Assembly (NCBI GenBank): GCA_963716565.1 | Contig: OY970318.1 | Span: 64,830 to 128,829, forward strand | Length of the DNA: 64,000 nucleotides | DNA from: an uncultured Candidatus Saccharibacteria bacterium | Lineage (GTDB): Bacteria > Patescibacteriota > Saccharimonadia > Saccharimonadales > CAIOMD01 | Direction: 5' to 3' | Part shown: positions 1-64,000 of the stretch, one piece after another | How positions within the stretch are numbered: position 1 is the first letter of the stretch | Layout of the letters: the number at the start of each line of letters is the position of its first letter | Program-made: the position numbers and the translations under genes | The notes under the pieces: generated by a model | Databases searched by the model: none | Told to the model about the DNA's origin: nothing | What the model saw: the letters and a program-made list of their open reading frames with translations, nothing else

Positions 1-106
1 AATTTAATAAACAACTCTAGCGATCGTTTTAATGATATCGACAAGTGGATGATTAATACTGCCCGCAAGGTTGCCGAGTAGCTGGGACTATTAGTAAATT
101 CTGACG

Positions 107-192
107 TGGTGCGGATGAGAGGACTCGAACCTCCATGTCGTTGCCAACACTAACTCCTGAAGCTAGCGCGTCTACCATTTCGCCACATCCGC
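107..192 (-). tRNA. tRNA-Leu (anticodon CAG), class II with long variable arm, CCA encoded
   Basis: Reverse complement reads GCGGATG...CATCCGCACCA. It has a 7-bp acceptor stem, anticodon stem CTAGC/GTTAG with loop TTCAGGA, and T-arm GGTTCGAGTCC. Confidence 0.9.
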
Positions 193-222
193 GAATCAGT
201 TACTAAAGTATTATACTAATTA

Positions 223-696
223 ATGGCTAATAAAATAAGGAACCAGACAATGAACGAAGAAAAGAAAATTGGTGTTGGTTTCGGAGTGATGGTTATCAAA
301 GACTCTAAGATTTTGCTGGGCAAGCGCCACGAAGACCCCGAAAAGGCTAGTAGCCTTTTAAAAGGAGCCGGAACCTGGACAATGCCGGGCGGCAAGCTAA
401 GCTTTGGCGAAACTTTTGAAGATGGAGCAAAAAGAGAAACACTTGAGGAGACTGGCATAAAATTAAATAAAGTTAAACTTATTTGTGTAAACAATGACAT
501 GGTTGAGGATGCTCATTTTGTAACTGTTGGTTTATTATCTGAAGATTTTAATGGCGAGCCCAAGGTTATGGAGCCTGACGAAATAACGCAGTGGCGCTGG
601 TTTGATCTAAATAATCTTCCTAGTCCCCTCTACTTTCCAAGCGCTAAGGTTCTAAAAAATTACAAAACTCAACAATTCTACATTTCTAGCGTCTAA
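223..696 (+). CDS. Nudix hydrolase (MutT-like)
   Basis: Complete Nudix box GKLSFGETFEDGAKRETLEETGI (Gx5Ex7REUxEExGU). Size of 157 aa is typical. Confidence 0.85.
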   Translation: MANKIRNQTMNEEKKIGVGFGVMVIKDSKILLGKRHEDPEKASSLLKGAGTWTMPGGKLSFGETFEDGAKRETLEETGIKLNKVKLICVNNDMVEDAHFVTVGLLSEDFNGEPKVMEPDEITQWRWFDLNNLPSPLYFPSAKVLKNYKTQQFYISSV

Positions 697-746
697 CATC
701 CATCGTCTATCATCCACCGAAGTGGTTATGCTATGATACAAAAATA

Positions 747-2378
747 ATGAATAAGGTGGCGCATTATCTTCAAGAGCATCTGGTGGGCGAGGTTACAACT
801 TCGGTTGACGCGCGGCGCCATTTTTCTACCGACGCTGGTATTTTTAAATTGGCTCCGCAGATTATTGTTTATCCGCATAACGAAAGCGATGTGCGTAAGG
901 CTGCTCGTTTTGCTTGGCAATTAGCCCAACGGGGGAAAGCCATACCAATAACTGCCAGGGGTCTTGGAACCAATTTAACTGGGGCAGCCATTGGCTCTGG
1001 CATAATGTTGGTTTTTCCGGCCCACCTAAATAAAATTTTGGTTTTAGATTCCGGAAAGGGAGTATTAATAGTTCAGCCAGGATTGAATTATGGCAAGTTA
1101 CAGCAGGCCTTGCATACCCACGGTTTGTTTTTACCACCGTATCCGGCATCTATAGAATTTTCAACAATCGGCGGAGCAATCGCCAACAATGCTGCCGGTG
1201 AAAAGTCTATAAAATACGGTGTTACCAAAAACTATGTTCAAGAACTGCGCGTAGTGTTGGCCAATGGCGAAGTTATTGCCACTAACAAGCTATCCAAAAG
1301 ACAATTAAATCACAAAAAAGGCCTAAGTAGTTTCGAAGGCGAAGTTTACCGAGCCTTGGATGGCTTGTTGATTGACTACAAGGAATTGTTAGACAAAACC
1401 CGTCCAGCTCTTATAAAAAACACTTGCGGTTATGATCTGTGGAACGTAAAAGATAACAAGGGCAACTTTGACTTAACACCATTAATGGTAGGCTCGCAAG
1501 GCACCTTAGGCATAATTACCGAAGCCAAACTGGCAACCATAAAATACAACCCAGTTAGCTCTGTTATGGTCGGCTTTTTTGACGATATTGCCAAGGCTGG
1601 AGCGGCAATAAACGAACTGTGCAAGCTTAAGCCCAGCGCCTTAGAATTAGTTAACGATCAGTCGCTAGACTTTGTTGATTCTATAAACCCGAACCGACTG
1701 AGTGGAATTGTTAATAAGCCATTCCCCAAAATTTCATTAGTTGTTGAATTCGATGATAGCTCGGGCCGAATCCAATCTAACAGTGTTAAAAAAGCTCAGA
1801 AGATTTTTGCTAGTTACGCCATAGGTCATATGCTGGCAAAAGGCGAGGCAGAGCAGGCCAATATTTGGAAGTTGCGCCATAGCGTGGCAAATATAAGTTG
1901 GCATGGCGATGGCGAAAAAAAGGCTTTGCCAATAATCGACGACGTAGTTATACCGCTAGAAAAAACAACAGAGTTTTTTAATAAGAGTTACGAATTTTTT
2001 GCCAAAATCGGGTTAGGTTGCCAGATTTGGGGTCACGCTGGTGAAGGTAATTATCACATTCAACCCCAGTTAGATCTAAGCCAAGTTGGCGAGCGCCAAA
2101 AGGTATTTAAATTAATGGATTATTACTACGGCTTAGTTTTAAGTTTGGGCGGTTCTATAACTGGCCAATATAACGACGGTCGTTTGCGCGGGCCGTTTGT
2201 AAAAATGCAGTACGGTGACGAAGTTTATTCTTTATTTGAAAAGGTCAAAGCTATCTTTGACCCCTATAATACGCTGAACCCTGGCGTTAAAGTCGGAGTC
2301 GGTCTGCACGATGTTCAAAACTTACTTCGCCAAGAATATTCCTTGTCTCATTTGTACGATCACATGCCCCGCACGTAA
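747..2378 (+). CDS. FAD-linked oxidase (GlcD / D-lactate dehydrogenase-like FAD-binding oxidoreductase)
   Basis: N-terminal PCMH-type FAD-binding pattern (ITARGLGTNLTGAA, STIGGAIANNAAGEKS) and C-terminal FAD-oxidase region. 543 aa. Confidence 0.75.
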   Translation: MNKVAHYLQEHLVGEVTTSVDARRHFSTDAGIFKLAPQIIVYPHNESDVRKAARFAWQLAQRGKAIPITARGLGTNLTGAAIGSGIMLVFPAHLNKILVLDSGKGVLIVQPGLNYGKLQQALHTHGLFLPPYPASIEFSTIGGAIANNAAGEKSIKYGVTKNYVQELRVVLANGEVIATNKLSKRQLNHKKGLSSFEGEVYRALDGLLIDYKELLDKTRPALIKNTCGYDLWNVKDNKGNFDLTPLMVGSQGTLGIITEAKLATIKYNPVSSVMVGFFDDIAKAGAAINELCKLKPSALELVNDQSLDFVDSINPNRLSGIVNKPFPKISLVVEFDDSSGRIQSNSVKKAQKIFASYAIGHMLAKGEAEQANIWKLRHSVANISWHGDGEKKALPIIDDVVIPLEKTTEFFNKSYEFFAKIGLGCQIWGHAGEGNYHIQPQLDLSQVGERQKVFKLMDYYYGLVLSLGGSITGQYNDGRLRGPFVKMQYGDEVYSLFEKVKAIFDPYNTLNPGVKVGVGLHDVQNLLRQEYSLSHLYDHMPRT

Positions 2379-2394
2379 GCCTTTGGCGCAAAAA

Positions 2395-2424
2395 GAAAAA
2401 GACCAAATCATTTGGTCTTTTTCT
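2395..2424. terminator. Hairpin terminator (AAAAAGACCAAA-TCA-TTTGGTCTTTTT), bidirectional shape
   Basis: Perfect stem flanked by an A-run and a T-run, between the oxidase stop and the tRNA-Val 3' end. Confidence 0.7.
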
Positions 2425-2425
2425 T

Positions 2426-2502
2426 TGGTGGGCGCTGAGGGACTCGAACCCCCGACCCTCTCGGTGTAAACGAGACGCTCTAGCCAACTGAGCTAAGCGC
2501 CC
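2426..2502 (-). tRNA. tRNA-Val (anticodon TAC), CCA encoded
   Basis: Reverse complement GGGCGCTTAGCTCAGTTGG...TCTCG-TTTACAC-CGAGA...GGTTCGAGTCCCTCAGCGCCCACCA. Confidence 0.9.
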
Positions 2503-2508
2503 ATAAAA

Positions 2509-2585
2509 TGGTGCGGGCGATGAGACTCTAACTCACGGCCTCTTCCTTGGCAAGGAAGCGCTCTAAACAACTGAGCTACGCCCGC
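2509..2585 (-). tRNA. tRNA-Gly (anticodon GCC), CCA encoded
   Basis: Reverse complement GCGGGCGTAGCTCAGTTG...CTTCC-TTGCCAA-GGAAG...CATCGCCCGCACCA. The T-loop is slightly atypical (TTAGAGT). Confidence 0.85.
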
Positions 2586-2722
2586 TCGTCGGCGTTAACT
2601 TTCGGCTTTCGCAAGCTCGGTAAACTCGCTTGGCTGCCGCCTTTCGTTACGCCTCCTCTAAATTTTACAAACAGCTAAAGCTTGGTTTGCAAAATTTGTA
2701 AACACATTATACCAAAATGTAC

Positions 2723-2798
2723 TGGTGGCTCCTCCCAGACTCGAACTGGGGACACAAGGCTCTTCAGGCCTCTGCTCTACCAGCTGAGCTAAAGAGCC
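2723..2798 (-). tRNA. tRNA-Phe (anticodon GAA), CCA encoded
   Basis: Reverse complement GGCTCTTTAGCTCAGCTGGTAGAGC...GAGGC-CTGAAGA-GCCTT...AGTTCGAGTCTGGGAGGAGCCACCA. Confidence 0.9.
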
Positions 2799-2871
2799 AC
2801 ATCAGTGCAAACTATATTTTACCTAAACAGAGGTATATTTAGCAACTCTTGTATTATAATTGTCCTTATAT

Positions 2872-2958
2872 GCGCGAGTGGTGAAATTGGTATACACGCA
2901 GCCTTGAGGTGGCTGTGCCCTAAAAAGCTTGGAGGTTCAAGTCCTCTCTCGCGCACCA
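2872..2958 (+). tRNA. tRNA-Leu (anticodon GAG), class II, CCA encoded
   Basis: GCGCGAGTGGTGAAATTGGT...CAGCC-TTGAGGT-GGCTG, a long variable arm, and GGTTCAAGTCCTCTCTCGCGCACCA. Confidence 0.9.
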
Positions 2959-3194
2959 AAGCATTACCACCTCTGTTAATCCAGAGGTTTTTTATTTGCT
3001 AATTTGCCGGCAACGATATTATATTACAAAATATTATTTTTTCGTAAGGTGATATGGTAACATATTAAACGTTCTACTCTGTGGGTTAACGAGTCGAGTG
3101 ACTCAATTTGGGGGAAGCCGCTTGTTATCACATAGCAGTGTGAAGCCGTATCAATACTGGGAGATGCTGTGTATCTCTAGCCCTTTGACAAGGA

Positions 3195-4256
3195 GTGTCT
3201 GAAATGAACGAATGCTACGATTTTTCTGCAAGCCCGACTACGGTTTGGCTGACGGTTAACAGACGATGCAACTTTCGGTGCAAATGGTGCTATGCCAAGG
3301 GATCGCGCTATAATCCGGCAGACGATATGTCATTCGACCAGGCTAAAAAACTGGTCGAACTGGTAGTCGGTCTGGGCATCAATCACGTGACGCTGACCGG
3401 TGGCGAACCAACGCTTTGGCCGCATCTCTTCGCTTTCAACGAGTACGCAAGAAGCAAGGGTGTTACCGTAAGCATGATCACGAACGCCTGCAAGTTTGGC
3501 GACGACAAGTACTGGGAACGGTATCTGAAGTCGCCATGCGACAACGTGGGCGTATCGATCAAGGGCGTCACCGAACGGCAGTTTGTTGATGTTGTTGGAG
3601 CGCCAGCGCTGCTCGCTAGTACCATCAAAGGTATTGAGCGAGCAATCAAGTATCATCCGAAGGCAGGCGTTGGTACCGTGTACTCAACGCTAACGTCGCA
3701 GGACGACGTGAAAGCCATAGCTTGGATGGCTTGGGACCTAGGGGCGGAGAGTTTTGTCATAAGCCCCTGTGGGGTCACCGTCTCTGACGGAGTGCCGTCT
3801 AACCAGTACGTGGTTGAGCCGAAGCAGCTTGTTAAAGACATACAAGAGCTGCATGGGTTCCTCGACGAACTATACGAAGGCGAGATTGTCATCGAGATGT
3901 CGCTGCCGTATTGCATGTGGCCGCAAGAGTTCCTAGATCGACTAGTGTCGAAAGGGCAACTACTCGGAGAATGCAGTGTGCAGGATCGTTCAGGTCTAGT
4001 GTTCGACAGCAAGGGGAATGTCCTATTCTGCAACAACATGCTAGAAACATGCGTTGCAGCGTACGGTGTCGATTTTGTCGACACCGCAAGTCTGATGAGC
4101 CACCTGAACTGCGACAAGGTCTGTGGCGAGTATGCCGAAGTCCTACGATATCCGGCAGACTGCTGCACTGTCTGCAGTAAAAAAGACCAATGCCGCGGCG
4201 GTTGTAATATCAACTGGGCAATTCTTGATCCGCAAGAATTATGCCACGCGGTGTAG
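3195..4256 (+). CDS. Radical SAM enzyme with C-terminal SPASM domain (peptide-maturase-like)
   Basis: CNFRCKWCYA gives the CxxxCxxC radical-SAM cluster near the N-terminus, followed by GGEPTL. The C-terminus has CTVCSKKDQCRGGC (Cx2Cx5Cx3C, the SPASM signature) plus upstream Cys (LPYCMW, GECS, LFCNN). The likely true start is ATG 3204, 8 nt after AAGGAG, rather than the track's GTG at 3195. The segment is GC-richer than its flanks. Confidence 0.85.
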   Translation: MSEMNECYDFSASPTTVWLTVNRRCNFRCKWCYAKGSRYNPADDMSFDQAKKLVELVVGLGINHVTLTGGEPTLWPHLFAFNEYARSKGVTVSMITNACKFGDDKYWERYLKSPCDNVGVSIKGVTERQFVDVVGAPALLASTIKGIERAIKYHPKAGVGTVYSTLTSQDDVKAIAWMAWDLGAESFVISPCGVTVSDGVPSNQYVVEPKQLVKDIQELHGFLDELYEGEIVIEMSLPYCMWPQEFLDRLVSKGQLLGECSVQDRSGLVFDSKGNVLFCNNMLETCVAAYGVDFVDTASLMSHLNCDKVCGEYAEVLRYPADCCTVCSKKDQCRGGCNINWAILDPQELCHAV

Positions 4257-4325
4257 AAGGGAGGTGACTGCTGAAAAAATAGTTTCGTGTCGTTGGTTGG
4301 ACAAAGTCAACAAGGAGAAAACGAA

Positions 4326-4439
4326 ATGACCCAGCTTATCCAGATGCTCAAGAAGTACGGCTCCAAGGAAGTCGCGGCCCTCGCCAAAGACCAGGGTGTC
4401 GCCTGTTCGACGAGGTGTCAGCGCAACTGGTGTAAGTAA
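4326..4439 (+). CDS. Small ORF not in the track: 37-aa Cys-rich peptide MTQLIQMLKKYGSKEVAALAKDQGVACSTRCQRNWCK (candidate RiPP precursor)
   Basis: ATG lies 6 nt after AAGGAGAAAAC and 70 nt after the rSAM stop, on the same strand and at the same GC level. The layout is a helical Lys-rich leader followed by a C-terminal core with 3 Cys (CxxxCxxxxC). A strong 15-bp stem-loop follows immediately at 4450-4483. Confidence 0.6.
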   Translation: MTQLIQMLKKYGSKEVAALAKDQGVACSTRCQRNWCK

Positions 4440-4449
4440 CACCAGCTCT

Positions 4450-4483
4450 CGCCCCCGCCAGGACCATTGGTCCTGGCGGGGGC
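4450..4483 (+). terminator. GC-rich stem-loop closing the rSAM-peptide cassette
   Basis: CGCCCCCGCCAGGACC-ATTG-GTCCTGGCGGGGGCG is a perfect long stem. There is no clear U-tract, so the function (terminator or stabiliser) is inferred. Confidence 0.55.
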
Positions 4484-4515
4484 GGTCACTACTACTATAT
4501 AATTAGTTAAATATT

Positions 4516-5214
4516 ATGAATTACACGTACAAAATTATTTTGGACAAACAAGGTGATATGTGGAACTGGAGGAACGCAGCGCGAAATAGTGTTCTTCACG
4601 GTCGCAGTTGGCGAGACGATTTAAGGTCAGACGAAGATAGAGAGGTTTTTGATAAGATTGCTAAAATGCGCAAAAAAGATGCTGAAGCCGTTTTATCGAC
4701 ATTTTTAGATAAAAAATACATAACCAACAAAGATGATATTGATATGTATATTGAATATTTAAATAAGGTATATTCCGTAAAACTCAATGATGCGTGTGAA
4801 TTATTAAAAAAGTTAACCGGTAAAGAATCATATTTTAAAAAGTTTATCATTCGAATTACCACCTTCCCCCGTTCACCGTACGACGATAAAGAAGGGTCGT
4901 TCTATATGAAATTTAATATTGATAATACGCCAATCGCCACTTTTCTGCACGAAGCGTTACATTTTCAGTTCCACAATTATTGGCGAGAAGACCCAAAGTC
5001 GCCGGTATCAAAGCTGTCGGCAAATGATTTTGATTACTTAAAGGAATCTTTAACGGTTATCTTAGACAACAGCTTGGTCCCTTTTATAGAAGTTTTTGAT
5101 CAAGTTTATTTATCGCATGAAAAATTTCGAAAAGCTCTCCATAAACAATGGCAAAAACACCATGATTTCGACAAGCTGGTTGAGTTTGGATTAAAAGAGT
5201 TGCCAAAATATTAA
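4516..5214 (+). CDS. Hypothetical protein with an HExxH motif (possible metallopeptidase-like)
   Basis: The only recognisable motif is FLHEALHFQFH. AT-rich native composition. Confidence 0.3.
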   Translation: MNYTYKIILDKQGDMWNWRNAARNSVLHGRSWRDDLRSDEDREVFDKIAKMRKKDAEAVLSTFLDKKYITNKDDIDMYIEYLNKVYSVKLNDACELLKKLTGKESYFKKFIIRITTFPRSPYDDKEGSFYMKFNIDNTPIATFLHEALHFQFHNYWREDPKSPVSKLSANDFDYLKESLTVILDNSLVPFIEVFDQVYLSHEKFRKALHKQWQKHHDFDKLVEFGLKELPKY

Positions 5215-5351
5215 GATATCTAAACAGCAAGAAGTCCAGACCATCTAACCAATCTACGGTGCGTTATATCTGAGATTACGGGTGTTGCCGCCTATGTCTT
5301 TCGTAACCGATGAAATAAAACGGCCTATTAAACTGTATTATTAATATAGCC

Positions 5352-5921
5352 ATGGTCGCTAAACCAGATAACCTAACCGATGCCGAAGTAGTTACCGCTG
5401 TTTTGAGTGGTAATAAAGACATGTATGCTCAAATAGTCGAAAAATACGAAGCAAGGCTATTGCGTTACATACTATTTTTAATAAAAGACTACGATCAAGC
5501 GTCGGACGTTTTGCAGGATACTTTTATTAAAGCTTATATAAATTTGCACAGTTTTCACTTAAACAAGAAGTTTTCGTCTTGGATATACCGTATTGCGCAT
5601 AACGAGGCCGTTAACGCTATTAAAAAGGCCAAGAAAACATCTACCTTTTCGGAGTTAGATATTAGCGGTGATAATTTTGCAGTGGAATTTTCTGGGGCTT
5701 ACGTTATGGACAAGATGTTTTTAAAGAAAGAAGTACAGCAATGCCTTAAGACACTCGATGTTAAATACAGCGAAGTTATTGCCTTATACTTTTTCGAAAA
5801 TCTAACATACACCGAAATCAGTGATATTTTGCACATACCCACCTCAACCGTTGGAGTTAGAATTAATCGTGCCAAAACAATACTTAAACAAGCCTGTTTG
5901 GGCAGAGGAGTAAAGCTATGA
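5352..5921 (+). CDS. ECF-type RNA polymerase sigma-70 family factor
   Basis: Region 2 (FSSWIYRIAHNEAVNAIKK) and region 4 HTH (LTYTEISDILHIPTSTVGVRINRAK). 189 aa. Confidence 0.85.
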   Translation: MVAKPDNLTDAEVVTAVLSGNKDMYAQIVEKYEARLLRYILFLIKDYDQASDVLQDTFIKAYINLHSFHLNKKFSSWIYRIAHNEAVNAIKKAKKTSTFSELDISGDNFAVEFSGAYVMDKMFLKKEVQQCLKTLDVKYSEVIALYFFENLTYTEISDILHIPTSTVGVRINRAKTILKQACLGRGVKL

Positions 5922-6427
5922 CTAAACCTAAAAAGTCCCAAATTAGCAGCGTAGAAGATGAAGTAATGGCCAAAATAACTACCGGCCAAATTAAAATGCA
6001 CCCGCGGGTTTATTACACTCTAGTAACCGTGCTGAGCGTTGCTGTTGTTGCTATCTTAGCGGTGGCTTTGGGCTACTTAATAAGTTTAGCCAGCTTATGG
6101 CTCCGTATTCAGAAAGCGGCCGGCCCAGCTTATGGTGCTCGTCAAAACCTAACCACTTTGGTAGATAACTTTCCCTGGTGGGCGGTGGTGTTAGCGATAT
6201 TAGCCGTAGTAGTTTTGGTTATGATGATTAAAAAGGTTGGAGCATTTTACAAAATCAAATTGGTGTATCTTGTGATGGGCATCATTATTGTAGCTGTTGC
6301 GGTAGGTTATGGTTTATCTTATACCCAATTACCGAATACTTTTAAACGGCATAATCAGAATACATGCGCTACAACAGATACCAATTGCACGACTCAAGTA
6401 AAAGGCTTTCGCTTTGGCCAGCAGTAA
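5918..6427 (+). CDS. Membrane protein, putative anti-sigma factor
   Basis: ATGA overlap with the sigma factor gene. It has several predicted TM helices, and the position is typical of a cognate anti-sigma factor. No sequence motif was recognised. Confidence 0.4.
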   Translation: MTKPKKSQISSVEDEVMAKITTGQIKMHPRVYYTLVTVLSVAVVAILAVALGYLISLASLWLRIQKAAGPAYGARQNLTTLVDNFPWWAVVLAILAVVVLVMMIKKVGAFYKIKLVYLVMGIIIVAVAVGYGLSYTQLPNTFKRHNQNTCATTDTNCTTQVKGFRFGQQ

Positions 6428-6483
6428 ATGAAATAAACACGGGCCTTTGGTTGTATTAAATATGTAACTAAAGGAAGGAAGAA

Positions 6484-6885
6484 ATGAAGAAATTAGCAAT
6501 ATTAACTGTAGGAACAGCAAGTTTGGCGATAGCCGGCTTTTTGCTGGTTCCTAGTTTAGCCGGCGCCCAAGGCGGCAATGGCTACAGTAACGGTAGCGGC
6601 AACCGTAGCGGTTATGGTCAGATGCTGGAAACTAAAGCTCAACTTTTGGGAATGACCACAGAAGAGTTGCAGTCCCAACTAAAAGAGAAGACCCTATACC
6701 AAATAATTGAAGAAAAAGGGCTAACCCAAGATCAGTTTCACGAACAGATGGGTGAAGCCGCCGAAGCTCGTTGGCAAGAGCGAGGTTTATCGGCTGAAGA
6801 AGTTGCCCAAAGGCAAACTCAGCGGGCCGAAAACCAAGGTGATTGTGACGGTACGGGCGGTGGGCGCCACGGCGCAAATCGCTAG
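6484..6885 (+). CDS. Secreted hypothetical protein
   Basis: Signal peptide MKKLAILTVGTASLAIAGFLLVPSLAGAQG, RBS AAGGAAGGAAG, and a downstream terminator. Confidence 0.5.
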   Translation: MKKLAILTVGTASLAIAGFLLVPSLAGAQGGNGYSNGSGNRSGYGQMLETKAQLLGMTTEELQSQLKEKTLYQIIEEKGLTQDQFHEQMGEAAEARWQERGLSAEEVAQRQTQRAENQGDCDGTGGGRHGANR

Positions 6886-6901
6886 TTAGTGAACAAAATA
6901 A

Positions 6902-6934
6902 AAAGAGCTTGCATATTCGCAGGCTCTTTTTAAT
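6902..6934 (+). terminator. Rho-independent terminator
   Basis: AAAAAGAGCTTGC-ATATTC-GCAGGCTCTTTTT. Confidence 0.75.
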
Positions 6935-7009
6935 GTGCAGCGAATACCCCTCAAAAAGCGCACCCCTGATTTAAAGAGTATAATAGGTTATGTAACGGGA
7001 GTTTATGTT

Positions 7010-7576
7010 ATGAAGAATTCTTTACTGGCATTATTAGCAGTAGTTGTTCTGGCTTTGGGCAGCTGGATTATTTACGACCAAACGAAATCCAATAATTCTA
7101 ATCCTGGCGGCACATCAAACACATCGGCTAGCGCAAATGTTTTGGATTTAAGTAACCAAGGCCTAGCATCGGTTGGTTCTAGTATTTATAACCAAACTAG
7201 CGTAACTACCTTGATCCTCTCTAACAACAACCTGAAAACTCTGCCATCCCAAATGGGCAAGATGACTAAGGTGCAGGTTTTTAGGATAGATCATAATATT
7301 CTAGAGGGCAGTTTGATTGGCGAAATAAGGCAAATGCCACAGCTAACCCTATTAGATGTTAGCTATAACAATATGACAGGTATGCCAGCCGAAATTGGCC
7401 AACTAAGTAAGCTGGTTACCTTAGACTACAGCTATAACCAAATTACTGGCCTGCCAAATGAACTTGCTAATCTAAAAAACAATCTAAAAACCTTTGACTT
7501 AACTGGCAACCCCCTAAGCCAAAGCACCATAGACAACTTAAGAGCCTCCTTGCCATACACAGATATAATCTTTTAG
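7010..7576 (+). CDS. Leucine-rich-repeat (LRR) surface protein, N-terminal membrane anchor
   Basis: LRR units LxxLxLxxNxL (TTLILSNNNLKTLPSQMG, LTLLDVSYNNMTGMPAEIGQL, LVTLDYSYNQITGLPNEL, LKTFDLTGNPL). The probable start is ATG 7010 (MKNSLLALLAVVVLALG) inside track ORF 6935..7576. Confidence 0.8.
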   Translation: MKNSLLALLAVVVLALGSWIIYDQTKSNNSNPGGTSNTSASANVLDLSNQGLASVGSSIYNQTSVTTLILSNNNLKTLPSQMGKMTKVQVFRIDHNILEGSLIGEIRQMPQLTLLDVSYNNMTGMPAEIGQLSKLVTLDYSYNQITGLPNELANLKNNLKTFDLTGNPLSQSTIDNLRASLPYTDIIF

Positions 7577-7602
7577 ACACTGGCGAGACTTTGTTGGTAA
7601 AG

Positions 7603-7968
7603 CTAAGTATTTAGCAGTTCAATAGGATACGGCGGGGTAGGGATCGGTATTGGAGTAGTCGTTATGGGTGGGATTGGCGTTGGGCTGGATGTAGGTGTGG
7701 GTGTCAAAATGGGGTTAGGCCCAGTTACTTCTGGCTGATTATTGGAATCGCCGGTAGCTGGGTTAGTCGGTGTTGGACTGGGCGTGGGTGTAGGGATTGC
7801 AGCTGCTTCATCTTTACTTAGGGTGTAGGTTGTCTGCACTCCCTTTGTCTCGGTAACATCTTCTGATTTCTGCCAATCATAAAGCCAATAAGCTAAAGCG
7901 GCCAATATTACAGCCAACACAATCAAGCGTTTTGGGCTTAGTAGGGTTTTTAGCAAGCTGAGCATCAT
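7603..7968 (-). CDS. Pro/Thr-rich membrane-anchored protein
   Basis: N-terminal TM helix followed by low-complexity PTPTPSPTP repeats. Confidence 0.45.
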   Translation of the reverse strand: MMLSLLKTLLSPKRLIVLAVILAALAYWLYDWQKSEDVTETKGVQTTYTLSKDEAAAIPTPTPSPTPTNPATGDSNNQPEVTGPNPILTPTPTSSPTPIPPITTTPIPIPTPPYPIELLNT

Positions 7969-7992
7969 CTTATAATCCTATATTATCATTTG

Positions 7993-9774
7993 TTAATACA
8001 AAAGCTTCGTGTAGGTATTTTTAAACTCGTGAAATATATCGATATAGCGTGAAACTTGAGCAGTGTCGTGTGGCTGTTGCATGCAGGTATAGGCGAACAG
8101 GCTAGAAGAATAGCCGCTTTGCTGGGCTTTGTAGTTCTCGACGTAGCTGATAGTAAAAAAGTTTAGAATAGAGTTGTTTAACTCGAATATCGGTGTTGTG
8201 CCAACGGTGTTACTGGGGCAAGACGCAGCCTGAGAGTTATTAGCTTCCTCGCTAACGCTAAATATCGGGAACAAGCCATTGCTGATTGGTTTAAATACGT
8301 AGTTTTGGCCAAGTTCAAGTGGTTGGTACATTCGATTGTTGGCCTTGTAGGCGTCGGCCGTGCCAAAACCTAAAGTGTTGCTTCTGGGTGTTGAAGCGCC
8401 AAGCGTAAGGCGATTGGTATTTTCGGCCAAAGCAGCCATTAGCTGAATGGGCGTAGCTTGGGGTTGTTGGCTGGCCAGGCGAGCCAGTAAACCGCTAACT
8501 AACGGGGTTGCCAGTGATGTGCCAGCGGCATCGTAATAATAGTCGCTAGTTGGGTTGCCAGCCGACCAAGTCGCTGAATCTATCGAAACACCGGGGGCTA
8601 ATATATCTAGATTTGTTCCCCAAGAACTAAAACTGGCCGGAGTATTATTGGTATTTAAGGCTCCTACGGCTACAACTTCTGGGTAGTTAGCGGGGTAAAG
8701 CATACAATCACAGCCGTCATTGCCCGCTGCTGCCACTACAATGATTCCTTTGGCTATAGCATACTGAACGGCATCGCGTACTAAATCGTCCGGGTAATCG
8801 CTGCCCAGGCTTAGACTAATAACATCAACCCCCATATCGGCAGCATACGAAATTGAACGGCTAACGCTTAGAGTGTCGCCGTAAGCGTCGTCGTCTAAGG
8901 CTTGGATGGGTAGTATTTTAGTTTGCCAGTTAACTCCGGCTATACCCTTACCATTGTTGCCAGTAGCTGCTGCTGCCCCTGTTACGATTGTTCCGTGCTT
9001 AGTGCCGTTTCCGGTAGGATTAAGCTGCCCGGCCTGCACTGAGCTGTCGTAGTTAATAAAATCCCAACCAGTTACATCGTCGACATAGCCGTTGCTATCA
9101 TCGTCGATGTTATTGCAATCTTTTGTTAAGGGTTTAGATTGAGCAGTGCAGTTTAGCTTAGATGGATTCTGGTAAACTACGGAACCGGTTTCGTTGTCGA
9201 CTATGCCATCGCTGTTGTCGTCTATTAAGTTACAGCTAGCCGATAGTGGCAGGCTGCGACCCGTACAATTTAGTACTGATGGAGCTTCACTGCTGGCGAC
9301 TCCCGATTCGCCGGGGTTCACAAACCAACGATTTTGAAATTCTTCATGGGCCAGTGCAAACCCAGTATCGATTACTGCCATAACAGTTTCTTCGCTACCA
9401 GCCGGAATATCCCACATATCATCCAAACTCATATTTGTTACCCACCACTGTGAAACTAGCGGGTCATTGGGCATCATTAACAACTTATAGGGGTGTACGG
9501 GGTATTCTTTATTATTGATTGTAACCGAGCTACTTCTTAGCGGAGGAGCCGTAACTTGCGGGGCTGGTACATTATCACTATTGTTGCTAGTAGCGACTTC
9601 ATTATTGTCGGCAACATTGGGTTTAGAAATTTGGCCACCAAGCTGATTTGATTCGGGTGACTTTTTTGGGCCAGAGTGCTCTCGTCGCTGATATCCTACT
9701 ACTGCGCAGAGTGAAACCGCCCCAATCAAGGCCAAAACAGCCAGTACCCTTAGAAATGTTTTATTCTTTAGCAT
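7993..9774 (-). CDS. Subtilisin-like serine protease (peptidase S8), secreted or anchored
   Basis: Catalytic triad contexts AVIDTGF (Asp), HGTIVTGAAAA (His) and GTSLATPLVSG (Ser). N-terminal anchor or signal. Duplicated Cys/Asp-rich loops CNLIDDNSDGIVDNETG and CNNIDDDSNGYVDDVTG. Confidence 0.9.
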   Translation of the reverse strand: MLKNKTFLRVLAVLALIGAVSLCAVVGYQRREHSGPKKSPESNQLGGQISKPNVADNNEVATSNNSDNVPAPQVTAPPLRSSSVTINNKEYPVHPYKLLMMPNDPLVSQWWVTNMSLDDMWDIPAGSEETVMAVIDTGFALAHEEFQNRWFVNPGESGVASSEAPSVLNCTGRSLPLSASCNLIDDNSDGIVDNETGSVVYQNPSKLNCTAQSKPLTKDCNNIDDDSNGYVDDVTGWDFINYDSSVQAGQLNPTGNGTKHGTIVTGAAAATGNNGKGIAGVNWQTKILPIQALDDDAYGDTLSVSRSISYAADMGVDVISLSLGSDYPDDLVRDAVQYAIAKGIIVVAAAGNDGCDCMLYPANYPEVVAVGALNTNNTPASFSSWGTNLDILAPGVSIDSATWSAGNPTSDYYYDAAGTSLATPLVSGLLARLASQQPQATPIQLMAALAENTNRLTLGASTPRSNTLGFGTADAYKANNRMYQPLELGQNYVFKPISNGLFPIFSVSEEANNSQAASCPSNTVGTTPIFELNNSILNFFTISYVENYKAQQSGYSSSLFAYTCMQQPHDTAQVSRYIDIFHEFKNTYTKLLY

Positions 9775-9870
9775 TATATCTGAATTAATTATAGCCTATA
9801 CGAATGCAGGTATCACTTGAAAAAGCTTTTAGACAGTCCTTTGCCTATAAAACTTTACTACCAAATATAA

Positions 9871-9899
9871 TTGACTGATACAGAAACAAGTGATATAAT
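9871..9899 (+). promoter_or_regulatory. Sigma70-type promoter TTGACT-17-TATAAT
   Basis: Read directly from the sequence. It overlaps the TTG that the track uses as the ORF start. Confidence 0.55.
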
Positions 9900-9948
9900 C
9901 CGCTTATTGAGGGGCCTAAAGGCTCTTATTATTTTTGAAAGTGATTTT

Positions 9949-10602
9949 ATGCCTGTAATTAAAACAATCGATAAGTCTTTGCTAATACGGCCGGTTTTAG
10001 ACCAAGGCTTTATTATCTTTGTACGTGCTCACTATAACGGTGTTCGTATGGTGTCTTTTGAAAATCCAGAAGCTTACTATATGGCGTCAGAAAGCGAGCT
10101 AGCGGTAAAAAAGTCGATTGTCGGAACAGGTAAAGATGTTCATACTGCTCTGGCCCAAGCCTTGCACCTATTTCACCAAGCTAGTGCAGATTATAAATCG
10201 TTTTTCAGCACCCAAGAACATACCTACAAGAAGCAAAAAGCTATTACCGATTTAGATAACTGGCTGGTATCTCACAAGGGTAAATTAAGGATAGTTAGTG
10301 ATTTTGACGGCACGGTTCTAGCTAGGCTTGAAGGCTTGCTTAACCCAAATGACAGCTTTTCTGAATACGTTGTCTTAGAAGCTTCGGGTAGTACTTTTCA
10401 TGGCGCTATACTAAGCGTATTAGAAAAACCAGTTACAAGTGGCGGTTTGTGTAGCTTAAAAGTGAAGATCGTTGAAGCTAGTAATACCGACGAAGCACCA
10501 AGAACCGTATTAACCGCTAAGCCACGATCGGCTGTTAGGGTGTATCCGGCCGCTAGGCCAATAACACTGCTAAATATAAAGCCCCGCACGCTGATTTCTT
10601 AA
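9949..10602 (+). CDS. Hypothetical protein
   Basis: Track ORF 9871..10602. The first 26 codons overlap a promoter-like sequence, so ATG 9949 (MPVIKTIDKS) is preferred. No motif recognised. Confidence 0.4.
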   Translation: MPVIKTIDKSLLIRPVLDQGFIIFVRAHYNGVRMVSFENPEAYYMASESELAVKKSIVGTGKDVHTALAQALHLFHQASADYKSFFSTQEHTYKKQKAITDLDNWLVSHKGKLRIVSDFDGTVLARLEGLLNPNDSFSEYVVLEASGSTFHGAILSVLEKPVTSGGLCSLKVKIVEASNTDEAPRTVLTAKPRSAVRVYPAARPITLLNIKPRTLIS

Positions 10603-10688
10603 TCTCAAGCGGATTCTTCTTAAAAGTTTTCACAAACTTTCACAGAGCCACGCAATATCAGCCTTCAAACGGTGGTAGAATTAAAGAT

Positions 10689-11180
10689 ATGAAAATCCAG
10701 ATTGTTGATGGGCAAGATCGGCTCGTTGGCGTAAAAGAGCGTAGCGAAATCGATCGCAAGACTGATATATATCGAGTTTCTGCATTATGGTTAACGAACA
10801 CTAAGGGCCAGACACTCCTTGCCCAGCGTGCATCCACAAAGCGTGAAGACCCTAGTAAATGGGGGCCGGCTGTTATGGGCACGGTTGAACAAGGCGAGAC
10901 CTACGAAAGCAATATTTACAAAGAAGCCAAAGAAGAAGTTGGGCTGGAGGGTGTACGGTTTACCAAGGGGGTAAAAATGTATTTTACTTACCCTGGCAAC
11001 CATTTTGACCAATGGTACTTTGCAACACTGGATCGTGACATAAGCGGCTTTGTTAGGCAGCCAGCCGAAGTTGATGCTTTGGAGTGGGTGGATATCGAGA
11101 GGTTGAAGAAAGAGCTAAAAACCAATCCAGATAAATACATAGGTTCTATGGCCCAGATAGTAGAAGGGTTGTGCATATGA
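10689..11180 (+). CDS. Nudix hydrolase (IPP-isomerase-like subgroup)
   Basis: Nudix box GTVEQGETYESNIYKEAKEEVGL. The N-terminal layout resembles Idi-type Nudix proteins. Confidence 0.75.
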   Translation: MKIQIVDGQDRLVGVKERSEIDRKTDIYRVSALWLTNTKGQTLLAQRASTKREDPSKWGPAVMGTVEQGETYESNIYKEAKEEVGLEGVRFTKGVKMYFTYPGNHFDQWYFATLDRDISGFVRQPAEVDALEWVDIERLKKELKTNPDKYIGSMAQIVEGLCI

Positions 11181-11674
11181 GCCACGAATATTTTATGAAA
11201 ATAGCCATAAAAGCTGCCAAAGAATCAGAAAAACAAGGCGGTTGCCCAACTGGAGCGATAATAGTTAAGAATGACGAGGTAATCTCTGGAGGGATATCAA
11301 TGGTAAGTAGCGACAACGACCCCTCGCAGCATTCCGAAATGGTTGCAATCAGGGAAGCGTCAAAAAAAATGGGGGCTTCGAGCCACCGATTAGAGGGCTG
11401 CGTTATGTACAGTACTGTCGAAACTTGCAGTATGTGTTTGGGCGCGGCGCTTTGGGCTAATTTAAAAGCTATATATTTTGGGGCTTATGCTACCGACATA
11501 AGTGGCAATGATTACGAATTCAAAAACTATAGCTTAGAGGAGCGAGCAAAAGACTCCCAGCTATGGGATGGTAGCAAAATCCAAATTACTGGTGGTATCT
11601 TGCGCGATGAGTGCAAAGAACTGATGAAAGACTACAAAAACTGGTCAAAGACTTCTGGTAATATACAGATATGA
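11171..11674 (+). CDS. CMP/dCMP-type zinc deaminase (TadA / guanine deaminase-like)
   Basis: HSEMVAIREA (H-x-E) and TCSMCLGA (CxxC) zinc motifs. Overlaps the upstream gene. Confidence 0.75.
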   Translation: MHMSHEYFMKIAIKAAKESEKQGGCPTGAIIVKNDEVISGGISMVSSDNDPSQHSEMVAIREASKKMGASSHRLEGCVMYSTVETCSMCLGAALWANLKAIYFGAYATDISGNDYEFKNYSLEERAKDSQLWDGSKIQITGGILRDECKELMKDYKNWSKTSGNIQI

Positions 11675-12321
11675 GCAAAAAAGTAGCATTCATTACGGGT
11701 GGTACATCAGGAATTGGTAAGGCGATTACCGCCAATCTGTTAGGCGATAATTGGGAGGTTATCAGCCCTACTCGCGACGAACTTGATTTATCAGATCTGG
11801 CTGAAGTAGAAAAATATGCTTCTAGGTTTTCAAATAAAAAGATTGAGGTATTCATACACGCTGCTGGCGTTTGGCACGACGAGAAGGGCGTTTTAGCGGA
11901 TAAACCCTTCAACGAGTTTACGCCCGAAGAAATAACGCGAACAATGAACGTAACCGTAATTGCGCCCATGCTATTGATAAGATCGATGGCGAATAATCTT
12001 TCAACGGTCATAGGTGTCAGTGGGACTTTCAACAATGGAGCTCAAGGCTGGTTGCCATATTACACAAGCAAACGGGCGCTCGAAGACTTCCTGGTTGGAC
12101 TCAGCCAAGACTATCAACATATGAGAGTTTTTGGCATTTCTCCAGCCGATACAGCGACTGAGGCCTATAAGAAGTTTTATCCCCAGTATTTTAATGAAGC
12201 TCAATCACCTGAAAATATATCAAAACTTACCAAGGATTTACTAGATGGCACCAAAAACTATGAAAGTGGTAGCATAATAGAAATTCGACAAGGTAAAATA
12301 CAATCAGGTTTTCACGCTTAG
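11671..12321 (+). CDS. Short-chain dehydrogenase/reductase (SDR)
   Basis: TGGTSGIGKA cofactor motif and catalytic YTSKRAL (YxxxK). ATGA overlap with the upstream gene. Confidence 0.8.
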   Translation: MSKKVAFITGGTSGIGKAITANLLGDNWEVISPTRDELDLSDLAEVEKYASRFSNKKIEVFIHAAGVWHDEKGVLADKPFNEFTPEEITRTMNVTVIAPMLLIRSMANNLSTVIGVSGTFNNGAQGWLPYYTSKRALEDFLVGLSQDYQHMRVFGISPADTATEAYKKFYPQYFNEAQSPENISKLTKDLLDGTKNYESGSIIEIRQGKIQSGFHA

Positions 12322-12355
12322 ATTTACAGGGACAATCGTTTATAATGTTTAGCGT

Positions 12356-12429
12356 GGCGCGTTGGCCGAGGAGTTAGGCAGAGGTCTGCAAAACCTCGTA
12401 CACCGGTGCGACTCCGGTACGCGCCTCCA
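12356..12429 (+). tRNA. tRNA-Cys (anticodon GCA), CCA encoded
   Basis: GGCGCGTTGGCCGAG...GAGGT-CTGCAAA-ACCTC...GGTGCGACTCCGGTACGCGCCTCCA. Confidence 0.88.
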
Positions 12430-12569
12430 ATTTTATTTTAAAATTGGAGGTTAAGACTAATTTTGCAAACCAAGCTATGCTGTTTGTAAAATTAAGAGGA
12501 GAATGCGAGCATAAAATCGAAGCTTTTGGCGAACAGTCAAAACGAGATACAAGCTCGGCATTCGACGAC

Positions 12570-12657
12570 GGGAGAGTGGCGGAATTGGTATACGCGACAG
12601 ACTTAAAATCTGTTGGCCTTAAAAGCCTTGAGGGTTCAAGTCCCTCCTCTCCCACCA
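12570..12657 (+). tRNA. tRNA-Leu (anticodon TAA), class II, CCA encoded
   Basis: GGGAGAGTGGCGGAATTGGT...ACAGA-CTTAAAA-TCTGT, a long variable arm, and GGTTCAAGTCCCTCCTCTCCCACCA. Confidence 0.9.
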
Positions 12658-12736
12658 ACAAAAATCCTCTAGAAAGTAGAGGATTTTTTAGGTCTAAAGC
12701 GTTATACTATAAGCATAAACGAAGGGAACTAAAGCT

Positions 12737-13300
12737 ATGGTAGTTTTATGGATTGTCATCGCCGTTGTAGTATTACTCGCCATCTATTTGATAGCGGTCT
12801 ACAATGGTTTAGTTAGGCTAAATGTACGGGTAGACGAAGCTTGGAGCGACATCACTGTTCAGCTCAAAAGGCGTTTTGATCTTATCCCTAATTTAATAAA
12901 TACCGTAAAGGGATACGCCAAGCACGAAAAGGGTGTATTCGAAGAAGTCACTAAAGCTCGCTCCGAGGCGATGAATGCTCAAGGTCCAGCCGAAACCGCT
13001 AAGACCGAAAACATGCTTACAGATTCTTTAAAGAGTTTGTTTGCGGTTGCCGAAGCTTATCCAGACCTAAAAGCTAACCAAAACTTTTTGGATTTACAGG
13101 CTCAATTAACTGACACCGAAGATAAAATCCAAGCTAGTAGGCGCTTTTACAACGGTTCGGCTCGCGACTTGAATATCAAGATCAAAGTTTTCCCCAACAC
13201 CATTTTTGCCGGCATGCTTGGTTTTAAAGAGCGCGAATTCTTTGAAGTAGAAGAAGGCCAAAAAACCGCTATTCAAAATCCAACAGAAGTCAGTTTTTAG
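12737..13300 (+). CDS. lemA: LemA family membrane protein
   Basis: N-terminal TM followed by YNGLVRLNVRVDEAWSDITVQLKRRFDLIPNL...RRFYNG, the characteristic LemA pattern. Confidence 0.85.
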   Translation: MVVLWIVIAVVVLLAIYLIAVYNGLVRLNVRVDEAWSDITVQLKRRFDLIPNLINTVKGYAKHEKGVFEEVTKARSEAMNAQGPAETAKTENMLTDSLKSLFAVAEAYPDLKANQNFLDLQAQLTDTEDKIQASRRFYNGSARDLNIKIKVFPNTIFAGMLGFKEREFFEVEEGQKTAIQNPTEVSF

Positions 13301-13310
13301 AGGTTAATTA

Positions 13311-14188
13311 ATGTATAGCGAAATATCCGCTAACAAGCGCCGTACCGTGTTTTTGATGTTTGGTTTCTTTGTATTGGTTGCGGCCATTGCTTACGGTGTT
13401 AGCTGGTATTACAAAGATTTTACAATCACCATTTTTGCGTTGATTTTTGCTTTCTTTTACATGCTATGGACATATTTTGCTTCGGATAAATTAGCTTTGG
13501 CAGTTAACGGCGCCAAACAGATAGAAAAGAAAGATAACCCCCGTTTGTGGAATGCGGTAGAAAACTTGAGCATAGCTACTGGTTCGCCAATGCCAAAAGT
13601 TTACATTATGGACGACCCAGCTCCCAATGCTTTTGCCACAGGCCGTGACCCTAGACATTCGGTTATAGCTGTCACTACTGGCTTGCTGGATATGATGAAC
13701 GATAGTGAATTACAGGGCGTTTTGGCTCACGAACTAGGGCACATCCGCAATTTTGATATCCGCTTAATGATGGTTGCCTTTGGCCTAGTTGCCGTAGTTT
13801 CAATGATTAGTGATTTTGTTTTGCGTTGGATGTTCTGGGGCGGTGATGATGACAACCGTGGCAGCAGCAATCCGATTACCTTAATTGTTGGCATAGTTGC
13901 CTTAATATTGGCACCAATTGCCGCTACGCTTATTCAATTGGCTATTTCGCGTAAGCGTGAATATTTAGCGGATGCTACGGCTGCTTTAACTACTCGCTAT
14001 CCAGAAGGTTTGGCCAGCGCTTTAGAAAAAATTGGGGCCAAGGGTTTAGCCATGAAGAAGCAGAACGCTTCTACGGCTCACTTGTTTATTGCTAGTCCAT
14101 TAAAAAAAGGTTCTTTAAGCAACTTATTCAGTACCCATCCTCCTATAGAAGAAAGAGTTAAAAAATTACGTGAAATGGGGCATAAGGC

Positions 14189-14192
<4 letters not shown>
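13311..14192 (+). CDS. htpX: Zinc metalloprotease HtpX (peptidase M48)
   Basis: HELGHIRN zinc motif, 4 TM segments, and C-terminal STHPPIEERV. It sits next to lemA, as is common. Confidence 0.9.
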
Positions 14193-17748
<3,556 letters not shown>

Positions 17749-17757
17749 TCAATAACA

Positions 17758-17786
17758 TTGACAAAACTGAGCATTAGCGTTATGGT
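17758..17786 (+). promoter_or_regulatory. Sigma70-type promoter TTGACA-17-TATGGT driving structured RNA copy A
   Basis: Read directly. It is back to back with the divergent promoter of the RHH-Nudix gene. Confidence 0.55.
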
Positions 17787-17872
17787 AAGGTTACGAATCG
17801 CGCGGTATGCGCGGCTTTAAAACAAAAACTTTATAAAAACAAAAATGCTTTAAGGCCGCCGGGTGAGCCCGC

Positions 17873-18021
17873 GTGATTAGCTTTTGTGAGATAAATTGTG
17901 AAATTTATTTCATGATTTATCTACTTCAGATTGTGTGATTACCGCAGAATCTGAAGTAGGCTGGCTGAAAGCCGGCGCAAGGCAACAAACACCGTAGCTT
18001 TTGCTACGGGTTTGATTTTTG
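17873..18021 (+). ncRNA. Unclassified structured RNA, copy A (conserved core)
   Basis: In order: GTGATTAGCTTT motif, hairpin GATAAAT..ATTTATC, 12-bp hairpin CTACTTCAGATT/AATCTGAAGTAG, hairpin GCTGGC/GCCGGC, linker GCAAGGCAACAAAC, and terminator CCGTAGC-TTTT-GCTACGG plus GTTTGATTTTTG. The same architecture occurs at 38452-38589. Confidence 0.6.
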
Positions 18022-18036
18022 TCATAATTTTATGTA

Positions 18037-18065
18037 TTTACAAACATCTAAAAAAATGATATAAT
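18037..18065 (+). promoter_or_regulatory. Sigma70-type promoter TTTACA-17-TATAAT
   Basis: Read directly, 36 nt upstream of the ATG at 18102. Confidence 0.5.
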
Positions 18066-18101
18066 ATCGGCATTGTCCAAGTCAACGCAGGGGATGGAAC
18101 C

Positions 18102-18488
18102 ATGGTGTTTAAGAGCGTTGTGCTGGAAGTGGGCGATTTTGTTGCCTTCACGGCAACGTCCGTGCCGCTTCCAGAAGTCCAGGCTGCTGTTGTCGATGTA
18201 GAGGATGGCGTACTCGAAGTTATGAGTACGCTTCTCAAACCTTTTCAGCACTCTGGCAAGTTCCGCGAAGACGAAGTGGGCGAGATTATGGTGGTCTACC
18301 CGGCCGCCATAGCTATTCCCCAGGAATCTGGTCGCGAGGACTTTGCCCCCCAACGGCGCGCTACATGTGTCTTCGAGGGGCGACAATATGAGGGCAGGAT
18401 CATGGCCGCTTTTAGTGGCTGGGTCTACATGCAGGCTGATGACGGGACTCCCCTCACGGGCAGTCCTAATCATTTCAATATCCTGTAG
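18102..18488 (+). CDS. Hypothetical protein (128 aa) in a GC-rich island
   Basis: Its own promoter and the RBS-like GGGGA precede the ATG. First codon positions are G-rich and the composition is V/E/G/A/D-rich, whereas the fully overlapping minus-strand ORF is H/R/S-rich. No motif recognised. Confidence 0.5.
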   Translation: MVFKSVVLEVGDFVAFTATSVPLPEVQAAVVDVEDGVLEVMSTLLKPFQHSGKFREDEVGEIMVVYPAAIAIPQESGREDFAPQRRATCVFEGRQYEGRIMAAFSGWVYMQADDGTPLTGSPNHFNIL

Positions 18489-18596
18489 GGACCATACTGC
18501 TCGACAGCTGGCGCACGACCTTCTTAGGTACGGCGCCTTTTCCTTTCTGAGAAAAGAAGAGCAATTTTATCTGATACAATTTAGAAGTCGCGACGA

Positions 18597-18672
18597 GGGG
18601 TGTTAGCTTAGCTGGTAAAGCGCAGCATTCGCATTGCTGAGACCACCGGTTCGAATCCGGTACACTCCACCA
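18597..18672 (+). tRNA. tRNA-Ala (anticodon CGC), G3:U70, CCA encoded
   Basis: GGGGTGTTAGCTTAGCTGGT...CAGCA-TTCGCAT-TGCTG...GGTTCGAATCCGGTACACTCCACCA. Confidence 0.9.
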
Positions 18673-18683
18673 TTAAGGAAATT

Positions 18684-19232
18684 ATGAATAAGGCTAAACT
18701 AGAAAAATTAGAAAACCATGCAAGAGAGAATGCTTACTTGGTCCATGGTGACATAAGCCGGGCTGATTGTGCAATTGGCTTTTCTTTTGGGTATTTAGAT
18801 AGCGAACAGGGAATTTTGCCAGGTAAAAGCAACGAACAATTAGCAGCTTTTATTGAAAAGAATTTATCGAACACTCCCCTGATACTCCAATTTGAAATTA
18901 ATGATGCTTTAAAATCCGCCAAAGCTAACCTTGTTATTAAAGAGTCCCGGGTAAAAGGGGAATATCTTAATTCTAAAGAGATTGGCGAACAGGCGCTGAT
19001 TTTTATGAAAAAGAATGGCTGGTGCAAAGCAGTAATAGTAACCCACCCCGCTATGGAAGCGCGCAATGATGCAATATGTAGCAAGCTGGGTATTGAAACA
19101 ATAACTCCGCCGGGTCTTGAAGCAATTGAATACGACCCTAATTCGGCTCAACCCTGGACCCGCGACAGAAACAGCTGGTGGCAAAGAGAGCAGCTGGTTA
19201 TTAAAAAGTGTTACGAAGAAAACTGGATTTAG
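18684..19232 (+). CDS. Hypothetical protein, possibly DUF218/YdcF-like
   Basis: Weak pattern only (AVIVTHPAMEARNDAICSKLGIE resembles the DUF218 core). Confidence 0.3.
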   Translation: MNKAKLEKLENHARENAYLVHGDISRADCAIGFSFGYLDSEQGILPGKSNEQLAAFIEKNLSNTPLILQFEINDALKSAKANLVIKESRVKGEYLNSKEIGEQALIFMKKNGWCKAVIVTHPAMEARNDAICSKLGIETITPPGLEAIEYDPNSAQPWTRDRNSWWQREQLVIKKCYEENWI

Positions 19233-19278
19233 TTTCAGCCTGTCCTACTGCCTAAATTATGTTAAAATATCAGGGCTC

Positions 19279-19355
19279 GGGGATATAGCTCAGTTGATTA
19301 GAGCGCTTGCCTGGCAGGCAAGAGGTCCGGGGTTTGAGTCCCCGTATCTCCACCA
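19279..19355 (+). tRNA. tRNA-Ala (anticodon GGC), G3:U70, CCA encoded
   Basis: GGGGATATAGCTCAGTTGATTAGAGC...CTTGC-CTGGCAG-GCAAG...GGTTTGAGTCCCCGTATCTCCACCA. Confidence 0.9.
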
Positions 19356-19371
19356 GCTCATTTTGAATATT

Positions 19372-19407
19372 CAGCTTCCGTAAAACAGCGGAAGCTGTTT
19401 TACTTTT
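19372..19407 (+). terminator. Rho-independent terminator after tRNA-Ala
   Basis: CAGCTTCCG-TAAAACAG-CGGAAGCTG followed by TTTTACTTTT. Confidence 0.75.
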
Positions 19408-19482
19408 AGCTTTCATCCAAAGCCCCGCTTTTTAAAATGTTTAAACAGCCGGGTTGGTTCAACTTTGGGTGGGGATATATAC

Positions 19483-19511
19483 TAGACAATAGTGCTTGAA
19501 TATATTATAAT
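19483..19511 (+). promoter_or_regulatory. Promoter TAGACA-17-TATAAT with a roughly 95-nt structured leader
   Basis: Read directly. The leader contains the inverted repeat GGTCGCAA...TTGCGACC enclosing ATTAGCTTTTTATTAGTTGATAGC. Confidence 0.45.
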
Positions 19512-19607
19512 ATATTTATTCTTTATCTTTCTGGGTCGCAATCTGTCAATTAGCTTTTTATTAGTTGATAGCTTGCGACCAAAAACGGAAAAAAGGGGAC
19601 GAAACTA

Positions 19608-20054
19608 ATGTCGGCAACGGGTGTGAGTCGTGGCGCAATGCTCGAACGAGCAATCGCTGAAGCCGTGGCTTTAGTGAAGAATATGGCCAGCGTGGTAGAA
19701 CGCTGGCAGAAGCAGCGCATATCTGTCGCTGTGCTGTCAGAGTTCGGACGGCCACATTACTTCACGCTCAATGGAGTGCAAGGGGAAGATAAGCGTCGTG
19801 AATTCGATGACTACGCACTTCTTAGCGCCAGGATCGCCTACTATAAGGGCCTTCATGGTCAAGAAGTGAGCCTAGAAAGGTTGCACAACCTCTTCGAGGC
19901 TTCTATCCATGACGACTGCTTCAGTGGCGTATCAAGCGTTGATGGCAGCGTGGCTATAGGCGTGTTTGGGCTACTAGGTCCGCTGGAGTCCAACTTCCTA
20001 GCCAAGATCATCCTGTGTGCTTATGAAACCGAGGTAAAACGCCACGATACATGA
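19608..20054 (+). CDS. GlcG/HbpS-like (DUF336) protein, tentative; GC-rich island
   Basis: Pattern match only. ISVAVLSEFGRPHYFTLNG is compared with the family's sIAVvDxgGhlxxxxRMDG, and DGSVAIGVFGLLGPLESNFLAKI with dGxxiGAiGVSGxxxxxDxxxA. RBS AAAGGGGA. Two downstream hairpins. Confidence 0.35.
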   Translation: MSATGVSRGAMLERAIAEAVALVKNMASVVERWQKQRISVAVLSEFGRPHYFTLNGVQGEDKRREFDDYALLSARIAYYKGLHGQEVSLERLHNLFEASIHDDCFSGVSSVDGSVAIGVFGLLGPLESNFLAKIILCAYETEVKRHDT

Positions 20055-20100
20055 GGCCATTAGTTGGGCGGGCTGGGAGCATTGGGCTCCTGGCCCCAGT

Positions 20101-20132
20101 GGGGTCGCTGAACAGTCAGCGGCCTCTTTTTT
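20101..20132 (+). terminator. Rho-independent terminator
   Basis: CGCTGA-ACAG-TCAGCG followed by GCCTCTTTTTT. Confidence 0.65.
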
Positions 20133-20237
20133 AATTCGGCCATTCCTACCGCCTAACTCTAAAAGCGTCGCTAGGAGCGGTGCTTTTTATATTTTGCTAT
20201 ACTTCAATCAGGCAGAAAACTTATTAAGGGGGATAAA

Positions 20238-20687
20238 ATGAGCAGAAGTATTGTTGCAGAACTAGCCGAAAACGAATTAATGGTGCATAACTTATACAGG
20301 CATTATGCTGAGTCGTTCCCTGACTTAGAAAGATTTTGGATCGAGATTGCCGAAGATGAAACAAAGCATTACAACGTGCTAAACGATCTAGACCAAATTG
20401 CCGAAAAGGGTGAAGTGCAAATTGAAAAAGATAGATTTAAGGTAGAAATGGTTGATTTTGTAAGGAAATATCTAGAAGAAAGGATCGCTGAACAAAATCC
20501 CAGCCAGCGCGCTGCGCTAGCTAATGCCATAAATATCGAAAGCTCTATGCTAGAAAAAGGTATTTTTACAATATTCCAAACCGATTCACCGGCTCTAAAA
20601 AACGCACTTGATATTCTACAAAAAGAGACCGAACAGCACCTAAAGGCCGTCCAGGCTAAGTACGAAGAACTATATCCTGGCCAATAA
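20238..20687 (+). CDS. Ferritin-like / rubrerythrin-like four-helix-bundle protein
   Basis: The EDETKHYNVL segment contains an ExxH-type metal-site motif. Helical composition and RBS AAGGGGGA. Confidence 0.45.
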   Translation: MSRSIVAELAENELMVHNLYRHYAESFPDLERFWIEIAEDETKHYNVLNDLDQIAEKGEVQIEKDRFKVEMVDFVRKYLEERIAEQNPSQRAALANAINIESSMLEKGIFTIFQTDSPALKNALDILQKETEQHLKAVQAKYEELYPGQ

Positions 20688-20761
20688 AACATTCCCTTCA
20701 TGGCTATTTGAAAGTGTTGTAAAAAGTAATATACTTGAGATTGGTAACGATTGGAGCTTAT

Positions 20762-21502
20762 ATGGCTTCCAAGCAAGCTATCATAAGTGTAAAAAACTTG
20801 GTAAAATACTTTCCACCCAATGTTAGGGCTGTTAAGGGTATAAGTTTTAACGTACATAAAAATGAAATATTTGGGTTGCTGGGCGCTAATGGTTCCGGCA
20901 AAACCACAACTTTAAGAATTTTAGCCACAATTCTAGAGCAGACTAAGGGTCGGGTAGATTACCGTGGCTTTGACCATGACCATCAGCGTATTCGCCACCT
21001 AATTGGCTATATTCCACAGCAAGATTTGTTATATGGCGATTTGAGCGTTATGAATAATGCCAAACTATTTGCCGATAGCTATAACTTTAGCCGCCTAGAG
21101 CGCAACAAAACTATTGCCGAAATGTTTGAACGTATGGAGTTAGTGGGCTACGAAAACCGCCTAGTAGGCGACTTGTCTGGTGGCTACAAAAAGCGCTTAT
21201 CAATTGCTATCGCCTTGTTGCACAAACCAAAAATCATTATTGCCGATGAAATCACCATTGGCTTAGATCCAGACTTACGCCAAAAAATCTGGGACTTACT
21301 GCTAGAACTCAAAAAAGATTCAACTATTATTTTTACCACTCATTATTTAGAAGAAGCCGAATTTTTATGCGACCGTATTGCCTTAATGAACTTGGGCGAA
21401 ATTGTAGCTTACGGTCAGCCCCAAACCATTATTAAACGTACCAATTCTAAGAACTTAAACGAAGTCTTTCACAAATTAATTACGGCTAAGGGCAAAGCAT
21501 GA
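20762..21502 (+). CDS. ABC transporter ATP-binding protein
   Basis: Walker A GANGSGKTT, signature LSGGYKKRL, Walker B IIIADE. ATG 20762 (MASKQ), after GGAG, is preferred over the track start at 20735. Confidence 0.9.
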   Translation: MASKQAIISVKNLVKYFPPNVRAVKGISFNVHKNEIFGLLGANGSGKTTTLRILATILEQTKGRVDYRGFDHDHQRIRHLIGYIPQQDLLYGDLSVMNNAKLFADSYNFSRLERNKTIAEMFERMELVGYENRLVGDLSGGYKKRLSIAIALLHKPKIIIADEITIGLDPDLRQKIWDLLLELKKDSTIIFTTHYLEEAEFLCDRIALMNLGEIVAYGQPQTIIKRTNSKNLNEVFHKLITAKGKA

Positions 21503-22647
21503 ACACGTTATTCGATTACATTCGCTTCGAGCTAAAGCGCTTTTTTAGTAACAAGCGCTTGGCGGTAGTCTTTTTTATTGGGCCAATGTTAGCCAGCGCT
21601 GTCTTTGCGCTAATTACCTATCAATCGCCGTCGTCTATTAGGGTTGGTTTGGGCATAAAAAATCAAAATGCCTTAAGCCAGCAATTGGCCGATAGTATTA
21701 AACAAAATAAAACGTTTGTAATATCCGATTTATCTAGCGAGGCCGAAGGCCTGCAGCAATTTAGAACTGGCCAGATCAAATCGTTTGTTGTGGTTGATGT
21801 TAATGATAACCAGGGTTCGGTAACCTTAACTGGCGACCCTAGGTACCCTGAGGTGCAGGGGATTGTTCGCGAACAACTGAGTTTTGCTATTAAAGATATT
21901 TTGGTGCAAAACTCCATAAGCTATAACACTCAAAAGATCAGCCAAGATCTACTCAATAGCAACATCGACCCAACCAATATTTTAGGAAGTATCCAAATTG
22001 AAACCGAACCAGTCGGCTTTAGTAGTAGCGATTATGCACCAAAGCCAACCAAATATATCGACTTAGTAGCATCAGGCATGATTGCCCTAGTTGTGGTGCT
22101 GATATTTTTGCTAAAAGCGGCCACTTCTTTGAGCCAAGACCGCGAAAACGGGGTTTTGGAGCGCCTGTTTTCTACTCCAGCGTCTAGGCGCAAGTTAATG
22201 ATGGGTAAAATTATCGCCAATGTAATTATTGGTCTTATATCGGTAATTGTAATAGTTTTGATGCTAAGGTTTGGTTTTGGGGCAGCTATGGGCAACGGTG
22301 CTATTGTGCTATTGGTGGCCTTTTTAACAGCTATCGTTTCGGTAACCATGGGCATTCTAATTTCGGCCATAGTAAAAGACTTAACGGCTACCATTCAGTT
22401 TGCTTTTTATGCATTTTTTATGATGGTACTCACCAGCGAGTTCTTTTTTGCTCGCGAAAACATCCAGCAATATTTTCAGTGGATAAGCTACGCCAACCCG
22501 CTGACTTACGCCATTTCGGCTTTGCGAAAAGTTAATTTATTTAACTGGGGTATGCAAGACATCTGGCGGGAGCTAGTAGCCTTATCGGTCTTTGCAGTAG
22601 CTTATACGGTAGTCGCCATTCTGCTTATTGAACGCGAATCCAAGTAA
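21499..22647 (+). CDS. ABC-2 type transporter permease
   Basis: ATGA overlap with the ATPase gene. One N-terminal TM, a large extracytoplasmic loop and a C-terminal 5-TM bundle, which is typical ABC-2 topology. Confidence 0.8.
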   Translation: MNTLFDYIRFELKRFFSNKRLAVVFFIGPMLASAVFALITYQSPSSIRVGLGIKNQNALSQQLADSIKQNKTFVISDLSSEAEGLQQFRTGQIKSFVVVDVNDNQGSVTLTGDPRYPEVQGIVREQLSFAIKDILVQNSISYNTQKISQDLLNSNIDPTNILGSIQIETEPVGFSSSDYAPKPTKYIDLVASGMIALVVVLIFLLKAATSLSQDRENGVLERLFSTPASRRKLMMGKIIANVIIGLISVIVIVLMLRFGFGAAMGNGAIVLLVAFLTAIVSVTMGILISAIVKDLTATIQFAFYAFFMMVLTSEFFFARENIQQYFQWISYANPLTYAISALRKVNLFNWGMQDIWRELVALSVFAVAYTVVAILLIERESK

Positions 22648-22678
22648 CATAAGTCTCTCTTTACGGTACAATATAGGC

Positions 22679-23548
22679 ATGGTAAAAAAGCAAAAAATTA
22701 CATGGCAACAATATATTGCCGTGGCCATCGCTGTAATTGCGGTGTTGTTCTTTGGCGGTTGGTACTTTTTTAATCAAGTCTATTTAAAACCCGAAAATGT
22801 TTTTTGGTCTATGCTAGACCGCAATCTAAAAACGGGTTCCATTACAAAAACTTACCAAGAAAGCAGCGATACTGGCAGCTACGAATTAGTTACAAAACTG
22901 CAACTTAAGGGCCAGCTGGCTAGCCAAACTGCCGTAACCATAAAAGATGTCGATAGTACTTACGTAACCGATACCATTGGTACCCCTACGCAGGATTATT
23001 TAAGATACAGCCAGATTTCATCGGCCGTTGCACCAGCTACTCAAAACGGCATAAACGTCTGGGCTGTTAATGCAGCCAGCGACACTCAGCCGGCTCAGGT
23101 ATTTTTGAACGAGTTACTATCTAGCCCGATGATATTTGGGTACTTAAATCATAATCAGCGCACAGATATTATTAAACAAATGCGCAATAACAGTGTATTC
23201 GACGTTGATTTTAGCAGTGTTAATACTACTGCCACCGTCGGCAACAAAAAAGTGTACAGTTACGATGTAACAATTAATCTAGCCGGTTACTTGCCAATCT
23301 ACCAAACCTATTTAAGAGCCATGGGCCAGAACGACATAGCCGACCAAATTGGTAGCGCGGCACCGGGCTCAACTCTATCGGTAAAATTATTTGTTGAACC
23401 AGCTAGCCGTCATTTGCTACAACTAACAATGAACAGCAATGACCAAACAGTTACTTTTAGCAACTTTGACACAACTGCCACGATTGAACTACCAAAAGAT
23501 GCTAACCTCAGCATTGAAGAACTGCAAGCTTTAATATCGGAGCAGTAA
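22679..23548 (+). CDS. Membrane-anchored hypothetical protein
   Basis: A single N-terminal TM (IAVAIAVIAVLFFGGWYFF). ATG 22679 is preferred over the track start at 22628. Confidence 0.45.
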   Translation: MVKKQKITWQQYIAVAIAVIAVLFFGGWYFFNQVYLKPENVFWSMLDRNLKTGSITKTYQESSDTGSYELVTKLQLKGQLASQTAVTIKDVDSTYVTDTIGTPTQDYLRYSQISSAVAPATQNGINVWAVNAASDTQPAQVFLNELLSSPMIFGYLNHNQRTDIIKQMRNNSVFDVDFSSVNTTATVGNKKVYSYDVTINLAGYLPIYQTYLRAMGQNDIADQIGSAAPGSTLSVKLFVEPASRHLLQLTMNSNDQTVTFSNFDTTATIELPKDANLSIEELQALISEQ

Positions 23549-23550
23549 TC

Positions 23551-24303
23551 ATGCAAGCTATAGTAGATTCTTTGCTGACCAATTACCAAATGGATGGCAA
23601 GGGCAAGGCGGTACTTCTTGTACATGGCTGGGCGGATAGCCTTGTAACGTTTAAAGAGTTAAAAAAGCAACTAAGCAAAAAGTACAAAGTTATTGCCTTG
23701 GATTTGCCAGGCTTTGGCAACACAAGTGCGCCTGCCGAAGCGTGGGATCTTGATAATTACGCTACTTTTATTAGAGCATTCCTCAAAAAAATCGGTGAAG
23801 AAAATATATATGCTTTTGTTGGCCATTCCAACGGTGGTGCAATTTTAATGCGGGGCATTAGCCAGGGCGTTTTTAAATCAGAAAAACTAGTGTTACTAGC
23901 GTCTGCTGGAATCCGGTCAGAAGATAAAGCTCGCAAGACTTTTATGAATATTGGGGCCAAAGTCGCCAAAGTCATTACTGCACCGTTACCCAAAAACGCT
24001 AAGCTAAAATTACGAAAAAAGGCCTATGGTGCCATAGGCTCAGAATTGTTTGCTGCCGAACATCTGCAAGAAACTTTTAAAAAGGTAGTTTCGGCTGATG
24101 TGCAAAGCGACGCAACTCATGTAAAAATTCCCACACTACTTATTTATGGCAACAAAGATACATCAACCCCTGCGCGTTATGGCGAAAAACTTAAGGGCTT
24201 AATACCTAATTCTCGGCTAGAAATAATAGAGGGGGTTGGGCACTTTGTTCATCACGATGCCCAGCAGCAAGTAGATAATTTAATGGCGGAGTTCTTGCAA
24301 TGA
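23551..24303 (+). CDS. Alpha/beta hydrolase
   Basis: HG oxyanion motif (LLVHGWAD), nucleophile elbow GHSNGG, and C-terminal His (GHFVHHD). Confidence 0.8.
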   Translation: MQAIVDSLLTNYQMDGKGKAVLLVHGWADSLVTFKELKKQLSKKYKVIALDLPGFGNTSAPAEAWDLDNYATFIRAFLKKIGEENIYAFVGHSNGGAILMRGISQGVFKSEKLVLLASAGIRSEDKARKTFMNIGAKVAKVITAPLPKNAKLKLRKKAYGAIGSELFAAEHLQETFKKVVSADVQSDATHVKIPTLLIYGNKDTSTPARYGEKLKGLIPNSRLEIIEGVGHFVHHDAQQQVDNLMAEFLQ

Positions 24304-25727
24304 TAAAGGGAATACTCAGCTTTTTTAGTTGGCGCTATCCGGCAACTCTTGTATACATGTTGCAAAACACCGAATATAAAGCAGGGCCTTATTTTGCCTG
24401 GTTTTTAAGAACGAAGAATTTTAATAATGTAGCCAAGCGTAGGGTCTTGCAGCGCACCAAGGCTGCCAAGCTGTTGCTGTTCTCAGTTTATGCCGGAATT
24501 TTATTACAAATTGCTGCCGGTATTCTTCTTATTTGTTCAAGTATAGTTGGCGGCGTATATTTTGGCATTGCTCTAATTGTTTCTTACCCTGTTGTCTGGG
24601 CTTTTTTGCTGGCTGTGCCGCTATTTCTTGGCCGCTGGTTAATTATCGTCCCAACAGAACACCGGCAGATTAGGGCGTCTGTTAATACATTTAAAGAACA
24701 CAAAGGAACAATCATTGCTGTGGCTGGTAGTTTTGGTAAAACTACCATGAAGGATCTTTTGCGAACAGTCCTTTCTGAAGGCAAAAAAGTTGCCGCTACC
24801 CCAGGCAATAAGAATGTGGCTAGCTCGCATGCTAAATTTGCTAAACAACTTAGCGGAGATGAAGAGGTTGTGATTGTCGAGTTCGGCGAAGGCAAGCCAG
24901 GCGACATTAGAAAATTTACTGCCACGGTCAAGCCCAATATGGCAGTAATAACTGGCATTGCGCCGGCTCATTTAGACAAGTACAAAACAATCAAAGCAGT
25001 TGCCCAAGACATGTTAGATTTAGTTCATTCGCTACCAGCCAATCAAGTTTACGTTAACGATGAGAGCGATTATATCAAGGAGCATATTCCGGGAAAGGTT
25101 GTACGATACTCCAGCAAAGGCGTAGGTGATTGGCGGGTAAAAGACATCGACTGCCAAGTGGATGGCTTAGAATTTTCGGCTAGCTATAAAGGCAAAGAAA
25201 TAAAGTTTGCAAGCAAGTTACTTGGGCGTCACCAAGTTGGTTCGCTAATGGGCGTAATTGCTGTAGCCACCGATCTTGGTCTGAGCCTAGACGACATCAA
25301 ACGAGGAGTAGCCAAAACTCAGCCATTCGAGCACCGTATGCAACCTTATCAATTAGCTGGCGCTTGGGTAATTGATGACACCTATAACGGCAATATTGAA
25401 GGCATCAAAGCAGGGCTGGCGTTGCTAAAAGAGCTACCCGCTAAACGTAAGTTATACGTTACTCCAGGGCTAGTCGAGCAAGGAGCGGACTCGGCTAAGA
25501 TACACCAAGAGCTGGGCCGAGAAATAGCTAAAAGCGCTCCCGATATTGTTGTTCTTATGCAGAACTCTACAACCGAAGACATATTATCTGGGATGAAAGT
25601 AAATAAATATGGGGGAGAAATTATCATCCAAAACAATCCCTTGCAGTTTTATTCTAATCTTGATCAATTTGTTGCGGTCGGCGATGTCGTTTTAATGCAG
25701 AACGACTGGACCGATAACTACGCTTAA
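24300..25727 (+). CDS. Mur ligase family protein (MurF-like) with an N-terminal transmembrane extension
   Basis: ATP-binding motif AGSFGKTTMKDLL plus the Mur ligase middle and C-terminal regions. About 110 N-terminal residues contain 2-3 hydrophobic helices. Confidence 0.7.
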   Translation: MIKGILSFFSWRYPATLVYMLQNTEYKAGPYFAWFLRTKNFNNVAKRRVLQRTKAAKLLLFSVYAGILLQIAAGILLICSSIVGGVYFGIALIVSYPVVWAFLLAVPLFLGRWLIIVPTEHRQIRASVNTFKEHKGTIIAVAGSFGKTTMKDLLRTVLSEGKKVAATPGNKNVASSHAKFAKQLSGDEEVVIVEFGEGKPGDIRKFTATVKPNMAVITGIAPAHLDKYKTIKAVAQDMLDLVHSLPANQVYVNDESDYIKEHIPGKVVRYSSKGVGDWRVKDIDCQVDGLEFSASYKGKEIKFASKLLGRHQVGSLMGVIAVATDLGLSLDDIKRGVAKTQPFEHRMQPYQLAGAWVIDDTYNGNIEGIKAGLALLKELPAKRKLYVTPGLVEQGADSAKIHQELGREIAKSAPDIVVLMQNSTTEDILSGMKVNKYGGEIIIQNNPLQFYSNLDQFVAVGDVVLMQNDWTDNYA

Positions 25728-25764
25728 GCCTAGCGGGTCATAATAGCTGGTATACTTTAGTAGT

Positions 25765-26919
25765 ATGAAAAAACCAACCATAGCCGTTATTTTTGGCTCG
25801 CGTTCGGCCGAGCACGATGTATCAATAATTACCGCTATCGCTGCGGTCATCAAGCCTCTGGAATTAACCAAAAAATACGAGGTTGTGCCGATTTATATTG
25901 CTAAAGACGGTAAATGGTATTGCGATAACAAGCTAAAAGATATTAAGCTCTATACCTCGGGCAAAATTGAAGAGTTCTTGCGTAAGAATAAGCCAATTTC
26001 TATCCAATTTAATGACGGGTTAATAATTCAGAAGCCTGGGCTAAAAACCACCAATATTCGTATTGATGTTGCTTTCCCGGCTACTCATGGTACTCACGGC
26101 GAAGACGGTGAGCTCATGGCGGTTCTAGAGATGGCCAATGTGCCATATGTAGGTTGTGATGTGCCTGCCAGCGCAGTTTCTATGGACAAAGTTTTGTCTA
26201 AAATCGTGGCTGCTAACGCTGGAGTACCAACCAGTAGATATGAATGGTTCTATGCTTACGAATTTGCTCAAAATCCAGATAAAATAATGAAAAGCCTACA
26301 AAAATTAAACTTCCCATTGTTTGTTAAACCACCACACTTAGGTTCCAGCATTGGCATTACAAAAGTGTCGTCTGAAGTTGAGCTAAAAAACGCCGTTGAA
26401 GTCGCTACTTTCTATGATGATAAAGTTCTGGTTGAAGAAGCTGTTGGTAATTTAATAGAAGTCACCGTACCAATGATGGGTAATCAAGAGCCTGTTGTGG
26501 CGATGGTAGAAAAGCCGCTATTAAAAACCGAAGACTTTTTTGATTTCGAAACCAAATATATGCAGGGTGGCAAAAAAGGCAAAGGTGGCAAGCAGGGTGC
26601 CCAAGGCTATAGCCAAATTCCGGCCGAACTGCCCAGCGGGCTTTATCAAGCATCTGTGGATACTGCCTCAAAAGTTTATCAAGCGTTGGGCTGTTGTGGC
26701 ATTGCTCGGGTAGATTTATTGATCAATAGCAAGTCTAACACGGTTTATTTTAATGAAGTTAACCCGCTACCAGGTGATCTATATGCCCATAACTGGCGTG
26801 CGGCCGGTGTATCCAATGTGGAACTTGTTACAAAATTAGTAGACTTAGCCTTAGAGCGCTACCAAGCAAGACAAAAATTAAGCACCACATTTTCTACCAA
26901 CTATCTCCGGCAGTTCTAG
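25765..26919 (+). CDS. ddl: D-alanine--D-alanine ligase
   Basis: ATP-grasp layout: IAVIFGSRSAEHDVSI, HGTHGEDGELMAVLE, FVKPPHLGSSIGI, EVNPLPG. Confidence 0.9.
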   Translation: MKKPTIAVIFGSRSAEHDVSIITAIAAVIKPLELTKKYEVVPIYIAKDGKWYCDNKLKDIKLYTSGKIEEFLRKNKPISIQFNDGLIIQKPGLKTTNIRIDVAFPATHGTHGEDGELMAVLEMANVPYVGCDVPASAVSMDKVLSKIVAANAGVPTSRYEWFYAYEFAQNPDKIMKSLQKLNFPLFVKPPHLGSSIGITKVSSEVELKNAVEVATFYDDKVLVEEAVGNLIEVTVPMMGNQEPVVAMVEKPLLKTEDFFDFETKYMQGGKKGKGGKQGAQGYSQIPAELPSGLYQASVDTASKVYQALGCCGIARVDLLINSKSNTVYFNEVNPLPGDLYAHNWRAAGVSNVELVTKLVDLALERYQARQKLSTTFSTNYLRQF

Positions 26920-26922
26920 AAA

Positions 26923-27420
26923 ATGGATAGGTTCCAAAGCATAAAAGCAGCCATTCCGGACGCTGTAATTAATCTGCGATATGCCTCCAGCGATAACTTT
27001 GCTCACAAAAAACTTTACCCGGCTAATTTTGCGGCCAAATTAGACAGAAAAGCTCTAAGAGCGCTCACCGAAGCAGCAAAACACTTTAGGCGGCTGGGCT
27101 TAAGGCTAGTTATTTGGGATGGTTTGCGTTTACCCGAAGTCCAAGATTATTTTTTGCAGTCTATAAATGATCACAGATATGTTCGCAAAAACTCTTTGCA
27201 TCTTAAGGGATTGGCGGTTGATATTACGCTAATAGACAGCGATAACAACGAGCTAGACATGGGCACAGATTTTGATGATTTTAGTGAAAAAGCCCACGTT
27301 GACTCTGATGACATTGACCAACAGGCCCAGAAAAATCGTTTACTACTAGTAAAAACAATGCGCGAAGCAGGGTTTGAGCAATGGCCGTACGAGTGGTGGC
27401 ACTTTGACTACTTGGGATAG
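26923..27420 (+). CDS. D-alanyl-D-alanine dipeptidase (VanX/DdpX-like, peptidase M15)
   Basis: SLHLKGLAVDITL (H...D zinc ligands) and C-terminal EWWHFDY, both characteristic of the family. Confidence 0.75.
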   Translation: MDRFQSIKAAIPDAVINLRYASSDNFAHKKLYPANFAAKLDRKALRALTEAAKHFRRLGLRLVIWDGLRLPEVQDYFLQSINDHRYVRKNSLHLKGLAVDITLIDSDNNELDMGTDFDDFSEKAHVDSDDIDQQAQKNRLLLVKTMREAGFEQWPYEWWHFDYLG

Positions 27421-27520
27421 GCCAACTGCCTGCTTGTGTAATTTATAAGTCTAGTCAAATATTTTTGAGTCAAAACGGCTGCACTTTCAGATTAGCTGGG
27501 GCTTTTTCATACTCTTAAGT

Positions 27521-28702
27521 ATGGAAACCTTAGTCAGCCCCGAAGAAGAAAGAGCCAGATTGCTCGAGGAGGTTTTTAAAAGGCCAATTGTTATTGGCGT
27601 GGAAGGTGGTCCATGTAGTGGCAAAACCACTTTTGTAGAGTCGCTTAAAAATGTACAAGGCGATAGACCGATTATAATCTTGCCAGAAACTGCCACTCTT
27701 ATTGCCCAAGGCTACCGTGATATGGGTTTAGAAATCTTGGATAAATCGGTTACAGGCAATAAAGGTAGCGCATCTGTAACCATGAGGCAGTTTGCAACCG
27801 AATGCCTAACTGGATCTTTAAGGCAGATACAAGATGCCAAAAGCGCATATTATGGAACTGGTGCCGTGATTGTAGCCGATCGAGTTGATTGCGGAGATTG
27901 CTACATAGATGATGGTGATTATCAAAATATCTGCAGGCAGTTTGGCGTCCATCATAGGTCAAGCTATGATTTGATAGATAAAATATTATACTTTCCAACC
28001 ATTGCCCATAAAGACGTTGGCGCTTATGAACGTTTAAAAGCAACTAACCCAATTCGTCGCGAAACGGCCCAGCAGGCTATCGCAGCTTGCGATAGCACAT
28101 TCGAGGCAGTTAAGGATTGCCCAGAATTGCACTACATCGATTTAGGTGATTTTGAATCTAGCCTTGAGGCAGCCACACAATACGTCCTAAATCCAGAAAA
28201 AGAACATGAAAAAGGCGGCTATTTAACATCAGACACAGCACAAGAACTAAGAGCTAAGCTACATTATAGCCGCCGACTAGGCCGTAGTTATATTAAGCAG
28301 TCTTATCATACAGTTGCCGGTGTAGGTTATAGGGTCAGAGAAGAAACGACAGACAGGTTCACTTTTCCGCCCCGCCAAGTCGTAACAGTAAAAGATCCAA
28401 AAGATTTTATCGAAAAACAAAGGTTGATAACCTGGAACGAGGCTGTTACGTTAAAACGTGAACCGGAATGTTGCTTGGCAAAAGTCAGGGAAAGGTATTT
28501 ATATACCGACCCAGAAACTGGCGCAACCGATGTTTGGTGTTTAGACGAGATAAAGGTGGGTAATAATAACACTGTTTGGGCTTTTGAAGTTGAACGTCAC
28601 AGTCAAGAGGCTCTGCAATCAGTGCGTCCACCAGTTGAACGTTATCTAGACAAGTTTTGTTCTAATCACGGTCTTGCCAGGCTGGCGCTTATGTTTTGCT
28701 GA
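27521..28702 (+). CDS. P-loop ATPase (AAA_28/NadR-kinase-like) fused to a CYTH-like (triphosphate tunnel) domain
   Basis: Walker A GGPCSGKTTF and ILPETAT. The C-terminal half has a CYTH-like alternating pattern (EHEKGGYL, IKQSYHT, YRVREE, VTVKDP, KVRERY, WAFEVE). Confidence 0.5.
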   Translation: METLVSPEEERARLLEEVFKRPIVIGVEGGPCSGKTTFVESLKNVQGDRPIIILPETATLIAQGYRDMGLEILDKSVTGNKGSASVTMRQFATECLTGSLRQIQDAKSAYYGTGAVIVADRVDCGDCYIDDGDYQNICRQFGVHHRSSYDLIDKILYFPTIAHKDVGAYERLKATNPIRRETAQQAIAACDSTFEAVKDCPELHYIDLGDFESSLEAATQYVLNPEKEHEKGGYLTSDTAQELRAKLHYSRRLGRSYIKQSYHTVAGVGYRVREETTDRFTFPPRQVVTVKDPKDFIEKQRLITWNEAVTLKREPECCLAKVRERYLYTDPETGATDVWCLDEIKVGNNNTVWAFEVERHSQEALQSVRPPVERYLDKFCSNHGLARLALMFC

Positions 28703-28725
28703 GTTATAGGGTTTATACTAGGGGT

Positions 28726-29409
28726 ATGGTTAATAGCATCGAACACCACATCCAAAGGGATATATTAAGCAAACTTTGTTTTAGCGAAACTATTCGGTTT
28801 TCGAGCCTAAAGCCCCAGGGGCTCGAAAGTAATATTTTTATGTATCACTTAAAGCAGTTAATTAAAGCCGGCTTGGTCGCTAAGAACGTTGGTGGTTCAT
28901 ACGAGTTAACGCCACAGGGTTTAGCTTATGCCGACAAACTTAGCTTTTCTACTAAGCGGTTGGCCGTTCAGCCCAAAATCGTTATCTATTTACACATTAC
29001 AGACCAAGAAGGGGCACAGCTTTTTTGGCGGCGTAAAATTCAGCCTTCGATCGACCAAGTTGGTGTGCCGATTGGTAAAATGCACTACGGGGAAGACGGT
29101 AGCGTGGGTGCTAGCCGAGAATTGTTAGAAAAAACCGGCCTAAAAAACGTTAAATTAGATTATCGAGGCACTGCCAACCTAAGGTTCTACACTCAAAATA
29201 TATTAATTAGCAACATCATATGTTTAGTTTTTGTAGGCCAAGTTAATACAATCCAACCCAAGTTAATCAGCGGGGAACTGGGTGAAGTTTTTTGGGCAGA
29301 CAAAGCAAAAATTAATAACCTATTGCCATCAGTTCCGTTTATGAACGAAAAAATAAAAGCCAGCCAAGACAAATACTTTTTTGCCGAAAAGTCGTTTTAT
29401 CTTGAGTAG
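28726..29409 (+). CDS. Winged-HTH domain fused to a C-terminal Nudix domain (putative ligand-sensing regulator)
   Basis: The wHTH-like segment is IQRDILSKLCFSETIRFSSLKP...FMYHLKQLIKAGLV. The Nudix box is GKMHYGEDGSVGASRELLEKTGL. ATG 28726 is preferred over the track start at 28696. Confidence 0.55.
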   Translation: MVNSIEHHIQRDILSKLCFSETIRFSSLKPQGLESNIFMYHLKQLIKAGLVAKNVGGSYELTPQGLAYADKLSFSTKRLAVQPKIVIYLHITDQEGAQLFWRRKIQPSIDQVGVPIGKMHYGEDGSVGASRELLEKTGLKNVKLDYRGTANLRFYTQNILISNIICLVFVGQVNTIQPKLISGELGEVFWADKAKINNLLPSVPFMNEKIKASQDKYFFAEKSFYLE

Positions 29410-29430
29410 CCCCTGTATAATATAAAACTA

Positions 29431-30591
29431 ATGGATAGATATAGCCCCAAAGACATAGAAACCAAGTGGCAGCAGGCTTGGGCCAAAGATAATTTATATA
29501 AAGCTGTTGATTTTGATGAACGGCCAAAATTTGTGATGCTCACAGAATTCCCGTATTTATCCGGCTCGGGAATACATATGGGCCATATGCGCGAATATAC
29601 ACTGGGCGACATTATTGCCAGGCGTTATCGCATGGGCGGCCATAATGTTTTGTACCCAATGGGCTACGATACTTTTGGCTTGCCGACCGAAAACTATGCT
29701 ATTAAAAATAAGGTTGCTCCCCAAGCTGTAGCCAAACAAAATATTGCTAGCTTTCAAAAACAATTTGATGCTTTGGGTTTTAGTGTTGACTGGGAACGTT
29801 CTTTTTCGACCGCCGACCCAGACTATTACAAATGGACTCAGTGGTTATTTTTGAAGTTCTACGAAGCCGGGCTAGCTTATCAAGATGAAGTTGCTATTAA
29901 CTGGTGCTCTAAATGCAAAACCGGCTTGGCTAACGAAGAAGTTGTGGCTGGCAAGCACGAACGTTGTGACACGGTTGTAGAAAAGAAGCAACTTAAGCAG
30001 TGGGTTCTAAAAATTACCGATTATGCCGATAAATTAATTGATGGTTTAGCAACGGTTGATTATCCGTCTAATATTGCCGATCAGCAAATAAACTGGATTG
30101 GCCGCAGTGTTGGTGCCGAAATTGACTTTGAGGTTGCTGGCTCGGGCGAAAAAATTACTGTATTTACTACTAGGCCTGATACTTTGTTTGGCGCAACTTA
30201 TGTGGTTTTGGCGCCGGAGCATCCTTTGGTACCAAAAATTACTGCTGCCGAGAATAAGAAGACTGTAGATGAATATGTTTGCCAAAGTGTAGTCAAAACC
30301 GATATCGAGCGGCAGGCTGATGCTAAAGATAAGACTGGCGTATTCACTGGTGCTTACGCTATCAACCCAGCAACACAAGAAAAAATTCCAATTTGGATTG
30401 CTGACTATGTGTTAATGAATTATGGCACTGGCGCCATTATGGCTGTACCAGCTCACGATGAACGCGATTTTGCCTTTGCTAAAAAATTCGATTTGCCTAT
30501 TAAAGAAGTTATCTTGCCACATCGCATTGATAAAAATAATCCACCCCGAGAAACAAAGAACAGGCATTTCGTCGGGCAGTGCACGGCATAG
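29431..30591 (+). CDS. leuS: Leucyl-tRNA synthetase, N-terminal fragment (catalytic HIGH region and CP1 editing domain)
   Basis: HMGH (HIGH motif), GYDTFGLPTEN, TTRPDTLFGATY and AVPAHDERDFAFAKKFDLPIKEV. The frame ends at TAG 30589-30591, and the protein continues in another frame. Confidence 0.85.
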   Translation: MDRYSPKDIETKWQQAWAKDNLYKAVDFDERPKFVMLTEFPYLSGSGIHMGHMREYTLGDIIARRYRMGGHNVLYPMGYDTFGLPTENYAIKNKVAPQAVAKQNIASFQKQFDALGFSVDWERSFSTADPDYYKWTQWLFLKFYEAGLAYQDEVAINWCSKCKTGLANEEVVAGKHERCDTVVEKKQLKQWVLKITDYADKLIDGLATVDYPSNIADQQINWIGRSVGAEIDFEVAGSGEKITVFTTRPDTLFGATYVVLAPEHPLVPKITAAENKKTVDEYVCQSVVKTDIERQADAKDKTGVFTGAYAINPATQEKIPIWIADYVLMNYGTGAIMAVPAHDERDFAFAKKFDLPIKEVILPHRIDKNNPPRETKNRHFVGQCTA

Positions 30592-32318
30592 TTTATGATC
30601 CCAAAACCGACAAATATTTATGCGTTCAGTGGAAAAAACAACCTTGGACGGCGTTTGTAGTGGGTGGAATCGAAGATGGTGACAACGGGGATATTATTGC
30701 GGCTGCCTTGCGCGAAATTCGCGAAGAAACTGGTTATAAAAATATAAAACCTATAAGAGTTTTGGGTGGAAATATAGTTTCTGAATTTTATGCAGCGCAC
30801 AAAGACGTTAATCGCAAAGCGCTCTTTAGTGCCGTGCTATTTGAACTAATCGATGACGAACGAGATGAGATATCTAAAGAAGAACAAGAAACCCAAGAGG
30901 CCATATGGCTAAAGAGGGCAGAAATTACACCCGAACGTATGACCTGCTCCGAACTTGACCTATTTTGGGACAGGATAGATAACCCAGAAGCGATTTATAC
31001 CGGCGAAGGCATACTAGTAGGTTCCGGTGATTATGATGATTTGGAGTCTAATGAAGCGCGCGAAAAAATAGTGGCCGATTTAGCTAAAAAAGGTGTGGGC
31101 CGCGAGAAGGTTCAATATAAATTACGCGATTGGATTTTTAGCCGCCAACACTATTGGGGCGAACCCATCCCAATTATTCATTGCCAAAAATGTGGTATCG
31201 TGCCAGTGCCCGAAGATCAACTGCCTGTAACTTTACCCGAAGTAGAACATTACGAACCAACTGACACCGGCGAGAGCCCGCTAGCAGCGATTGATAGTTG
31301 GGTTAATACCACTTGCCCAAAATGTGGCGGCAAGGCCAAGCGCGAAACCGACACCATGCCAAACTGGGCTGGCAGTAGCTGGTATTATTTGCGCTATTAC
31401 GATGCCAAGAACGATAAAGAGTTTGCGGCTCAAGATAAACTAAAATACTGGGGTCAGGCCGACCTGTACTTGGGTGGCATGGAGCATACCACCTTGCATC
31501 TGCTGTATTCGCGTTTTTGGCATAAGTTCTTATACGACCAAAAACTAGTGCCCACCGAAGAACCTTATAAAGCTCGTCGTGGCCAGGGCATTATTTTGGC
31601 CGAAGACGGCAATAAAATGAGTAAGAGCAAGGGCAATGTAGTCGACCCAATTGGTATTATCAACCAGGGCTATGGCGCTGACGCTTTACGTTTAGCCATT
31701 GCCTTTATTGCGCCGTACGATCAAACAACCGCCTGGAAGCCTAACGTTGTACCTGGCACCTACCGTCTGTTGAACAGGGCCTGGACTTTAGTAAAAGAAT
31801 ATAAAGCCACCGTTAAACACGAAAGTTCCGAAAAAGACGGCGAACTATTAAGCGCTATACACGAATGCATTTATAAAGTTAGCAATGATTTAGAAAACTT
31901 AAACTTTAACACCGCCATATCAGCCTTAATGGAAGCAATAAACAAGCTTTACGTCATAAAAGAGCAAGATAAGTTTAGCTCCAAGGCCTGGGAATCCATT
32001 CTGCTTAATTTGGTCAAATTGTTGGCACCTTTTGCGCCGCATATTAGTGAAGAATTATGGCAGCAATTAGGCCAAACTGGTTCGGTGCATTTGGCCCAGT
32101 GGCCGGTGCACGACGAAGCTTATCTGGTAAAGCAGACCGTTAAAATTGCCATTCAGATTAATGGCAAGGTGCGTGGCGAAGTAGAAATGCCTTTTGATAG
32201 CGAGCAATCGGCGGTTGAAAAAGCGGCCAAGTTGCACGAAAACGCTGGCCAATATTTAAACGGCGATATCAAAAAAGTATTTTATGTTCCCAACAAGTTA
32301 ATTAGTTTTGTCGTCTAA
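30579..32318 (+). CDS. leuS: Leucyl-tRNA synthetase, C-terminal fragment beginning with an inserted Nudix-like domain
   Basis: The first 150 aa or so are Nudix-like (GGIEDGDNGDIIAAALREIREETGY). These are followed by canonical LeuRS segments (YKLRDWIFSRQHYWGEPIP, KMSKSKGN, and the anticodon-binding and C-terminal domains). This frame is open from 30540, after TAA 30537-30539. Confidence 0.85.
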   Translation: MHGIVYDPKTDKYLCVQWKKQPWTAFVVGGIEDGDNGDIIAAALREIREETGYKNIKPIRVLGGNIVSEFYAAHKDVNRKALFSAVLFELIDDERDEISKEEQETQEAIWLKRAEITPERMTCSELDLFWDRIDNPEAIYTGEGILVGSGDYDDLESNEAREKIVADLAKKGVGREKVQYKLRDWIFSRQHYWGEPIPIIHCQKCGIVPVPEDQLPVTLPEVEHYEPTDTGESPLAAIDSWVNTTCPKCGGKAKRETDTMPNWAGSSWYYLRYYDAKNDKEFAAQDKLKYWGQADLYLGGMEHTTLHLLYSRFWHKFLYDQKLVPTEEPYKARRGQGIILAEDGNKMSKSKGNVVDPIGIINQGYGADALRLAIAFIAPYDQTTAWKPNVVPGTYRLLNRAWTLVKEYKATVKHESSEKDGELLSAIHECIYKVSNDLENLNFNTAISALMEAINKLYVIKEQDKFSSKAWESILLNLVKLLAPFAPHISEELWQQLGQTGSVHLAQWPVHDEAYLVKQTVKIAIQINGKVRGEVEMPFDSEQSAVEKAAKLHENAGQYLNGDIKKVFYVPNKLISFVV

Positions 32319-33320
32319 AATCATTTTCGAAAGGCTGCGCTGTCTAAAGTTTCCAATATACCAGCACATTCGGTCGTGGGCCATGTAAGTGTAGTGCTTG
32401 CCGGTACATTCCCTAAATATATCGTATCTTTTTTGCTTGCCCGGTAGTGGCGGCTCATCGACTTTATAAAAAGCAGGCGCCCATTTTTTAGTTCCATCCG
32501 GCAATATTTCAAAATCTGGCGAAGTAATGTCGGCAAGATACCACTGGTTGGCGTTACAAAACATGGCGACTGCATGACCTTGGCCATCAACAGAGACTTT
32601 TAATAGGCGTGATTTTAAGCCGCAGGCTTGGGCTAAAACCTGAAACGTTAGAGCTTGTTGCCGGCATACTCCATCTTCCATATTGCCAAGCCTTGAATGA
32701 TGACCGTCTACTTCCATCTCTTTGTTGTATGGCATAGCTTTATAAACTGCGTAAGCAAGCCTATCGGCTACCTGCATTTCTTGTTCCTGTGGCGAAGCAT
32801 CGCCGAAATTGTGGCTAAAGATATCCTTAAAGACTGGCATATATTTTTCAAGAATTTCTTGTTTGTTTACTACAATTTGCTCTCTTCCTCTTTCGGTAGC
32901 ATGCAAATTGTCAGATTTGCCCATATCAACTAATCCGTCTGGTATATATTCTGGAACGCCTAGGTGCGGAATTCTAAATCTATCGGGCGGGAAGGCGAGA
33001 TGATCTAATTTTATAGTTAACGAAAAATAAGCATCTAAATAACGATCCAGCCTCTCATCTCTTTCTTGGGGACTTAACCGGGTGTCTTTATAAATTGCGT
33101 GCAATGATTCCGTAGCGTAAGCTAGGCGCTCAGCAGGCGCATATTCAAATTCGGTGGCTAGTTGTGCAAGTTGAAATGCAGATAATTCTTCTAGTTCCTG
33201 GCGGCGATTGCCGTCACTACGCAATGTAAATTCAATGGCTGCCTTGCCCCGTTTTCTGTGCATGCCAACAGCCAATGCATTTTCTTGGAGTGTCAGTTCT
33301 TCTTGCGGTTGTGTTTTCAT
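32298..33320 (-). CDS. Transglutaminase-like (Cys-His-Asp) superfamily protein, tentative
   Basis: GVCRQQALTFQVLAQACGL ... GHAVAM ... WYLADIT has the spacing of the transglutaminase-core C/H/D triad. Confidence 0.45.
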   Translation of the reverse strand: MKTQPQEELTLQENALAVGMHRKRGKAAIEFTLRSDGNRRQELEELSAFQLAQLATEFEYAPAERLAYATESLHAIYKDTRLSPQERDERLDRYLDAYFSLTIKLDHLAFPPDRFRIPHLGVPEYIPDGLVDMGKSDNLHATERGREQIVVNKQEILEKYMPVFKDIFSHNFGDASPQEQEMQVADRLAYAVYKAMPYNKEMEVDGHHSRLGNMEDGVCRQQALTFQVLAQACGLKSRLLKVSVDGQGHAVAMFCNANQWYLADITSPDFEILPDGTKKWAPAFYKVDEPPLPGKQKRYDIFRECTGKHYTYMAHDRMCWYIGNFRQRSLSKMILDDKTN

Positions 33321-33464
33321 TTTTATTTTTTGCTAGTACTTTCATATAGTGGCATAAGCAGTATGTACTGTCAAATTGCCAAAAAGCTTTAACGGCTTGA
33401 GTTTATGGCTAAAGAGTTGTTATAATAGGCCTAATTATCAAACGAACTAATAGGAGTTTGCACC

Positions 33465-33623
33465 TTGGGTAAACCAAAAAAACGCACAACACCAAGACGA
33501 ACCGGCACCCGCCGCAGCCATATGGTGCTAGATTTGGCCAGAAGAGTTAATGCCAAATCGCCAATCAAAGCCTTTACTACCAGAAAAGAATTTGGCAAGC
33601 AAAAATCTTCTACCTCTAAGTAA
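33465..33623 (+). CDS. rpmF: 50S ribosomal protein L32 (ORF below the track's size cutoff)
   Basis: TTG start 8 nt after TAGGAG. The translation GKPKKRTTPRRTGTRRSHMVL is the bL32 N-terminal signature. 52 aa. Confidence 0.8.
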   Translation: MGKPKKRTTPRRTGTRRSHMVLDLARRVNAKSPIKAFTTRKEFGKQKSSTSK

Positions 33624-33647
33624 CTTATAAAAGGGAGGTTTTAGGTT

Positions 33648-34115
33648 ATGGCATCAAATCGTCACTTAGGCAGAATAGTAGCTTTGCAGACATTGTACGA
33701 GCAGGATTTTCGATTGGAATGCCAAGATGGCGAGCTCGACTTAAAGGCGGTTTTAAGCCGTAATATTGAACGCTATAACGAAACTATCGACGATAAAGAT
33801 TTTATTGTTAGGTTGGTAGAAGGCGTGGCATCCAAGCAGACCGAACTAGACGAAACTTTGCAACCTTTGGCGCCGGAATGGCCTTTGGCCCAAGTTGCTA
33901 GAATGGATCGTATTGTTTTAAGAATCGGGCTATACGAACTATTGCACGAAAAAGATGTTCCACCCAAAGTAGCCATAAACGAAGCCGTTGAATTGGCCAA
34001 AGCCTTTGGCAGCGAAAACTCCTCACGGTTTATTAACGGCGTTTTAGGTACGGCCTTAAGAAACATCGAAAACGGAACAGTAGGCAAGCCTAAAGCTAAA
34101 AAGAAGGCTAAATGA
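33648..34115 (+). CDS. nusB: Transcription antitermination factor NusB
   Basis: GRIVALQTLYEQDF, then LAPEWPLAQVARMDRIVLRIGLYEL and INEAVELAKAFG. Confidence 0.9.
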   Translation: MASNRHLGRIVALQTLYEQDFRLECQDGELDLKAVLSRNIERYNETIDDKDFIVRLVEGVASKQTELDETLQPLAPEWPLAQVARMDRIVLRIGLYELLHEKDVPPKVAINEAVELAKAFGSENSSRFINGVLGTALRNIENGTVGKPKAKKKAK

Positions 34116-34618
34116 GCATAAAAGCCCCGAAACCGCTAAAGGGATTTGGCAAATATTTGCATCGCAAAAAACCCGCTATCAGTGAAGTAGTTAGTGAACC
34201 AACGGCTGGCGGTATTGTTTGGCGCCGCAATCCCAACACTAAAGATGTTGAGATATTACTAATCCAAGATTCTAAAGATCGCTGGACTATTCCCAAGGGC
34301 CATATTGAAGAAGGTGAATCTGCCCGCGATACTGCCGAACGCGAAATTCGCGAAGAAACTGGCCTAGCCGCTATGAAAACTATGGGCTGGGTTGGCAAAA
34401 TTAACTTTAGATATCGTCGCCAGAACAGCTTAGTGTTAATGAGTACCCAGATTTATTTGGTTCAAGCCATTGGTGATACCGATAGTCTCAAAAAAGAAGA
34501 ATGGATGAATGGCATTGGCTGGGTTAAGGCCAATGACGCCTTAGATAAAATCGAATACGAAGACATCAGTAAGCTAATTTTATTAAGTCTTAAAAAAATA
34601 CGAGACGCGGGGTTATAG
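34112..34618 (+). CDS. Nudix hydrolase
   Basis: Perfect Nudix box GHIEEGESARDTAEREIREETGL. ATGA overlap with nusB. Confidence 0.85.
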   Translation: MSIKAPKPLKGFGKYLHRKKPAISEVVSEPTAGGIVWRRNPNTKDVEILLIQDSKDRWTIPKGHIEEGESARDTAEREIREETGLAAMKTMGWVGKINFRYRRQNSLVLMSTQIYLVQAIGDTDSLKKEEWMNGIGWVKANDALDKIEYEDISKLILLSLKKIRDAGL

Positions 34619-34625
34619 TAAAAAG

Positions 34626-35333
34626 ATGGATTTTGGTAAATATCAGGCTTTAGCAAAAGAAAAACTAGGCGGGGATTTTAATAACCTAGATATTTTAGTA
34701 ACGGCCTTTACTCATCGCTCGTATCTAAACGAGCATAAAAAAACCGTTAAAGAGCACAACGAACGGTTGGAATTTTTAGGCGACGCAGTCTTAGAGCTGG
34801 TAGTAACCGAAAACTTATATAACAACTATCAAGAGGCAGAGGGCATTCTAACTAACTGGCGCAGTGCCTTGGTGCGCACCGAAAGCATTAGTTTGGCAGC
34901 CGACCGCCTAGGCCTTAATGAATATTTAAGATTGAGCCGCGGCGAAAAGCGGGGCACGGATCGTGCTCGGGCCCAGATATTGGCAAATTGTTTTGAAGCG
35001 GTTATTGGCGCCATTTATTTAGACAAAGGCTACGAATGCGTTAAGCAATTTATAATCGACAACTTGCTTAATACTTTGCCACAGATTTTATCTAGCGGTT
35101 CGTGGATGGATGCCAAATCTAGGTTGCAAGAAATAACCCAAAATGTCGAAAACGCCACTCCCCACTACAAGGTGCTATCCGAAGAAGGCCCAGATCACGA
35201 AAAACAGTTTACAATAGGTGTTTTTGTGGATAATAAGATGCGTGGGCAAGGCGAAGGTCCTAGCAAACAATTGGCTCAGCAACGGGCTGCCGAATCGGCC
35301 TTAAAATATTATTCAACTAAACTACCAGCCTAG
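34626..35333 (+). CDS. rnc: Ribonuclease III
   Basis: Signature ERLEFLGDAVLELVVTE and a C-terminal dsRBD (GPDHEKQFTIGVFV...QQRAAESAL). Confidence 0.95.
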   Translation: MDFGKYQALAKEKLGGDFNNLDILVTAFTHRSYLNEHKKTVKEHNERLEFLGDAVLELVVTENLYNNYQEAEGILTNWRSALVRTESISLAADRLGLNEYLRLSRGEKRGTDRARAQILANCFEAVIGAIYLDKGYECVKQFIIDNLLNTLPQILSSGSWMDAKSRLQEITQNVENATPHYKVLSEEGPDHEKQFTIGVFVDNKMRGQGEGPSKQLAQQRAAESALKYYSTKLPA

Positions 35334-35417
35334 GTTTGACTTTTTACCGATAAACAGATACAATACCCACTCGTACGATTTAAACAACTACAATATAAGG
35401 AAGAAAATACTTAAATA

Positions 35418-35900
35418 ATGCTAGTCATTCGCCTACAACGCATCGGTCGCAGTGGTCACGCTCAGTTTAGAGTCGTCGTGCAAGATGCACATCAGAGCCC
35501 TAAAAGTGGCAAAACAGTTGCCTTGCTTGGCTCCTACGATCCGCACACTAAAGATCTAAAAGTTGACATCGATAAGCTAAAAACTTATATGCAAAATGGC
35601 GCTCAGCCATCCGACAGAGTAATTGTTTTGTTGAAAAAAGAGGGCGTTAAATTGCCAAGTTGGGTATTAAAGATTACCAAAAAGCAAAAGCCAATTCGTC
35701 ACGCCGATAAATTGCGCAAGAACCGCCCTGCCGAAGCTGAAGTTAAAGAAGAAGCTCCAGCCGAAGAAGCCGAAGCACCTACCGAAGCCACCGAAGAAGT
35801 TGTAGCTGAAGAAACAGCTCCAGAAGTTGAAGCTGCTCCAGAAGAAAAAGCTACCGACGAAGATATCAAAGTCGAAGACGCTCCAGAAGCCAAAGAATAA
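35418..35900 (+). CDS. rpsP: 30S ribosomal protein S16 with a roughly 60-aa acidic Glu/Ala/Pro C-terminal tail
   Basis: MLVIRLQRIGRSGHAQFRVVVQDA...GSYDP core, followed by AEAEVKEEAPAEEAEAPTEATEE... Confidence 0.9.
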   Translation: MLVIRLQRIGRSGHAQFRVVVQDAHQSPKSGKTVALLGSYDPHTKDLKVDIDKLKTYMQNGAQPSDRVIVLLKKEGVKLPSWVLKITKKQKPIRHADKLRKNRPAEAEVKEEAPAEEAEAPTEATEEVVAEETAPEVEAAPEEKATDEDIKVEDAPEAKE

Positions 35901-36225
35901 CTCTTTTTGCTACTTTTTGGTGGCAAAAAGTACCTCAAAAAGCCACTGGGCAACGCCTAATTTTACTTAAGAGCTAGTCAAAAAAACAATGCCTCCAGAA
36001 CTCCCTATGGTCGGCTCAAGCTTCTATCTCTTTTCAAGGATGAGCTTGAGCAAAGCTGTCGGACAATAATTGTTTTTGTTGACGCTCTTAAATCAAACCA
36101 GGCTCTGGCCCAGACTAAAAGAGAAGCTGATGATTTAGACTCTTTTTCGATTGTCCATCATCCATCATCCATCATCTAAAATGTTGTATACTTAACCATA
36201 TACATTAATTATAGGAGAATTCACT

Positions 36226-36753
36226 ATGTCCAGTATAGATCAGCAATTTGTAGAATATATTGTCAAGTCACTTGTAGGCAAACCAGAGGCAGTACAGATC
36301 GAACGACGCATCGACGAAAAGGGCGTTTTGCTAGAATTAACCGTTGACCCAGAAGATTTAGGCCGAGTAATAGGCAAGCGTGGTGCTACTGCGCAAAGCA
36401 TTCGCAACTTGCTTAGAGCCTTAGGCACCAAGAACGATGCCCGCTACAACTTAAAAATTGTCGACAACGGCTACCCGCGCCCAGAGCGCCAAGATAGGCC
36501 AGCTGAACCAACTGCTCAGCCTGCTGCCCAAGCCGACGAACCAGCCGATGGTACATCTGACGACCAGGTAACAGAAGATACCGAAGAAGTCGAAAATGCC
36601 GAAGAGCTAGAAGTTCCAGCAGCTGTCGAACCAGAAGCACCTGCCGAAGTCGCCGATTTAGAAGACGAAGATGAAGAAGTCGCACCAACTTCTGGAAGTG
36701 TTGTAGATAAAACACGCGAAGAACTTAAAGAATACGACGATTTAGACGTATAA
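36226..36753 (+). CDS. KH-domain RNA-binding protein (YlqC-like) with an acidic C-terminal extension
   Basis: KH GxxG motif VIGKRGATAQSIRNLL, in the usual position after rpsP. The tail is rich in E, D, A and P. Confidence 0.85.
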   Translation: MSSIDQQFVEYIVKSLVGKPEAVQIERRIDEKGVLLELTVDPEDLGRVIGKRGATAQSIRNLLRALGTKNDARYNLKIVDNGYPRPERQDRPAEPTAQPAAQADEPADGTSDDQVTEDTEEVENAEELEVPAAVEPEAPAEVADLEDEDEEVAPTSGSVVDKTREELKEYDDLDV

Positions 36754-36994
36754 TAAACGTAAGCCGTTTACGGCAACAAAAACAAAAAGTTATCTAAAAA
36801 GCTCGTGCGAGCCATTTGGCAAAATGCCGGTGGGAGCTTTATGTGGCAGAGAACACCTCTTTTTAAGGAGGTTTTTCTGTTTATAAGCATCATTTTCTAA
36901 AACTTTAAACCCAACATCTCATACCTACAAATATGAATAAAATACGCGATAGCGTAATTTATTCACATAACTGCCCATAAGGTATAATCAAGAT

Positions 36995-37636
36995 ATGTTA
37001 ATTCAAGTTATTACACTGTTCCCAGAGATGTTCGATAAGGTTTTTGGCAGTAGTATGCTGTGGAAGGCTCAAGATAAAGCTATCGTTAAGCTTGAAACTG
37101 TTAATTTGCGCGATTTTGGCCTAGGCCGGCGCAAAACTGTAGATGATACACCTTATGGCGGTGGCGATGGCATGCTATTAATGGCCGAGCCATTGTTTGC
37201 GGCCGTAGAGCATTGTAAAAAGATATCCCCTAAGGCAAAAGTTTTGCTCATGACGCCTAGGGGCAAAGATTACAACCAAAAAGACGCCCAAAGGCTGGCA
37301 AAAGCTACCCAAGATTTAATTATTATTTGTGGCCGCTATGAAGGTTACGATGAACGCATAACTTCGTTAGTCGACGAGCAAATTTGTATTGGTCCGTATG
37401 TACTAACCGGTGGCGAAATAGCCGCAATGGCCGTAGTAGATAGCGTGGTGCGTTTGTTGCCAGGTGTATTGGGTGGCGAAAATAGTGCCGAAATTGAATC
37501 TTTTAGCGACGGCTTTGAGCGGGAATTCCCGCAGTACACTCGCCCCGAAGAATTTATGGGCTTAAAAGTACCGGATGTTTTGCTAAGCGGCAACCACGCC
37601 GAAATCGCCAAATGGCGCGCCAATAATAGTAAATAA
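36995..37636 (+). CDS. trmD: tRNA (guanine37-N1)-methyltransferase
   Basis: ITLFPEMF, GRYEGYDERI and IGPYVLTGGEIAAMAVVDSVVRLLPGVLG. Confidence 0.93.
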   Translation: MLIQVITLFPEMFDKVFGSSMLWKAQDKAIVKLETVNLRDFGLGRRKTVDDTPYGGGDGMLLMAEPLFAAVEHCKKISPKAKVLLMTPRGKDYNQKDAQRLAKATQDLIIICGRYEGYDERITSLVDEQICIGPYVLTGGEIAAMAVVDSVVRLLPGVLGGENSAEIESFSDGFEREFPQYTRPEEFMGLKVPDVLLSGNHAEIAKWRANNSK

Positions 37637-37731
37637 TTTTTTTGAGTATATATAGATACGCCCCCCGCGGGGCACCTTTGTCGATAATCGACTTAGGTGC
37701 CCGTGAGGGGCGTTGTCTGCGAGCGGGGCGG

Positions 37732-38319
37732 CTACCTTGGATAGGGAAGGCCTTCGCCAGCCAGTATCTTGGCGCCGAGGAGGCCAGCCGCCCCGAGGCT
37801 CGTGGCGTGGTCTTCCATCTCCGTGAAGGTGCTGATTGCCACTCGTACGGTGAGGGGCCCCATCTGAAGGCGCACGGCGCCGCCATATGGGAAATCCCCA
37901 AACGGGAAGTCCTTCTTCAGGCCTTTGGTGTCGATGATGTCTTGCCATCCATCGAAACCCTGGAACCGCAAGGCAAGGGTGCTCTCCGCGCCTTCGCGCA
38001 ACAGCGCTCGCATCTTGCCTATGGTGTTGGCGATGTAGAGGTCGCGATCCGGACCCCAACCCCCAACGCACCATGCGAACTGCTCGGGGTTGTCCCACGA
38101 CTTGCTGGGTCCGTCATCGCGACGGTTGTTCCACTCAGGCCTGGCGATGGTGATCCCAAAGCTGTCCTTCTTCTTGACGTATCCAGCCCTCGCCAGCGCG
38201 TCCACCGCGGGCTTGAGGCCATCGATGAAGTCCTCCAGATGGATGATCTCGCCGGTGCCCTGGCACTCGTAGGTTCTCTCGTACTGCAGCTTGGAAAGGT
38301 CCAAGATCCGAGATGGCAT
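37732..38319 (-). CDS. Hypothetical protein (195 aa) in a GC-rich island; weak GlcG/DUF336-like C-terminal pattern
   Basis: ATG 38319 (MPSRILD) lies 7 nt after TAAGGAGAA and downstream of promoter TTGACA-17-TACTAT. The C-terminal YGGAVRLQMGPLTVRVAISTFTEMEDHATSLGAAG resembles the GGvP..dG..iGAiGVSG..xxD motif. A long GC hairpin follows the stop. The other frames here are shadow ORFs. Confidence 0.55.
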   Translation of the reverse strand: MPSRILDLSKLQYERTYECQGTGEIIHLEDFIDGLKPAVDALARAGYVKKKDSFGITIARPEWNNRRDDGPSKSWDNPEQFAWCVGGWGPDRDLYIANTIGKMRALLREGAESTLALRFQGFDGWQDIIDTKGLKKDFPFGDFPYGGAVRLQMGPLTVRVAISTFTEMEDHATSLGAAGLLGAKILAGEGLPYPR

Positions 38320-38378
38320 GACTGTTCTCCTTATGTGCTCGCGTAATGGGCAACAATGCCCAAAACTATGACACACAT

Positions 38379-38407
38379 ATAGTAGCACAAAATATAGTAA
38401 GTGTCAA
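38379..38407 (-). promoter_or_regulatory. Sigma70-type promoter TTGACA-17-TACTAT (minus strand)
   Basis: Read directly on the reverse complement. Confidence 0.55.
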
Positions 38408-38451
38408 TACGTTCATCTCTGTTGTTGGCTTTTTCAAAAACCGCTAGTTTA

Positions 38452-38589
38452 GTGATTAGCTTTCGCGGAGCGCAAACCGCAGTTTGCGCTTCTAGAGAAC
38501 CTGCCGATGGTAGGTTCTCTAGAGTGCCAGCCAGAGGCTGGAGCGAGGCAACGAACCCCTTGGCTTTAGCTAGGGGTGTTTGATTTTTG
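38452..38589 (+). ncRNA. Unclassified structured RNA, copy B (conserved core)
   Basis: In order: GTGATTAGCTTT, hairpin GCGCAAAC-CGCA-GTTTGCGC, 12-bp hairpin TCTAGAGAACCT/AGGTTCTCTAGA, hairpin CCAGCC/GGCTGG, linker GCGAGGCAACGAAC, and hairpin CCCCT..AGGGG plus GTTTGATTTTTG. The element order matches copy A. Confidence 0.55.
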
Positions 38590-38662
38590 GAAAAGCCGGG
38601 AAGCCGGCGGGACTGGGCCTTGCGGCCACAATCCCAATGACTTCCCGGGTGGTGGTTTGCTA

Positions 38663-38929
38663 TTACTTGGCCTCGATGGACTCGAGAGAGTAGAGATTGC
38701 CCGGGTACTTGTCCCGTAGTCTCTCGTACTCAGTAATAGTCTCTTCGATCTCTTCCTGCTCTCGGAAGAGTCTGTCTGCTTCTGTCACCAGCTCTGCGAT
38801 CATCCGGTCGCAAAGCGACCAAGCCTTGCGGCCAGACCAAGTGGTCGGATCAGTTTTCAGCGCCAGCTTGTAGGCGCTGTCATCATAGCCGCAGAAGAAC
38901 AGAAAGTTGGCAATGATGAGCTTGAACAT
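38663..38929 (-). CDS. Hypothetical small protein (88 aa) in a GC-rich island
   Basis: ATG 38929 (MFKLIIANF) after an AGGCGG-type RBS, downstream of promoter TTGACT-17-TAATAT at 39012-39040. Terminator hairpin CCGGGAAG...CTTCCCGG plus a T-run lies at 38590-38655 (minus strand). The protein has a hydrophobic N-terminus and an acidic helical C-terminus. Confidence 0.5.
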   Translation of the reverse strand: MFKLIIANFLFFCGYDDSAYKLALKTDPTTWSGRKAWSLCDRMIAELVTEADRLFREQEEIEETITEYERLRDKYPGNLYSLESIEAK

Positions 38930-39011
38930 TCGCGAACCGCCTTTCGGGTCGGGATGCTTGCGTAAAACCACCAAAGTACTCTTTAAGATTAGTATCTCTT
39001 GAGCGATAAAT

Positions 39012-39040
39012 ATATTAGCATAAGAATAATAGAAAGTCAA
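39012..39040 (-). promoter_or_regulatory. Sigma70-type promoter TTGACT-17-TAATAT (minus strand)
   Basis: Read directly on the reverse complement. The track ORF 38663..39040 begins inside it, so the shorter start is preferred. Confidence 0.5.
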
Positions 39041-39107
39041 TAGCCGTTACCCCTGCTAGCAAGCTGAAAGTTGCATAAAATCAAAATTATGCTAAAGTTA
39101 TACTACT

Positions 39108-40310
39108 ATGAATACGCCCGACAGATTAGTGGTAAATATGGAAAGTGGCAAAAAAGCCATTGCTATTACTCCTGATCTTGAAGAGTCTGTGCCTAATCTT
39201 AAGAGCGCCTTTAAGGTCGTTGACTCCCAATATAGAATGGGCAAAGTAATCACCGAAGAATGCCTAAAGGGTAGGAATGGCTACTTAACGTGGATGTCCG
39301 AAAGCTTGTTTGCGTTTGAAACTCCCAATGGCGAAGAAATGGCCTGTTCGCTACTTTATGACTGGCAAACACTCAACAAATCAGAAATTATGGTTGTAGA
39401 GGGCGGATTTTCTGATATTGGCCCCAGAAGTTCCTCGCGTGATTTATCCAAATTTACAAAGGACCCTTCGCCAAATTATCTAGAAACAAGAAAAGCCGCT
39501 CCGCATAGCTGGAATCAAATTACTAAATCAGCTCTTATTCACGACATGCTGGCTGCTACTGGCCAAGGAATGCCGGTGTTGACAATATTCAGGCAAGTAC
39601 CAAAAGCGGCCTACACGGGCGATGAACGCAGCGATATTAGACATAACGGCAACTGGGCCGCCGAAGGCCGATTAATACACCAGGCTTTATTGGAATCTCA
39701 AGCTAGAATTCGCGAAGTGAGCGGTAACGAAGTTGACCTATCAGATGTTCATTTTTTTGGCTTGTCAAAGGGTGCGAATCAGGTAATCGGGGCCGCCCGA
39801 ACTCGCTATTTTCACCCCGGGCATGATCAATTTAGCGCTAGGTCTGTTACCGCTCAAGAGCCAGTTGTGGGACCAAAAAGATATATACCTAATTTAGCAT
39901 TCGATTTTCTTTTTAGATCTACTGCTGGTGAAGAATCAGATTTGGTGGTTCCTAGGATGCACTGGGCTAGGGAGCCATTAGTAAGGAAAGAAATTGATGG
40001 CCATGGTAACGAACTTAGAATGTTGCTAGAAATGGGCCAGGCTTGTATGGTTGGTATGCTTTCTGGGCTAACACACCCTACAGAGACTAGGGGAGATATT
40101 TACACTCTAGCCAGCGATGGCATACCGGTTACTATAGTTCGTGGAGCTAATAGTGGCTTAAATAGTGCCGATGATCTGGATTTTAATGGCGACGCGGCCA
40201 GAACGATAACAGTTGAAGCCATTAAAGGCCAGCGAGCTGGCCACTTAATTAATGAGCACGCCGGCCTAGTAGCCGTCAGCGCCGCACTTGGTGCACGCAG
40301 ATCTAGATAG
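39108..40310 (+). CDS. Hypothetical protein, possible alpha/beta-hydrolase fold
   Basis: The only cues are a nucleophile-elbow-like GLSKG and a late His (GHLINEH). Confidence 0.3.
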   Translation: MNTPDRLVVNMESGKKAIAITPDLEESVPNLKSAFKVVDSQYRMGKVITEECLKGRNGYLTWMSESLFAFETPNGEEMACSLLYDWQTLNKSEIMVVEGGFSDIGPRSSSRDLSKFTKDPSPNYLETRKAAPHSWNQITKSALIHDMLAATGQGMPVLTIFRQVPKAAYTGDERSDIRHNGNWAAEGRLIHQALLESQARIREVSGNEVDLSDVHFFGLSKGANQVIGAARTRYFHPGHDQFSARSVTAQEPVVGPKRYIPNLAFDFLFRSTAGEESDLVVPRMHWAREPLVRKEIDGHGNELRMLLEMGQACMVGMLSGLTHPTETRGDIYTLASDGIPVTIVRGANSGLNSADDLDFNGDAARTITVEAIKGQRAGHLINEHAGLVAVSAALGARRSR

Positions 40311-40398
40311 TTTTAAGTTGGCTGATCATAGGGGTCTAGATATAAATTATTTAGCGGTATAATACACTTATAAATTTAAACCCTAAGAAAGGCAAAAT

Positions 40399-41064
40399 AT
40401 GAGTGATAAGGAAAAAGAGATAAACATTAAACGTCCAGCAGTTGTTATAACTGGGCTTGTAATAGCAATAATTGGCTTACTGCTATCGGCGTTGCCAATC
40501 GTGAATAATTTTGCGTTCTTTCTAGCGCTAATCTCACTGATACTAGGAATTGTCGGCTTAAAAAAGACCAACAAGGGCAAAGCCGCCGGGCGGGTGATGT
40601 CGATTGTAGTAATCGTTTTGTCAGTTTTGGCGGGAGTAATAGTTTTAGCTAGCCAAGCCTGGTACGGTAGTAAGATTGACGATGTATCGGACGCAATTGA
40701 GCAAGCCTCTCAAGAAATTAACGATGCATCTGATAGAGCATCTGGCAGGCTGACTCAAGAGTTGCTTGGTAGCGAAGTAGATGTAGTTATGGGTAGCTTT
40801 GTTGTAACCGAGGGATCATACGGTTTGGTTAATACAGAGCTTCCGATTACGGTAACGAATAAGTTAGCCGAACAGAAGACGTATTCTGTACAAATTGAGG
40901 CAGTTGATGCCAATGGCAATCGCATAGAAGACGATAGTATATACGCCAATGATTTGGGGCCAAATCAATCCCAAAATTTTAAGATGTTTCAATATATATC
41001 GCCCGATAAACTGAGTAGCCTGAAGGCCGCGACCTTTAGAGTTTTATCTGTTTCTCAGTACTAA
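40399..41064 (+). CDS. Membrane protein with a C-terminal Ig-like (DUF4352/FxLYD-like) ectodomain, tentative
   Basis: Three N-terminal TM helices. The beta-rich C-terminal domain includes TVTNKLAEQKTYSVQIEAVDANGNRI. Confidence 0.4.
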   Translation: MSDKEKEINIKRPAVVITGLVIAIIGLLLSALPIVNNFAFFLALISLILGIVGLKKTNKGKAAGRVMSIVVIVLSVLAGVIVLASQAWYGSKIDDVSDAIEQASQEINDASDRASGRLTQELLGSEVDVVMGSFVVTEGSYGLVNTELPITVTNKLAEQKTYSVQIEAVDANGNRIEDDSIYANDLGPNQSQNFKMFQYISPDKLSSLKAATFRVLSVSQY

Positions 41065-41112
41065 ATTAATTGAGTCTGCTTGGCTGAGTCTACGGTTTTG
41101 GGAGCTCGGACG

Positions 41113-41154
41113 ACAAACAAAAAAGAGGATGCATTTAGCATCCTCTTTGTTTGT
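41113..41154. terminator. Bidirectional terminator between convergent genes
   Basis: ACAAACAAAAAAGAGGATGC-ATTT-AGCATCCTCTTTGTTTGT. Confidence 0.75.
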
Positions 41155-41164
41155 TGGGTTGGCC

Positions 41165-41365
41165 CTAAAACGCCTGGGCTACAATCCAAACGACTCCAGC
41201 TAGCGAGAGCAAAAAAATGCTCAAGCCAACTGGCGAACCCCAGCTAAACCAAGAACCCCAAGCCCGCCAGTGGCTCCAATGGGCTTGCGACATCTCGCGC
41301 CACTGTTCGTACTGTTCTTTGGCTCTTTTTTCCTTCTCGATTCGCTTTTCTTCGCGATCAGCCAT
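41165..41365 (-). CDS. Small membrane protein (66 aa), Trp-rich
   Basis: ATG follows AAGGAGATTAAT. A charged N-terminal helix, then WSHWRAWGSWFSWGSP, then a TM helix. Shorter than track ORF 41165..41416. Confidence 0.5.
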   Translation of the reverse strand: MADREEKRIEKEKRAKEQYEQWREMSQAHWSHWRAWGSWFSWGSPVGLSIFLLSLAGVVWIVAQAF

Positions 41366-41581
41366 ATTAATCTCCTTATTAATTATCGACCAGCCCGTTT
41401 TCGATGGATACCGCAAGTCTGTTTGTGCTGTGGGCTAAACAGCCAGACCGCTAGGCGGATTTATTTCAAGTTTATTATACATTATCCGATTAGGTCCAGG
41501 CTCAGCAAAAGATGCTTAAGCAGCAAGTTCTAAGAGCAAATTGAAGATATTTGGTGCAAGCTACAATGGGACTTAGTTTAT

Positions 41582-42901
41582 TTAGCTGCCTTGAGTAGCG
41601 GCAGAGGTATTGATGTCTAATTTAGTGGGTACACCGCCTATTGCAGGAATTACATAGAAGTTATTTTCGTTGCTACTGCTTGTTCTGATAATCAGATAGT
41701 CATCATCTATAAACTTGTAGGGGTAGAACACTTCGCTGCTGCTTGTTTGTATGGTTAGTGGTTCGGCGTTTAACCCATCACTATTGCCTATCATAATTTG
41801 CCATCTACTAGCGTCCAGCCATGCTAACTTGCCGCTAGGCGACTCAGGGATGTTAATCTGGCTAGCCTTATAGTCATAAATAAACGTGCCTATAAAATCG
41901 GCCGCTGCTATATTGTTGGTACCCAGATTCACAGTTTCACCGACTGAATACGTGTAGTATTTATTCAATGTGCTGGTAGCGCTATTATAAACACCAATAT
42001 TAAAGGTATTGATTCCGGTACGCTGTGGCATCAGCTGTACATTAGGCGACCCAACGGTAGAATCTTGACTAAAATCCTTCGCGACTACCGAACTAGACCC
42101 ATCTAATTTCAGGTACGTTAGTTTGTATCCATGCATAAAAACAATACTGTCATTTAGGACGTAAACATCGCTTAGCCCCTCTGAAGGAGTATAGTCATTT
42201 GCTGTTTGAAATATAACGCTAGTAGTGTTGTTGGCCATATCGAAGGTCTTTATGCTGTAATAATTGTCGGTCTGCCAACTGCCACTATAAACAAGTTTAT
42301 CTCCAGCCCAGCCATAAAAATGATTGTAAACAAGGTCTACTGGTTCAGAATAGGTGGCTACTATCACATCGCTGCCGTTACTTGTATTAACTGCGTGTAT
42401 GGTTAGTTCGGGCTCGTTATATTTAAAATAAGCGATGTACTTGCCATCGTTGCTTAGCATCGATGCCTCTTCTGAGCTAGACAATGAGCGCAATCCATTA
42501 ACTAAGGCTGTTGCTTCTGAGCCATCAATTCCGATTTGATACAGGGTTTCATTTGCTTCAAATACAAGCTTGTCCATTGGTACATACGTTGTATTGCCAT
42601 TAATGTCTATTACCGATAATCGCGTCTCATTATTACTCGAAACTGAATCGGAACCGTTCTTATCGTTTTGGTATATTCTGTAGCCCGCAAAACCCAAACC
42701 GGCCACTAGTAGAACAATAACTATGGTTGCGATAATTAACTTTTTCTTGGGCTTTTTGGTGGCTGGGCTTGGCAATATATTGGTCATGGGCATAACCGGC
42801 CCTACTACGGGTTGATTGTTTGCTTGTGTCCCCAGATTATTAGTTACTTGGGGTTGAAGGTTCTCTGTTGGTGTTTGGTTGGGTTGTATATCGGTTTCCA
42901 T
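41582..42901 (-). CDS. Membrane-anchored extracytoplasmic protein, beta-propeller-like, unknown function
   Basis: Q/N/T-rich N-terminus, a single TM (KKLIIATIVIVLLVAGLGFAGY), and a long beta-rich ectodomain. No catalytic motif seen. Confidence 0.45.
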   Translation of the reverse strand: METDIQPNQTPTENLQPQVTNNLGTQANNQPVVGPVMPMTNILPSPATKKPKKKLIIATIVIVLLVAGLGFAGYRIYQNDKNGSDSVSSNNETRLSVIDINGNTTYVPMDKLVFEANETLYQIGIDGSEATALVNGLRSLSSSEEASMLSNDGKYIAYFKYNEPELTIHAVNTSNGSDVIVATYSEPVDLVYNHFYGWAGDKLVYSGSWQTDNYYSIKTFDMANNTTSVIFQTANDYTPSEGLSDVYVLNDSIVFMHGYKLTYLKLDGSSSVVAKDFSQDSTVGSPNVQLMPQRTGINTFNIGVYNSATSTLNKYYTYSVGETVNLGTNNIAAADFIGTFIYDYKASQINIPESPSGKLAWLDASRWQIMIGNSDGLNAEPLTIQTSSSEVFYPYKFIDDDYLIIRTSSSNENNFYVIPAIGGVPTKLDINTSAATQGS

Positions 42902-43012
42902 TATTGGCCTTTATATTAAATTATTCTTACGCTAATAATAGCAGATATTTAAAAACCTCTTGAGCTTGCAAAGGTCATGACTTAAAAAGCCGAGCGGCTG
43001 CAAAATTACACA

Positions 43013-43035
43013 TGGCTGGGGATGAGGGACTCGAC
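43013..43035 (-). repeat. 23-nt direct repeat copying the 3' end of tRNA-Gln (att-like scar)
   Basis: TGGCTGGGGATGAGGGACTCGA at 43013 matches 43198-43219, the T-arm/acceptor/CCA end of the intact tRNA-Gln. It diverges after that. Confidence 0.7.
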
Positions 43036-43197
43036 TCACCTTCGGCGAGCCCGTCGCAACATCTTTGCAAACAAGTTTGCAAGAGTTGACTCCCTTGCGA
43101 ACTGCCACTGGCATTTCTCACCCCGATTTGGTCGGGTGTTCGAGCCCCAACCATTAAACAAGGCCGGCAAACAGGCATAAAACCTATTTCCCGGCCT

Positions 43198-43271
43198 TGG
43201 CTGGGGATGAGGGACTCGAACCCCCGATCCTGGGACCAGAACCCAGTGCCTTACCACTTGGCCAATCCCCA
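43198..43271 (-). tRNA. tRNA-Gln (anticodon CTG), U1:A72, CCA encoded
   Basis: Reverse complement TGGGGATTGGCCAAGTGGTAAGGC...CTGGG-TTCTGGT-CCCAG...GGTTCGAGTCCCTCATCCCCAGCCA. Confidence 0.9.
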
Positions 43272-43481
43272 ACATTTTGCATCAGGCTTTCGCCCAACAA
43301 CAGATACATTATAGCTTATTGGTTGTAATTAAGAGACAAAAACACCCACAAGAGTGGGTTTTATTTTCTTGGTTGAGCCAGGGGGAGTTGTACTCCCCCT
43401 GGCAGCGACAATACTAAGGGTTGCCTAGCATGTCGCGCGGACAGGATCTACTTGACTCGTTTGAACCATGCCTGCTTTGGT

Positions 43482-43949
43482 TCAGAACGAGGCCACCCCG
43501 TAGGGGGCATTGATGCCCAGCATATGCGCCGGGTTTGTCGCTGCCACCCCTTGGGCCAACTGGCCGATACACCTCTGTGCTGTCTTCGTCGTAGCAGCCA
43601 TGAAGTCGGAGATACCAGCTATGCCAGCCGCAATGCCATATGGTTGCGCCACCGTCCTTTGCCGTATGGTGGTGATGCTGAAGAGATGGCTGTAGCCGGA
43701 GCCGAGCGAACTGTCAGACGCCAGTGTTGTAGCCCGCTGTGCGATGGCCCCGAACGCGACGAATGCCAGAACGAGCAGACCGACGGCGAAGATCACCGCT
43801 GCCGCTTGGCTAGTGCCCGATGCTTGGTCGACGGAGCTGATGCTTAGCGTCAAGACGAACGCGCTCACCGCGAGTGCACACACAATAAGTGCAAGCACCA
43901 TAGCCGCGATGAGGTATCGTCTTAGCCTACTAAGGCCGCGACGTCTCAT
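43482..43949 (-). CDS. Hypothetical membrane protein (155 aa) in a GC-rich island
   Basis: ATG 43949 (MRRRGLSRLRRYLIAAMVLALIV) follows AAGGGGGA. Two TM helices. Two terminator hairpins (GCCAGGGGGAG..CTCCCCCTGGC and AACCCACTCTTGTGGGTGTTTTT) follow before tRNA-Gln. Confidence 0.55.
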   Translation of the reverse strand: MRRRGLSRLRRYLIAAMVLALIVCALAVSAFVLTLSISSVDQASGTSQAAAVIFAVGLLVLAFVAFGAIAQRATTLASDSSLGSGYSHLFSITTIRQRTVAQPYGIAAGIAGISDFMAATTKTAQRCIGQLAQGVAATNPAHMLGINAPYGVASF

Positions 43950-44138
43950 GGTGTATCCCCCTTGGGATCTTGCGTTGCAGAACACCAACAACGAACCTAG
44001 TATCCGTTAGGCGCCTCCTTTTTTCCTGTCCTTACTAAAGAGCCTCCAACAACTCCTACGGTAAGGTCCCAGGGCCGTTAGATAAAAAAATAATACTCCT
44101 AAAAAATGGATTGTAAAAATAAATTGAGAGCAAACTTG

Positions 44139-44390
44139 TTAAAAAGAGGCAATACCGAGCAGTTCGTTAATCGTTAGCCTATCAAAGCCAATCACCACTT
44201 TATCGCCAATCCAGATTTGCGGTACTTGGGTTACGCCGGTTCTGGCAACCATTTTGGGGCCCCACTCTGGTTGTTTTTCTAGGTCGATTTCTTCGAATTC
44301 AATATTTTTGCTCTTTAAGTAATTTTTTGCCTGAACACAGTAGGGGCAGGTGGGTAGCGAAAATACTTTAATGTCTAAGTCTTTTTTCAT
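44139..44390 (-). CDS. Glutaredoxin-like protein (NrdH/Grx family)
   Basis: CPYC active site at residues 15-18 and the thioredoxin-fold pattern (VPQIWIGDKVVIGFD). 83 aa. Confidence 0.85.
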   Translation of the reverse strand: MKKDLDIKVFSLPTCPYCVQAKNYLKSKNIEFEEIDLEKQPEWGPKMVARTGVTQVPQIWIGDKVVIGFDRLTINELLGIASF

Positions 44391-44466
44391 ACTTCTATTC
44401 TATAACAATGTTACGAAATATGCCGGTCTACATCTTATAGAACAGTGTTTTATAATCCACGAACCC

Positions 44467-44495
44467 TTTACAAAATAGCATAAATATAGGATAAT
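44467..44495 (+). promoter_or_regulatory. Promoter TTTACA-17-GATAAT preceding the GC-rich surface-protein island
   Basis: Read directly. Confidence 0.45.
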
Positions 44496-44642
44496 GTGCT
44501 TTAAGCGGAAGAGATTCTGCTTGGATGTTATTTGCTCTTTAACAAGTATCCAGGCCAGTTCAATGCCTTTTTAAATTAGAAGGTGTTGCCCTGGTCTGGA
44601 AAATGGATTCTAGACCTTAAACAGGGGAGGTGCGTCATAGTA

Positions 44643-44786
44643 GTGGCTGTTCAGAGTTGGGTTTGGCAAACGATCGTCATGTCAATGCGGGTCGTCGGTG
44701 CCATCCTAGCTTTAGGGATGGCTGTTGGCGTACTTGCCTATGGTTCCAGTATTTACTTGGAACTGAAGCGAAAGGGGGAGGTCTAA
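44643..44786 (+). CDS. Possible small membrane peptide upstream of the adhesin gene
   Basis: In the frame of track ORF 44583..44786. The start could be GTG 44643, 12 nt after GGGGAGG, or ATG 44679. The product carries a hydrophobic helix VVGAILALGMAVGVLAYG followed by KRKGEV. The start is uncertain. Confidence 0.3.
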   Translation: MAVQSWVWQTIVMSMRVVGAILALGMAVGVLAYGSSIYLELKRKGEV

Positions 44787-44848
44787 GGGAAAGCTGTCGT
44801 ATCAATCTACAACTGTTCTGGCAAACGAGTCACAGGGAGGACGCAGCT

Positions 44849-46705
44849 ATGACTGCGATAGTACGGGAGTACAAGAGGCATCCGCTACGGCTGTTTATGA
44901 TCATTGCGCTTGTTGCGCTTTTGATCACCGGCGTCATCGCCGGTTCGGTCTACGCGGCTACCAACGACGTCGTGGACGATCCGAATGCTACGACGAATTC
45001 GACTGTCAGTTCTGGTGAAGGCGGTTCTATCGAGGGGCAACCCACGGAGACCGAGACCACCGAGACCACAGAGACTACCGAAGCCAGCAACGTGCTGGCC
45101 GGCCAGAGTCTTGGTCTGACCCTGTCTGGTGGTGGAAGAGATGATCCGCCACCGCCACCGCAGGTCACGGGTGTATTAACCGTTACGGTGACATTCGTCA
45201 ATGCACCGACCGGCAAGGACAACCCGACCAGCTACACGGCTAGCGTGAAACAGAATGGCTCTCAGGCCTTCAATGCTAGCGGCAACGCGGTGTTCCCGAG
45301 CTTGGATCTTGGCAAAGACGGTAGCAAGGAGTTCGAGGTCACGGGCGTCTCGCCCGACAACGGCGCGACTGTGAGCTATCCGAACGGCAACAAGAAGACC
45401 CTGACCACCAGCAACCCAAACGGCACCATCGCGGTCACCATGACATGGCCGGCGCCAACAGATGGCGACCATGCCTGGAACAGAGAGAACGGCAAGGGCA
45501 ACAACTGTCCTTATGGTGGGCAGCTCTACTGGGTTCTTACGGCTGGCGGAGGCGGATTTAGCTTCGTGCCAGCTGAAACTACCCTAGAGGTAAAGTTCGC
45601 AGATGGAGCCACCAAAACCTTCAACGGTTTCTTTGAAGGCGGAGGTAGCAACGGAGCCATCAAGTTCATATCGGACTCGATGGACGCCGACGGCACCAAT
45701 CACGGCAAAGTGGTCGATGCTACTGCCCACTGGGGCGGTCTTGGAGAGCCAGGTCATATGGTTCTCACCATCAGCCACTCCATCAAGTGCTACACGGCGC
45801 CGCAACTGTACGACCTGCGAGTCCATAAGGACTTCGCAACCGGTTTTCCGCAGGCTTTGCAGGATCCCACGCGCTATCGCGTACGGGCAGTCTGCGCTGC
45901 GAACAGCTACGATGAATGGCGGACGTTCGACGCCAGCGGCAACGCGGTGTTCGAAGACCTCAAGCCAGGCCAGTACGCCCTGACAGAAGAAAGTCTGGAC
46001 GGGGTGCCGTTCACATACGCATTTACGCCGGCTAGTCCTGTCACCATTGGTTCGGCAGGTCTGACGGTCGCGTGTGTGGAGCCGGGCAACGATGTCGTCA
46101 ACGTGACGGTGGTTAACACCTACGTGCCACGGCTTGGACAGATCACTCTGTGCAAGAATCTGGCTGCAGGCGATTGGCCTGCGGGTGTGACAGCAGCCGA
46201 CTTCACGGCCGTCTACAAGTACGATGGTGTGATTCACAAGGTCCCCTTCGAGCTTGTTGACGAAGCCAACCCACTTCTTGGCCGAGCGATCCTACAGATC
46301 CCCGAGGAATACTTTGGGCTGTACGAATTCATCGGCGAAGAAGGGCCCAACGGAGTCGACTACAACGTGGTCATCAATCCCGGAAGCGTGACGGTGGACG
46401 CGCAGAACCTCACGCATGAGGTGACCTACACCAACACCTATAAGCCTCCGGTGACTACCACGGAACCGCCGGTCACAACGACCGAGCCTCCGGTGACTAC
46501 CACCACAGAGGCCCCGGCCACCACGACAACGCTTGGTCCCACAACGACCACTTTGCCTGGTGGAACCACTACCACGACCATCCACAAGGGAGATCGCGAC
46601 GAGTACCCGTTCACCGGGTTCCAGTTGTTGATCGGTCTTGGTGCGGCCGCGGCACTTGGTGGTGGCGGTGTAGCCCTGCGGCGTCTGACGAGCCGCAAGA
46701 AGTAG
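44849..46705 (+). CDS. Cell-wall-sorted surface protein with SpaA/prealbumin-like domains and a non-canonical YPFTG sorting signal
   Basis: ATG 44849 follows AGGGAGGA. Signal anchor LFMIIALVALLITGVIAGSVYA. SpaA-like unit TFDASGNAVFEDLKPGQYALTEE. A PPVTTTE x3 stalk. The C-terminus has EYPFTG, then the hydrophobic FQLLIGLGAAAALGGGGVAL, then RRLTSRKK. GC-rich. Confidence 0.75.
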   Translation: MTAIVREYKRHPLRLFMIIALVALLITGVIAGSVYAATNDVVDDPNATTNSTVSSGEGGSIEGQPTETETTETTETTEASNVLAGQSLGLTLSGGGRDDPPPPPQVTGVLTVTVTFVNAPTGKDNPTSYTASVKQNGSQAFNASGNAVFPSLDLGKDGSKEFEVTGVSPDNGATVSYPNGNKKTLTTSNPNGTIAVTMTWPAPTDGDHAWNRENGKGNNCPYGGQLYWVLTAGGGGFSFVPAETTLEVKFADGATKTFNGFFEGGGSNGAIKFISDSMDADGTNHGKVVDATAHWGGLGEPGHMVLTISHSIKCYTAPQLYDLRVHKDFATGFPQALQDPTRYRVRAVCAANSYDEWRTFDASGNAVFEDLKPGQYALTEESLDGVPFTYAFTPASPVTIGSAGLTVACVEPGNDVVNVTVVNTYVPRLGQITLCKNLAAGDWPAGVTAADFTAVYKYDGVIHKVPFELVDEANPLLGRAILQIPEEYFGLYEFIGEEGPNGVDYNVVINPGSVTVDAQNLTHEVTYTNTYKPPVTTTEPPVTTTEPPVTTTTEAPATTTTLGPTTTTLPGGTTTTTIHKGDRDEYPFTGFQLLIGLGAAAALGGGGVALRRLTSRKK

Positions 46706-46775
46706 AACACATCCAAGTGGTGAAGTCGCAAGATTTCGCCCTGCGCTTACTCAGACAGTAAGTAATCTCTAACGC

Positions 46776-46822
46776 AAAAGGCGGTAGGTGGCTCTCACGA
46801 GCCCCTACCGCCTTTTCGCTTT
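46776..46822. terminator. Bidirectional terminator
   Basis: AAAAGGCGGTAGG...CCTACCGCCTTTTCGCTTTTT between convergent genes. Confidence 0.75.
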
Positions 46823-46835
46823 TTATGGGTAAATA

Positions 46836-47489
46836 TTACTCTTCTTCGCTAGCAGCTTCGCCTTCGGCAGGTGTTTCTGTAGCAGCTTCGCCTTCGGCAA
46901 CCTCAGCTACAACTTCTTCTTCAACAGCTTGAATAGTAGGCTCTTCTACCTGTACAATCACGTGTTCTGGTTCGGCCAAAACAGTTACGCCGTTAGGCAA
47001 ATCCATATCGGCAACGGTAATCTTATCGCCAATTTCGGCTAGAGTCTCAATTACAACTTCCAATTGGTCGGGCAAGTCTTTTGGTAAAGCTTCTACTTGT
47101 AATGCGTAAGTTAGCTTGTTGATTACCAAACCAAGCTTGCCAGCTGGAGCATCGCCAATAAGTTCAACCGGAATTTCGGTTTCTACTTTTTCGTCGCGTC
47201 TAATTACGCCAAAGACAACATGTCTTAGGGCGTGCTTGGTAGGTTCAAAATCGACGTCTTTGATGATGGTGAAGTATTTGTCTTCGCCAACTTGTAAATC
47301 GATAGGGTGGTGACGGCCAGCGTGCTGGTAGACTTTAGCGATTTCTAATAAGTTGCCGCTAACAGCTACTGAATCTTTGCCTGGAATATGAATAACGGCC
47401 GGCAACTGGCCATCGCGGCGCATCTTGCCAAGACCTTTGCCAAGTTGTTCGCGGGGTGTCAAAACTAGAGTAATATCTTTATCGCTCAC
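46836..47489 (-). CDS. rplY: 50S ribosomal protein L25/Ctc with an acidic C-terminal tail
   Basis: LGKGLGKMRRDGQLPAVIH...HPIDLQV...ALRHVVFGVI...VELIG pattern. The tail is EEEVVAEVAEGEAATETPAEGEAASEEE. Confidence 0.88.
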   Translation of the reverse strand: MSDKDITLVLTPREQLGKGLGKMRRDGQLPAVIHIPGKDSVAVSGNLLEIAKVYQHAGRHHPIDLQVGEDKYFTIIKDVDFEPTKHALRHVVFGVIRRDEKVETEIPVELIGDAPAGKLGLVINKLTYALQVEALPKDLPDQLEVVIETLAEIGDKITVADMDLPNGVTVLAEPEHVIVQVEEPTIQAVEEEVVAEVAEGEAATETPAEGEAASEEE

Positions 47490-47653
47490 AAATAAAATCC
47501 TTTTAGTCCAATAGATTATGCCTTAAATAATAGATTATTTCAACTGTTTTTAAGATAAACTGGCAGTAATTGCCATGTTTGTTAGTATTTTTGTTCTTAA
47601 AATTGCTAGCAATTGACTAATGTGTTATAATATACGCAGTATAAGGAGTCGAG

Positions 47654-48220
47654 ATGAGGCCACTATATTTCTTAATCGGAGCATTAATCTTTATTGCTGG
47701 GCTGGTATTTACTTTTGTTAGCATTTTTAAGCCTGGTGATAGTCCTACTACCGTAACTTCCGCTGTTGTTTTGGCTGATCATGCCGCCGAAGCCAACAGC
47801 GTGAGCTACACGATGGATGGCGTTATTAACAGTGCCGAACAGCATCGAGCTGTCAAAATAACCGTTTCTAACTCTACTCGCACCATAGAAATCTTTAGCG
47901 GCTATCAGGGTAGCGTTATTTCAAGCAAATCGTACGCTAATAGCCCGTCCAGTTATAAGGAATTCTTGGCGGCCCTACAGGGTGTAGGCTTTATTAAACA
48001 AACCCCAAAGATTACCGATACTTACTTGGGCAAATGCCCATTCGGCTACCGTTATGTATTTAATACATCCAGCATTAGCGGTGCCCCAGAAATGCTTTGG
48101 ACTACCAGTTGCGGTAAGGTTAAGGGTACCTTCGGCGGTGTTTTAGATTCTGTTACTCAACTATTCAAAAAGCAAATACCCGATTACGACGCTCTTTTAA
48201 AGGGCGTTTCTTTAAAATAG
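47654..48220 (+). CDS. Membrane-anchored or secreted hypothetical protein
   Basis: N-terminal TM (LYFLIGALIFIAGLVFTFVSIF). No motif. Confidence 0.45.
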   Translation: MRPLYFLIGALIFIAGLVFTFVSIFKPGDSPTTVTSAVVLADHAAEANSVSYTMDGVINSAEQHRAVKITVSNSTRTIEIFSGYQGSVISSKSYANSPSSYKEFLAALQGVGFIKQTPKITDTYLGKCPFGYRYVFNTSSISGAPEMLWTTSCGKVKGTFGGVLDSVTQLFKKQIPDYDALLKGVSLK

Positions 48221-48309
48221 TTTTTTCGTAGCGTCATGGTAAAAAGGGCTTACTTTTTGGTGTCTAAACAGCTACAATAACACTAACCATTAGCATAAAT
48301 GGTGGGACT

Positions 48310-50649
48310 ATGCACGAAGATAACCAAAACTTTGAAAAGTATTTTAGAGCCGTTAATTATTTAACGGTGGCTCAGATATTTCTGCAAGATAATTTTTTAC
48401 TAGAAAGACCATTAGAAGCTAAAGATATTAAGCCGCGCCTGCTTGGGCATTGGGGTAGTGGCCCGGGTGTGAATTTGGCGTATATGCACCTCAGTAAGCT
48501 GGCTCAAAAATACGACCAAGAAATGATGTTTGTGCTTGGCCCTGGCCACGCTTTTCCGTCTTTACAGGCTAACTTATTTATGGAGGGTACGCTAGGTAAT
48601 TATTACCCGCAGGCCCAACAAACAGCTGAAGGCATTGCCTACATTTGCCACAATTTTAGCTGGCCTTATGGCTTTCCTAGCCACAGTAACCCCGGCACTC
48701 CAGGTGTCATTTTAGAAGGCGGGGAACTGGGCTATTCGCTATCTACATCTTATGGAGCTGTTTTAGACAATCCCGACTTAATCGTGGCTTGTTTAGTTGG
48801 CGACGGCGAATCCGAAACTGGCGCCGCGGCTGCTGCCTGGCACCTAAATAAGCTTGTAGACCCCAAAACCAATGGCGTAGTCTTGCCCATTCTGCATCTA
48901 AACGGTTACAAAATATCTGCTCCCACCATTTATGGTCGAATGAGCGACGAAGAACTGTTGGCCTTGTTTACGGGCTATGGTTACCAGCCGCGAATCGTAG
49001 ATGGTACCAACCCAGAGCATATCCACAAGCACATGGAAGACGCCCTAGATTGGGCCTACCAAACTATTCACAACATCAAGCACAGCCAGCATCGTGTGTC
49101 GCCCAAATCGCCAATGATCATTATGCGCACCCTAAAGGGCTGGACTGGGCCTAAGGAATTAAACGGCCAGCGCATAGAAGGCAATGCCCTGAGCCATCAG
49201 GTCGTTTTAACAGATGCCAAATCCGATCCTAATCAACTTAAGATGCTAGAACATTGGCTACGCTCTTATAAGTTTCACGAATTATTTCACGCCGAGTCTG
49301 GCTTTGGTGACCTAATAGACGCTATTATGCCGGCCTATCATAAGCGTATGGGCGCCACTCGTCACGCCCTTGGTGGCAGCCCGGTGTACCAACCACTAAA
49401 ATTGCCAGCCCTAGAAACTTACGCCGAAGATGTTTCGCACCCCGGTGTAATTGGTTCCAGCAGCATGCGCCGGTCGGGCTTGTATTTAAGTGATGTTTTT
49501 AAACTAAATACCGAAGAACGTAATTTTAGATTCTTCTCGCCGGACGAAACTTATTCCAACAAACTAGATGACATTTTTAAAGCGACTTCACGCGCTTGGG
49601 TTTGGCCAATAAAAAGCTGGGATAAAGACATGGCGCCAGATGGCCGTGATATGGAAATGCTTAGTGAGCAAAGTTTGCAAGGTATGGCCCAGGGCTATGT
49701 TTTAACTGGCCGGCACGCTGTTTTTGCATCTTATGAAGCCTTTATTATGGTAGTCGCCAGCATGGTAGACCAATATGCTAAGTTTATACATCATTCTCGC
49801 AAAATTGATTGGCACGGGCCAATCGGGTCGTTAACCTACATTCTAACGTCTTCGGCGTGGCGCCAAGATCATAATGGTTTTAGCCATCAAAACCCCGGCT
49901 TTTTAGATGACGTTCTACATCGCGAGGGCGATTTTGTAAACGTGTATTTTCCGCCAGATGGTAATTCTACTTTGGCCGCGCTCGAAAAGAGCTTAAGCGA
50001 ACAAGCCATGATTAATGTTATTGTAGCCGCCAAAACTCAAGAACCGCGCTGGCTCACTCCGCTACAAGCTCGCGAAGGCTTGCGCAGCGGTGTATCGGTT
50101 TGGGATTTTGCTAGCGATGATGACCCAGATGTTGTAATTGCCGCCGCCGGTGATTACTTAACCAAAGAAGCTTTGGCGGCCATTGATATTGCCAAAACCG
50201 AATTGCCCAACCTGCGCCTGCGTTTTGTAAATATTGTTTCGATGTCGCCATCTGGCTTAGGTGCCGCCGAAAACGTGCTAAACCAAGAAGAATTTAATAG
50301 TATTTTTACCGAAAACCGGCCGGTAATTTGTAACTTCCACGGCTACCCCGAAACGCTAAAATCAATTATCTACAACTATGCTTCAGCGCCAAAGCGCTTT
50401 AAAATTCACGGTTACAAAGAGCATGGGTCAACCACTACGCCGTTTGATATGCATGTACGCAACAATACCAGTCGCTACAACTTGGTGATTGATATTATCG
50501 AACAGCTTAGTAGCCTGAATCTTATGCGCCCCGAAGCTGCTAACGACCTAATAACCAAATATCGCAATAAAATAGACGAAAACACCAATTACATTAAGCA
50601 AAACGGTGTTGATTTAGAGGAGATTGATTCATGGCAGTGGAAGCGCTAG
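48310..50649 (+). CDS. xfp: Xylulose-5-phosphate/fructose-6-phosphate phosphoketolase
   Basis: N-terminal YLTVAQIFLQDN...RLLGHWGSGPG, the ThDP motif GDGESETG, and a size of 779 aa. Confidence 0.93.
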   Translation: MHEDNQNFEKYFRAVNYLTVAQIFLQDNFLLERPLEAKDIKPRLLGHWGSGPGVNLAYMHLSKLAQKYDQEMMFVLGPGHAFPSLQANLFMEGTLGNYYPQAQQTAEGIAYICHNFSWPYGFPSHSNPGTPGVILEGGELGYSLSTSYGAVLDNPDLIVACLVGDGESETGAAAAAWHLNKLVDPKTNGVVLPILHLNGYKISAPTIYGRMSDEELLALFTGYGYQPRIVDGTNPEHIHKHMEDALDWAYQTIHNIKHSQHRVSPKSPMIIMRTLKGWTGPKELNGQRIEGNALSHQVVLTDAKSDPNQLKMLEHWLRSYKFHELFHAESGFGDLIDAIMPAYHKRMGATRHALGGSPVYQPLKLPALETYAEDVSHPGVIGSSSMRRSGLYLSDVFKLNTEERNFRFFSPDETYSNKLDDIFKATSRAWVWPIKSWDKDMAPDGRDMEMLSEQSLQGMAQGYVLTGRHAVFASYEAFIMVVASMVDQYAKFIHHSRKIDWHGPIGSLTYILTSSAWRQDHNGFSHQNPGFLDDVLHREGDFVNVYFPPDGNSTLAALEKSLSEQAMINVIVAAKTQEPRWLTPLQAREGLRSGVSVWDFASDDDPDVVIAAAGDYLTKEALAAIDIAKTELPNLRLRFVNIVSMSPSGLGAAENVLNQEEFNSIFTENRPVICNFHGYPETLKSIIYNYASAPKRFKIHGYKEHGSTTTPFDMHVRNNTSRYNLVIDIIEQLSSLNLMRPEAANDLITKYRNKIDENTNYIKQNGVDLEEIDSWQWKR

Positions 50650-51830
50650 TTTTAGCGGCTAACCCTGGCAGCGCTAGCCGTAAATATTCTTTGTATAGTG
50701 GCGATGAATTGTTGGCGTCTTTGTATTTCGAATACGAAAACGGCCAAATTATTTGTACTGCTAAAAGTACTGCCGGCAGCCAAAGGCTAGAACTTGGTAT
50801 TGCCGATTTAGAGCAAACTCCCCAGTATATTGTAGAGGCTCTGCAGCAGGCTGGTGTAGAAGTAAAAAATGGTTTTGAATGCATTGGCCTTAGAGTGGTC
50901 GCGCCAACCAGCCTGTTTTTGTTGGATTGCCTGTTGGACGATGCAGCTATTACCGAGCTAACCGAGCTAGAGCATTTGGTACCTTTACACATTCGGGCCT
51001 CACTAGAAGAAGCCCGTGGGCTAAAAGCTAATTTTGCCAACACACCAGTAGTAGCGGTGTCCGATTCGGCTTTTCATATTACCAAGCCCGATTATGCCTG
51101 GAACTACGCTATACCACTAGAAGATGCTGACCGTTTGCAAATCAAACGTTTTGGTTACCATGGCATTTCTTTAGCTTCGATTGTTCGTGAATTGAAAGAT
51201 TTAGATGAACTACCCCAAAAGTTGATTGTTTGCCACCTAGGCAGCGGTAATAGTGTATCGGCAGTTTTGAATGGACTAAGCTTAGATACTACCATGGGTT
51301 TTTCGCCGTTAGAGGGTCTAATGATGGCTACTCGTAGCGGTTCAATGGATGTGATGGCGGCCTTAACTTTGCAAAAAGAACTTGGTTTGTCGCCGTCCGA
51401 CCTAGAAACATATTTAAATAAGAAGAGTGGCTTGATGGGCGTAAGCGGAAGCTCCTCGGATATTCGGGAACTCTTAGTCGCTGAAGCAGACAATGATTAT
51501 AGGGCTGGATTAGCTCTAAGAATGTACGTTTATCGCATTCGGCAAGCTATTGGCCAAATGGCCGCTAGTTTGGAAGGGGTTGATGCGTTAGTTTTTACGG
51601 CCGCTGTTGGTAGCCGTTCGTTTATAATCCGCCAACGGGTTGTGGAAGGCTTAGCTCACCTTGGGTTTAGTATTGATGAGCTTAAAAATAGCAACGTGGT
51701 AGAACCCAGCAGCGTACAGAATATAAGTACGTCACCGCAGCACAAACCAATTTACGTTATCACCACCAACGAAGCCAAAGAAATCGCCACCCGCGCCCTT
51801 GGCGTAGTAAAAAATACCATCGCCCAGTAG
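50631..51830 (+). CDS. ackA: Acetate kinase
   Basis: LVLAANPGSASRKYSLY, RFGYHGISL and CHLGSGNSVSAV. It overlaps the xfp 3' end by 19 nt, which implies coupled expression. Confidence 0.9.
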   Translation: MAVEALVLAANPGSASRKYSLYSGDELLASLYFEYENGQIICTAKSTAGSQRLELGIADLEQTPQYIVEALQQAGVEVKNGFECIGLRVVAPTSLFLLDCLLDDAAITELTELEHLVPLHIRASLEEARGLKANFANTPVVAVSDSAFHITKPDYAWNYAIPLEDADRLQIKRFGYHGISLASIVRELKDLDELPQKLIVCHLGSGNSVSAVLNGLSLDTTMGFSPLEGLMMATRSGSMDVMAALTLQKELGLSPSDLETYLNKKSGLMGVSGSSSDIRELLVAEADNDYRAGLALRMYVYRIRQAIGQMAASLEGVDALVFTAAVGSRSFIIRQRVVEGLAHLGFSIDELKNSNVVEPSSVQNISTSPQHKPIYVITTNEAKEIATRALGVVKNTIAQ

Positions 51831-51962
51831 GGCTACACCCTTTAATGCACTATTGACAGGGCATAGAATAAGTATACGATTAGGTTATAGGCTACGTGTG
51901 GGGCAAGGCTTACCGTTTTAGGGGTAGGCTTAATCTTTAAAGACTAGGGAGGTGCTTGTACG

Positions 51963-54900
51963 ATGCGTGGATTCAAAAAAGTATTATCAAAGATAGGGCT
52001 CAACATAACTGCGGTGGCATTAGTGCTATCGATTACACCATCATTGATGTTCAGCGGTGATGCTTCGGCCGTAAGCACGGCGGTCATTTATGGCGCTATT
52101 CCAGATTCGTTGCCATCTAATATGGTTAGCTTGGGCTTCCAGGCAACCCAGACCTCTGCGTTCGGTGATTATGTACATCTTGCCGGTACAGACCGTAACC
52201 TTGATGCTGTTACTGTCACAATGAGCAACTGGGCCTTATATGCAGATTATGCAACGGATGCCAGATATTTGGGCGATAGTGCTAACTGGTATCACCCAAT
52301 AACTATTAACATTTTTGACAATCATCTTGGCGCAAATGGTGTGCCCGATACGCTCCTAGCTACGGTTACTCAAATAGCCACGATTCCATGGCGCCCAGCC
52401 GAAGACCCTACTCACTGTCCTACAAAAAGTGACTCGGGCTATGCATATAAGTGGCAGTCAACTCCTGGCGCGCCTGACACGAACTGCTATAACGGCTTTG
52501 CCGTTAATATTACATTTGATATGAGCAGTTTAAATATTACTCTGCCTGATGATGTTATCGTAGGTATTGCGTACAATACGCAAAGCTATGGCTTGGCGCC
52601 AATAGGCGTAGGCGGGCCATACAACTCGCTGAACGTCGGATTAGAAGGATTAACCACGGTTGGCACTGACAATAACTCTGATAATGTTTTCTGGAATACG
52701 TCAACAGCCGATTGGTACACTGACGATGGCGCTGGTGGAGTAGGCACCTTCCGCGAGGACACCGGCTGGGCACCGTATGTCATACCTATCCAAATAACCG
52801 CTAATATAACAGACACAACAGCACCAGAGGTGCCAGTCCATTTGTCTCCCTCGGATAATAGTTATAAAACTACAGCCAACCAGACGATAATTGATTGGAC
52901 GACCGTAACGGATCCATCAGCACCTGTTACTTATAGATACCAATCTTCTAACTTGCCTAACACTAACCCAGACGGTTCGTTTGTTAGCCCAGCTTATACT
53001 TCGGGCTTGCTAACTGCCTCGCAAATTCCAACATCGGGTACTCCGCAAGGCGTTTACTACTGGCACGTCAAGGCCGTAGATGCTGTTGGCAACGAAAGTA
53101 ACTGGAGTGATGCCTGGAAGGTAACCGTAGACAATGCTGCTCCAACTACGCCTACTGTTAGTTTTATAAACCCAACTTTGCCGTGTGATGCTATTACTAA
53201 CATCCACAATGTCACCGTTGACTGGACGGATTCTACAGATAATCATGGCTTAGCCGGATACGAGTATTTAGTTGATTATCCTTTAGCTAACGGATCGGGC
53301 CGAGGACAGTGGGCGACCACTTTCACGGCTTCTCAGTATACTGGCTCTTTGAACGAAGGCTATCACGACGTTAAAGTCAGGGCCAAGGACTTGGCAGGTA
53401 ATTATTCTGCTTGGTCTAACATCTGTCGTATCACGGCCGACTGGACCGCGCCAGATGTTGAAATCACCGCTCCATCTAACGGATCAGTTAGTGGTACCGT
53501 TGAGGTAAGAGGTACGGTTCTTGATAGCAATCTATGGCGTTACTATACAGTCGTTTTAAATAGTTCTAACCAACAAGTCGCCGGCCCTGGCACAGTTAAC
53601 TTTAACGATGCGTTTACAAATAAAAGCCTATTTAGCTTTAATACCACCTTACTAGCAGACGGCATTTATACTATTCGCTTAGAAGCTAGAGACAAGGCTA
53701 ACAATAAAGATGCGGGCTCTACTGATGTAAATACCATAACTGTAGATAATACCGCGCCTACTGCCGACCTAGTTTTTGCTAATATTGGCCCTGGCGCAAT
53801 TTCCTTTGATGTCGTATTTAGCGAACCGGTTGACCCTACCGAAGCAACAAATCCAGCAAATTATTTTTTGAATAATTGGCCAGGAGCTGGTGGTACTGGT
53901 GATTTAATTGGCGATGCAAATATCTCATACAACGGCGCCACAAACACAGCAACAGTGACCTTTCTCAATGCTGGATGGTACGTTTCGCCTGAGCAAAATT
54001 GGGGAGTGCAAGACGTCCACGACTTAGCGGGCAATTTGCTCGTTCCAAGCCCTACTAGTGAAACATCTACGCCAATGGTTGCGCCAACTACTACTGCGAT
54101 TCTGGACGGTACAGTTGGGTTAAACAGTACATACGTTTCTGATGTTACCGTAGACTTTAGCGCTACCGACCCGGCGGTTGGTTCGGGTGTAATAGCAACT
54201 TACTATAATCTTGATGGGAGCGGCTACTTGCAGGGTAATCCGGTTTTGGTGACGACTGATGGAGCTCATAATATTTGCTACTACTCTACCGACAATGCTG
54301 GCAATACCGAAGCAGAAAAATGCGATGTAACATTTAGCATCGACCAAACTGCACCGGTTATAACCATCAACCCTTACGGTATTGACCCGACTAATCAAGA
54401 TGTAGTCGTTACTGCTTCTACCAACGAAGGCACACTGAATTTTGATAGCTACACTTTCACGGATAACGGCTCATTTGAATTTGTGTCCACCGATGCAGCT
54501 GGCAACGTCACAACCGAAACTGTGATTATCACTAACATCGACAAGATTGCACCCGTAATTACCGTGGGTCCTTACAGCACTTCTCCAACCAACCAGGACA
54601 TTGTGGTCGTGGTTTCCACAAATGAGGGTAGCTTAAACTTTGACGCGTATACTTTTACCACCAACGGCAGTTTCGATTTTGTGTCCACCGATGCAGCTGG
54701 CAACGTCACAACCGAAACGGTTATTATTGATAACATCGATAAAGCGGCGCCAGTTATAACTTTAACTGGTGGCAATGTCACCCTAACGGTGGGTGATACT
54801 TATACCGAACTTGGTGCCACATCTACCGAAGGCACTGTTGTAATAACCGGCTCAGTAAATACTGCGGTTGCGGGCACGTATCTTGTTAATTACGATGCCA

Positions 54901-55226
54901 CCGACGAAGCCGGCAACAATGCCGCAACAGTTACGCGGACAGTGCAGGTAAACAATCCTACTTTTGTGCCTACAGCAGGAGCGGCTTTTGTTACAGGTGC
55001 CTTAATTACCCCAGCCCCAACTGCTCCTATCGCAGAAACAACTCCCACACCTTCTGTTACCGAAACCGACTCCAGCCAGACTGGTAGTGAAACTACCGAG
55101 GTACAAGGTTCTACCGCCAATGGCGACCACTGGTATGCTCTATGGTGGGTCTGGGTATTGGCTGCGCTTGGTGTTGGCGGTGGCTTATGGTTCTTAATTC
55201 GACGACGCGTTAGTGAAGATAGCTAA
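51963..55226 (+). CDS. Giant surface protein (1087 aa): signal peptide, multiple Ig/FN3-like domains, C-terminal TM anchor
   Basis: Signal ITAVALVLSITPSLMFSGDASA. Recurrent D(N/Q)(T/A)AP(x) domain boundaries. Ig-like DUF5011-type unit VTLTVGDTYTELGATS...YLVNYDATDEAGN. The C-terminus is WWVWVLAALGVGGGLWFLIRRR. No LPxTG motif. Confidence 0.7.
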   Translation: MRGFKKVLSKIGLNITAVALVLSITPSLMFSGDASAVSTAVIYGAIPDSLPSNMVSLGFQATQTSAFGDYVHLAGTDRNLDAVTVTMSNWALYADYATDARYLGDSANWYHPITINIFDNHLGANGVPDTLLATVTQIATIPWRPAEDPTHCPTKSDSGYAYKWQSTPGAPDTNCYNGFAVNITFDMSSLNITLPDDVIVGIAYNTQSYGLAPIGVGGPYNSLNVGLEGLTTVGTDNNSDNVFWNTSTADWYTDDGAGGVGTFREDTGWAPYVIPIQITANITDTTAPEVPVHLSPSDNSYKTTANQTIIDWTTVTDPSAPVTYRYQSSNLPNTNPDGSFVSPAYTSGLLTASQIPTSGTPQGVYYWHVKAVDAVGNESNWSDAWKVTVDNAAPTTPTVSFINPTLPCDAITNIHNVTVDWTDSTDNHGLAGYEYLVDYPLANGSGRGQWATTFTASQYTGSLNEGYHDVKVRAKDLAGNYSAWSNICRITADWTAPDVEITAPSNGSVSGTVEVRGTVLDSNLWRYYTVVLNSSNQQVAGPGTVNFNDAFTNKSLFSFNTTLLADGIYTIRLEARDKANNKDAGSTDVNTITVDNTAPTADLVFANIGPGAISFDVVFSEPVDPTEATNPANYFLNNWPGAGGTGDLIGDANISYNGATNTATVTFLNAGWYVSPEQNWGVQDVHDLAGNLLVPSPTSETSTPMVAPTTTAILDGTVGLNSTYVSDVTVDFSATDPAVGSGVIATYYNLDGSGYLQGNPVLVTTDGAHNICYYSTDNAGNTEAEKCDVTFSIDQTAPVITINPYGIDPTNQDVVVTASTNEGTLNFDSYTFTDNGSFEFVSTDAAGNVTTETVIITNIDKIAPVITVGPYSTSPTNQDIVVVVSTNEGSLNFDAYTFTTNGSFDFVSTDAAGNVTTETVIIDNIDKAAPVITLTGGNVTLTVGDTYTELGATSTEGTVVITGSVNTAVAGTYLVNYDATDEAGNNAATVTRTVQVNNPTFVPTAGAAFVTGALITPAPTAPIAETTPTPSVTETDSSQTGSETTEVQGSTANGDHWYALWWVWVLAALGVGGGLWFLIRRRVSEDS
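54351..54746 (+). repeat. Tandem 198-bp (66-aa) coding repeat x2 inside the giant surface protein
   Basis: APVITINPYGIDPTNQD...NVTTETVIITNIDK is repeated as APVITVGPYSTSPTNQD...NVTTETVIIDNIDK. An identical 38-nt core (gtgtccaccgatgcagctggcaacgtcacaaccgaaac) occurs at 54483 and 54681. Confidence 0.9.
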
Positions 55227-55272
55227 AGAGTAAAGCCTGCCGGTCTTTTTAAATAGGACGAGATATAAAAAA

Positions 55273-56658
55273 CTAGGCCTGAGCCATTTGGCCGGCACGT
55301 TTGGGTGATATCCAAGTAGACAAACCAACGCTCCGTTTTATCACCTTGCGAAAATGAAAAAGCGATTTTATAGCTGCGCTGATTTGCACAACATCCATAG
55401 CATAGAATAGTATGTAAATAACTAGTGCCGAAAAGCTTAATCTTAGCTTCTCTCTTTTAGAAAGGTGTTCATCTGGCCATAACACACTGAGTGTATATAG
55501 CGAGATTGTTATGTAAGCCCCAATAAAAATGCCAATTGTTTGGTAATGGAAGCTTAAGTAAATTATGTAAGCCAACAGTAATGGTTCAAGCAGCAATAAA
55601 ACTTCGCTTATCAGTGCCACTGGCAAACGGTACAATGTTAAAGCTCGGCTATAAAGATTAGGCTGATATTTAGCAATAAGATGTCGGAACTTGAATAAGT
55701 TCTGCAAGTTGCCCATCTTCCAACGGTATCTCTGTCTTATAAGGTCTTCAAAGGTTTGTACGCCTTCGGTGTAAGCTACTACGTCGGCACCGTAAATTAC
55801 CCTGTGCTGGCGATTACCAATACTTGAAATTATTTTTAAGCTTAGGCCAATGTCTTCGGTCATTGTATCGTCATCATAAAACTTAACCTTTCGTAATACG
55901 GTTCTACGATAAGTGGAGGCCACTCCGCCTACAATAAATTCGCTGTTTGTTAAGCTATAGAACTTTTTAGATCTATAGCCAATCATGTGCTCGAATCTTT
56001 GTATCTTGCCCAGCATAGAAGAACTTTCCATAATTCTTACGTTGGCTGCTACGCCAATTATGTGATTATCTTTAAAATAGGCGACAGCTCTTTCTATAGA
56101 AGAGGGGTGGAGCATAGAATCGGCATCTAGGCACATAACATAGCGTCCTTTAACATAATTTTTAATAGCATTGTTCATAGCGCTAGCCTTGCCGCCATTG
56201 CGCTGATTGACTAATTTTAGGCGTATATCCCTAGTCCTTACTTGAATGTAGCGGCGTTTCTTAGGCTTAAGTAGGGCCCCCTTATCATCGAAATAGCTTC
56301 TAACCGAATGATACCGCTTTATTTTTTTACTTCTTATGTAGTCTTTTACTTTTTTGGCGGTGCTATCGGTAGACCCATCGTTAACAACAATAATTTCAAA
56401 ATTTGGGTATGTGTTTACCAAAATAGAATTAAGCGTACGGCAAATAACGCTTGCTTCGTTATGGGCAGGAACAACTACGCTTACCAAGTCAAAGCGCGGT
56501 TTTTTATTTGTTGGTCTGCTTGGGCGACGTTTTAAGCTGTCACGGCTCTTTTTATATGTCAATATGTCATAGATATTTGCCCCCACAATGTAGAAGCCAA
56601 GATGGACCACGGCTATTAAGTTGGCTATTGCCAGCAGGTACATTAAGAAGGTAAGCAT
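55273..56658 (-). CDS. Processive family-2 glycosyltransferase (PgaC/IcaA/cellulose-synthase-like)
   Basis: VVPAHNE, NDGSTD, LDADS and QRYRWKMG (QxxRW), flanked by N- and C-terminal TM helices. Confidence 0.85.
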   Translation of the reverse strand: MLTFLMYLLAIANLIAVVHLGFYIVGANIYDILTYKKSRDSLKRRPSRPTNKKPRFDLVSVVVPAHNEASVICRTLNSILVNTYPNFEIIVVNDGSTDSTAKKVKDYIRSKKIKRYHSVRSYFDDKGALLKPKKRRYIQVRTRDIRLKLVNQRNGGKASAMNNAIKNYVKGRYVMCLDADSMLHPSSIERAVAYFKDNHIIGVAANVRIMESSSMLGKIQRFEHMIGYRSKKFYSLTNSEFIVGGVASTYRRTVLRKVKFYDDDTMTEDIGLSLKIISSIGNRQHRVIYGADVVAYTEGVQTFEDLIRQRYRWKMGNLQNLFKFRHLIAKYQPNLYSRALTLYRLPVALISEVLLLLEPLLLAYIIYLSFHYQTIGIFIGAYITISLYTLSVLWPDEHLSKREKLRLSFSALVIYILFYAMDVVQISAAIKSLFHFRKVIKRSVGLSTWISPKRAGQMAQA

Positions 56659-57245
56659 TAAATGGCCCTTACAAAATCAAAGGTAAATAGCTGGCGATTT
56701 TGGTAGAACAATCCTTCGCATGTCTGTAGGGTTAAAATTGGCTTACCAGTATAGCCAAAAATACTATTGTCGTACTGGTTGGTTACTCTTTGGTAAGAGA
56801 ACTTATAATAAAAAGCATGGCCGTTAGAGGTTCTAATGATTGCTTCGGCACCATCCTCTATGTTGTGGAGCGTGGCGAACACCTCGTATCTATAGTGGCC
56901 GTATATAAAGGTGTTGCCCTCGATGTTGTTAGGTAGCGGAGTGATGGTAGCATATTGAACTTTGTCTGTAGTAAGGTTCCAAGTTTTGCTATCTTGGTAG
57001 TAATAGCCAGGGATAACTTCTAAATCGTAACCTAAACTAGGTATCAGAAGCCTTATAGGATCACCGCTTATTTCGTTTGTGATGTTGCCCGTATCAACAT
57101 TAGCAACATCTGAATAAGCAAACACTGGCTTTGTGCTGTTTGCAACGCTCATATAGCCAGAAAAGATAAGGGTAATAAGCACACCAAAGCCAAAAGATGT
57201 GAAAACAGTACCACCGTAAATGAATACACTTTTGAATTTATTCAT
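56658..57245 (-). CDS. Sortase (transpeptidase)
   Basis: N-terminal TM, catalytic His context FIYGH, TLxTC motif ILTLQTCEG, and a downstream Arg (NRQLF). Confidence 0.85.
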   Translation of the reverse strand: MNKFKSVFIYGGTVFTSFGFGVLITLIFSGYMSVANSTKPVFAYSDVANVDTGNITNEISGDPIRLLIPSLGYDLEVIPGYYYQDSKTWNLTTDKVQYATITPLPNNIEGNTFIYGHYRYEVFATLHNIEDGAEAIIRTSNGHAFYYKFSYQRVTNQYDNSIFGYTGKPILTLQTCEGLFYQNRQLFTFDFVRAI

Positions 57246-57334
57246 ACTAATTAGGCCCTAAAAACAAAGAGCAGCTCTGTTAACGCGTTATACGTGCTAA
57301 CAGAGCCCCTCTATTGGTTATTGAGTATATTTAT

Positions 57335-57517
57335 TTAAGCTCTAAAATAGTTCTTTTTAGCCATCCAGCGTGCCAAAATTGACAGCAAGATAACTGCTCC
57401 GACCGTAATGCTAGTAAGCGCTACGATTTGAAGCACCTTGTTTCCACCGGTGTTTGGTAAGACGATTGCGCCGCCGCCAAGGCCGACTATACCGCCACCA
57501 CCTTTGCCTCCGTACAT
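57335..57517 (-). CDS. 60-aa Gly-rich mini-protein consisting almost only of an LPNTG sorting signal
   Basis: The sequence is MYGGKGGGGIVGLGGGAIV-LPNTG-GNKVLQIVALTSITVGAVILLSIL-ARWMAKKNYFRA. The RBS is AGGGGAG, 8 nt upstream. Its own terminator hairpin sits before the sortase gene. Confidence 0.6.
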   Translation of the reverse strand: MYGGKGGGGIVGLGGGAIVLPNTGGNKVLQIVALTSITVGAVILLSILARWMAKKNYFRA

Positions 57518-57746
57518 AAGATATTCTCCCCTGGTTTGTTCACAAAAAGTGAAAAACCAATTAGTATCACCTCTTGAGTGAGTGCTACTAGATAGACTCG
57601 CTCAAATCAAGCATATTGTACTCTATAAGTGCGCACTAGTCAACAACATTTTATAATGCTATTGCTATAACAGAACATTTACAAACAGTCATTAATATAG
57701 TAAGAAACTTATGCTTTTAACGACGTACGGTCAACTCTTGATTTTA

Positions 57747-58718
57747 TTAGCGTCTAGAGATGCGATTTATTTTTTTGGTGACTGTCCGAGCCTTAGCGAA
57801 AAAGGTGTCTGCTCGAGATTTTGCGTTAGTTCTCACTGGTACGGTTTTTAGTTTTAATGTACCAACAATAGGCTGGAACTTATTCAACCAGCGATCTAGC
57901 GGTTTGCGAACAGTTTGGAGCTTGCTTAACCAGCGCTTCAATAGTTCGCGACGACGGGTGATCATGTAAACGCTGCCGCATAGGGCTACAACGACTAAAC
58001 CAATACCAATGAATGGGCCTGCGCCCGAATCGCTTGTGAAGCCCCAAAAATGCCATCTTTTGTTATGCCTATCATTTGTAGACTTTTTGGTTGGAGTTGG
58101 TGTTGGTGCGTTGGTTGGCTCGGGGGTTGGCGTAGTCGTAGGTGTTACCGTAGGAACTGTTGTGACATTGCGCCGACGTGAGTTATTAGAATTGTTGGGT
58201 GTTGGAGTGGGGGCGGTAGGTGCCGGCGTAGGCGTAGGCGTGGATGGGATAACAATCGTAAATGTTGCACCCGTGATTGCGCCATTCCATACGTCTGTAT
58301 TATCAGTAGAGCGGTAGATATGTGAACTACTAGCGAAATTAATTGCTCCGCTGCCATTTCCGATAACCTTAAAGTTAGCAGTTGCTACCGCTTGGTTACC
58401 ACTTTTTGGTGTGATTGTTCCACAGGTGATACCAGCGCCACTGCCGGGAGCGCTTATTTCGAACGCCGAGCTGTTACAGCTAATGCCCGTAAGTTGTAAT
58501 ACGGCCTGGTTAAAGCTTATATCGGCCTCAATAACGTTTACTGTATCTATAGCGCTGTTCTCGTACATAGTCACGGCAAAGATAGATCCAACAGTATAGT
58601 TGCCATTATTAGGTGACATGGATAGACTAGCCGATCCAGATGCGTAAGCCGTGGCCGGCAATAATAAGCTGACTAATATGCCCGCAAGATAACAAATCTT
58701 TAAAAGTTGTTTTTTCAT
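57747..58718 (-). CDS. Cohesin-domain protein with Pro/Thr linker, TM anchor and basic cytoplasmic tail
   Basis: Signal peptide. Cohesin-like beta-sandwich pattern (SLSMSPNNGNYTVGSIFAVTMYENSAIDTVNVIEADISFNQAVLQLTGI...ATANFKVIGNGSGAINF). PTPTP linker, then TM GPFIGIGLVVVALCGSVYMI and an R/K-rich tail. Confidence 0.65.
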   Translation of the reverse strand: MKKQLLKICYLAGILVSLLLPATAYASGSASLSMSPNNGNYTVGSIFAVTMYENSAIDTVNVIEADISFNQAVLQLTGISCNSSAFEISAPGSGAGITCGTITPKSGNQAVATANFKVIGNGSGAINFASSSHIYRSTDNTDVWNGAITGATFTIVIPSTPTPTPAPTAPTPTPNNSNNSRRRNVTTVPTVTPTTTPTPEPTNAPTPTPTKKSTNDRHNKRWHFWGFTSDSGAGPFIGIGLVVVALCGSVYMITRRRELLKRWLSKLQTVRKPLDRWLNKFQPIVGTLKLKTVPVRTNAKSRADTFFAKARTVTKKINRISRR

Positions 58719-58720
58719 GA

Positions 58721-60214
58721 TTATTTACCCCAGTTAGTTAATAGAATTGATAAATCAAGTGCGCCTACCGCTAGGTCACCATTAACATCACCCTGGGCTA
58801 ACGTGGCGCCCGATTTACCCCAGTTAGTTAACATAATGCTCAGATCTAGCGCGTTAATGAGTCCGTCACTGTTTGCATCACCCGTTTTGTTGGTAGTTAC
58901 CGATATTGCAACTGGTGACAAAAACTTCATAGTGTCAAGGTATGCACTGATGCCAGAATTAGCGCTAACAATTAATTGCAAGCGGGCGCTGGTAACGGCT
59001 GTAGATGTAGGTGCGTATTCAAAATTGAGGTTCTCTAAATAAACACTTGGTTCTTGTACTTTGAACTGGCCTGACAGCCAAGTGCCTTCGGAGTTGTATT
59101 CATCTATATAGAATCCGATGGCACCGCTGTTTATGGCGGTTACATTCAAATAGCATTTAATTACATATGTTTGGGTTGGGTCTATCTTAACGATTGTGGA
59201 AAATAAATGAGAATTTACATTGGCCGATTCCATCTTTACAGAATTCGTGGGGCTCGGGCCGCTACCATTATTTTGGGTATCTTGCTTGATTGTAGCGGGG
59301 CTGTCTGTATTCCAAGTCGCGGTGCTAATAGCTGAGTCGACTAATGGGGAATCAAACGTTTCGTTCCCGAATAGGTCTGCATCACTATTGATTAAGCCTT
59401 CAGAAATGTTTACTACTGGCAAATTTTTTTCTTTAACATAACTGGCAATGGCATCTAAATCTGCAGTACTGTACTGGTAATCGTCTGGGTCAGTGCTTGG
59501 AGTTACCCGTATATCATGCATGGTGAGAATAAGCCATTGGTTATTAGCAATCGCGTAGTCTATGTAACCCTTTACCGTAGCTACGCTTACACCGACTTGT
59601 ACGGGTTGATCGCGTAGTAGGTAATCACTGTACGGGTATGGGTTGTAGCCTGTATCGGCAAAACCACGGTGTGAGGTGTATACTTTAGCGATTTCGGCTA
59701 GAACCGGCTGGTTCCAGTCGCCGTACGGCGAAGAAAAGGCCGTGGTGGTAATTCCATTGCTGGTAAGCACGCTTTTTGAGGTAGTAAGTTCGTTGACTAC
59801 TTCTGCTGTCGTGAGCTTATTCGGCTGGTCGTCGGGGTCGCTACTCGCGAGATATGGATGAGTGGCACTATGCGAGCCGATTTCCCAGCCGTAGGTATCT
59901 ACAAGCGTATGTATCTGAGACCAGTCCATATAAGGTACGTCTTCGTCTGCCTTGCAGTTGTTAGGGGTAGTTGTCATGCCTACGCAACTTGATACAACAT
60001 AATTGGTGGCCGCAAAGCCATACTTGGCCAATGTTGGGGCAGCTTGGGTAAAGGCACTTTGCAGGCCATCATCAAAAGTAAAAGATATTTTTGCTACACG
60101 CTGCAAGTTTTGATTTAATGCCAATGCCTGCAATCCAAATGCAAACAGCATTGATATGCTAATGGAAACAGCCATTAGCCGTACGATTATTTTATTGCCA
60201 ATAAGTCTATTCAT
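58721..60214 (-). CDS. Secreted polysaccharide deacetylase (NodB/CE4) with a CBM-like domain and a C-terminal dockerin
   Basis: NodB motifs FTFDDG and GSHSATHP. A jelly-roll CBM4_9-like middle region. Two dockerin Ca-loops, GDANSDGLINALDLSIMLTNWGK and GDVNGDLAVGALDLSILLTNWGK. Confidence 0.8.
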   Translation of the reverse strand: MNRLIGNKIIVRLMAVSISISMLFAFGLQALALNQNLQRVAKISFTFDDGLQSAFTQAAPTLAKYGFAATNYVVSSCVGMTTTPNNCKADEDVPYMDWSQIHTLVDTYGWEIGSHSATHPYLASSDPDDQPNKLTTAEVVNELTTSKSVLTSNGITTTAFSSPYGDWNQPVLAEIAKVYTSHRGFADTGYNPYPYSDYLLRDQPVQVGVSVATVKGYIDYAIANNQWLILTMHDIRVTPSTDPDDYQYSTADLDAIASYVKEKNLPVVNISEGLINSDADLFGNETFDSPLVDSAISTATWNTDSPATIKQDTQNNGSGPSPTNSVKMESANVNSHLFSTIVKIDPTQTYVIKCYLNVTAINSGAIGFYIDEYNSEGTWLSGQFKVQEPSVYLENLNFEYAPTSTAVTSARLQLIVSANSGISAYLDTMKFLSPVAISVTTNKTGDANSDGLINALDLSIMLTNWGKSGATLAQGDVNGDLAVGALDLSILLTNWGK

Positions 60215-60438
60215 AGATCAATCAGCCCCTATCTAATCCGAGCCAAACGGTCGGATTAAGTTTTAATAGAAATGATAGTACCAGAATATGGCGCAATAAG
60301 CAACTATATTATAAAGTACTTATGATTGAGGATTTTTTCTTATTAACTTGCTGGCGATTGTAGATACGGCCAGTCTTTAACTTTTGTAAATAAGCATAAG
60401 AATGTTAATATTCATTCTAGTATCTTAAATGATGGGCA

Positions 60439-61824
60439 ATGATCAAAAACTCTGCTACAAACTCCCTAAATTACGTTAAAAAGGGAATTAAACGTTCCGA
60501 AAAACAAGCTTATAGCATTGCTAAGAGTATTTTGCATTACAAAAAATTTAACCGTGCTTTAAGGATGTTGGGGCCGGGGATTACCACCGGCGCGGCGGAT
60601 GACGACCCTTCTGGCATAGTAACTTATTCTCAAGCCGGGGCAACTTATGGCTATGCCTTGCTTTGGGCCTTTCCAATTATGTACCCAATGCTGCTGGCGG
60701 TGCAGGAAGCTTGTTCGCGTATTGGTGCTGTAACAGGCAAGGGGTTAGCGGCTGTTTTAAAAGATAATTACAGCAAGAAGTTATTGTATTTAGCAGTTAT
60801 GCTGGTAGTAATTGCCAATATTGTTAACATTGGGGCTGATATTGGCGCTGTGGTGGTAACTATGCAGCTGTTTACTACCCTGCCCTTCGCTGTTTTAGCT
60901 TTTTTGCTAACCGGCTTAATTTTGCTTTTAGAGATATTTGTTAGCTATAAGCGTTACGCCAAAATACTAAAATGGCTTACTTTATCGCTTTTGGCTTATC
61001 CGATTGCTTCCATCTTAGTTGGCCAATCCTGGGGGGAATTATGGACGGCTACAACCCATATAAATGTGAACTTCGATTTTAAGATTCTTTATCTGTTAGT
61101 AGGTATTATTGGCACCACCATTTCGCCGTACTTGTTCTTTTGGGATACTTCCGAAGTTGTAGAAGACGAAATAGAACATAAGCGGCTGGCCGAAAATACT
61201 CAAAAAGAGCCACGTATTAGCAAGCGATTCTTGCGTAGCGTTCGCATAGATAACTTTGTAGGTATGACTTTTGCCAGCTTGGGTGCTTGGTTTATTGTGG
61301 TGCTTTGTGCTTCGGTCTTGCATGCTAACGGGGTAACCGAAATCAATTCTGTTGCTGACGCCGCCAGAGCCTTAGAGCCACTAGTAGATAACTTCCCCAA
61401 CGCCGGGCTAATAGCCAAAATAGTATTTTCTATAGGTGTATTTGGCCTAGGCATGCTGGCTATCCCAGTATTAGCCGGTTCGGCCTCGTACGCTGTAAGC
61501 GAACTGTTTAACTGGCGCGAAGGCTTACACCGTAAGTTTAAAAAGGCAACTGGCTTTTATGTGATTATCATTTTGTCTACCTTGGCTGGGCTGGCCCTTA
61601 ACTTTATTGGTATTGATCCTATTAAGGCCTTAGTTTTTGCGGCCGTGTTTAACGGTGTATCAGCTATTCCTCTGCTATATATGATTATCAAAATTGGCAA
61701 CAATAAAAACGTGATGGGCGAGCATAAAAACGGCATCTTATCTAATATCTTTGTGACGCTGGCGTTCTTAATGATACTAGCAGCTTCCATTGTAATGTTT
61801 GTAGCCATGGCATTAAGCCGCTAA
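60439..61824 (+). CDS. NRAMP-family divalent metal transporter
   Basis: GPGITTGAADDDPSGIVTYSQAG signature and about 11 TM helices. Confidence 0.8.
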   Translation: MIKNSATNSLNYVKKGIKRSEKQAYSIAKSILHYKKFNRALRMLGPGITTGAADDDPSGIVTYSQAGATYGYALLWAFPIMYPMLLAVQEACSRIGAVTGKGLAAVLKDNYSKKLLYLAVMLVVIANIVNIGADIGAVVVTMQLFTTLPFAVLAFLLTGLILLLEIFVSYKRYAKILKWLTLSLLAYPIASILVGQSWGELWTATTHINVNFDFKILYLLVGIIGTTISPYLFFWDTSEVVEDEIEHKRLAENTQKEPRISKRFLRSVRIDNFVGMTFASLGAWFIVVLCASVLHANGVTEINSVADAARALEPLVDNFPNAGLIAKIVFSIGVFGLGMLAIPVLAGSASYAVSELFNWREGLHRKFKKATGFYVIIILSTLAGLALNFIGIDPIKALVFAAVFNGVSAIPLLYMIIKIGNNKNVMGEHKNGILSNIFVTLAFLMILAASIVMFVAMALSR

Positions 61825-62053
61825 ATTAGACGATAGATGATGGACTCTAGACGCTTGAGAGTGAGCTAATCAGGGAAGAAACCTAATAGTAATAGTGTAG
61901 TTAAATAAAATACGCTATAGCGTATTTTATTAAGATATTCACCGATATATTCATAGCTAATTGGTTAAGCTAATGTGCAGGCCCATCAATTTGGGGATAG
62001 GGCGCTTTCTGGGTTCAGGATCTTAAAAATATTGCGTTCGTATGTAACACGTA

Positions 62054-63211
62054 CTACGATTTTGAGTCTGTTTTATTGGCTGCGGCTATTTCGGCTTCGT
62101 TATCGACAGCAGCTAGGTAAACTTGTACGGTAGTGACAATCAGAATCATTAATACTGGGCCCAGTACAATGCCCACAAAACCAAACATACTTAAACCAGC
62201 GAAGACCGATAAGATAACCAAGGCCGAGTCCATATAAGCCCTTTTAGATGCAAACTTGGGGCGTACGATGTTATCGATATTGGTAACAATTAATATGTGG
62301 CCGGCAATTAAGACTATGCCTTGCCAAATATGACCAGTTAATAGCAAGATTACGCCTATTGGTAAAACTGCAGCACCGCCCCCCAATGGGATGATTGATA
62401 AGAAGGTAGTTAGCACAAACCATAAAAAGAAGTAGCGCAGGCCGACCGCCCATAATAAGGCGGCGTCTACTAGCCCCTGCAAAACGGCAATGGCAAATTG
62501 GCCTTTTACCATAGCTGTTGTCATGGCGCCGATGCGTTTTAGGTAAAGATTAGTCGCCTTTTCGCCTAGTGGGTTAATCCGCCGTATGGCGTAAAGAATT
62601 TTATCTTGATTACGGAGAACTGACATAAAGACATACACGTAAATTACTAATTTAGCCAAAAAGCCTACGATACTACCAGTTAATCCTGCAAAAAAGTTAA
62701 AAACATATTTGGCGATATTGCTGGCGTTAGATTGCAGCCAATCGGTCACCTGCACGGTGCTAATATTATCTACAGAACCCCCGGGCAGTTTATCTATTAG
62801 GTTATTAATTGCTGTTAAGGCTTGATCTATAAAGTTGCCGAACGAAGTGCCTTGTGTAGCCGACTTTGTAAGCTCATTGGCAAACTGAACGGCTTGGTCG
62901 ATGGTAAAGATCAGCACCAAGCTAAGGGGTATTAATATGGTAATCACCGAAAGAACAAAGGTTAGAGCAATACATAGCCCGGTGCGGTTATTAGTTTTGC
63001 GCAGTAACCACTGGTAAATTGGATTAAACATGTAGGCTACAATTACGCCTATAGCGATTACAAAGAAGTAGCTGCGCAAGAAGTAAATGCCTAGTAGTAG
63101 GGCTAATATTACGGCAATCGACAGGGCGTGTCGCTGTTTGCCATCCATCAGCCTAACAATATGTCTATGAATTTTGCGCATCTTAACTAAAAGCATACTA
63201 TATCTTGCCAT
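62054..63211 (-). CDS. AI-2E family transporter (PerM/UPF0118)
   Basis: Topology and motifs typical of the family (8 TM, PLGGGAAVLPIGVILL, DNIVRP). Confidence 0.75.
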   Translation of the reverse strand: MARYSMLLVKMRKIHRHIVRLMDGKQRHALSIAVILALLLGIYFLRSYFFVIAIGVIVAYMFNPIYQWLLRKTNNRTGLCIALTFVLSVITILIPLSLVLIFTIDQAVQFANELTKSATQGTSFGNFIDQALTAINNLIDKLPGGSVDNISTVQVTDWLQSNASNIAKYVFNFFAGLTGSIVGFLAKLVIYVYVFMSVLRNQDKILYAIRRINPLGEKATNLYLKRIGAMTTAMVKGQFAIAVLQGLVDAALLWAVGLRYFFLWFVLTTFLSIIPLGGGAAVLPIGVILLLTGHIWQGIVLIAGHILIVTNIDNIVRPKFASKRAYMDSALVILSVFAGLSMFGFVGIVLGPVLMILIVTTVQVYLAAVDNEAEIAAANKTDSKS

Positions 63212-63346
63212 GAAATAACAGGTTGCAACGGCATGGTCTTGCCAATATGCTTGTCGGAGCGTAAGCTAAAAATGGAAGGCCTAAAAACCATCCATTAAGC
63301 CGGGTTAAAACCCGGCTTTAAGTATTTACTGACCTCTGTTCAGCCA

Positions 63347-63375
63347 TTGACAAAACATGGCGCTTATGCTATGAT
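63347..63375 (+). promoter_or_regulatory. Sigma70-type promoter TTGACA-17-TATGAT with a roughly 120-nt structured leader
   Basis: Read directly. The leader has hairpins TCTTGA-GATT-TCAAGA and GCGGCAG...CTGCCGC. Confidence 0.55.
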
Positions 63376-63499
63376 GTGCTAGTCTTGAGATTTCAAGAGG
63401 CAAGTTGACAATTTATAGCTAAAAGCGGCAGATGGGGCATAACAGGTTTGTGCCCAGCCTGCCGCTTTGAAGTGAAAATGCTCTCGAAAAGGAGTAGCC

Positions 63500-63859
63500 A
63501 TGAAGAAGTTTTCTAAGCTTGACGACAGGCTGGCCGGCACTATAACTGTTTTGGAGGCCATGCTGATAGTCGCTGCGGTGTTCGTTGTTGTGCTGATATC
63601 GGCAAGTATTACCGCGCAGCACGCACAGAACACGGCCAGCAGGGCAGTTGTGCTGATCGAGGAGATGGCCAATGGCAGCTTGGACCTTGCGGAAATCGAC
63701 AAGGGCCAGAACGAGCTCATCAGGCAGCTGCAAGATCGTCTCTGGGAAGCAGAGCGCACCATAGAGCAGTTGCGCCAGGACCTTTATGGTCCGGGCGACG
63801 CTGATGGCGGCAAGAACGGAGACGTTCAGGCGCAGCCAACAGTGCTTTACAGAAAGTAA
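63500..63859 (+). CDS. Membrane-anchored coiled-coil protein (119 aa) in a GC-rich island
   Basis: RBS AAAGGAG. TM ITVLEAMLIVAAVFVVVLISASI followed by a heptad-like helical region. Two terminator hairpins lie at 63875-63907 and 63926-63948. Confidence 0.55.
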   Translation: MKKFSKLDDRLAGTITVLEAMLIVAAVFVVVLISASITAQHAQNTASRAVVLIEEMANGSLDLAEIDKGQNELIRQLQDRLWEAERTIEQLRQDLYGPGDADGGKNGDVQAQPTVLYRK

Positions 63860-64000
63860 CACCTCAAAGTGGTCGAGGGCGGGAGCGCGTATGCGCTCCT
63901 GCCCCTCAACCCAAGAATTATTGTTGGAGCCCTTCGGGGCTCTTTTTTGATTGATCTTAGTATACAATTAGAATAGCTACTTAAAGTAGCTGGGCAAATG

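Follow-up and report, generated by a model that had tools for sequence, protein, structure and literature searches.

Seven short GC-rich islands interrupt a 64,000-nucleotide stretch (the window) of a bacterial chromosome. What are they, and where do they come from? The first-pass annotation described them as piecemeal acquisitions from a high-GC donor in the AT-rich reduced genome of what might be a Saccharibacteria-like organism, and called for GC, GC3 and tetranucleotide profiling and for a synteny comparison with relatives. The organism is a Saccharibacterium, as proposed, and its genome is small (~0.8 Mb) but only moderately AT-rich (44% GC). The reading that we favor, and consider probable, is that the islands entered variable slots of the chromosome piece by piece, by horizontal transfer from a source pool of ~52-66% GC. 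It is supported by their foreign composition and by the absence of islands 1-5 from relatives.

Composition of the islands

The GC content of the window is 44.3%, and 43.0% once the seven islands are removed. The segments, at the coordinates first assigned to them, have 47.8-56.1% GC, with z-scores against same-length random background chunks of 4.5, 1.9, 2.5, 5.6, 4.8, 7.7 and 3.6 for islands 1 to 7. The whole-segment values of islands 2 and 3 are marginal because AT-rich promoter regions are included, while their ORFs are themselves clear outliers. The GC3 of island ORFs is 0.556-0.789 (z = 4.7-12.4), compared with a mean of 0.410 (sd 0.031, maximum 0.464) in 52 background genes, a shift of +0.15 to +0.38. 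GC1 and GC2 are raised only slightly and are near normal, so the signal is synonymous and does not reflect amino-acid composition. Synonymous codon usage also departs from the background (z = -4.1 to -7.3), and the tetranucleotide deviation is strong in islands 1 (z = -6.0), 4 (-4.4) and 6 (-7.2) and weak in the short islands. The profiling thus confirms that all seven segments are foreign in composition, with the lowest ORF GC3 lying above the native maximum.

Position and architecture of the islands

Four tRNA genes bordering the islands were confirmed by ARAGORN and Rfam:

2872-2958, + strand, tRNA-Leu(GAG)
18597-18672, + strand, tRNA-Ala(CGC)
19279-19355, + strand, tRNA-Ala(GGC)
43198-43271, - strand, tRNA-Gln(CTG)

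Islands lie 102 bp from tRNA-Leu(GAG), 7 bp from tRNA-Ala(CGC), 125 bp from tRNA-Ala(GGC) and 69 bp from tRNA-Gln(CTG), which agrees with the original placement of four islands beside tRNA genes. With random placement, the chance of four in seven falling within 150 bp is P≈0.006. The other three islands do not adjoin a tRNA gene.

Sigma-70-like promoters scoring at least 10/12 are present 37-184 nt upstream in six of the eight island transcription units, compared with 5 of 53 native genes (P = 2e-4). A near-consensus promoter had been claimed for every island, and the exceptions are island 1 (best site 9/12) and the 125-aa gene of island 4 (a 9/12 site inside the annotated start). The island promoters are AT-rich, near-consensus TTGACA/TATAAT types and look native. 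The structured leader of 90-140 nt, also claimed for each island, holds in part: leader hairpins are significant in islands 3, 4, 6 and 7 (z = -3.6 to -5.4) and weak in island 1 (z = -2.1), while the folding z-score test gave no hairpin signal in islands 2 and 5, and island 2 has a leader of 37 nt. Each islet forms an independent expression unit of one or two genes. An AT-rich promoter of near-consensus sequence comes first, in most cases with a 5' stem-loop behind it, and a Shine-Dalgarno sequence, the GC-rich ORF and a terminator hairpin follow. The islets occupy the variable slots that separate conserved core genes, with a preference for sites immediately next to tRNA genes.

Integrase, transposase and relaxase families had no match among ~60 ORFs scanned of the window's roughly 64 candidate genes, consistent with the lack of mobility genes noted at the outset, and no phage or plasmid matches were found. 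The synteny comparison covered islands 1-6 in relatives L013-L015 and L056-L060, which are distant (core proteins 55-91% identical) such that absence could also reflect loss, and found islands 1-5 missing from the orthologous slots, which hold other genes or almost nothing.

Island 1 and the tRNA-Leu(GAG) slot

2996-4484, + strand, island 1, comprising a weak promoter-like site (2996-3025, 9/12), leader, maturase, peptide and hairpin
3195 or 3204 to 4256, + strand, radical-SAM/SPASM-type maturase (PF04055 at 6e-21; GC3 0.60)
4326-4439, + strand, 37-aa Cys-containing peptide (GC3 0.79)
4450-4484, + strand, 17-bp perfect GC hairpin

The PDB relatives of the maturase include SkfB, PqqE and CteB. 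The pair is similar to radical-SAM/SPASM RiPP clusters of the sactipeptide or ranthipeptide type in its rSAM enzyme with a Cys-rich C-terminal region, and in the short Cys-containing peptide gene followed by a terminator. It differs from them in that the maturase passes no curated family threshold (scores with the NCBIfam peptide-maturase models are all below cutoff), the peptide has no detectable homolog beyond itself, and neither a transporter nor a protease gene is found beside the two genes.

In alignments with L060 and L056, homology ends exactly at the 3' end of tRNA-Leu(GAG), where a variable stretch of 9.4 kb begins with island 1 on its edge. The distance from this tRNA to tRNA-Cys is only 152 bp in L060, compared with 9.4 kb in the window, while L056 carries at the same tRNA 3' end a different GC-rich cassette (203 aa) of the same build.

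Islands 2, 3, 4 and 7

18037-18590, + strand, island 2, ending 7 bp before tRNA-Ala(CGC)
18037-18065, + strand, island 2 promoter (TTTACA-17-TATAAT, 11/12; leader 37 nt)
18102-18488, + strand, 128-aa ORF of island 2
19483-20126, + strand, island 3, with promoter 19483-19511 (11/12), leader hairpin 19522-19592 (z = -5.4) and terminator 20101-20126
19608-20054, + strand, 148-aa ORFan of island 3
37650-38407, - strand, island 4a, with promoter 38407-38379 (TTGACA-17-TACTAT), leader hairpin and GC hairpin
38319-37732, - strand, 195-aa ORF of island 4a (GC3 0.78)
38663-39040, - strand, island 4b, an ORFan with 125 aa as annotated or, if an internal ATG is the start, possibly 88 aa (GC3 0.61, ordinary GC1/GC2)
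63347-63943, + strand, island 7, with promoter 63347-63375 (TTGACA-17-TATGAT, 11/12) and terminator 63926-63943
63500-63859, + strand, 119-aa membrane/coiled-coil ORFan of island 7 (GC3 0.68)

Two of these proteins belong to wider families. The 128-aa protein has ~45 representative homologs (identity up to 53%), and its structure model (pLDDT 98) is a tandem small beta-barrel of the SH3/Tudor/KOW type. The 195-aa protein, with an annotated start at 38319 that corrects the earlier one, has ~100 representative homologs (28-43% identity). It gave no match in a Pfam search, and the best PDB matches of its model (pLDDT 95) are all DUF336/GlcG/HbpS/EfgA proteins (prob 1.0, TM about 0.6). The contigs read for the 195-aa family have 46-53% GC, and for the 128-aa family the closest context that could be read is a contig with 39% GC, whose homolog has native GC3; the two families are found in unrelated genomic contexts of differing GC. 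The sole match of the 148-aa protein among 1.84 billion representatives is itself, and homolog searches among representatives likewise returned only the query for the 125-aa and 119-aa proteins. The 124-nt leader of island 7 forms a long hairpin (z = -4.4).

Islands 2 and 3 are missing at the tRNA-Ala slots of L056-L060, which hold other AT-rich genes or none. In L014, TrmD is directly followed by a different gene, so island 4 is not there; islands 4 and 5 are absent in both L014 and L013.

Island 5 and the tRNA-Gln(CTG) repeat

43377-44117, - strand, island 5, on the 5' side of tRNA-Gln, with promoter 44117-44090 (10/12) and hairpin 43377-43403
43949-43482, - strand, 155-aa membrane ORFan (GC3 0.67)
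43013-43034, - strand, 22-bp exact copy of the tRNA-Gln 3' end, which with tRNA-Gln brackets 163 bp (43013-43271)

The 155-aa protein has no detectable homolog beyond itself, and none was found at the island 5 position of L014 and L013; L014 has a 219-aa gene in its place. Assemblies of two other sequencing runs independently gave the order island 5, glutaredoxin, island 6 with its junctions. This bears on whether the islands might be assembly or binning artefacts, i.e. reads of a GC-richer organism inserted by chimeric assembly, as could be suspected of a source that appears metagenome-derived. In addition to the recurrence of these junctions, the islands (0.6-2.4 kb) have syntenic Saccharibacteria genes on both sides within a 799-kb contig, each carries a correctly placed promoter and terminator, and island 6 is found again in three other genomes, leaving an artefact with a negligible probability.

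The 22-bp repeat noted earlier as att-like is real, but belongs to a different, AT-rich element and not to island 5. A 6.7-kb AT-rich element with genes for McrB/HNH, a Rep protein and a large serine recombinase is flanked by this 22-mer in L014, where it is still intact. In the window, the tRNA-Gln repeat is the scar that this integrative element left behind. The window retains the flanking tRNA 3' duplication, while differing from L014 in that the repeats enclose only 163 bp with no gene. The repeat pair lies on the 3' side of tRNA-Gln with the GC-rich ORF outside the bracket, and the 155-aa cassette across the tRNA is unrelated to the element.

It had also been suggested that the islands form one family of non-autonomous elements, mobilized in trans by a recombinase encoded elsewhere. 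The common build of promoter, 5' hairpin, ORF and terminator, shared by the L056 cassette at the same tRNA, and the use of tRNA-Gln by the L014 serine-recombinase element with its scar in the window, are consistent with this suggestion. However, sequence similarity was found between none of the seven islands, no direct repeats bracket the GC-rich cassettes, and neither terminal inverted repeats nor attC-like ends were found on them. The sole att pair encloses non-island DNA and relates to an AT-rich element unrelated to the islands, three of which adjoin no tRNA gene. Mobilization in trans is therefore not supported, and we consider it highly improbable.

Island 6, a candidate surface-protein locus

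44467-46816, + strand, island 6, with promoter 44467-44495, three-hairpin leader from 44496 to about 44640 and terminator 46776-46816
44679-44786, + strand, 35-aa single-pass membrane ORF
44849-46705, + strand, 618-aa surface protein

At the C-terminus of the 618-aa protein (annotated start 44849, correcting the first-pass annotation), a YPFTG motif precedes a hydrophobic segment and the tail RRLTSRKK. Of the sortase substrate of actinobacterial style described earlier, the C-terminal sorting motif is thus present, but is not the canonical LPXTG. Homologs are found only in Saccharibacteria. The locus is kept beside the L25 gene in L013, L014 and L015, with a GC3 of 0.53-0.67 there and of 0.27-0.42 in flanking genes. 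Protein identity across these relatives is as low as 31%, with a mosaic pattern: residues 451-550 are 74-82% identical to P0002 and P0003, and residues 101-200 are 64-74% identical to P0004. The leader is ~90% conserved, compared with ~76% DNA identity for core genes, and the promoter is also strongly conserved.

This clade-wide conservation, an outcome that the first-pass annotation had itself named as refuting, argues against the piecemeal acquisition initially proposed for island 6, which instead appears, from these comparisons, to be an old, clade-wide locus for a putatively sortase-anchored, domain-shuffled surface protein. Its promoter and leader would stay conserved while the coding part is swapped piecewise between lineages. 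The locus is GC-rich in four lineages though synonymous sites should be saturated, and a simple one-off acquisition followed by amelioration therefore does not explain it. Island 6 is comparable to the hypervariable capsule/O-antigen loci of naturally transformable bacteria in being fixed between conserved flanks (leader and L25), atypical in composition in every lineage, and mosaic in its alleles. It differs in being GC-rich rather than AT-rich, and in consisting of a single protein gene and a small membrane ORF rather than a polysaccharide operon. Capsule/O-antigen loci are replaced by homologous recombination in the flanks, while for island 6 the sequence suggests exchange.

Island 6 also raises the question of whether the islands are vertically inherited, fast-evolving genes with a high GC3 kept locally (by GC-biased gene conversion at hot spots or mRNA selection), their absences reflecting loss or divergence. 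Its synteny and GC-richness in four genomes despite low protein identity, the recombination evident from its mosaic pattern, the ORFan status of several cargo genes, and the presence of further GC-rich genes in relatives (a 449-aa gene in L015, a deacetylase in L013 and the 203-aa gene in L056) are in keeping with such a history. Biased gene conversion in bacteria is usually credited with a GC shift of a few percent, and the GC3 shift of the islands is much above this. Tetranucleotide usage differs as well, slots 1-3 in L056-L060 are filled by unrelated genes or nothing, and the contexts of the 128-aa and 195-aa families are unrelated. On balance, vertical descent is unlikely.

Source and route of acquisition

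Saccharibacteria are epibionts of Actinobacteria equipped with machinery for DNA uptake (PMC11665869; PMC8406219), and DNA released by an actinobacterial host could enter them and become fixed as small fragments. The GC3 of 0.78-0.79 in the 195-aa gene and the 37-aa peptide implies a donor of ~65% GC. One homolog of the 195-aa family, in a contig with 53% GC, neighbors a trio of GT2, GlxA-like and GH6 genes, which we take to resemble the Streptomyces cslA-glxA-cslZ cluster. However, genomes of 65-72% GC should have GC3 values >0.85, and most islands, at 0.56-0.68, fall far short of this; GC1 bears no sign of heavy amelioration. An actinobacterial homolog was identified for no cargo gene, and the homologs that can be placed are in Saccharibacteria (the 618-aa protein) or in contigs of 39-53% GC, the 39% GC context of the 128-aa family included. 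The AT-rich TTGACA-17-TATAAT types of promoter lie within the variable DNA, and the sorting motif is not the actinobacterial LPXTG or LAXTG. The actinobacterial donor is thus not supported, and direct donation by the host seems quite unlikely. The donor search identified none, and the 148-, 125-, 119- and 155-aa proteins and the 37-aa peptide match only themselves. The effective GC of the source gene pool would be about 52-66%. Higher-GC Saccharibacteria relatives have a core-gene GC3 of 0.58-0.60, which is matched by the islands, and such Saccharibacteria or other Patescibacteria fit as the source at least as well as Actinobacteria.

For the piecemeal acquisition that we favor, we infer a route in which the islands were gained singly, without a recombinase of their own. 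Saccharibacteria are naturally transformable, introduced DNA can be targeted to the chromosome by homologous recombination, and no natural plasmids are known in them (PMC11665869); continuous lateral remodelling of their proteomes has been reported (PMC8406219). By analogy with these other Saccharibacteria, the likeliest route would be natural transformation followed by recombination on conserved flanks (such as tRNA genes, L25 or a conserved leader). Alternatively, some islands may be remnants of decayed tRNA-targeting integrative elements.

The cargo genes encode an adhesin-like protein, a peptide modified by an rSAM enzyme, one protein with the GlcG fold, one built of tandem beta-barrels, and small membrane proteins; together, these look like accessory equipment for niche or host interaction. 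The islands are a real and tidy case, yet of an ordinary kind of genome evolution. They share with tRNA-associated genomic islands and islets (flexible-genome "hot spots") an atypical base composition and codon usage, a position at tRNA gene borders, variable presence between relatives with other cargo at the same tRNA, and accessory cargo tied to the cell surface or niche adaptation. They differ in lacking an integrase and flanking direct repeats, in spanning just 0.6-2.4 kb with one or two genes each and being GC-richer than the host genome, where foreign DNA is more often AT-richer, and in that each unit has its own near-consensus promoter.

The GC-rich islands and their composition

Compositionally foreign islets at tRNA hot spots are well known in bacteria, and the GC-rich islands of the window are a clean example of this phenomenon at tRNA-flanked sites. 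By its sequence the window belongs to a Saccharibacteria genome, whose proteins are recorded on a single contig of 799,209 bp: its LemA is 75-91% identical to many proteins named Candidatus Saccharibacteria by NCBI, and its ribosomal protein L25 shows 49-60% identity to Candidatus Saccharibacteria and Saccharimonadales genomes. The genome had been described as AT-rich, which is true in a moderate but not in a strong sense (overall GC of the window 44.3%). The seven GC-rich segments picked out in the first-pass annotation are real, with peaks of 0.52-0.60 GC in a 500-bp profile at the places described, over a background of ∼0.43, and total ∼13% of the window.

Island 1, 2996-4484, beside tRNA-Leu(GAG): radical-SAM enzyme and 37-aa peptide
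Island 2, 18037-18590, beside tRNA-Ala(CGC): 128-aa protein
Island 3, 19483-20126, beside tRNA-Ala(GGC): 148-aa protein
Island 4, 37650-39040, two units: 195-aa and 125-aa proteins
Island 5, 43377-44117, beside tRNA-Gln(CTG): 155-aa protein
Island 6, 44467-46816: 35-aa peptide and 618-aa surface protein
Island 7, 63347-63943: 119-aa protein

Taken with their first-pass boundaries, islands 1, 4, 5, 6 and 7 have a higher GC content than any of 2,000 length-matched chunks drawn at random from the background, and islands 2 and 3, whose whole segments include AT-rich promoter DNA, are for that reason marginal (z about 2). The GC3 of the 10 island ORFs is 0.556-0.789 (z = 4.7-12.4), against 0.410 ± 0.031 (maximum 0.464) in 52 background genes. 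GC1 and GC2 are near normal, so the deviation is synonymous and does not stem from the amino acids encoded. In their synonymous codon usage the island ORFs are off by 4-7 sd, and base-composition-normalised tetranucleotide usage is foreign in the three largest islands (1, 4 and 6; z = -4.4 to -7.2). The GC excess is limited to the transcribed part of the islands, chiefly the ORF, and the promoters are AT-rich. The idea that the islands are GC-rich non-coding RNA genes was rejected, as the only RNA families found in the window by Rfam, at gathering and at permissive thresholds, are its 10 tRNA genes.

Expression signals

Every island consists of one or two monocistronic units. Sites matching the sigma-70-type consensus TTGACA-(16-18)-TATAAT at ≥10/12 positions number 20 in the 64 kb (both strands), and six of the eight island transcription units are each preceded by one of them at a distance of 37-184 nt. 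Such sites precede only five of 53 native genes (Fisher P = 2e-4), a contrast inflated by the many native genes that lie in operons. Long leader hairpins are found in islands 3, 4, 6 and 7 (z = -3.6 to -5.4 against shuffled controls), leader folding is weak in island 1 (z = -2.1), and islands 2 and 5 give no hairpin signal over the shuffled controls. GC hairpins lie downstream of the ORFs. Of the autonomous signals ascribed to each island, the near-consensus promoter is present at six of the eight units, and the structured leader does not extend to islands 2 and 5.

Association with tRNA genes and absence of mobility functions

The reported adjacency of four of the seven islands to tRNA genes is upheld (within 7-125 bp, P≈0.006 under random placement); the other three have no adjoining tRNA gene. 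The reported lack of an integrase, transposase or relaxase likewise holds, with no mobility gene found by Pfam, NCBIfam or PHROG among the island ORFs and nearly all other ORFs of the window. No direct repeats (att sites) bracket any GC-rich cassette in the window, the islands have no terminal inverted repeats, and no sequence is shared between them, which argues against the suggestion that they form a family mobilised in trans. An 11-bp repeat around island 1 (AAGGTGATATG, at 3046 and 4550) was dismissed, because ∼0.4 repeats of this length are expected by chance in a region of this size. Integron cassettes were also considered and rejected, since the islands have no common imperfect inverted-repeat (attC) end and no integrase, and are scattered with a promoter each. 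A phage or plasmid origin was rejected on the lack of any specific match in viral contigs (IMG/VR), phage genomes (INPHARED) and plasmids (PLSDB), and of any PHROG match to island proteins beyond the generic radical-SAM similarity of the island 1 enzyme. The islands resemble classical genomic islands in their foreign composition and codon usage, tRNA adjacency (four of seven) and variable presence, but differ from them in lacking bracketing att repeats and an integrase or other mobility gene.

The att-like repeat noted earlier at tRNA-Gln is present, and is the sole such pair in the window (43013-43034 and 43198-43219), but it encloses 163 bp of non-island DNA, including a tRNA-like fragment at about 43128-43160, and the GC-rich ORF lies across the tRNA. 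The same 22-mer occurs in the relative's locus L014 at 1553-1574 and, inside the tRNA, at 8311-8332, where it flanks an integrative element.

L014 1553-8332: integrative element, 6.7 kb, AT-rich, with a 22-bp copy of the tRNA-Gln 3' end on either side

Genes of this element include McrB/HNH, a REP_ORF2-G2P replication protein and a 521-aa large serine recombinase, the 3' end of whose gene overlaps the tRNA gene. The repeat pair of the window is the scar of an element of this type, unrelated to the GC-rich ORF across the tRNA.

Islands 1-5 and their slots in relatives

The slots of islands 1-5 were compared with loci from relatives' genomes (L013, L014 and L056-L060); relatives from a genome scan with L25 were too distant for synteny, and searching metagenomes with LigA brought up no close relative whose flanks could be used. 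Islands 1-5 are absent from the orthologous slots in these loci. At the slot of island 1, L060 (GCA_029548985.1) has the order FAD-oxidase, tRNA-Val/Gly/Phe, tRNA-Leu(GAG), 152 bp, tRNA-Cys, tRNA-Leu(TAA), LemA, M48 peptidase and LigA, with no GC-rich stretch. Between tRNA-Leu(GAG) and tRNA-Cys the window measures 9.4 kb, and island 1 lies at the left edge of this stretch. Directly after island 1, within the same variable stretch, lies a 232-aa ORFan (4516-5214) that deviates in the opposite direction (35% GC) and has no match in Pfam, NCBIfam or PHROG. In L056 the distance from the FAD-oxidase gene to LemA is 5.5 kb, and the slot contains a different GC-rich cassette.

L056 4474-5340, minus strand: GC-rich cassette immediately 3' of tRNA-Leu(GAG), 60% GC, with a 203-aa ORF

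This cassette is built like an island, with TTGACA-17-TAAAAT, a leader with a 19-bp hairpin (z = -5.7), a Shine-Dalgarno sequence and a GC hairpin terminator, and its ORF has no similarity to the proteins of the window. In the alignment, homology between the window, L056 and L060 stops exactly at the 3' end of tRNA-Leu(GAG).

The slot of island 2 is occupied in L056-L060 by AT-rich genes of 90, 200 or 340 aa, and that of island 3 directly by an MBL-fold or Mur-ligase gene. L014 has no island 4, a different gene coming straight after TrmD (89% identical), and a 219-aa gene takes the position of the 155-aa gene of island 5. GC-rich genes in AT-rich surroundings are also seen elsewhere in relatives, namely a polysaccharide deacetylase gene adjoining a surface-protein gene in L013 (11736-12809, GC3 0.56) and the gene of a 449-aa membrane protein in L015 (4154-5503, GC3 0.61). 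GC-rich islets therefore recur across the clade.

Island 6, a conserved and recombining surface-protein locus

The products of island 6 are a single-pass membrane peptide of 35 aa and a protein of 618 aa that has an N-terminal anchor, repeated Ig-like modules and Thr-rich linkers. The C-terminus of the latter (...DEYPFTGFQLLIGLGAAAALGGGGVALRRLTSRKK) has a YPFTG motif, a hydrophobic stretch and a basic tail; candidate sorting motifs in its homologues are YPYTG, NPLTG and MPFTG, so that the putative motif of the family is xPxTG and not the canonical LPXTG. A sortase is encoded in the window.

56658-57245, minus strand: sortase (PF04203 at 3e-16)

It is part of a second surface module, of native composition, together with a 1087-aa Ig-like repeat protein (51963-55226) and a polysaccharide deacetylase with a dockerin domain (58721-60214).

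Among 5.8 billion proteins the 618-aa protein has three homologues only, all from Saccharibacteria, whose genes lie either just upstream of the L25 gene, in convergent orientation, or beside glutaredoxin. Piecemeal acquisition, proposed earlier for all the islands, is supported for islands 1-5, which are missing from their slots in relatives; island 6 is conserved in the clade and present in three of three relatives examined at its locus. The junctions around glutaredoxin, between islands 5 and 6, were assembled independently in two other sequencing runs, which is evidence against chimerism. Similarity along the 618-aa protein is mosaic: over residues 451-550 two homologues share 74-82% identity with it, and over residues 101-200 the third shares 64-74%. 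A conserved leader precedes the small membrane ORF and the gene of the surface protein.

Window 44467-44640: promoter and three-hairpin 5' leader of island 6
L013 9659-9795: the same
L015 9652-9795: the same
L014 9621-9762: the same

The promoter and the first ∼110 nt of the leader are ∼90% identical in the four genomes, compared to ∼76% for core-gene DNA, and the proteins downstream are 31-60% identical. The leader has no match in Rfam, and its four copies show no compensatory changes; a covariance model finds these copies, one degenerate copy (L013 11575-11699) and nothing else. It is a candidate for a new cis-regulatory RNA.

Island 6 is thus a clade-conserved, recombining surface-protein locus. 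The GC3 of the surface-protein gene is 0.53-0.67 in the relatives versus 0.27-0.42 in its neighbours, and this high GC3 in four lineages is the one feature unexplained by simple acquisition and amelioration. Its persistence would need either repeated exchange of alleles from a GC-richer pool or a local process favouring GC.

Cargo of the other islands

The island 1 enzyme is a radical-SAM protein (PF04055 at 6e-21, with the CxxxCxxC motif as CNFRCKWC), closest to SPASM/twitch peptide maturases. It falls within no curated maturase family such as StsB or PapB: its best NCBIfam scores are 45-72 bits, where the cutoffs stand at 231-650. Downstream of the enzyme gene come the gene of a 37-aa peptide containing three Cys and a perfect 17-bp hairpin. 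The 128-aa protein of island 2 has ∼45 representative homologues (identity ≤53%), and its model (pLDDT 98) shows two small SH3/Tudor/KOW-like barrels.

Two proteins had been called GlcG-like. For the 148-aa protein of island 3 this is not supported: it is an ORFan with no homologues in a representative protein search, no Pfam or PDB sequence match, and an hhalign probability of 0.2 against the 195-aa family. For the 195-aa protein in the first unit of island 4, which has ∼100 representative homologues, the likeness holds at the level of the fold but not in Pfam, where there is no match, including DUF336 (PF03928), even at E ≤ 10. The top 17 PDB matches of its model (pLDDT 95.2) are nearly all of DUF336 type (4nkp, 6bws, 2a2l, 5cx7, 3fpv), mostly with probability >0.9 and reaching 1.0, a target-normalised TM of ∼0.6 and E about 2e-3; the protein bears an N-terminal extension. 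As modelled, it is a distant relative of DUF336/GlcG/HbpS/EfgA with a shared fold. The remaining cargo consists of a 125-aa, possibly 88-aa, ORFan (second unit of island 4), a 155-aa membrane ORFan (island 5) and a 119-aa ORFan (island 7) that has both a coiled coil and a membrane segment. When clustered at 90% identity, native genes are singletons as well as island genes, hence singleton status is nothing special for the latter. Exact look-ups returned no record for TrmD or for the 618-aa protein of island 6.

Possible source of the islands and proposed mode of acquisition

An actinobacterial donor had been proposed, and nothing found here favours it: the GC3 of most islands matches that of Saccharibacteria core genes (0.58-0.60 for L016 LigA and L002 L25, two relatives' loci), and the promoters are AT-rich. 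The GC of a donor can be derived from codon-position GC by the Muto-Osawa and Lawrence-Ochman regressions, which reproduce the background well; from the island GC3 they imply a donor GC of ∼52-66%, and GC1 carries no sign of heavy amelioration in the islands. The GARP versus FYMINK amino-acid composition of family members is an uninformative proxy for donor GC. The closest readable context of the 128-aa family is a contig of 39% GC, where the homologue has a native GC3 (0.35). Contigs with the 195-aa family have 46-53% GC, and there too the family is modestly GC-enriched. One of them holds a trio of GT2, GlxA-like and GH6 genes, which resembles the Streptomyces cslA-glxA-cslZ cluster and hints no more than weakly that the family has an actinobacterial member. 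The alignment places the AT-rich consensus promoters within the variable DNA, which suggests either that the transcription signals of the donor were like those of Saccharibacteria or that adaptation followed acquisition.

Saccharibacteria are naturally transformable, homologous recombination allows DNA introduced into them to be directed to the chromosome, and no natural plasmids are known in them (PMC11665869). Lateral remodelling in the group has been reported before (PMC8406219). Given the lack of a recombinase, att sites and shared ends, together with this transformability, the most economical model would be DNA uptake followed by recombination anchored on conserved flanks, i.e. tRNA genes, core genes and the island 6 leader. 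Decay of tRNA-targeting integrative elements may now and then provide a second source.

A bolder reading, which we consider improbable, is that Saccharibacteria regularly swap integrase-free single-gene cassettes (near-consensus promoter, 5' stem-loop, GC-rich ORF and terminator), acquired by competence, in fixed slots flanked by tRNA or core genes and re-supplied from a distinct high-GC pool. If so, the continual re-supply would block amelioration of the coding composition of the cassettes, and the expression site of island 6, with its conserved leader and shuffled adhesin gene, would be the clearest example.

The islands reveal the sites and the manner in which the reduced genome of an epibiont remains open to change: small foreign genes, each expressed on its own and with surface, membrane and peptide-modifying functions, are taken up at a few slots flanked by tRNA or core genes. 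Candidates for host interaction are the shuffled, putatively sortase-anchored adhesin with its conserved leader RNA, the putative radical-SAM-modified peptide, and two uncharacterised families of proteins for which confident structural models are now available. The slots are also candidate neutral or permissive integration sites for genetics in transformable Saccharibacteria. Among the by-products of the analysis, the conserved leader RNA and the enrichment of promoters at the islands stand out most.

Leucyl-tRNA synthetase

Outside the islands, leucyl-tRNA synthetase is encoded in the window by two overlapping ORFs in different frames (29431-30591 and 30579-32318; 386 and 579 aa), which could reflect a split gene, a frameshift or a sequencing error. 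In L056 the enzyme is encoded by one ORF of 961 aa, and the L060 locus ends before its copy of the gene is complete.

Follow-up and report, generated by a model that had tools for sequence, protein, structure and literature searches.

What kind of sequence keeps its short motifs in a fixed order while the hairpins between them are replaced? Two such stretches, copy A and copy B, lie in a 64-kb window of the 799-kb contig of a Saccharibacteria genome, and the first-pass annotation took them for a structured RNA of no known class. Its description of the sequence matches the DNA as we re-read it. Three exact motifs of 12–14 nt, GTGATTAGCTTT, GCRAGGCAACRAAC and GTTTGATTTTTG, occur in the whole window only at copies A and B, with order and strand alike in both, and the stems between them are unrelated in sequence. 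We analyzed the extent, fold, relatives and genomic sites of these copies in order to assess whether they are an RNA gene or something else.

Extent and structure of the two copies

The extent given at first for copy A (17758–18021) is too wide, and the conserved unit is limited to 17874–18016 (Table 1). These boundaries are the limits of similarity among the five copies described below, and they agree with the insertion boundaries seen when locus L017 is compared with locus L023. The perfect 12-bp hairpin of copy A was confirmed, as were the third hairpin (6–7 bp) and the 3′ stem-loop of both copies. Copy B was also said to have a 12-bp hairpin; there is a stem at the equivalent place, but it has 15 bp with one wobble pair. 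The shared motifs had been called single-stranded, yet most of their nucleotides pair: GCUUU.. and ..AGGC are the two strands of a closing stem (P1), and the 3′ hairpin is closed at its base by AAAC with GUUU. In the minimum-energy fold of copy A, H1 occupies the inner part of P1, whose inner pairs are UA, GC and UG in this copy versus CG, GC and CG in the others.

Table 1. Features of copies A and B, in window coordinates
Feature	Position	Strand	Evidence or remark
Promoter-like TTGACA-17-TATGGT	17758..17786	+	flanking DNA upstream of copy A, outside the element
Copy A, whole conserved (inserted) unit	17874..18016	+	TGAT at 17874-17877 and 18013-18016
Copy A P1, 5′ strand (GCUUU-U-GUG)	17880..17888	+	pairs with 17976-17983; minimum-energy fold of the trimmed unit and pair counts
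Copy A H1, AT-rich, about 14 bp, copy-specific sequence	17884..17915	+	predicted fold
Copy A H2, 12 perfect bp (CUACUUCAGAUU/AAUCUGAAGUAG) plus 4-bp apical stem	17921..17959	+	predicted fold
Copy A H3 (GCUGGCU-GAA-AGCCGGC)	17960..17976	+	fold, pair counts
Copy A conserved GCAAGGCAACAAAC	17977..17990	+	P1 3′ strand (..AAGGC), AACA linker, AAC opening the 3′ hairpin
Copy A 3′ hairpin (CAAAC-A-CCGUAGC UUUU GCUACGG-GUUUG)	17986..18014	+	predicted fold
Inverted repeat bracketing copy B, left arm	38427..38440	.	14 nt, 93% complementary, arms 143 nt apart
Copy B, whole unit	38453..38584	+	TGAT at 38453-38456 and 38581-38584; alignment
Copy B P1, 5′ strand (GCUU-U-CGC)	38459..38466	+	pairs with 38543-38549 (GCG-AGGC)
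Copy B H1 (AGCGCAAAC-CGCA-GUUUGCGCU)	38469..38490	+	predicted fold
Copy B H2, 15 bp, one G.U pair	38491..38523	+	fold; inverted repeat of 15 nt, 93% complementary
Copy B H3 (CCAGCC-AGA-GGCUGG)	38527..38541	+	fold, pair counts
Copy B 3′ hairpin, AAC/GUU base, terminator-like	38552..38582	+	fold, terminator match
Inverted repeat bracketing copy B, right arm	38584..38597	.	same 14-nt repeat as 38427..38440

RNA folding compared with shuffled sequence gave z = -8.4 for copy A and -6.5 for copy B. With DNA parameters the excess over shuffles is about as large as with RNA parameters, and the folding energies leave RNA and single-stranded DNA inseparable.

The surroundings of the copies are less uniform than first described. 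The GC-rich setting applies to copy B (GC 0.51–0.54 at 37–39 kb) but only weakly to copy A (0.46). The GC-rich orphan ORFs of the window have no Pfam, NCBIfam or PHROG match and none was seen beside the three copies of other genomes (L001, L006/L048 and L017), so we rejected a link between the element and these ORFs. The 9-mer ATTAGCTTT is indeed present at about 19548, but the covariance model has no match there, and the candidate third copy is a chance 9-mer. Copy B sits between two minus-strand genes, antisense to both, and faces a convergent gene; its flanks form an older 14-nt inverted repeat, and the copy occupies the loop, in agreement with an insertion.

Five copies in four genomes share one fold

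A covariance model (R1) scored copy A at 138 bits (E = 1.6e-34) and copy B at 124.6 bits (E = 6.6e-31). Three further members (L001, L006/L048 and L017) come from other Saccharibacteria/Patescibacteria assemblies. The family thus comprises five distinct copies in four genomes, with units of about 130–150 bp (132–148 bp). Members score 99–151 bits, and everything else scores at most 20 bits. The family is rare: the model was run on about 320 kb of Saccharibacteria DNA, which contains five distinct copies, each of them solitary. A pattern scan found a true match in 2 of about 185,000 species-representative genomes. The other 14 matches are due to chance, four of them, in Planctomycetota, being one conserved coding region. 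For viral contigs, three pattern scans returned 0, 0 and 22 matches; the 5′ motif was missing from all 22, and no 3′ stem among them was comparable. Searches with blastn against phage and plasmid collections gave no match.

All five copies adopt a common fold: 5′ UGAUUA, the 7-bp stem P1 with its bulged U, three hairpins that complete a four-way junction, an AAC linker, and a hairpin closed by AAAC/GUUU and followed by a terminal GAU. Read along the DNA, with slashes marking the boundaries, the anatomy is TGAT / TA – P1(5′) – H1 – H2 – H3 – P1(3′) – AACA – 3′ hairpin – GTT TGAT /. In the alignable stems (P1, H3 and the 3′ hairpin) 92.9% of the cells pair, compared with 30–46% when the partners are slid by 1–3 columns. 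Six pairs have both partners substituted, and the observed values were reached by 0 of 500 shuffles, as the first-pass annotation had anticipated for a conserved structure. P1 contains an invariant U.G pair, and one-sided G.U/A-U changes are present in the 3′ hairpin. The fold is more stable on the + strand in four of the five copies, with 6, 5, 1, 3 and 3 G.U pairs on that strand versus 0, 0, 2, 1 and 0 on the other.

Conservation resides in the ends of the element, the closing stem P1 and the linker, whereas the internal hairpins are constant in position and length and variable in sequence. Across all copies H1 and H2 are unrelated, and the 3′ hairpin is always present with a stem sequence that varies. 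Between L001 and L006, P1, H1 and H3 are nearly identical while H2 and the 3′ hairpins are unrelated. The hairpins of the L017 copy, which was recently gained, resemble those of no other copy.

Gain or loss of the whole unit at TGAT sites

TGAT bounds all five copies: similarity begins and ends exactly there, the flanks are unrelated, and (N)TGAT stands directly before TAGC in every copy. At L017 the gene order is dnaB – membrane protein – element – ybaB – recR, the copy being located just upstream of ybaB-recR. The same order, with a spacer of 32–33 nt and no element, was found at L023 and L024 (RecR 85% identical) and at L025 (82%). The occupied site reads ...CTC-TGAT-TAGC...GGGTT-TGAT-ATAAT..., and the empty relatives read ...CTT-TGAT-ATAAT...; at the empty L023/L025 junction one TGAT serves at once as stop codon and as the beginning of TGATATAAT. 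The element is likewise missing from ten further loci of a 79%-identical relative. A second empty site was identified for the L006/L048 copy, which lies in a 199-nt spacer that measures 52 nt in L053, with recognisable flanks. Likewise, copy A is not syntenic, and three ligA-linked loci of relatives (LigA 83%, 78% and 70% identity) are without it. Because genomes that are otherwise collinear differ by the whole conserved unit, the unit is an insertion, gained or lost in one piece at a TGAT site.

None of the five copies has terminal inverted repeats, and the 5′ end (TGATTAGCTTT) is unrelated to the reverse complement of the 3′ end (ATCAAACNCC). A neighbouring element in L001 (L001:317-477) has 24-bp inverted ends, unlike the TGAT-bounded unit. 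Three readings of the TGAT at both junctions are available: a target whose motif is repeated as the cleavage motif of the right end, a duplication of 4 bp, or a recombination core. In L006 and L017 the copy begins within the stop codon of the upstream gene, in sense orientation. No promoter was found inside the unit, which begins at its first structured nucleotide and leaves no room for one.

Known RNAs and recombination sites do not account for the unit

At gathering thresholds, Rfam 15 recovered only tRNAs in the window. At permissive thresholds (E <= 5–10) the best match over a copy was BSnc120, with 23 bits against the 114 needed, and nothing was found for copy B, L001, L006 or L017; no Rfam family matches any copy. 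The SRP RNA was rejected on anatomy, despite the position of the L017 copy near ybaB-recR, and the same holds for 6S RNA, a tRNA-like cloverleaf, retron RNA and bridge RNA. Ribozymes were rejected in view of the perfect stems and the lack of conserved junctions. In order to assess integron attC sites, we compared AACAAAC and GTTTGAT with the RYYYAAC/GTTRRRY cores; they agree at only 5/7 and 6/7 positions. Moreover, the unit consists of a four-way junction plus a hairpin, its copies are solitary, and there is no integrase among the window ORFs scanned. A riboswitch or attenuator leader of ORF 18102-18488, which the first-pass annotation had named as an outcome that would refute its view of copy A, does not fit either: the ORF has its own promoter-like site (TTTACA-17-TATAAT) between the element and the ORF, and the downstream genes differ in every copy. 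The variable hairpin had also been proposed, as a speculation, to be a specificity module. The arms of the variable hairpins, H2 of copy A among them, have no second occurrence in the window, and variable hairpins match the flanks only by chance-level 8–9-mers, so we discarded a guide or specificity role.

The absence of a reverse transcriptase, Cas protein, TnpB or transposase domain was confirmed among the ORFs scanned. Extending the list to Y1/HUH enzymes, IscB and integrases, we found none in 30 ORFs of the 64-kb window.

A non-autonomous mobile element as the best explanation

The element is previously uncatalogued. We favor the interpretation, at a probability of roughly 0.55, that the family consists of small, gene-less, non-autonomous mobile elements of Saccharibacteria, nearest in behaviour to the PATEs (derivatives without genes) of the IS200/IS605 group and to REP elements. 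Selfish mobile DNA is more likely than a regulatory RNA gene as a reading of the element.

Under this interpretation the + strand would fold so that P1 and the 3′ hairpin bring both TGAT junctions beside the conserved AACA, which could pair with TGAT as T-A, G-C, A.A and T-A. The folded junction would be recognised by a recombinase or transposase whose gene lies elsewhere in the genome, and this enzyme would cut after TGAT at both ends. Such cutting would resemble the single-strand "peel-and-paste" transposition of IS200/IS605, in which ISDra2 inserts 3′ of TTGAT. A stop codon or a TGnTATAAT promoter could receive the element and stay unbroken, because the unit opens with TGA/TAG stops and closes by restoring TGAT and the original flank. 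Upon read-through, the 3′ hairpin may add a terminator-like or 3′-UTR structure. Any RNA made would therefore be a by-product or a secondary cis effect, with no dedicated RNA gene.

The orientation of the window copies would fit this proposal, if only weakly with n = 2. IS608 prefers the lagging-strand template as its substrate, and the G-rich strand would be that template. In copy A and in copy B alike, the strand that folds is the G-rich one, as the cumulative GC skew increases across the entire window; the skew was informative for the window copies only, the loci of the other three being too short.

ISDra2 inserts 3′ of TTGAT and requires subterminal hairpins on single-stranded DNA (PMC2806898); in the IS200/IS605 group a subterminal DNA "guide" base-pairs with the motifs for target and cleavage, and PATEs are known as derivatives without genes (PMC10055086). 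Like them, the element has no terminal inverted repeats, inserts directly 3′ of a fixed motif ((N)TGAT here, TTGAT in ISDra2), has hairpins near its ends with a strand-specific fold, and contains an internal AACA that could pair imperfectly with the cleavage motif, comparable to the IS608 guide. As with PATEs, gene-less copies must be mobilised in trans. There are differences. The end hairpins of IS200/IS605 are conserved in sequence, being bound by the transposase, whereas conservation here is limited to P1 and the base of the 3′ hairpin. Those elements have two separate end hairpins, whereas here a closing stem joins the ends into one four-way junction. The right end repeats the target motif TGAT, unlike in IS608, and no Y1 transposase was found among the ORFs scanned in the 64-kb window.

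REP elements and their composites (BIMEs) are short extragenic palindromic units, often located just after stop codons, that form modular mosaics and give mRNAs a stable 3′ structure. Their movement is attributed to RAYT, an IS200/IS605-related enzyme present in single copy elsewhere in the genome. Our element shares the short extragenic form, the placement after stop codons, the modular combinations, the predicted mRNA 3′ structure and the putative mobilisation in trans. However, the REPs of one genome have a conserved sequence and number in the hundreds, and they carry a GTAG-type 5′ tetranucleotide, with neither a four-way junction nor TGAT bounds.

Rickettsia palindromic elements (RPEs) are 100–150 bp long, occur in a reduced genome, and combine strong predicted hairpins with highly diverged copies; to our knowledge, no inverted-repeat ends, mobilising enzyme or fixed target motif have been described for them. 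Size, reduced genome, hairpins, diverged copies, and the lack of inverted-repeat ends and of a known enzyme are all common to RPEs and our element. RPEs differ in that they often insert in frame inside genes and keep recognisable similarity throughout. Correia, ERIC, BOX and RUP elements, which are miniature transposons of the classical, co-transcribed kind, have terminal inverted repeats, create target duplications through DDE transposases, and have copies that are alike in sequence. They too are small intergenic insertions with a stable RNA fold that can add terminators or processing sites, and BOX is modular, but our element has neither inverted ends nor similar interiors.

Besides the differences from IS200/IS605, the lack of an enzyme among the window ORFs scanned, the rarity of the family and the folding energies that do not tell RNA from single-stranded DNA, two more observations should be set against the mobile-element interpretation. 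Copies A and B, in one genome, are far more different than the usual copies of an active miniature transposon. In addition, near-perfect stems with unrelated sequence imply that pairing is under selection, for which a purely selfish element has no obvious need.

Alternative readings

This selection on structure is among the reasons to consider that the unit, although mobile, is a cis-acting RNA module. It would spread between intergenic sites and be kept because its co-transcribed hairpins end or stabilise the upstream mRNA, as REP/BIME elements of enterobacteria do, and the fold would be an RNA fold. The L006 and L017 copies are placed accordingly, directly after a stop codon and in sense orientation, and the 3′ hairpin and T run of copies A, B and L001 match an intrinsic terminator (on both strands in copy A). 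The concentration of G.U pairs on the + strand and the one-sided G.U/A-U changes in the 3′ hairpin point in the same direction. On the other hand, copy B is antisense to its neighbours with no sense promoter match, the T run after the 3′ hairpin is poor in L006 and L017, and the element is redundant in L006, where the gene's own terminator hairpin comes after it. A terminator or stabiliser needs neither a four-way junction nor conserved ends. We consider this reading unlikely.

The first-pass annotation favored a self-contained, promoter-driven RNA gene. In that case the family would be a set of old paralogs of a stand-alone, trans-acting non-coding RNA, with the 5′ UGAUUA and the AACAAAC linker as single-stranded functional sites and stems free to vary. 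Paralogous bacterial small RNAs do combine conserved motifs, diverged stems and a 3′ terminator, and the conserved architecture with compensatory changes and the lack of a match to any known family agree with this. A promoter-like site upstream of copy A is a real consensus match, and the copy has a terminator; in L001 a -10-like hexamer (CATAAT) lies directly before the unit. However, the promoter-like site of copy A is separated from the unit by 87 nt and lies upstream of no other copy, copy B has no promoter match on the + strand, and no promoter is conserved in a unit that begins at its structured part. Moreover, two copies (L006 and L017) start in stop codons, and the unit is a block insertion at TGAT that is missing from the syntenic sites of close relatives. 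No protein partner recurs beside it, occurrence is sporadic (the 2 of about 185,000 genomes above), and nothing in the window is complementary to the conserved motifs. The stand-alone gene is not supported, and we consider this reading unlikely, slightly more so than the cis-acting one.

A more speculative and improbable reading is that the family represents a new class of mobile element known by its fold and not by its sequence. The TGAT ends, the P1 with its bulged U and the AACA linker would be fixed, and H2 (12–15 bp) would be swapped wholesale between lineages, either as a lineage-specific identity or immunity module or as a by-product of some step that generates hairpins during mobilisation. 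It is supported by L001 and L006, with their shared P1, H1 and H3 and unrelated H2 and 3′ hairpins, and by the recent gain at L017 of a copy whose hairpins are unlike all others.

It is very unlikely that the unit is an orphan guide-RNA element, namely a PATE whose right end is an omega-RNA scaffold for a TnpB or IscB encoded elsewhere, with the flanking DNA as guide. PATEs "often encode omega RNAs" acting with TnpB encoded elsewhere (PMC10055086), the left flank (N)TGAT resembles the TTGAT beside ISDra2 targets (PMC8612924; PMC2806898), and the structured scaffold stops exactly at the element boundary. Nevertheless, the right end itself closes with TTGAT, and a nuclease using this motif would also cut the occupied site and target itself. 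The terminator-like hairpin and T run of A, B and L001 would stop transcription before the would-be guide, there is no internal promoter, and we found neither TnpB or IscB among the window ORFs scanned nor an Rfam match of the omega-RNA type.

Finally, chance resemblance or an unconstrained, decaying segmental duplication, favored by nothing other than the small copy number, is refuted by the three collinear motifs of A and B that recur in three other genomes, by the fold common to all five copies and by the gap in model scores; the first-pass view of a family that keeps its architecture, and is neither a recent duplication nor chance, was correct in this respect.

Implications for Saccharibacteria

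The genomes of Saccharibacteria and other candidate-phyla-radiation bacteria are tiny, and knowledge of their mobile DNA and non-coding RNA is scant. The element described here can insert on stop codons and promoter -10 boxes, leaving both intact, and can give neighbouring transcripts hairpins that resemble terminators. Annotation pipelines and screens for new RNAs are prone to mistake it for a covarying structured RNA. The wholesale replacement of perfect hairpins is the part that deserves follow-up. If the conserved junction is the substrate of a single-strand transposase, such enzymes can act on ends that are joined in one four-way junction with freely variable arms.

A structured unit shared by five divergent copies

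The first-pass annotation described two regions of the window (copies A and B) as shared motifs separated by rewritten hairpins, and this description holds on re-reading the sequence. Within the window, GTGATTAGCTTT occurs exactly at 17873 and 38452 only, GCRAGGCAACRAAC at 17977 and 38543 only, and GTTTGATTTTTG at 18010 and 38578 only; the hairpins between these motifs are unrelated in sequence. RNA folding against shuffled sequence gave z = -8.4 (A) and -6.5 (B), with similar values under DNA parameters. The resemblance is not due to chance. Over the window, Rfam 15 returned ten tRNAs and no other family at gathering thresholds, and no credible match to A or B at permissive thresholds.

One pattern scan of metagenome contigs recovered a third copy (C). 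A single scan of species-representative genomes yielded 16 matches, about the number expected by chance, two of which are true members (D and E); an identical copy of D is also carried by four further assemblies or samples (L048-L052). A covariance model built from all five copies scores them at 99-151 bits, and all non-member sequence in ~320 kb of Saccharibacteria loci at 20 bits or less. No member was found in the viral contigs, phage records and plasmid records searched.

Coordinates of the copies and of other features (window positions unless a locus from another assembly is named)
Feature	Position	Strand	Source or neighbor
Copy A	17874-18016	+	
Copy B	38453-38584	+	
Inverted repeat around B, arms	38427-38440, 38584-38597		
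Copy C	L001:16-163		metagenome contig
Copy D	L006:3987-4131	-	Patescibacteria assembly
Copy E	L017:4285-4417	-	Candidatus Saccharibacteria assembly
LigA	15106-17103		
Gene divergent from A	17092-17748	-	
GC-rich stems	17790-17872		directly upstream of A
GC-rich ORF	18102-18488		
GC-rich ORF	19608-20054		
GC-rich ORF	37732-38319	-	
GC-rich ORF	38663-38929	-	
GC-rich ORF	44630-46705		
Leucyl-tRNA synthetase ORFs	29431-30591, 30579-32318		
Leucyl-tRNA synthetase genes, relative	L018:18951-21437		
AT-rich palindrome	36936-36969, 61904-61937		
Putative TrmD	36995-37636		
tRNA-Gln 3'-half duplicate and intact gene	43012-43046, 43198-43271		
Element with inverted ends	L001:317-477		adjoining C
Long-hairpin insert	L021:4000-4170		ybaB 5' UTR

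Trimmed to the conserved unit (132-148 bp), all five copies share one plan in their minimum-energy folds: 5' UGAUUA, a closing stem (P1), three internal hairpins (H1, H2 and H3), an AAC linker, a 3' hairpin and a terminal GAU. P1 pairs GCUU-(U)-CGC with GCG-AGGC and forms a four-way junction with H1-H3; the 3' hairpin has the base AAAC/GUUU. Most of what was previously taken for single-stranded motifs is thus paired, as either strand of P1 or as the base of the 3' hairpin. When P1, H3 and the 3' hairpin are aligned with the model, 92.9% of cells are paired, dropping to 30-46% when partners are slid by 1-3 columns. In six pairs both bases changed, and none of 500 shuffles reached the observed values; with only five sequences, this test is supportive without being conclusive. 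H1 and H2 cannot be aligned among the copies; each is nonetheless a near-perfect hairpin in every copy (H2 has 12-15 bp and spans 31-39 nt overall). The + strand fold is more stable in four of the five copies, almost all G.U pairs of the five folds lie on that strand, and a U.G pair in P1 is invariant. Terminal inverted repeats are absent from the unit.

Filled and empty sites

E lies between a gene for a 412-aa membrane protein and ybaB-recR, and relatives with the same gene order were found through RecR. The site is empty in L023/L024 (85% RecR identity; ...CCGGCTT-TGAT-ATAATTTAAGC...) and L025 (82%; ...AAGACT-TGAT-ATAATAGG...), whereas L017 reads ...CCGGCTC-TGAT-TAGCTTTCGC...CCAAGGGTT-TGAT-ATAATTTATGG.... 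By this comparison, the extra block is exactly the unit conserved in the five copies, with TGAT on both sides. Ten further loci (79%-identical relative) are all empty. Where the site is empty, TGA serves as the stop codon and TGATATAAT as an extended -10 box for ybaB; insertion of E preserves both. E was gained after the L017 lineage split from L023, in which the flanks are nearly identical. L021 (89% identity) has no element at the E site. Further downstream, its membrane-protein/ybaB spacer carries an unrelated GC-rich long-hairpin insert of ~130 nt, and the spacer looks like a hotspot for such structured inserts.

D occupies a 199-nt spacer between convergent genes, where its TGAT repeat is longer (TGATTAG). 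In L053 the homologous spacer has 52 nt and lacks the element, and the flanks are recognisable (TTGCTGA... and ...GTTGGGAAT(T/A)AAAAA). B sits in the loop of a 14-nt inverted repeat, 93% complementary, formed by its own flanks. A lies in a variable region, and three ligA-linked loci of relatives have other genes and no copy at its position. A-E have unrelated sequence outside both the left and the right TGAT. Sequence comparison thus shows the gain, at TGAT sites, of a unit of 132-148 bp with conserved ends, P1 and linker.

C and D are nearly identical in P1, H1 and H3 and completely different in H2 and the 3' hairpin, which looks like module replacement rather than drift. The hairpins of E, a recent copy, match no other copy's; the diversity therefore predates insertion or arises during mobilisation. 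Perfect stems whose sequences are unrelated imply either that pairing is selected or that some process makes palindromes. The proposal that a variable hairpin is a specificity module gained no support from searches with the arms: these have no other match in the window or flanks, and a guide role is thus unsupported.

A probable mobile insertion rather than an RNA gene

From the earlier reading, the conserved fold, the compensatory changes and the lack of a catalogued family stand; the dedicated regulatory RNA gene does not, as the element is most readily understood as a small mobile insertion. The unit starts at its structured part and so has no room for an internal promoter. The TTGACA-17-TATGGT match assigned to A as its own promoter is real, but lies 87 nt outside the unit, without a counterpart elsewhere. 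No + strand promoter match was found for B, which is antisense to the minus-strand genes on either side of it; the gene to its left has its own AAGGAG ribosome-binding site and TTGACA-17-TACTAT promoter match. D and E begin within the stop codon of the upstream gene. No protein family adjoining the copies recurs. GC-rich orphan ORFs, noted earlier beside the copies, are present at A and B and were not found at C, D and E. None of the five GC-rich ORFs in the table (one of 691 aa; genome 43% GC) matches Pfam, NCBIfam or PHROG, and they may be foreign DNA.

Surrounding genes and other structured elements

The identical LigA protein is encoded on a contig of 799 kb; the nearest named homologs of LigA are 'Candidatus Saccharibacteria', and the window is a Saccharibacteria chromosome. 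It also encodes KhpA (Pfam), ribosomal proteins and an ORF taken for TrmD from its translated sequence alone. Leucyl-tRNA synthetase appears to be split over two overlapping ORFs, an N-terminal part with the editing domain (Pfam) and a putative second part; in a relative (L018) it is likewise two genes, split at a different point. The gene divergent from A has a promoter-like TTGACA-17-AATAAT back to back with the promoter-like site upstream of A. Its N-terminus weakly matches a CopG-type ribbon-helix-helix (just below Pfam's threshold) and, further on, a MutT/Nudix-like domain (far below the NCBIfam cut-off), an unusual pairing if real.

Between the TTGACA-17-TATGGT site and A, GC-rich stems (GCGGCTTTAAA... 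/ ...CTTTAAGGCCGC) around an A-rich loop may be another inserted hairpin element. Adjoining C, 24-bp perfect terminal inverted repeats (TTTAGGACTTTCGCACTTTTGTG / CACGCAAAAGTGCGAAAGTCCTAAA) enclose ~110 nt (RNA fold z = -8.8; no Rfam match). The arrangement resembles that of classical miniature transposons with inverted ends. An AT-rich palindrome, AATAAAATACGC(G/T)ATAGCGTA(A/T)TTTATT, occurs in two 88% identical copies, one just upstream of the putative TrmD, and could be an operator or bidirectional terminator. A partial duplicate of the tRNA-Gln 3' half is found 185 bp away from the intact gene, bordering a GC-rich stretch (43-47 kb; GC 0.55-0.59). This is the pattern that islands usually leave when they integrate at tRNA genes.

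Relation to known mobile elements

The nearest known behaviour is probably that of IS200/IS605 elements. ISDra2 targets sites 3' of TTGAT, and subterminal hairpins mediate its processing as single-stranded DNA (PMC2806898). In this family, a short internal DNA 'guide' pairs imperfectly with target and cleavage motifs, and PATEs, derivatives that carry no gene, are mobilised in trans (PMC10055086). In the present element, the conserved AACA after P1 could pair with TGAT (T-A, G-C, A.A, T-A). This pairing would lengthen the 3' hairpin at the right end and, at the left flank, would stack on P1 across a two-base TA bulge, so that both junctions would be brought to one place. The folding strand of A and B is the G-rich strand (GC skew), which corresponds to the lagging-strand template, the substrate that IS608 favours. 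This agreement is weak at n = 2, the C-E loci being too short to add to it.

The hairpins that an IS200/IS605 transposase should bind show no sequence conservation here, and the target motif recurs at the right end of the present element. Scanning of ORFs in the 64-kb window revealed no Y1 transposase, TnpB, integrase or reverse transcriptase among those covered. For these reasons, we describe the element as working like IS200/IS605 or REP-type elements and not as a member. It would fall among structured, non-autonomous elements that resemble PATEs, REP elements and Rickettsia palindromic elements, as a variant of its own whose unusual features are structure-only conservation and the swapping of hairpins.

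Follow-up and report, generated by a model that had tools for sequence, protein, structure and literature searches.

The question raised by this locus is whether a polysaccharide synthase, a sortase, a secreted deacetylase and a cohesin-bearing membrane protein, encoded side by side on one strand, serve a common purpose at the cell surface. The window, i.e., the whole stretch of 64,000 nucleotides that was analysed, contains five ORFs on the minus strand, in the order CE4-dockerin, cohesin anchor, LPNTG mini-protein, sortase and GT2, as described in an initial annotation made from the sequence alone, and the CE4, dockerin, sortase and processive GT2 domains that it named all score above Pfam thresholds. 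Its view of the organism as episymbiont-like is likewise supported by the nine genome relatives, all of which (9/9) are Saccharibacteria or other Patescibacteria. No published description of this cluster was found. The reading to which we give somewhat better than even credence is that of a cell-surface glycan module of Saccharibacteria (Saccharimonadales) built from two units, one composed of the mini-protein, the sortase and the GT2 synthase (unit A), the other of the CE4-CBM-dockerin enzyme and its cohesin anchor (unit B).

Unit B begins with a secreted CE4 deacetylase or esterase of 497 residues (58721..60214, minus strand). Its proposed composition, a NodB/CE4 domain with a CBM-like module and a dockerin, was borne out by Pfam for the first and last parts (Polysacc_deac_1, PF01522, 63.1 bits; Dockerin_1, PF00404, residues 445-491, 31.0 bits vs a cut-off of 22.9) and by family and fold for the middle one. 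It has more than 900 homologues, and those with a named source come from Saccharibacteria/Saccharimonadales except for one compost-metagenome record. The catalytic domain (residues 31-285, 59360..60124, minus strand) carries the motifs FTFDDG (45-50), HSATH (115-119) and LTMHD (230-234), and D48, D49, H115, H119 and H233 are invariant in family alignments. In the structure search, its fold resembles CE4 esterases and peptidoglycan deacetylases with a target-normalised TM of 0.6-0.68. The next module (residues 286-435, 58910..59359, minus strand) is of CBM_4_9 type, PF02018 being matched by 11 of 17 family members, and its best Foldseek match is the CBM16 2zey (target-normalised TM 0.76), followed by CBM4-2 and CBM22. 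Finally, the C-terminal dockerin (residues 436-497, 58724..58909, minus strand) comprises two F-hand repeats, DANSDGLINALD and DVNGDLAVGALD, with loops at residues 446-457 and 476-487; its family profile gave 25 PDB matches, essentially all to dockerin modules or dockerin-bearing enzymes (best 2y3n_B, 2.5e-7). This dockerin-bearing CE4 is a minority paralogue of a CE4-CBM-CBM form, a point overlooked in the initial annotation. Two observations on the dockerin itself count against the proposed module: the second loop of the window protein is non-canonical, deviating at positions 6 and 9, and the dockerin has a pLDDT of about 30 in the AF2 model, with no fold resolved.

The gene that follows (57747..58718, minus strand) encodes a membrane-anchored single-cohesin scaffoldin of 323 residues, recognised by family profile and structure; it starts after a gap of 2 nt (TC) before the ATG, and not 3 nt past the deacetylase stop as had been reported. 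The protein starts with a signal peptide and a beta-sandwich (residues 27-160, 58239..58640, minus strand); a PT linker then leads to a TM helix (about 234-253) and to a basic cytoplasmic tail, some 70 residues long and containing 22 Lys/Arg. This architecture is the same in all complete paired anchors. The claim that the beta-sandwich is cohesin-like stood in one respect and failed in another: the window protein alone has no direct Pfam cohesin match at E<=0.1, which also weighs against the module, whereas 18 of 23 members of its family match PF00963 and the family profile matches solved cohesins (e.g., 6kg8 at 3.5e-5). In addition, the AF2 model of the module (pLDDT 90.8) has cohesins as all of its top 15 Foldseek matches in the PDB (E down to 2.5e-8, TM 0.65-0.75). 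The anchor ectodomain is thereby confirmed as a cohesin, as judged by family profile and predicted structure.

Is this cohesin the partner of the dockerin encoded next door? In the dereplicated loci, eight have both a dockerin on the CE4 enzyme and a downstream cohesin-anchor gene, none has only one of the two (0 dockerin only, 0 cohesin only) and 29 have neither. Further pairs occur in the loci L001-3, L095, L096 and L098, and the distance between the paired genes ranges from -38 to +4 nt. Moreover, dockerin divergence follows that of the adjacent cohesin (rho 0.43) more closely than that of the CE4 domain in the same protein (rho 0.18; partial Mantel p=0.013, n=9). The relatives also favour the pairing, since a dockerin gene as a rule adjoins a cohesin gene there (12 of 14 loci), and ten of these neighbours score above the Pfam dockerin threshold. 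A very improbable alternative is that the two are not partners, the anchor docking dockerin proteins encoded elsewhere, such as FN3/Ig adhesins, while the CE4 dockerin binds another cohesin or none. It draws on the degenerate second loop, on the fact that the window covers 64 kb of a 799-kb genome, and on the relatives, where cohesin anchors adjoin dockerin proteins with FN3/Ig-like recognisable cargo and where adaptor scaffoldins with several cohesins are present; the system therefore has many components. Against it stand the strict co-occurrence, the short gene distances and the correlated divergence, together with the fact that the CE4 enzyme is the sole dockerin protein in the 64-kb window, where no other cohesin or dockerin was found. 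These data agree with the proposal that the deacetylase has a cognate cohesin anchor encoded next door: the enzyme appears to be tethered to the cell through a cohesin and a dockerin that would bind each other.

In the proposed mechanism, the secreted deacetylase would bind glycan through its CBM and strip acetyl groups outside the cell, its dockerin would dock, presumably in a Ca2+-dependent manner, onto the single cohesin of the type I membrane protein whose gene begins 2 nt further on, and the 70-residue PT linker of this anchor would keep the enzyme near the synthase, at the surface of the wall. Both modules best match cellulosome-type structures, and the layout recalls cellulosome type I pairs such as CaCohA2-CaDoc0917 of C. 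acetobutylicum (PDB 6kgc), in which a C-terminal dockerin with two F-hands on an enzyme meets a cell-bound cohesin protein. Unlike cellulosome scaffoldins, however, the anchor is a single-cohesin type I membrane protein held by a TM helix instead of by SLH modules or a sortase, it lacks a CBM3, and its CE4 cargo is encoded beside a biosynthetic GT2. The use of cohesin and dockerin outside plant-cell-wall degradation is shared with the non-cellulosomal pairs, such as the NagJ/NagH glycosidase complexes of C. perfringens and the A. fulgidus cohesin (survey by Peer et al. 2009, cited in PMC10066038), and the non-cellulosomal cohesins 2jh2, 2vo8 and 2xdh are among the structural matches of the window cohesin. 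Those pairs connect secreted hydrolases or toxins to one another, while in these Patescibacteria the gene for a membrane anchor sits beside the gene for its cargo, and relatives have adaptor scaffoldins as well.

Unit A ends with a processive membrane GT2 synthase of 461 residues (55273..56658, minus strand), assigned by Pfam GT2 families, with four TM-like segments and the motifs PAHNE, LDAD, TED and QRYRW, the last being the QxxRW motif noticed at the outset; these motifs are conserved in 46 orthologues. Its best NCBIfam model is PgaC_IcaA, at 160.7 bits vs a cut-off of 422.3, with secondary matches to the 'XrtG-associated' and 'XrtP-associated' glycosyltransferase models, so that it seems most like PNAG synthases, though below the family cut-off. 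As in the PNAG systems (staphylococcal IcaADBC, E. coli PgaABCD), a processive membrane GT2 with D, DxD, TED and QxxRW accompanies an extracellular CE4 apparently kept near the surface. In contrast to these systems, both enzymes fall far below equivalog cut-offs (the CE4 reaches 27 and 26.5 bits vs 322 and 248 in NCBIfam), which is a further point against the proposed module, the CE4 adds a CBM_4_9 module and a dockerin, the cluster includes a sortase and an LPNTG mini-protein, and no IcaC, IcaD, PgaA or PgaD was recognised in it. The polymer would be an acetylated GlcNAc-type or other beta-linked glycan, which the PgaC/IcaA-like synthase would polymerise and export.

The GT2 start overlaps the stop of the sortase gene, as had been noted, by one base (TAATG), and the synthase would be translationally coupled to this dedicated sortase. 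The latter is a membrane-anchored protein of 195 residues (56658..57245, minus strand; Pfam PF04203, 59.7 bits), whose catalytic His117, Cys176 (TLQTC) and Arg184 are invariant in the family alignment; no NCBIfam class model reaches its cut-off. Immediately upstream lies its apparent substrate, the 60-residue mini-protein (57335..57517, minus strand), identified by sequence and family and the sole credible LPxTG ORF in the window. Its gene is preceded by the RBS GGGGAG and, in the 229-nt gap before it, by a promoter-like TTGACT-17-TACAAT (57615..57643, minus strand; consensus match only). Size and motif are as first described: MY and about 17 small residues are followed by LPNTG (20-24), a TM helix (26-48) and a basic tail, and with some 19 small residues besides its sorting signal the protein is, on its sequence, little more than a sortase recognition signal. 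The family occurs in 66 of 95 sources (window and loci); in a set of 1.84 billion proteins it has 33 cluster representatives, each 56-96 aa long. We infer that the sortase cuts the mini-protein at LPNT|G and attaches its peptide to the wall or to the glycan.

It is rather unlikely, but conceivable, that this protein is instead a small membrane modulator, either a SafA-like sortase protector or an IcaD/PgaD-like synthase partner, with LPNTG serving another purpose. Sortase-linked small TM proteins are indeed known, such as the 52-aa SafA of Actinobacteria, which is encoded downstream of srtA and acts via an FPW motif (PMC9282373), and the mini-protein shares with it a length of about 50-60 aa, one TM helix and a position beside the sortase gene. 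It also has almost no cargo and no signal peptide, the latter being one more point against the module, and in the sortase-less loci L097 and L099 the place upstream of the GT2 gene is taken by a TM protein of 76-78 aa that has no LPXTG. On the other side, the mini-protein gene lies upstream of the sortase gene, its product lacks FPW, and LPNTG, TM helix and basic tail together make a canonical sorting signal, with LPNTG present in 56 of 68 ORF matches and LPxT[G/S/N] in nine more; the short uncharged N-tail and positive C-tail would place LPNTG on the outer membrane face. The sortase-substrate reading has a possible functional likeness, by analogy only, in GspA-LcpA-SrtA of Actinomyces oris, where a sortase substrate is the carrier linking a glycopolymer to the cell wall (PMC6381275). 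GspA, however, is an LPXTG protein of full size that an LCP enzyme glycosylates, whereas here the apparent substrate is a 60-aa peptide encoded in a cluster with a GT2 synthase. As to a sorting transpeptidase, a substrate with a C-terminal signal and a GT2 in one polysaccharide locus, the arrangement resembles exosortase/PEP-CTERM systems, except that the enzyme is a true sortase (PF04203) with LPNTG as its apparent signal. Such exosortase systems were reportedly linked to EPS loci by Haft et al.

Are the two units linked? Linkage was counted in 71 dereplicated related loci, whose sortases diverge down to 35% identity. The mini-protein gene is directly upstream of the sortase gene in 56 of 58 loci and the GT2 gene is adjacent in 60 of 62; these three genes are the most conserved unit, which the initial annotation overlooked. 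The genetic link between GT2 and CE4 that it had drawn holds as well: 25 of the 27 loci with enough flank have a CE4 gene nearby, which stays close (median 547 nt) while its position and orientation change through inversions and relocation. In L097 and L099 the orthologues of GT2 (44-47% identity) and CE4 (55% identity) are packed closely in the same direction, and the GT2 gene shares 8 nt with the first CE4 gene. All five genes, whose co-conservation had been put forward as a check, recur together in eight dereplicated metagenomic loci and in L096. An arrangement that is found again in dozens of divergent loci is far beyond chance. General synteny may nevertheless account for part of the linkage, since housekeeping genes (an EPSP-synthase/MurA-like gene, SHMT) also recur near the cluster.

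This synteny bears on an unlikely, though by no means negligible, alternative, namely that the CE4-CBM-dockerin protein is an outward-acting acetylxylan esterase or chitin/peptidoglycan deacetylase outside the GT2 pathway, displayed on the cell by the cohesin anchor in a minimal cellulosome- or xylanosome-like system to process plant, fungal or host-cell-wall glycans, and that its closeness to GT2 reflects general synteny or shared regulation. CBM_4_9 modules and adjacent GH10 genes, typical of beta-1,4-glycan degradation, point that way: GH10 genes adjoin the cluster in 19 loci, and genuine ones (258-271 bits) lie next to CE4 genes in relatives. So do the structural matches of the CE4 domain to the xylan CE4 esterases 7ax7 and 2cc0 and the peptidoglycan deacetylase PdaC, and the CE4-dockerin/cohesin pairs of L001-3, which adjoin murI and a Mur ligase. 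That the pairs of L001, L095 and L098 are without the sortase cluster within the available flanks counts against the proposed module. However, the window holds no GH10, none of 25 neighbouring GH10 ORFs has a dockerin or the CBM, the CE4 adjacency survives rearrangement, GT2 and CE4 are operon-like in L097 and L099, and the best NCBIfam matches of the CE4 are the glycan-biosynthetic deacetylases HfsH, PgaB and IcaB, though all below cut-off. With no dockerin-bearing glycoside hydrolase seen in the loci examined and the recognisable cargo of the other dockerin proteins beside cohesins being FN3/Ig-like, the non-cellulosomal use envisaged from the start gains support. The refuting tests that were run favoured the first reading, which is therefore supported at the genomic level, and the CE4 enzyme may act on the GT2 product.

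Beyond this locus, the window anchor belongs to a wider display system, under-read in the initial annotation: Saccharibacteria use membrane-anchored cohesins more generally, displaying dockerin proteins whose recognisable cargo is FN3/Ig-like. For these presumed episymbionts, the glycan module might, by inference only, play a role in host attachment.

The initial annotation had read five minus-strand genes as an exopolysaccharide (EPS) cluster comprising a carbohydrate esterase family 4 (CE4) deacetylase tethered by a cohesin-dockerin pair, a sortase and a family-2 glycan synthase (GT2), an interpretation that comparative genomics and structure prediction support. All five open reading frames (ORFs) were found at the coordinates proposed, namely the deacetylase (58721-60214, 497 aa), the cohesin anchor (57747-58718, 323 aa), a 60-aa mini-protein (57335-57517), the sortase (56658-57245, 195 aa) and the GT2 (55273-56658, 461 aa), and the motifs quoted are present in their sequences. 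In Pfam, the CE4, dockerin, sortase and GT2 identities all lie above the curated thresholds. As for the gene junctions, the sortase stop does overlap the GT2 start (TAATG), whereas the deacetylase stop is separated from the next ATG, that of the cohesin gene, by 2 nt and not by 3 nt. Convergent with the GT2, the plus strand encodes a 1087-aa surface protein (51963-55226) with Big_3_3, Big_13 and OmpL47-type domains, a C-terminal transmembrane (TM) helix and an RRR tail, which is devoid of LPXTG and is not kept beside the cluster in other loci.

The conservation of this arrangement was evaluated in related metagenomic loci. Three contigs with a 42%-identical cohesin (L001-3) keep the dockerin-CE4/cohesin pair, followed by murI and a Mur ligase, and neither sortase nor GT2 was found after the pair in these contigs. 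The view that the GT2/sortase linkage is not conserved, drawn from the L001-L005 contexts, was overturned by 80 sortase-centred loci, for which sortase homologues were aligned and the surroundings annotated with iterated HMMs built from the window proteins. Clustering of these loci at 95% sortase identity leaves 71 groups, whose sortases are pairwise as little as 35% identical. After dereplication, the mini-protein gene lies directly upstream of the sortase gene in 56 of 58 loci, and the GT2 gene directly downstream on the same strand in 53 of 62, or adjacent on either strand in 60 of 62, while a CE4 gene is present in 25 of the 27 loci that offer at least 3 kb of upstream sequence. The CE4 gene is mostly divergent from the three others, at a median distance of 547 nt from the sortase gene, and remains close where it is co-directional or relocated downstream. 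Because sampling around sortases introduces a bias, the analysis was also started from four CE4 homologues located on long contigs (L096-L099). The full set of five genes was recovered in L096, where a stretch of 18 kb contains the mini-protein, the sortase, the GT2, a CE4 with three carbohydrate-binding modules (CBMs) and a CE4-CBM-dockerin with a cohesin anchor behind it. L097 (4645-9764) and L099 (4679-9809) hold a variant whose cluster is without sortase, in which a 76-78-aa TM protein devoid of LPXTG, the GT2, a protein with a C-terminal CE4 and the CE4-CBM orthologue are all co-directional; the GT2 overlaps the first CE4 by 8 nt, and the identities to the window orthologues are 44-47% for GT2 and 55% for CE4. 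Finally, L098 has both CE4 forms together, and no GT2 was found within 8 kb. In the light of these four contexts, the GT2-CE4 link is real and in places operon-like, although not universal. Besides, an EPSP-synthase/MurA-like gene and SHMT also recur near the cluster in related loci, so that part of the linkage may be general synteny.

The mini-protein is the most unexpected part of the cluster. Members of its family start with 'MY' and about 20 small residues (G/A/T/S/V), continue with (V/L)LPNTG and a TM helix, and end in a basic tail, for instance AKKAYKA; LPNTG is present in 56 of 68 ORF hits and LPxT[G/S/N] in nine others. The window protein follows the layout of a sorting signal, with LPNTG at residues 20-24, a TM helix at 26-48 and the tail RWMAKKNYFRA, and its gene has its own ribosome-binding site and an upstream site matching a promoter in sequence. 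In an exhaustive HMMER scan covering 1.84 billion representatives, 33 mini-protein clusters were recovered, all of 56-96 aa, and the family is one of tiny proteins and not of fragments of large surface proteins. No signal peptide was detected in the window protein, whose 19 residues before LPNTG contain no hydrophobic N-terminal segment and leave almost no cargo; export would have to proceed by insertion of the N-terminal tail. With a short, near-uncharged tail at the N-terminus and a positive one at the C-terminus, the protein is predicted to be oriented N-out, which would bring LPNTG within reach of a membrane-anchored sortase. The sortase of the cluster (PF04203, 59.7 bits) is predicted to be anchored through a TM segment at residues 9-27, and its catalytic residues H117, C176 (TLQTC) and R184 do not vary across 18 sequences. 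None of the NCBIfam sortase class A-F models reached its cut-off, the best being class D (37.7 and 35.4 bits against 140 and 165), and the protein would accordingly belong, on profile scores, to none of these classes. Besides the mini-protein, no other credible LPxTG-bearing ORF was found in the 64 kb of the window. Our reading is that the mini-protein is a substrate dedicated to this sortase subfamily. It could instead have a role like that of SafA or IcaD; SafA is likewise encoded beside a sortase gene, downstream of srtA, but it acts through an FPW motif (PMC9282373) that is absent from the mini-protein.

The GT2 matches several GT2 families in Pfam, including Chitin_synth_2, and carries the full signature of a processive family-2 synthase (NDGSTD at 93-98, LDAD at 177-180, TED at 267-269 and QRYRW at 309-313) with TM-like segments at 2-20, 345-363, 375-393 and 412-430. 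Its partner in the cluster, the deacetylase, matches Polysacc_deac_1 (PF01522) with 63.1 bits. The catalytic residues D48, D49, H115, H119 and H233 are invariant across the family alignments, the Asp-His-His metal triad as well as the catalytic Asp and His being recognisable in the window sequence, and the modelled domain has a fold that matches CE4 structures; the motif-3 Arg stands outside its usual RPPY context, the sequence there being SSPYGDW. The middle module is a relative of CBM_4_9 (PF02018, matched by 11 of 17 family members), and its predicted fold matches CBM16, CBM4 and CBM22 with target-normalised TM scores of up to 0.76.

For these two enzymes, a logic of the poly-N-acetylglucosamine (PNAG) or chitin/chitosan type had been proposed. 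For the GT2, the best NCBIfam model is PgaC/IcaA (TIGR03937, 160.7 bits, model positions 95-406 of 407), with XrtG- and XrtP-associated glycosyltransferase models as secondary matches, and for the CE4 it is HfsH (44.3 bits against a cut-off of 400), followed by PgaB and IcaB. However, both remain far below the equivalog cut-offs for PNAG enzymes, at 160.7 against 422.3 for the synthase and, for the PgaB/IcaB deacetylases (TIGR03938, TIGR03933), at 27.0 against 321.9 and 26.5 against 248.35. CBM_4_9 modules and family GH10 are hallmarks of beta-1,4 glycans, and their occurrence in relatives points to such glycans rather than to simple PNAG (beta-1,6-GlcNAc). Genuine GH10 genes (258-271 bits) adjoin the CE4/GT2 cluster in 19 related loci, at 4037-7784 in L096, 1673-3400 in L097, 6131-7915 in L098, 1715-3472 in L099 and in 15 further loci, each with an unassigned N-terminal region of about 270 aa; they may encode either polymer-trimming hydrolases or xylanases, and no GH10 gene was found in the 64-kb window. 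These neighbours, together with the CBM_4_9 modules on CE4, could also be explained by a degradative 'xylanosome', in which CE4 would be displayed to act on glycans of plant, fungal or host cell walls. This explanation was ranked second to a biosynthetic one, since none of the 25 GH10 ORFs of related loci carries a dockerin or the CBM, since L097 and L099 have GT2 and CE4 in an operon-like arrangement, and since synthase-dependent EPS loci (bcs, pel, psl, pga) commonly include a hydrolase.

In addition to its catalytic and CBM modules, the deacetylase bears a Dockerin_1 domain at residues 445-491 (PF00404, 31.0 bits for a gathering cut-off of 22.9), and in the PDB a profile of this dockerin family matched hardly anything but dockerins and enzymes that carry them. 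Dockerins of type I have two copies of the Ca2+-binding F-hand pattern D-x-N/D-x-D-G-x-x-N/D-x-x-D. Here, the first loop (DANSDGLINALD) conforms to it; the second (DVNGDLAVGALD, 58754-58789, minus strand) departs from it with Leu and Gly at positions 6 and 9, respectively, and a canonical second loop (D-x-N-x-D-G-x-V-N/D) is kept by eight of eight aligned relatives. Judged from its residues, the non-canonical second F-hand could reflect a single-site or weakened binding mode. The full-length AF2 model of the deacetylase leaves the dockerin without a defined fold (pLDDT around 30). This dockerin form is in the minority, PF00404 being found on one of the best 120 CE4 homologues, and the commoner forms have two or three CBMs. 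That CE4-CBM-dockerin and CE4-CBM-CBM are strict alternatives was rejected, both being present in L053, L096 and L098; they are therefore paralogues.

The cohesin proposed as its partner is less readily recognised, since the 323-aa protein alone gave no PF00963 match in Pfam at E<=0.1 and nothing meaningful in a direct search of PDB sequences. What upholds the assignment is the family and the fold. Many of the 26 relatives retrieved have precomputed PF00963 matches, 18 of the 23 aligned N-terminal-domain family members match PF00963 individually (best E 3.8e-12), and the 23-sequence profile matched 17 PDB sequences, 16 of them cohesins, with CohA2 of C. acetobutylicum (6kg8, 3.5e-5) as the best. 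The AF2 model of the module (pLDDT 90.8, pTM 0.84) agrees with the cohesin fold, a nine-stranded beta-sandwich of the jelly-roll type, and its best 15 Foldseek matches in the PDB are all cohesins, cellulosomal and non-cellulosomal (TM 0.65-0.75). The protein is a type I membrane-anchored, single-cohesin scaffoldin, this identity being settled through its homologues. Outside the cohesin, it has a signal peptide, a PT-rich linker of 70 residues and a single TM helix, and it ends in a tail of about 70 residues, 22 of which are Lys/Arg; 'LPATA' was rejected as a sorting signal, as it sits within the signal peptide. The Lys/Arg-rich cytoplasmic tail (57750-57962, minus strand) counts 15-75 residues in the paired anchors of L046, L048, L053, L062, L068 and L074, and no recognisable domain was found in such tails.

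Dockerin and cohesin occur together. Among the dereplicated loci, eight have both a dockerin on CE4 and a cohesin gene, none has only one of them, and 29 have a CE4 with neither; the pairing is also seen in L001-3, L095, L096 and L098. In all pairs the CE4 gene comes first and the cohesin gene second, the gap between them being -38 to +4 nt, and every complete paired anchor displays a signal peptide, a cohesin, a P/T/S/A-rich linker of 47-95 residues, a TM helix and a basic tail. The strict co-occurrence and the adjacency lend the predicted docking of the two modules indirect support. Over nine pairs, the divergence of the dockerin follows that of the neighbouring cohesin (rho 0.43) more closely than that of its own CE4 domain (rho 0.18), with a partial Mantel p of 0.013; this signal is weak, because n is small and one near-duplicate pair contributes. 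More generally, 12 of the 14 loci found through the cohesin have an ORF with a dockerin at no more than about 200 nt from the cohesin ORF; in 11 of these loci the two ORFs share a strand and are at most 14 nt apart. Apart from CE4, which is the sole enzymatic cargo seen among the cohesin-adjacent dockerin proteins examined, ten neighbours exceed the dockerin threshold of Pfam; the domains that can be recognised in them are of FN3/Ig-like type, no domain besides the dockerin is seen in four, and one, in L008, is an adaptor with cohesins. Such adaptor-scaffoldin-like proteins, with both cohesin and dockerin, are encoded in L008 (4885-7887; three Pfam cohesins, FN3 and one dockerin), L004 (5190-6689) and L006 (9130-10701), and their domain content implies multi-tier cohesin-dockerin assemblies on the cells of these relatives. 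As cohesin-adjacent dockerin proteins recur in related loci, the CE4-dockerin/cohesin pair is one instance of a general surface-display system of Saccharibacteria. The non-cellulosomal use that had been suggested is borne out by this cargo and by the GH10 ORFs, a cellulosome being defined by dockerin-bearing glycoside hydrolases on a scaffoldin.

With regard to the organism, a genome scan for cohesin relatives was run with a 5-sequence alignment, the 23-sequence one being too diverse, and its nine hits are all Saccharibacteria/Saccharimonadia MAGs or other Patescibacteria; where the sources of sortase and CE4 homologues have a name, it is nearly always Saccharimonadales or Saccharibacteria. 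The source contig of the window is recorded with a length of 799,209 bp. The cells probably have a peptidoglycan wall, because the window encodes a Mur ligase and Ddl. Elsewhere in the window, phosphoketolase (XFP) and acetate kinase are adjacent (48310-51830, plus strand), giving a phosphoketolase route to acetate and ATP. Leucyl-tRNA synthetase spans two plus-strand ORFs (29431-30591 and 30579-32318) overlapping by 13 nt, the second opening with a NUDIX domain (residues 4-119) and continuing with the remaining catalytic core and the anticodon-binding domain; another NUDIX ORF immediately precedes the pair (28696-29409, plus strand), and the arrangement is either a true split/fusion or a frameshift. 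Ten tRNA genes are located at 110-2955, 12356-12654, 18597-19352 and 43201-43271, five of them clustered in 2429-2955. Four ORFs (400, 221, 439 and 691 aa) at 39108-46705 are without Pfam match at 1e-5, in the stretch of highest GC of the window (0.48-0.51 versus about 0.43 elsewhere).

Compared with known systems, the cluster resembles Ica/Pga in combining a synthase with a surface deacetylase, but falls below the score cut-offs of these families, and it resembles cellulosomal type I cohesin-dockerin pairs as a putative tether, but is without dockerin-bearing glycoside hydrolases. Exosortase systems are linked to EPS loci, and the sortase part of the cluster recalls such exosortase-EPS systems. 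Another precedent that it recalls is the Actinomyces GspA-LcpA-SrtA pathway (PMC6381275). The literature searched describes neither this module nor any cohesin anchor of Saccharibacteria, the closest mention being an essential dockerin-domain protein of Southlakia whose partner is not described (PMC10633639). The Southlakia EPS genes SEML1_0080-0083 were rejected as a counterpart, as they form a Wzx/Wzy-type locus. A bolder proposal, which we hold to be improbable, is that the mini-protein, the sortase, the GT2 and the CE4 constitute a previously unknown sortase-dependent pathway for glycan anchoring or conjugation, the deacetylase being positioned by the cohesin-dockerin tether. From its dedicated 60-aa substrate, the sortase would transfer the 23-residue LPNT peptide to the polymer made by the synthase, for instance to amines that the CE4 deacetylase exposes; alternatively, the LPNT peptide would fix the polymer to peptidoglycan. 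If true, cohesin-dockerin would here serve biosynthesis instead of degradation for the first time, and no sortase before this one would have been dedicated to a polysaccharide pathway.

The main appeal of the cluster lies in the conserved coupling of a sortase and its mini-substrate to a synthase, and in a putative cohesin-dockerin tether on an enzyme tied to glycan biosynthesis. Both features are unusual: the sortase is coupled both to a glycan synthase and to a substrate with hardly any sequence beyond its sorting signal, and a modifying enzyme is apparently positioned by cohesin-dockerin, which is rare outside polysaccharide degradation, within a wider membrane-anchored display system whose recognisable cargo domains are FN3/Ig-like. 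Both are directly testable by binding assays, sortase assays and glycan analysis, and cultivated Saccharibacteria have become genetically tractable (PMC10633639). As new orthogonal parts for protein assembly, the cohesin-dockerin pairs may be of use too. Saccharibacteria live attached to other bacteria, and how they build their surface and hold on to their hosts is largely unexplained; in this context, the cluster represents a concrete and widely conserved surface-glycan module, found in dozens of divergent Saccharimonadales loci.
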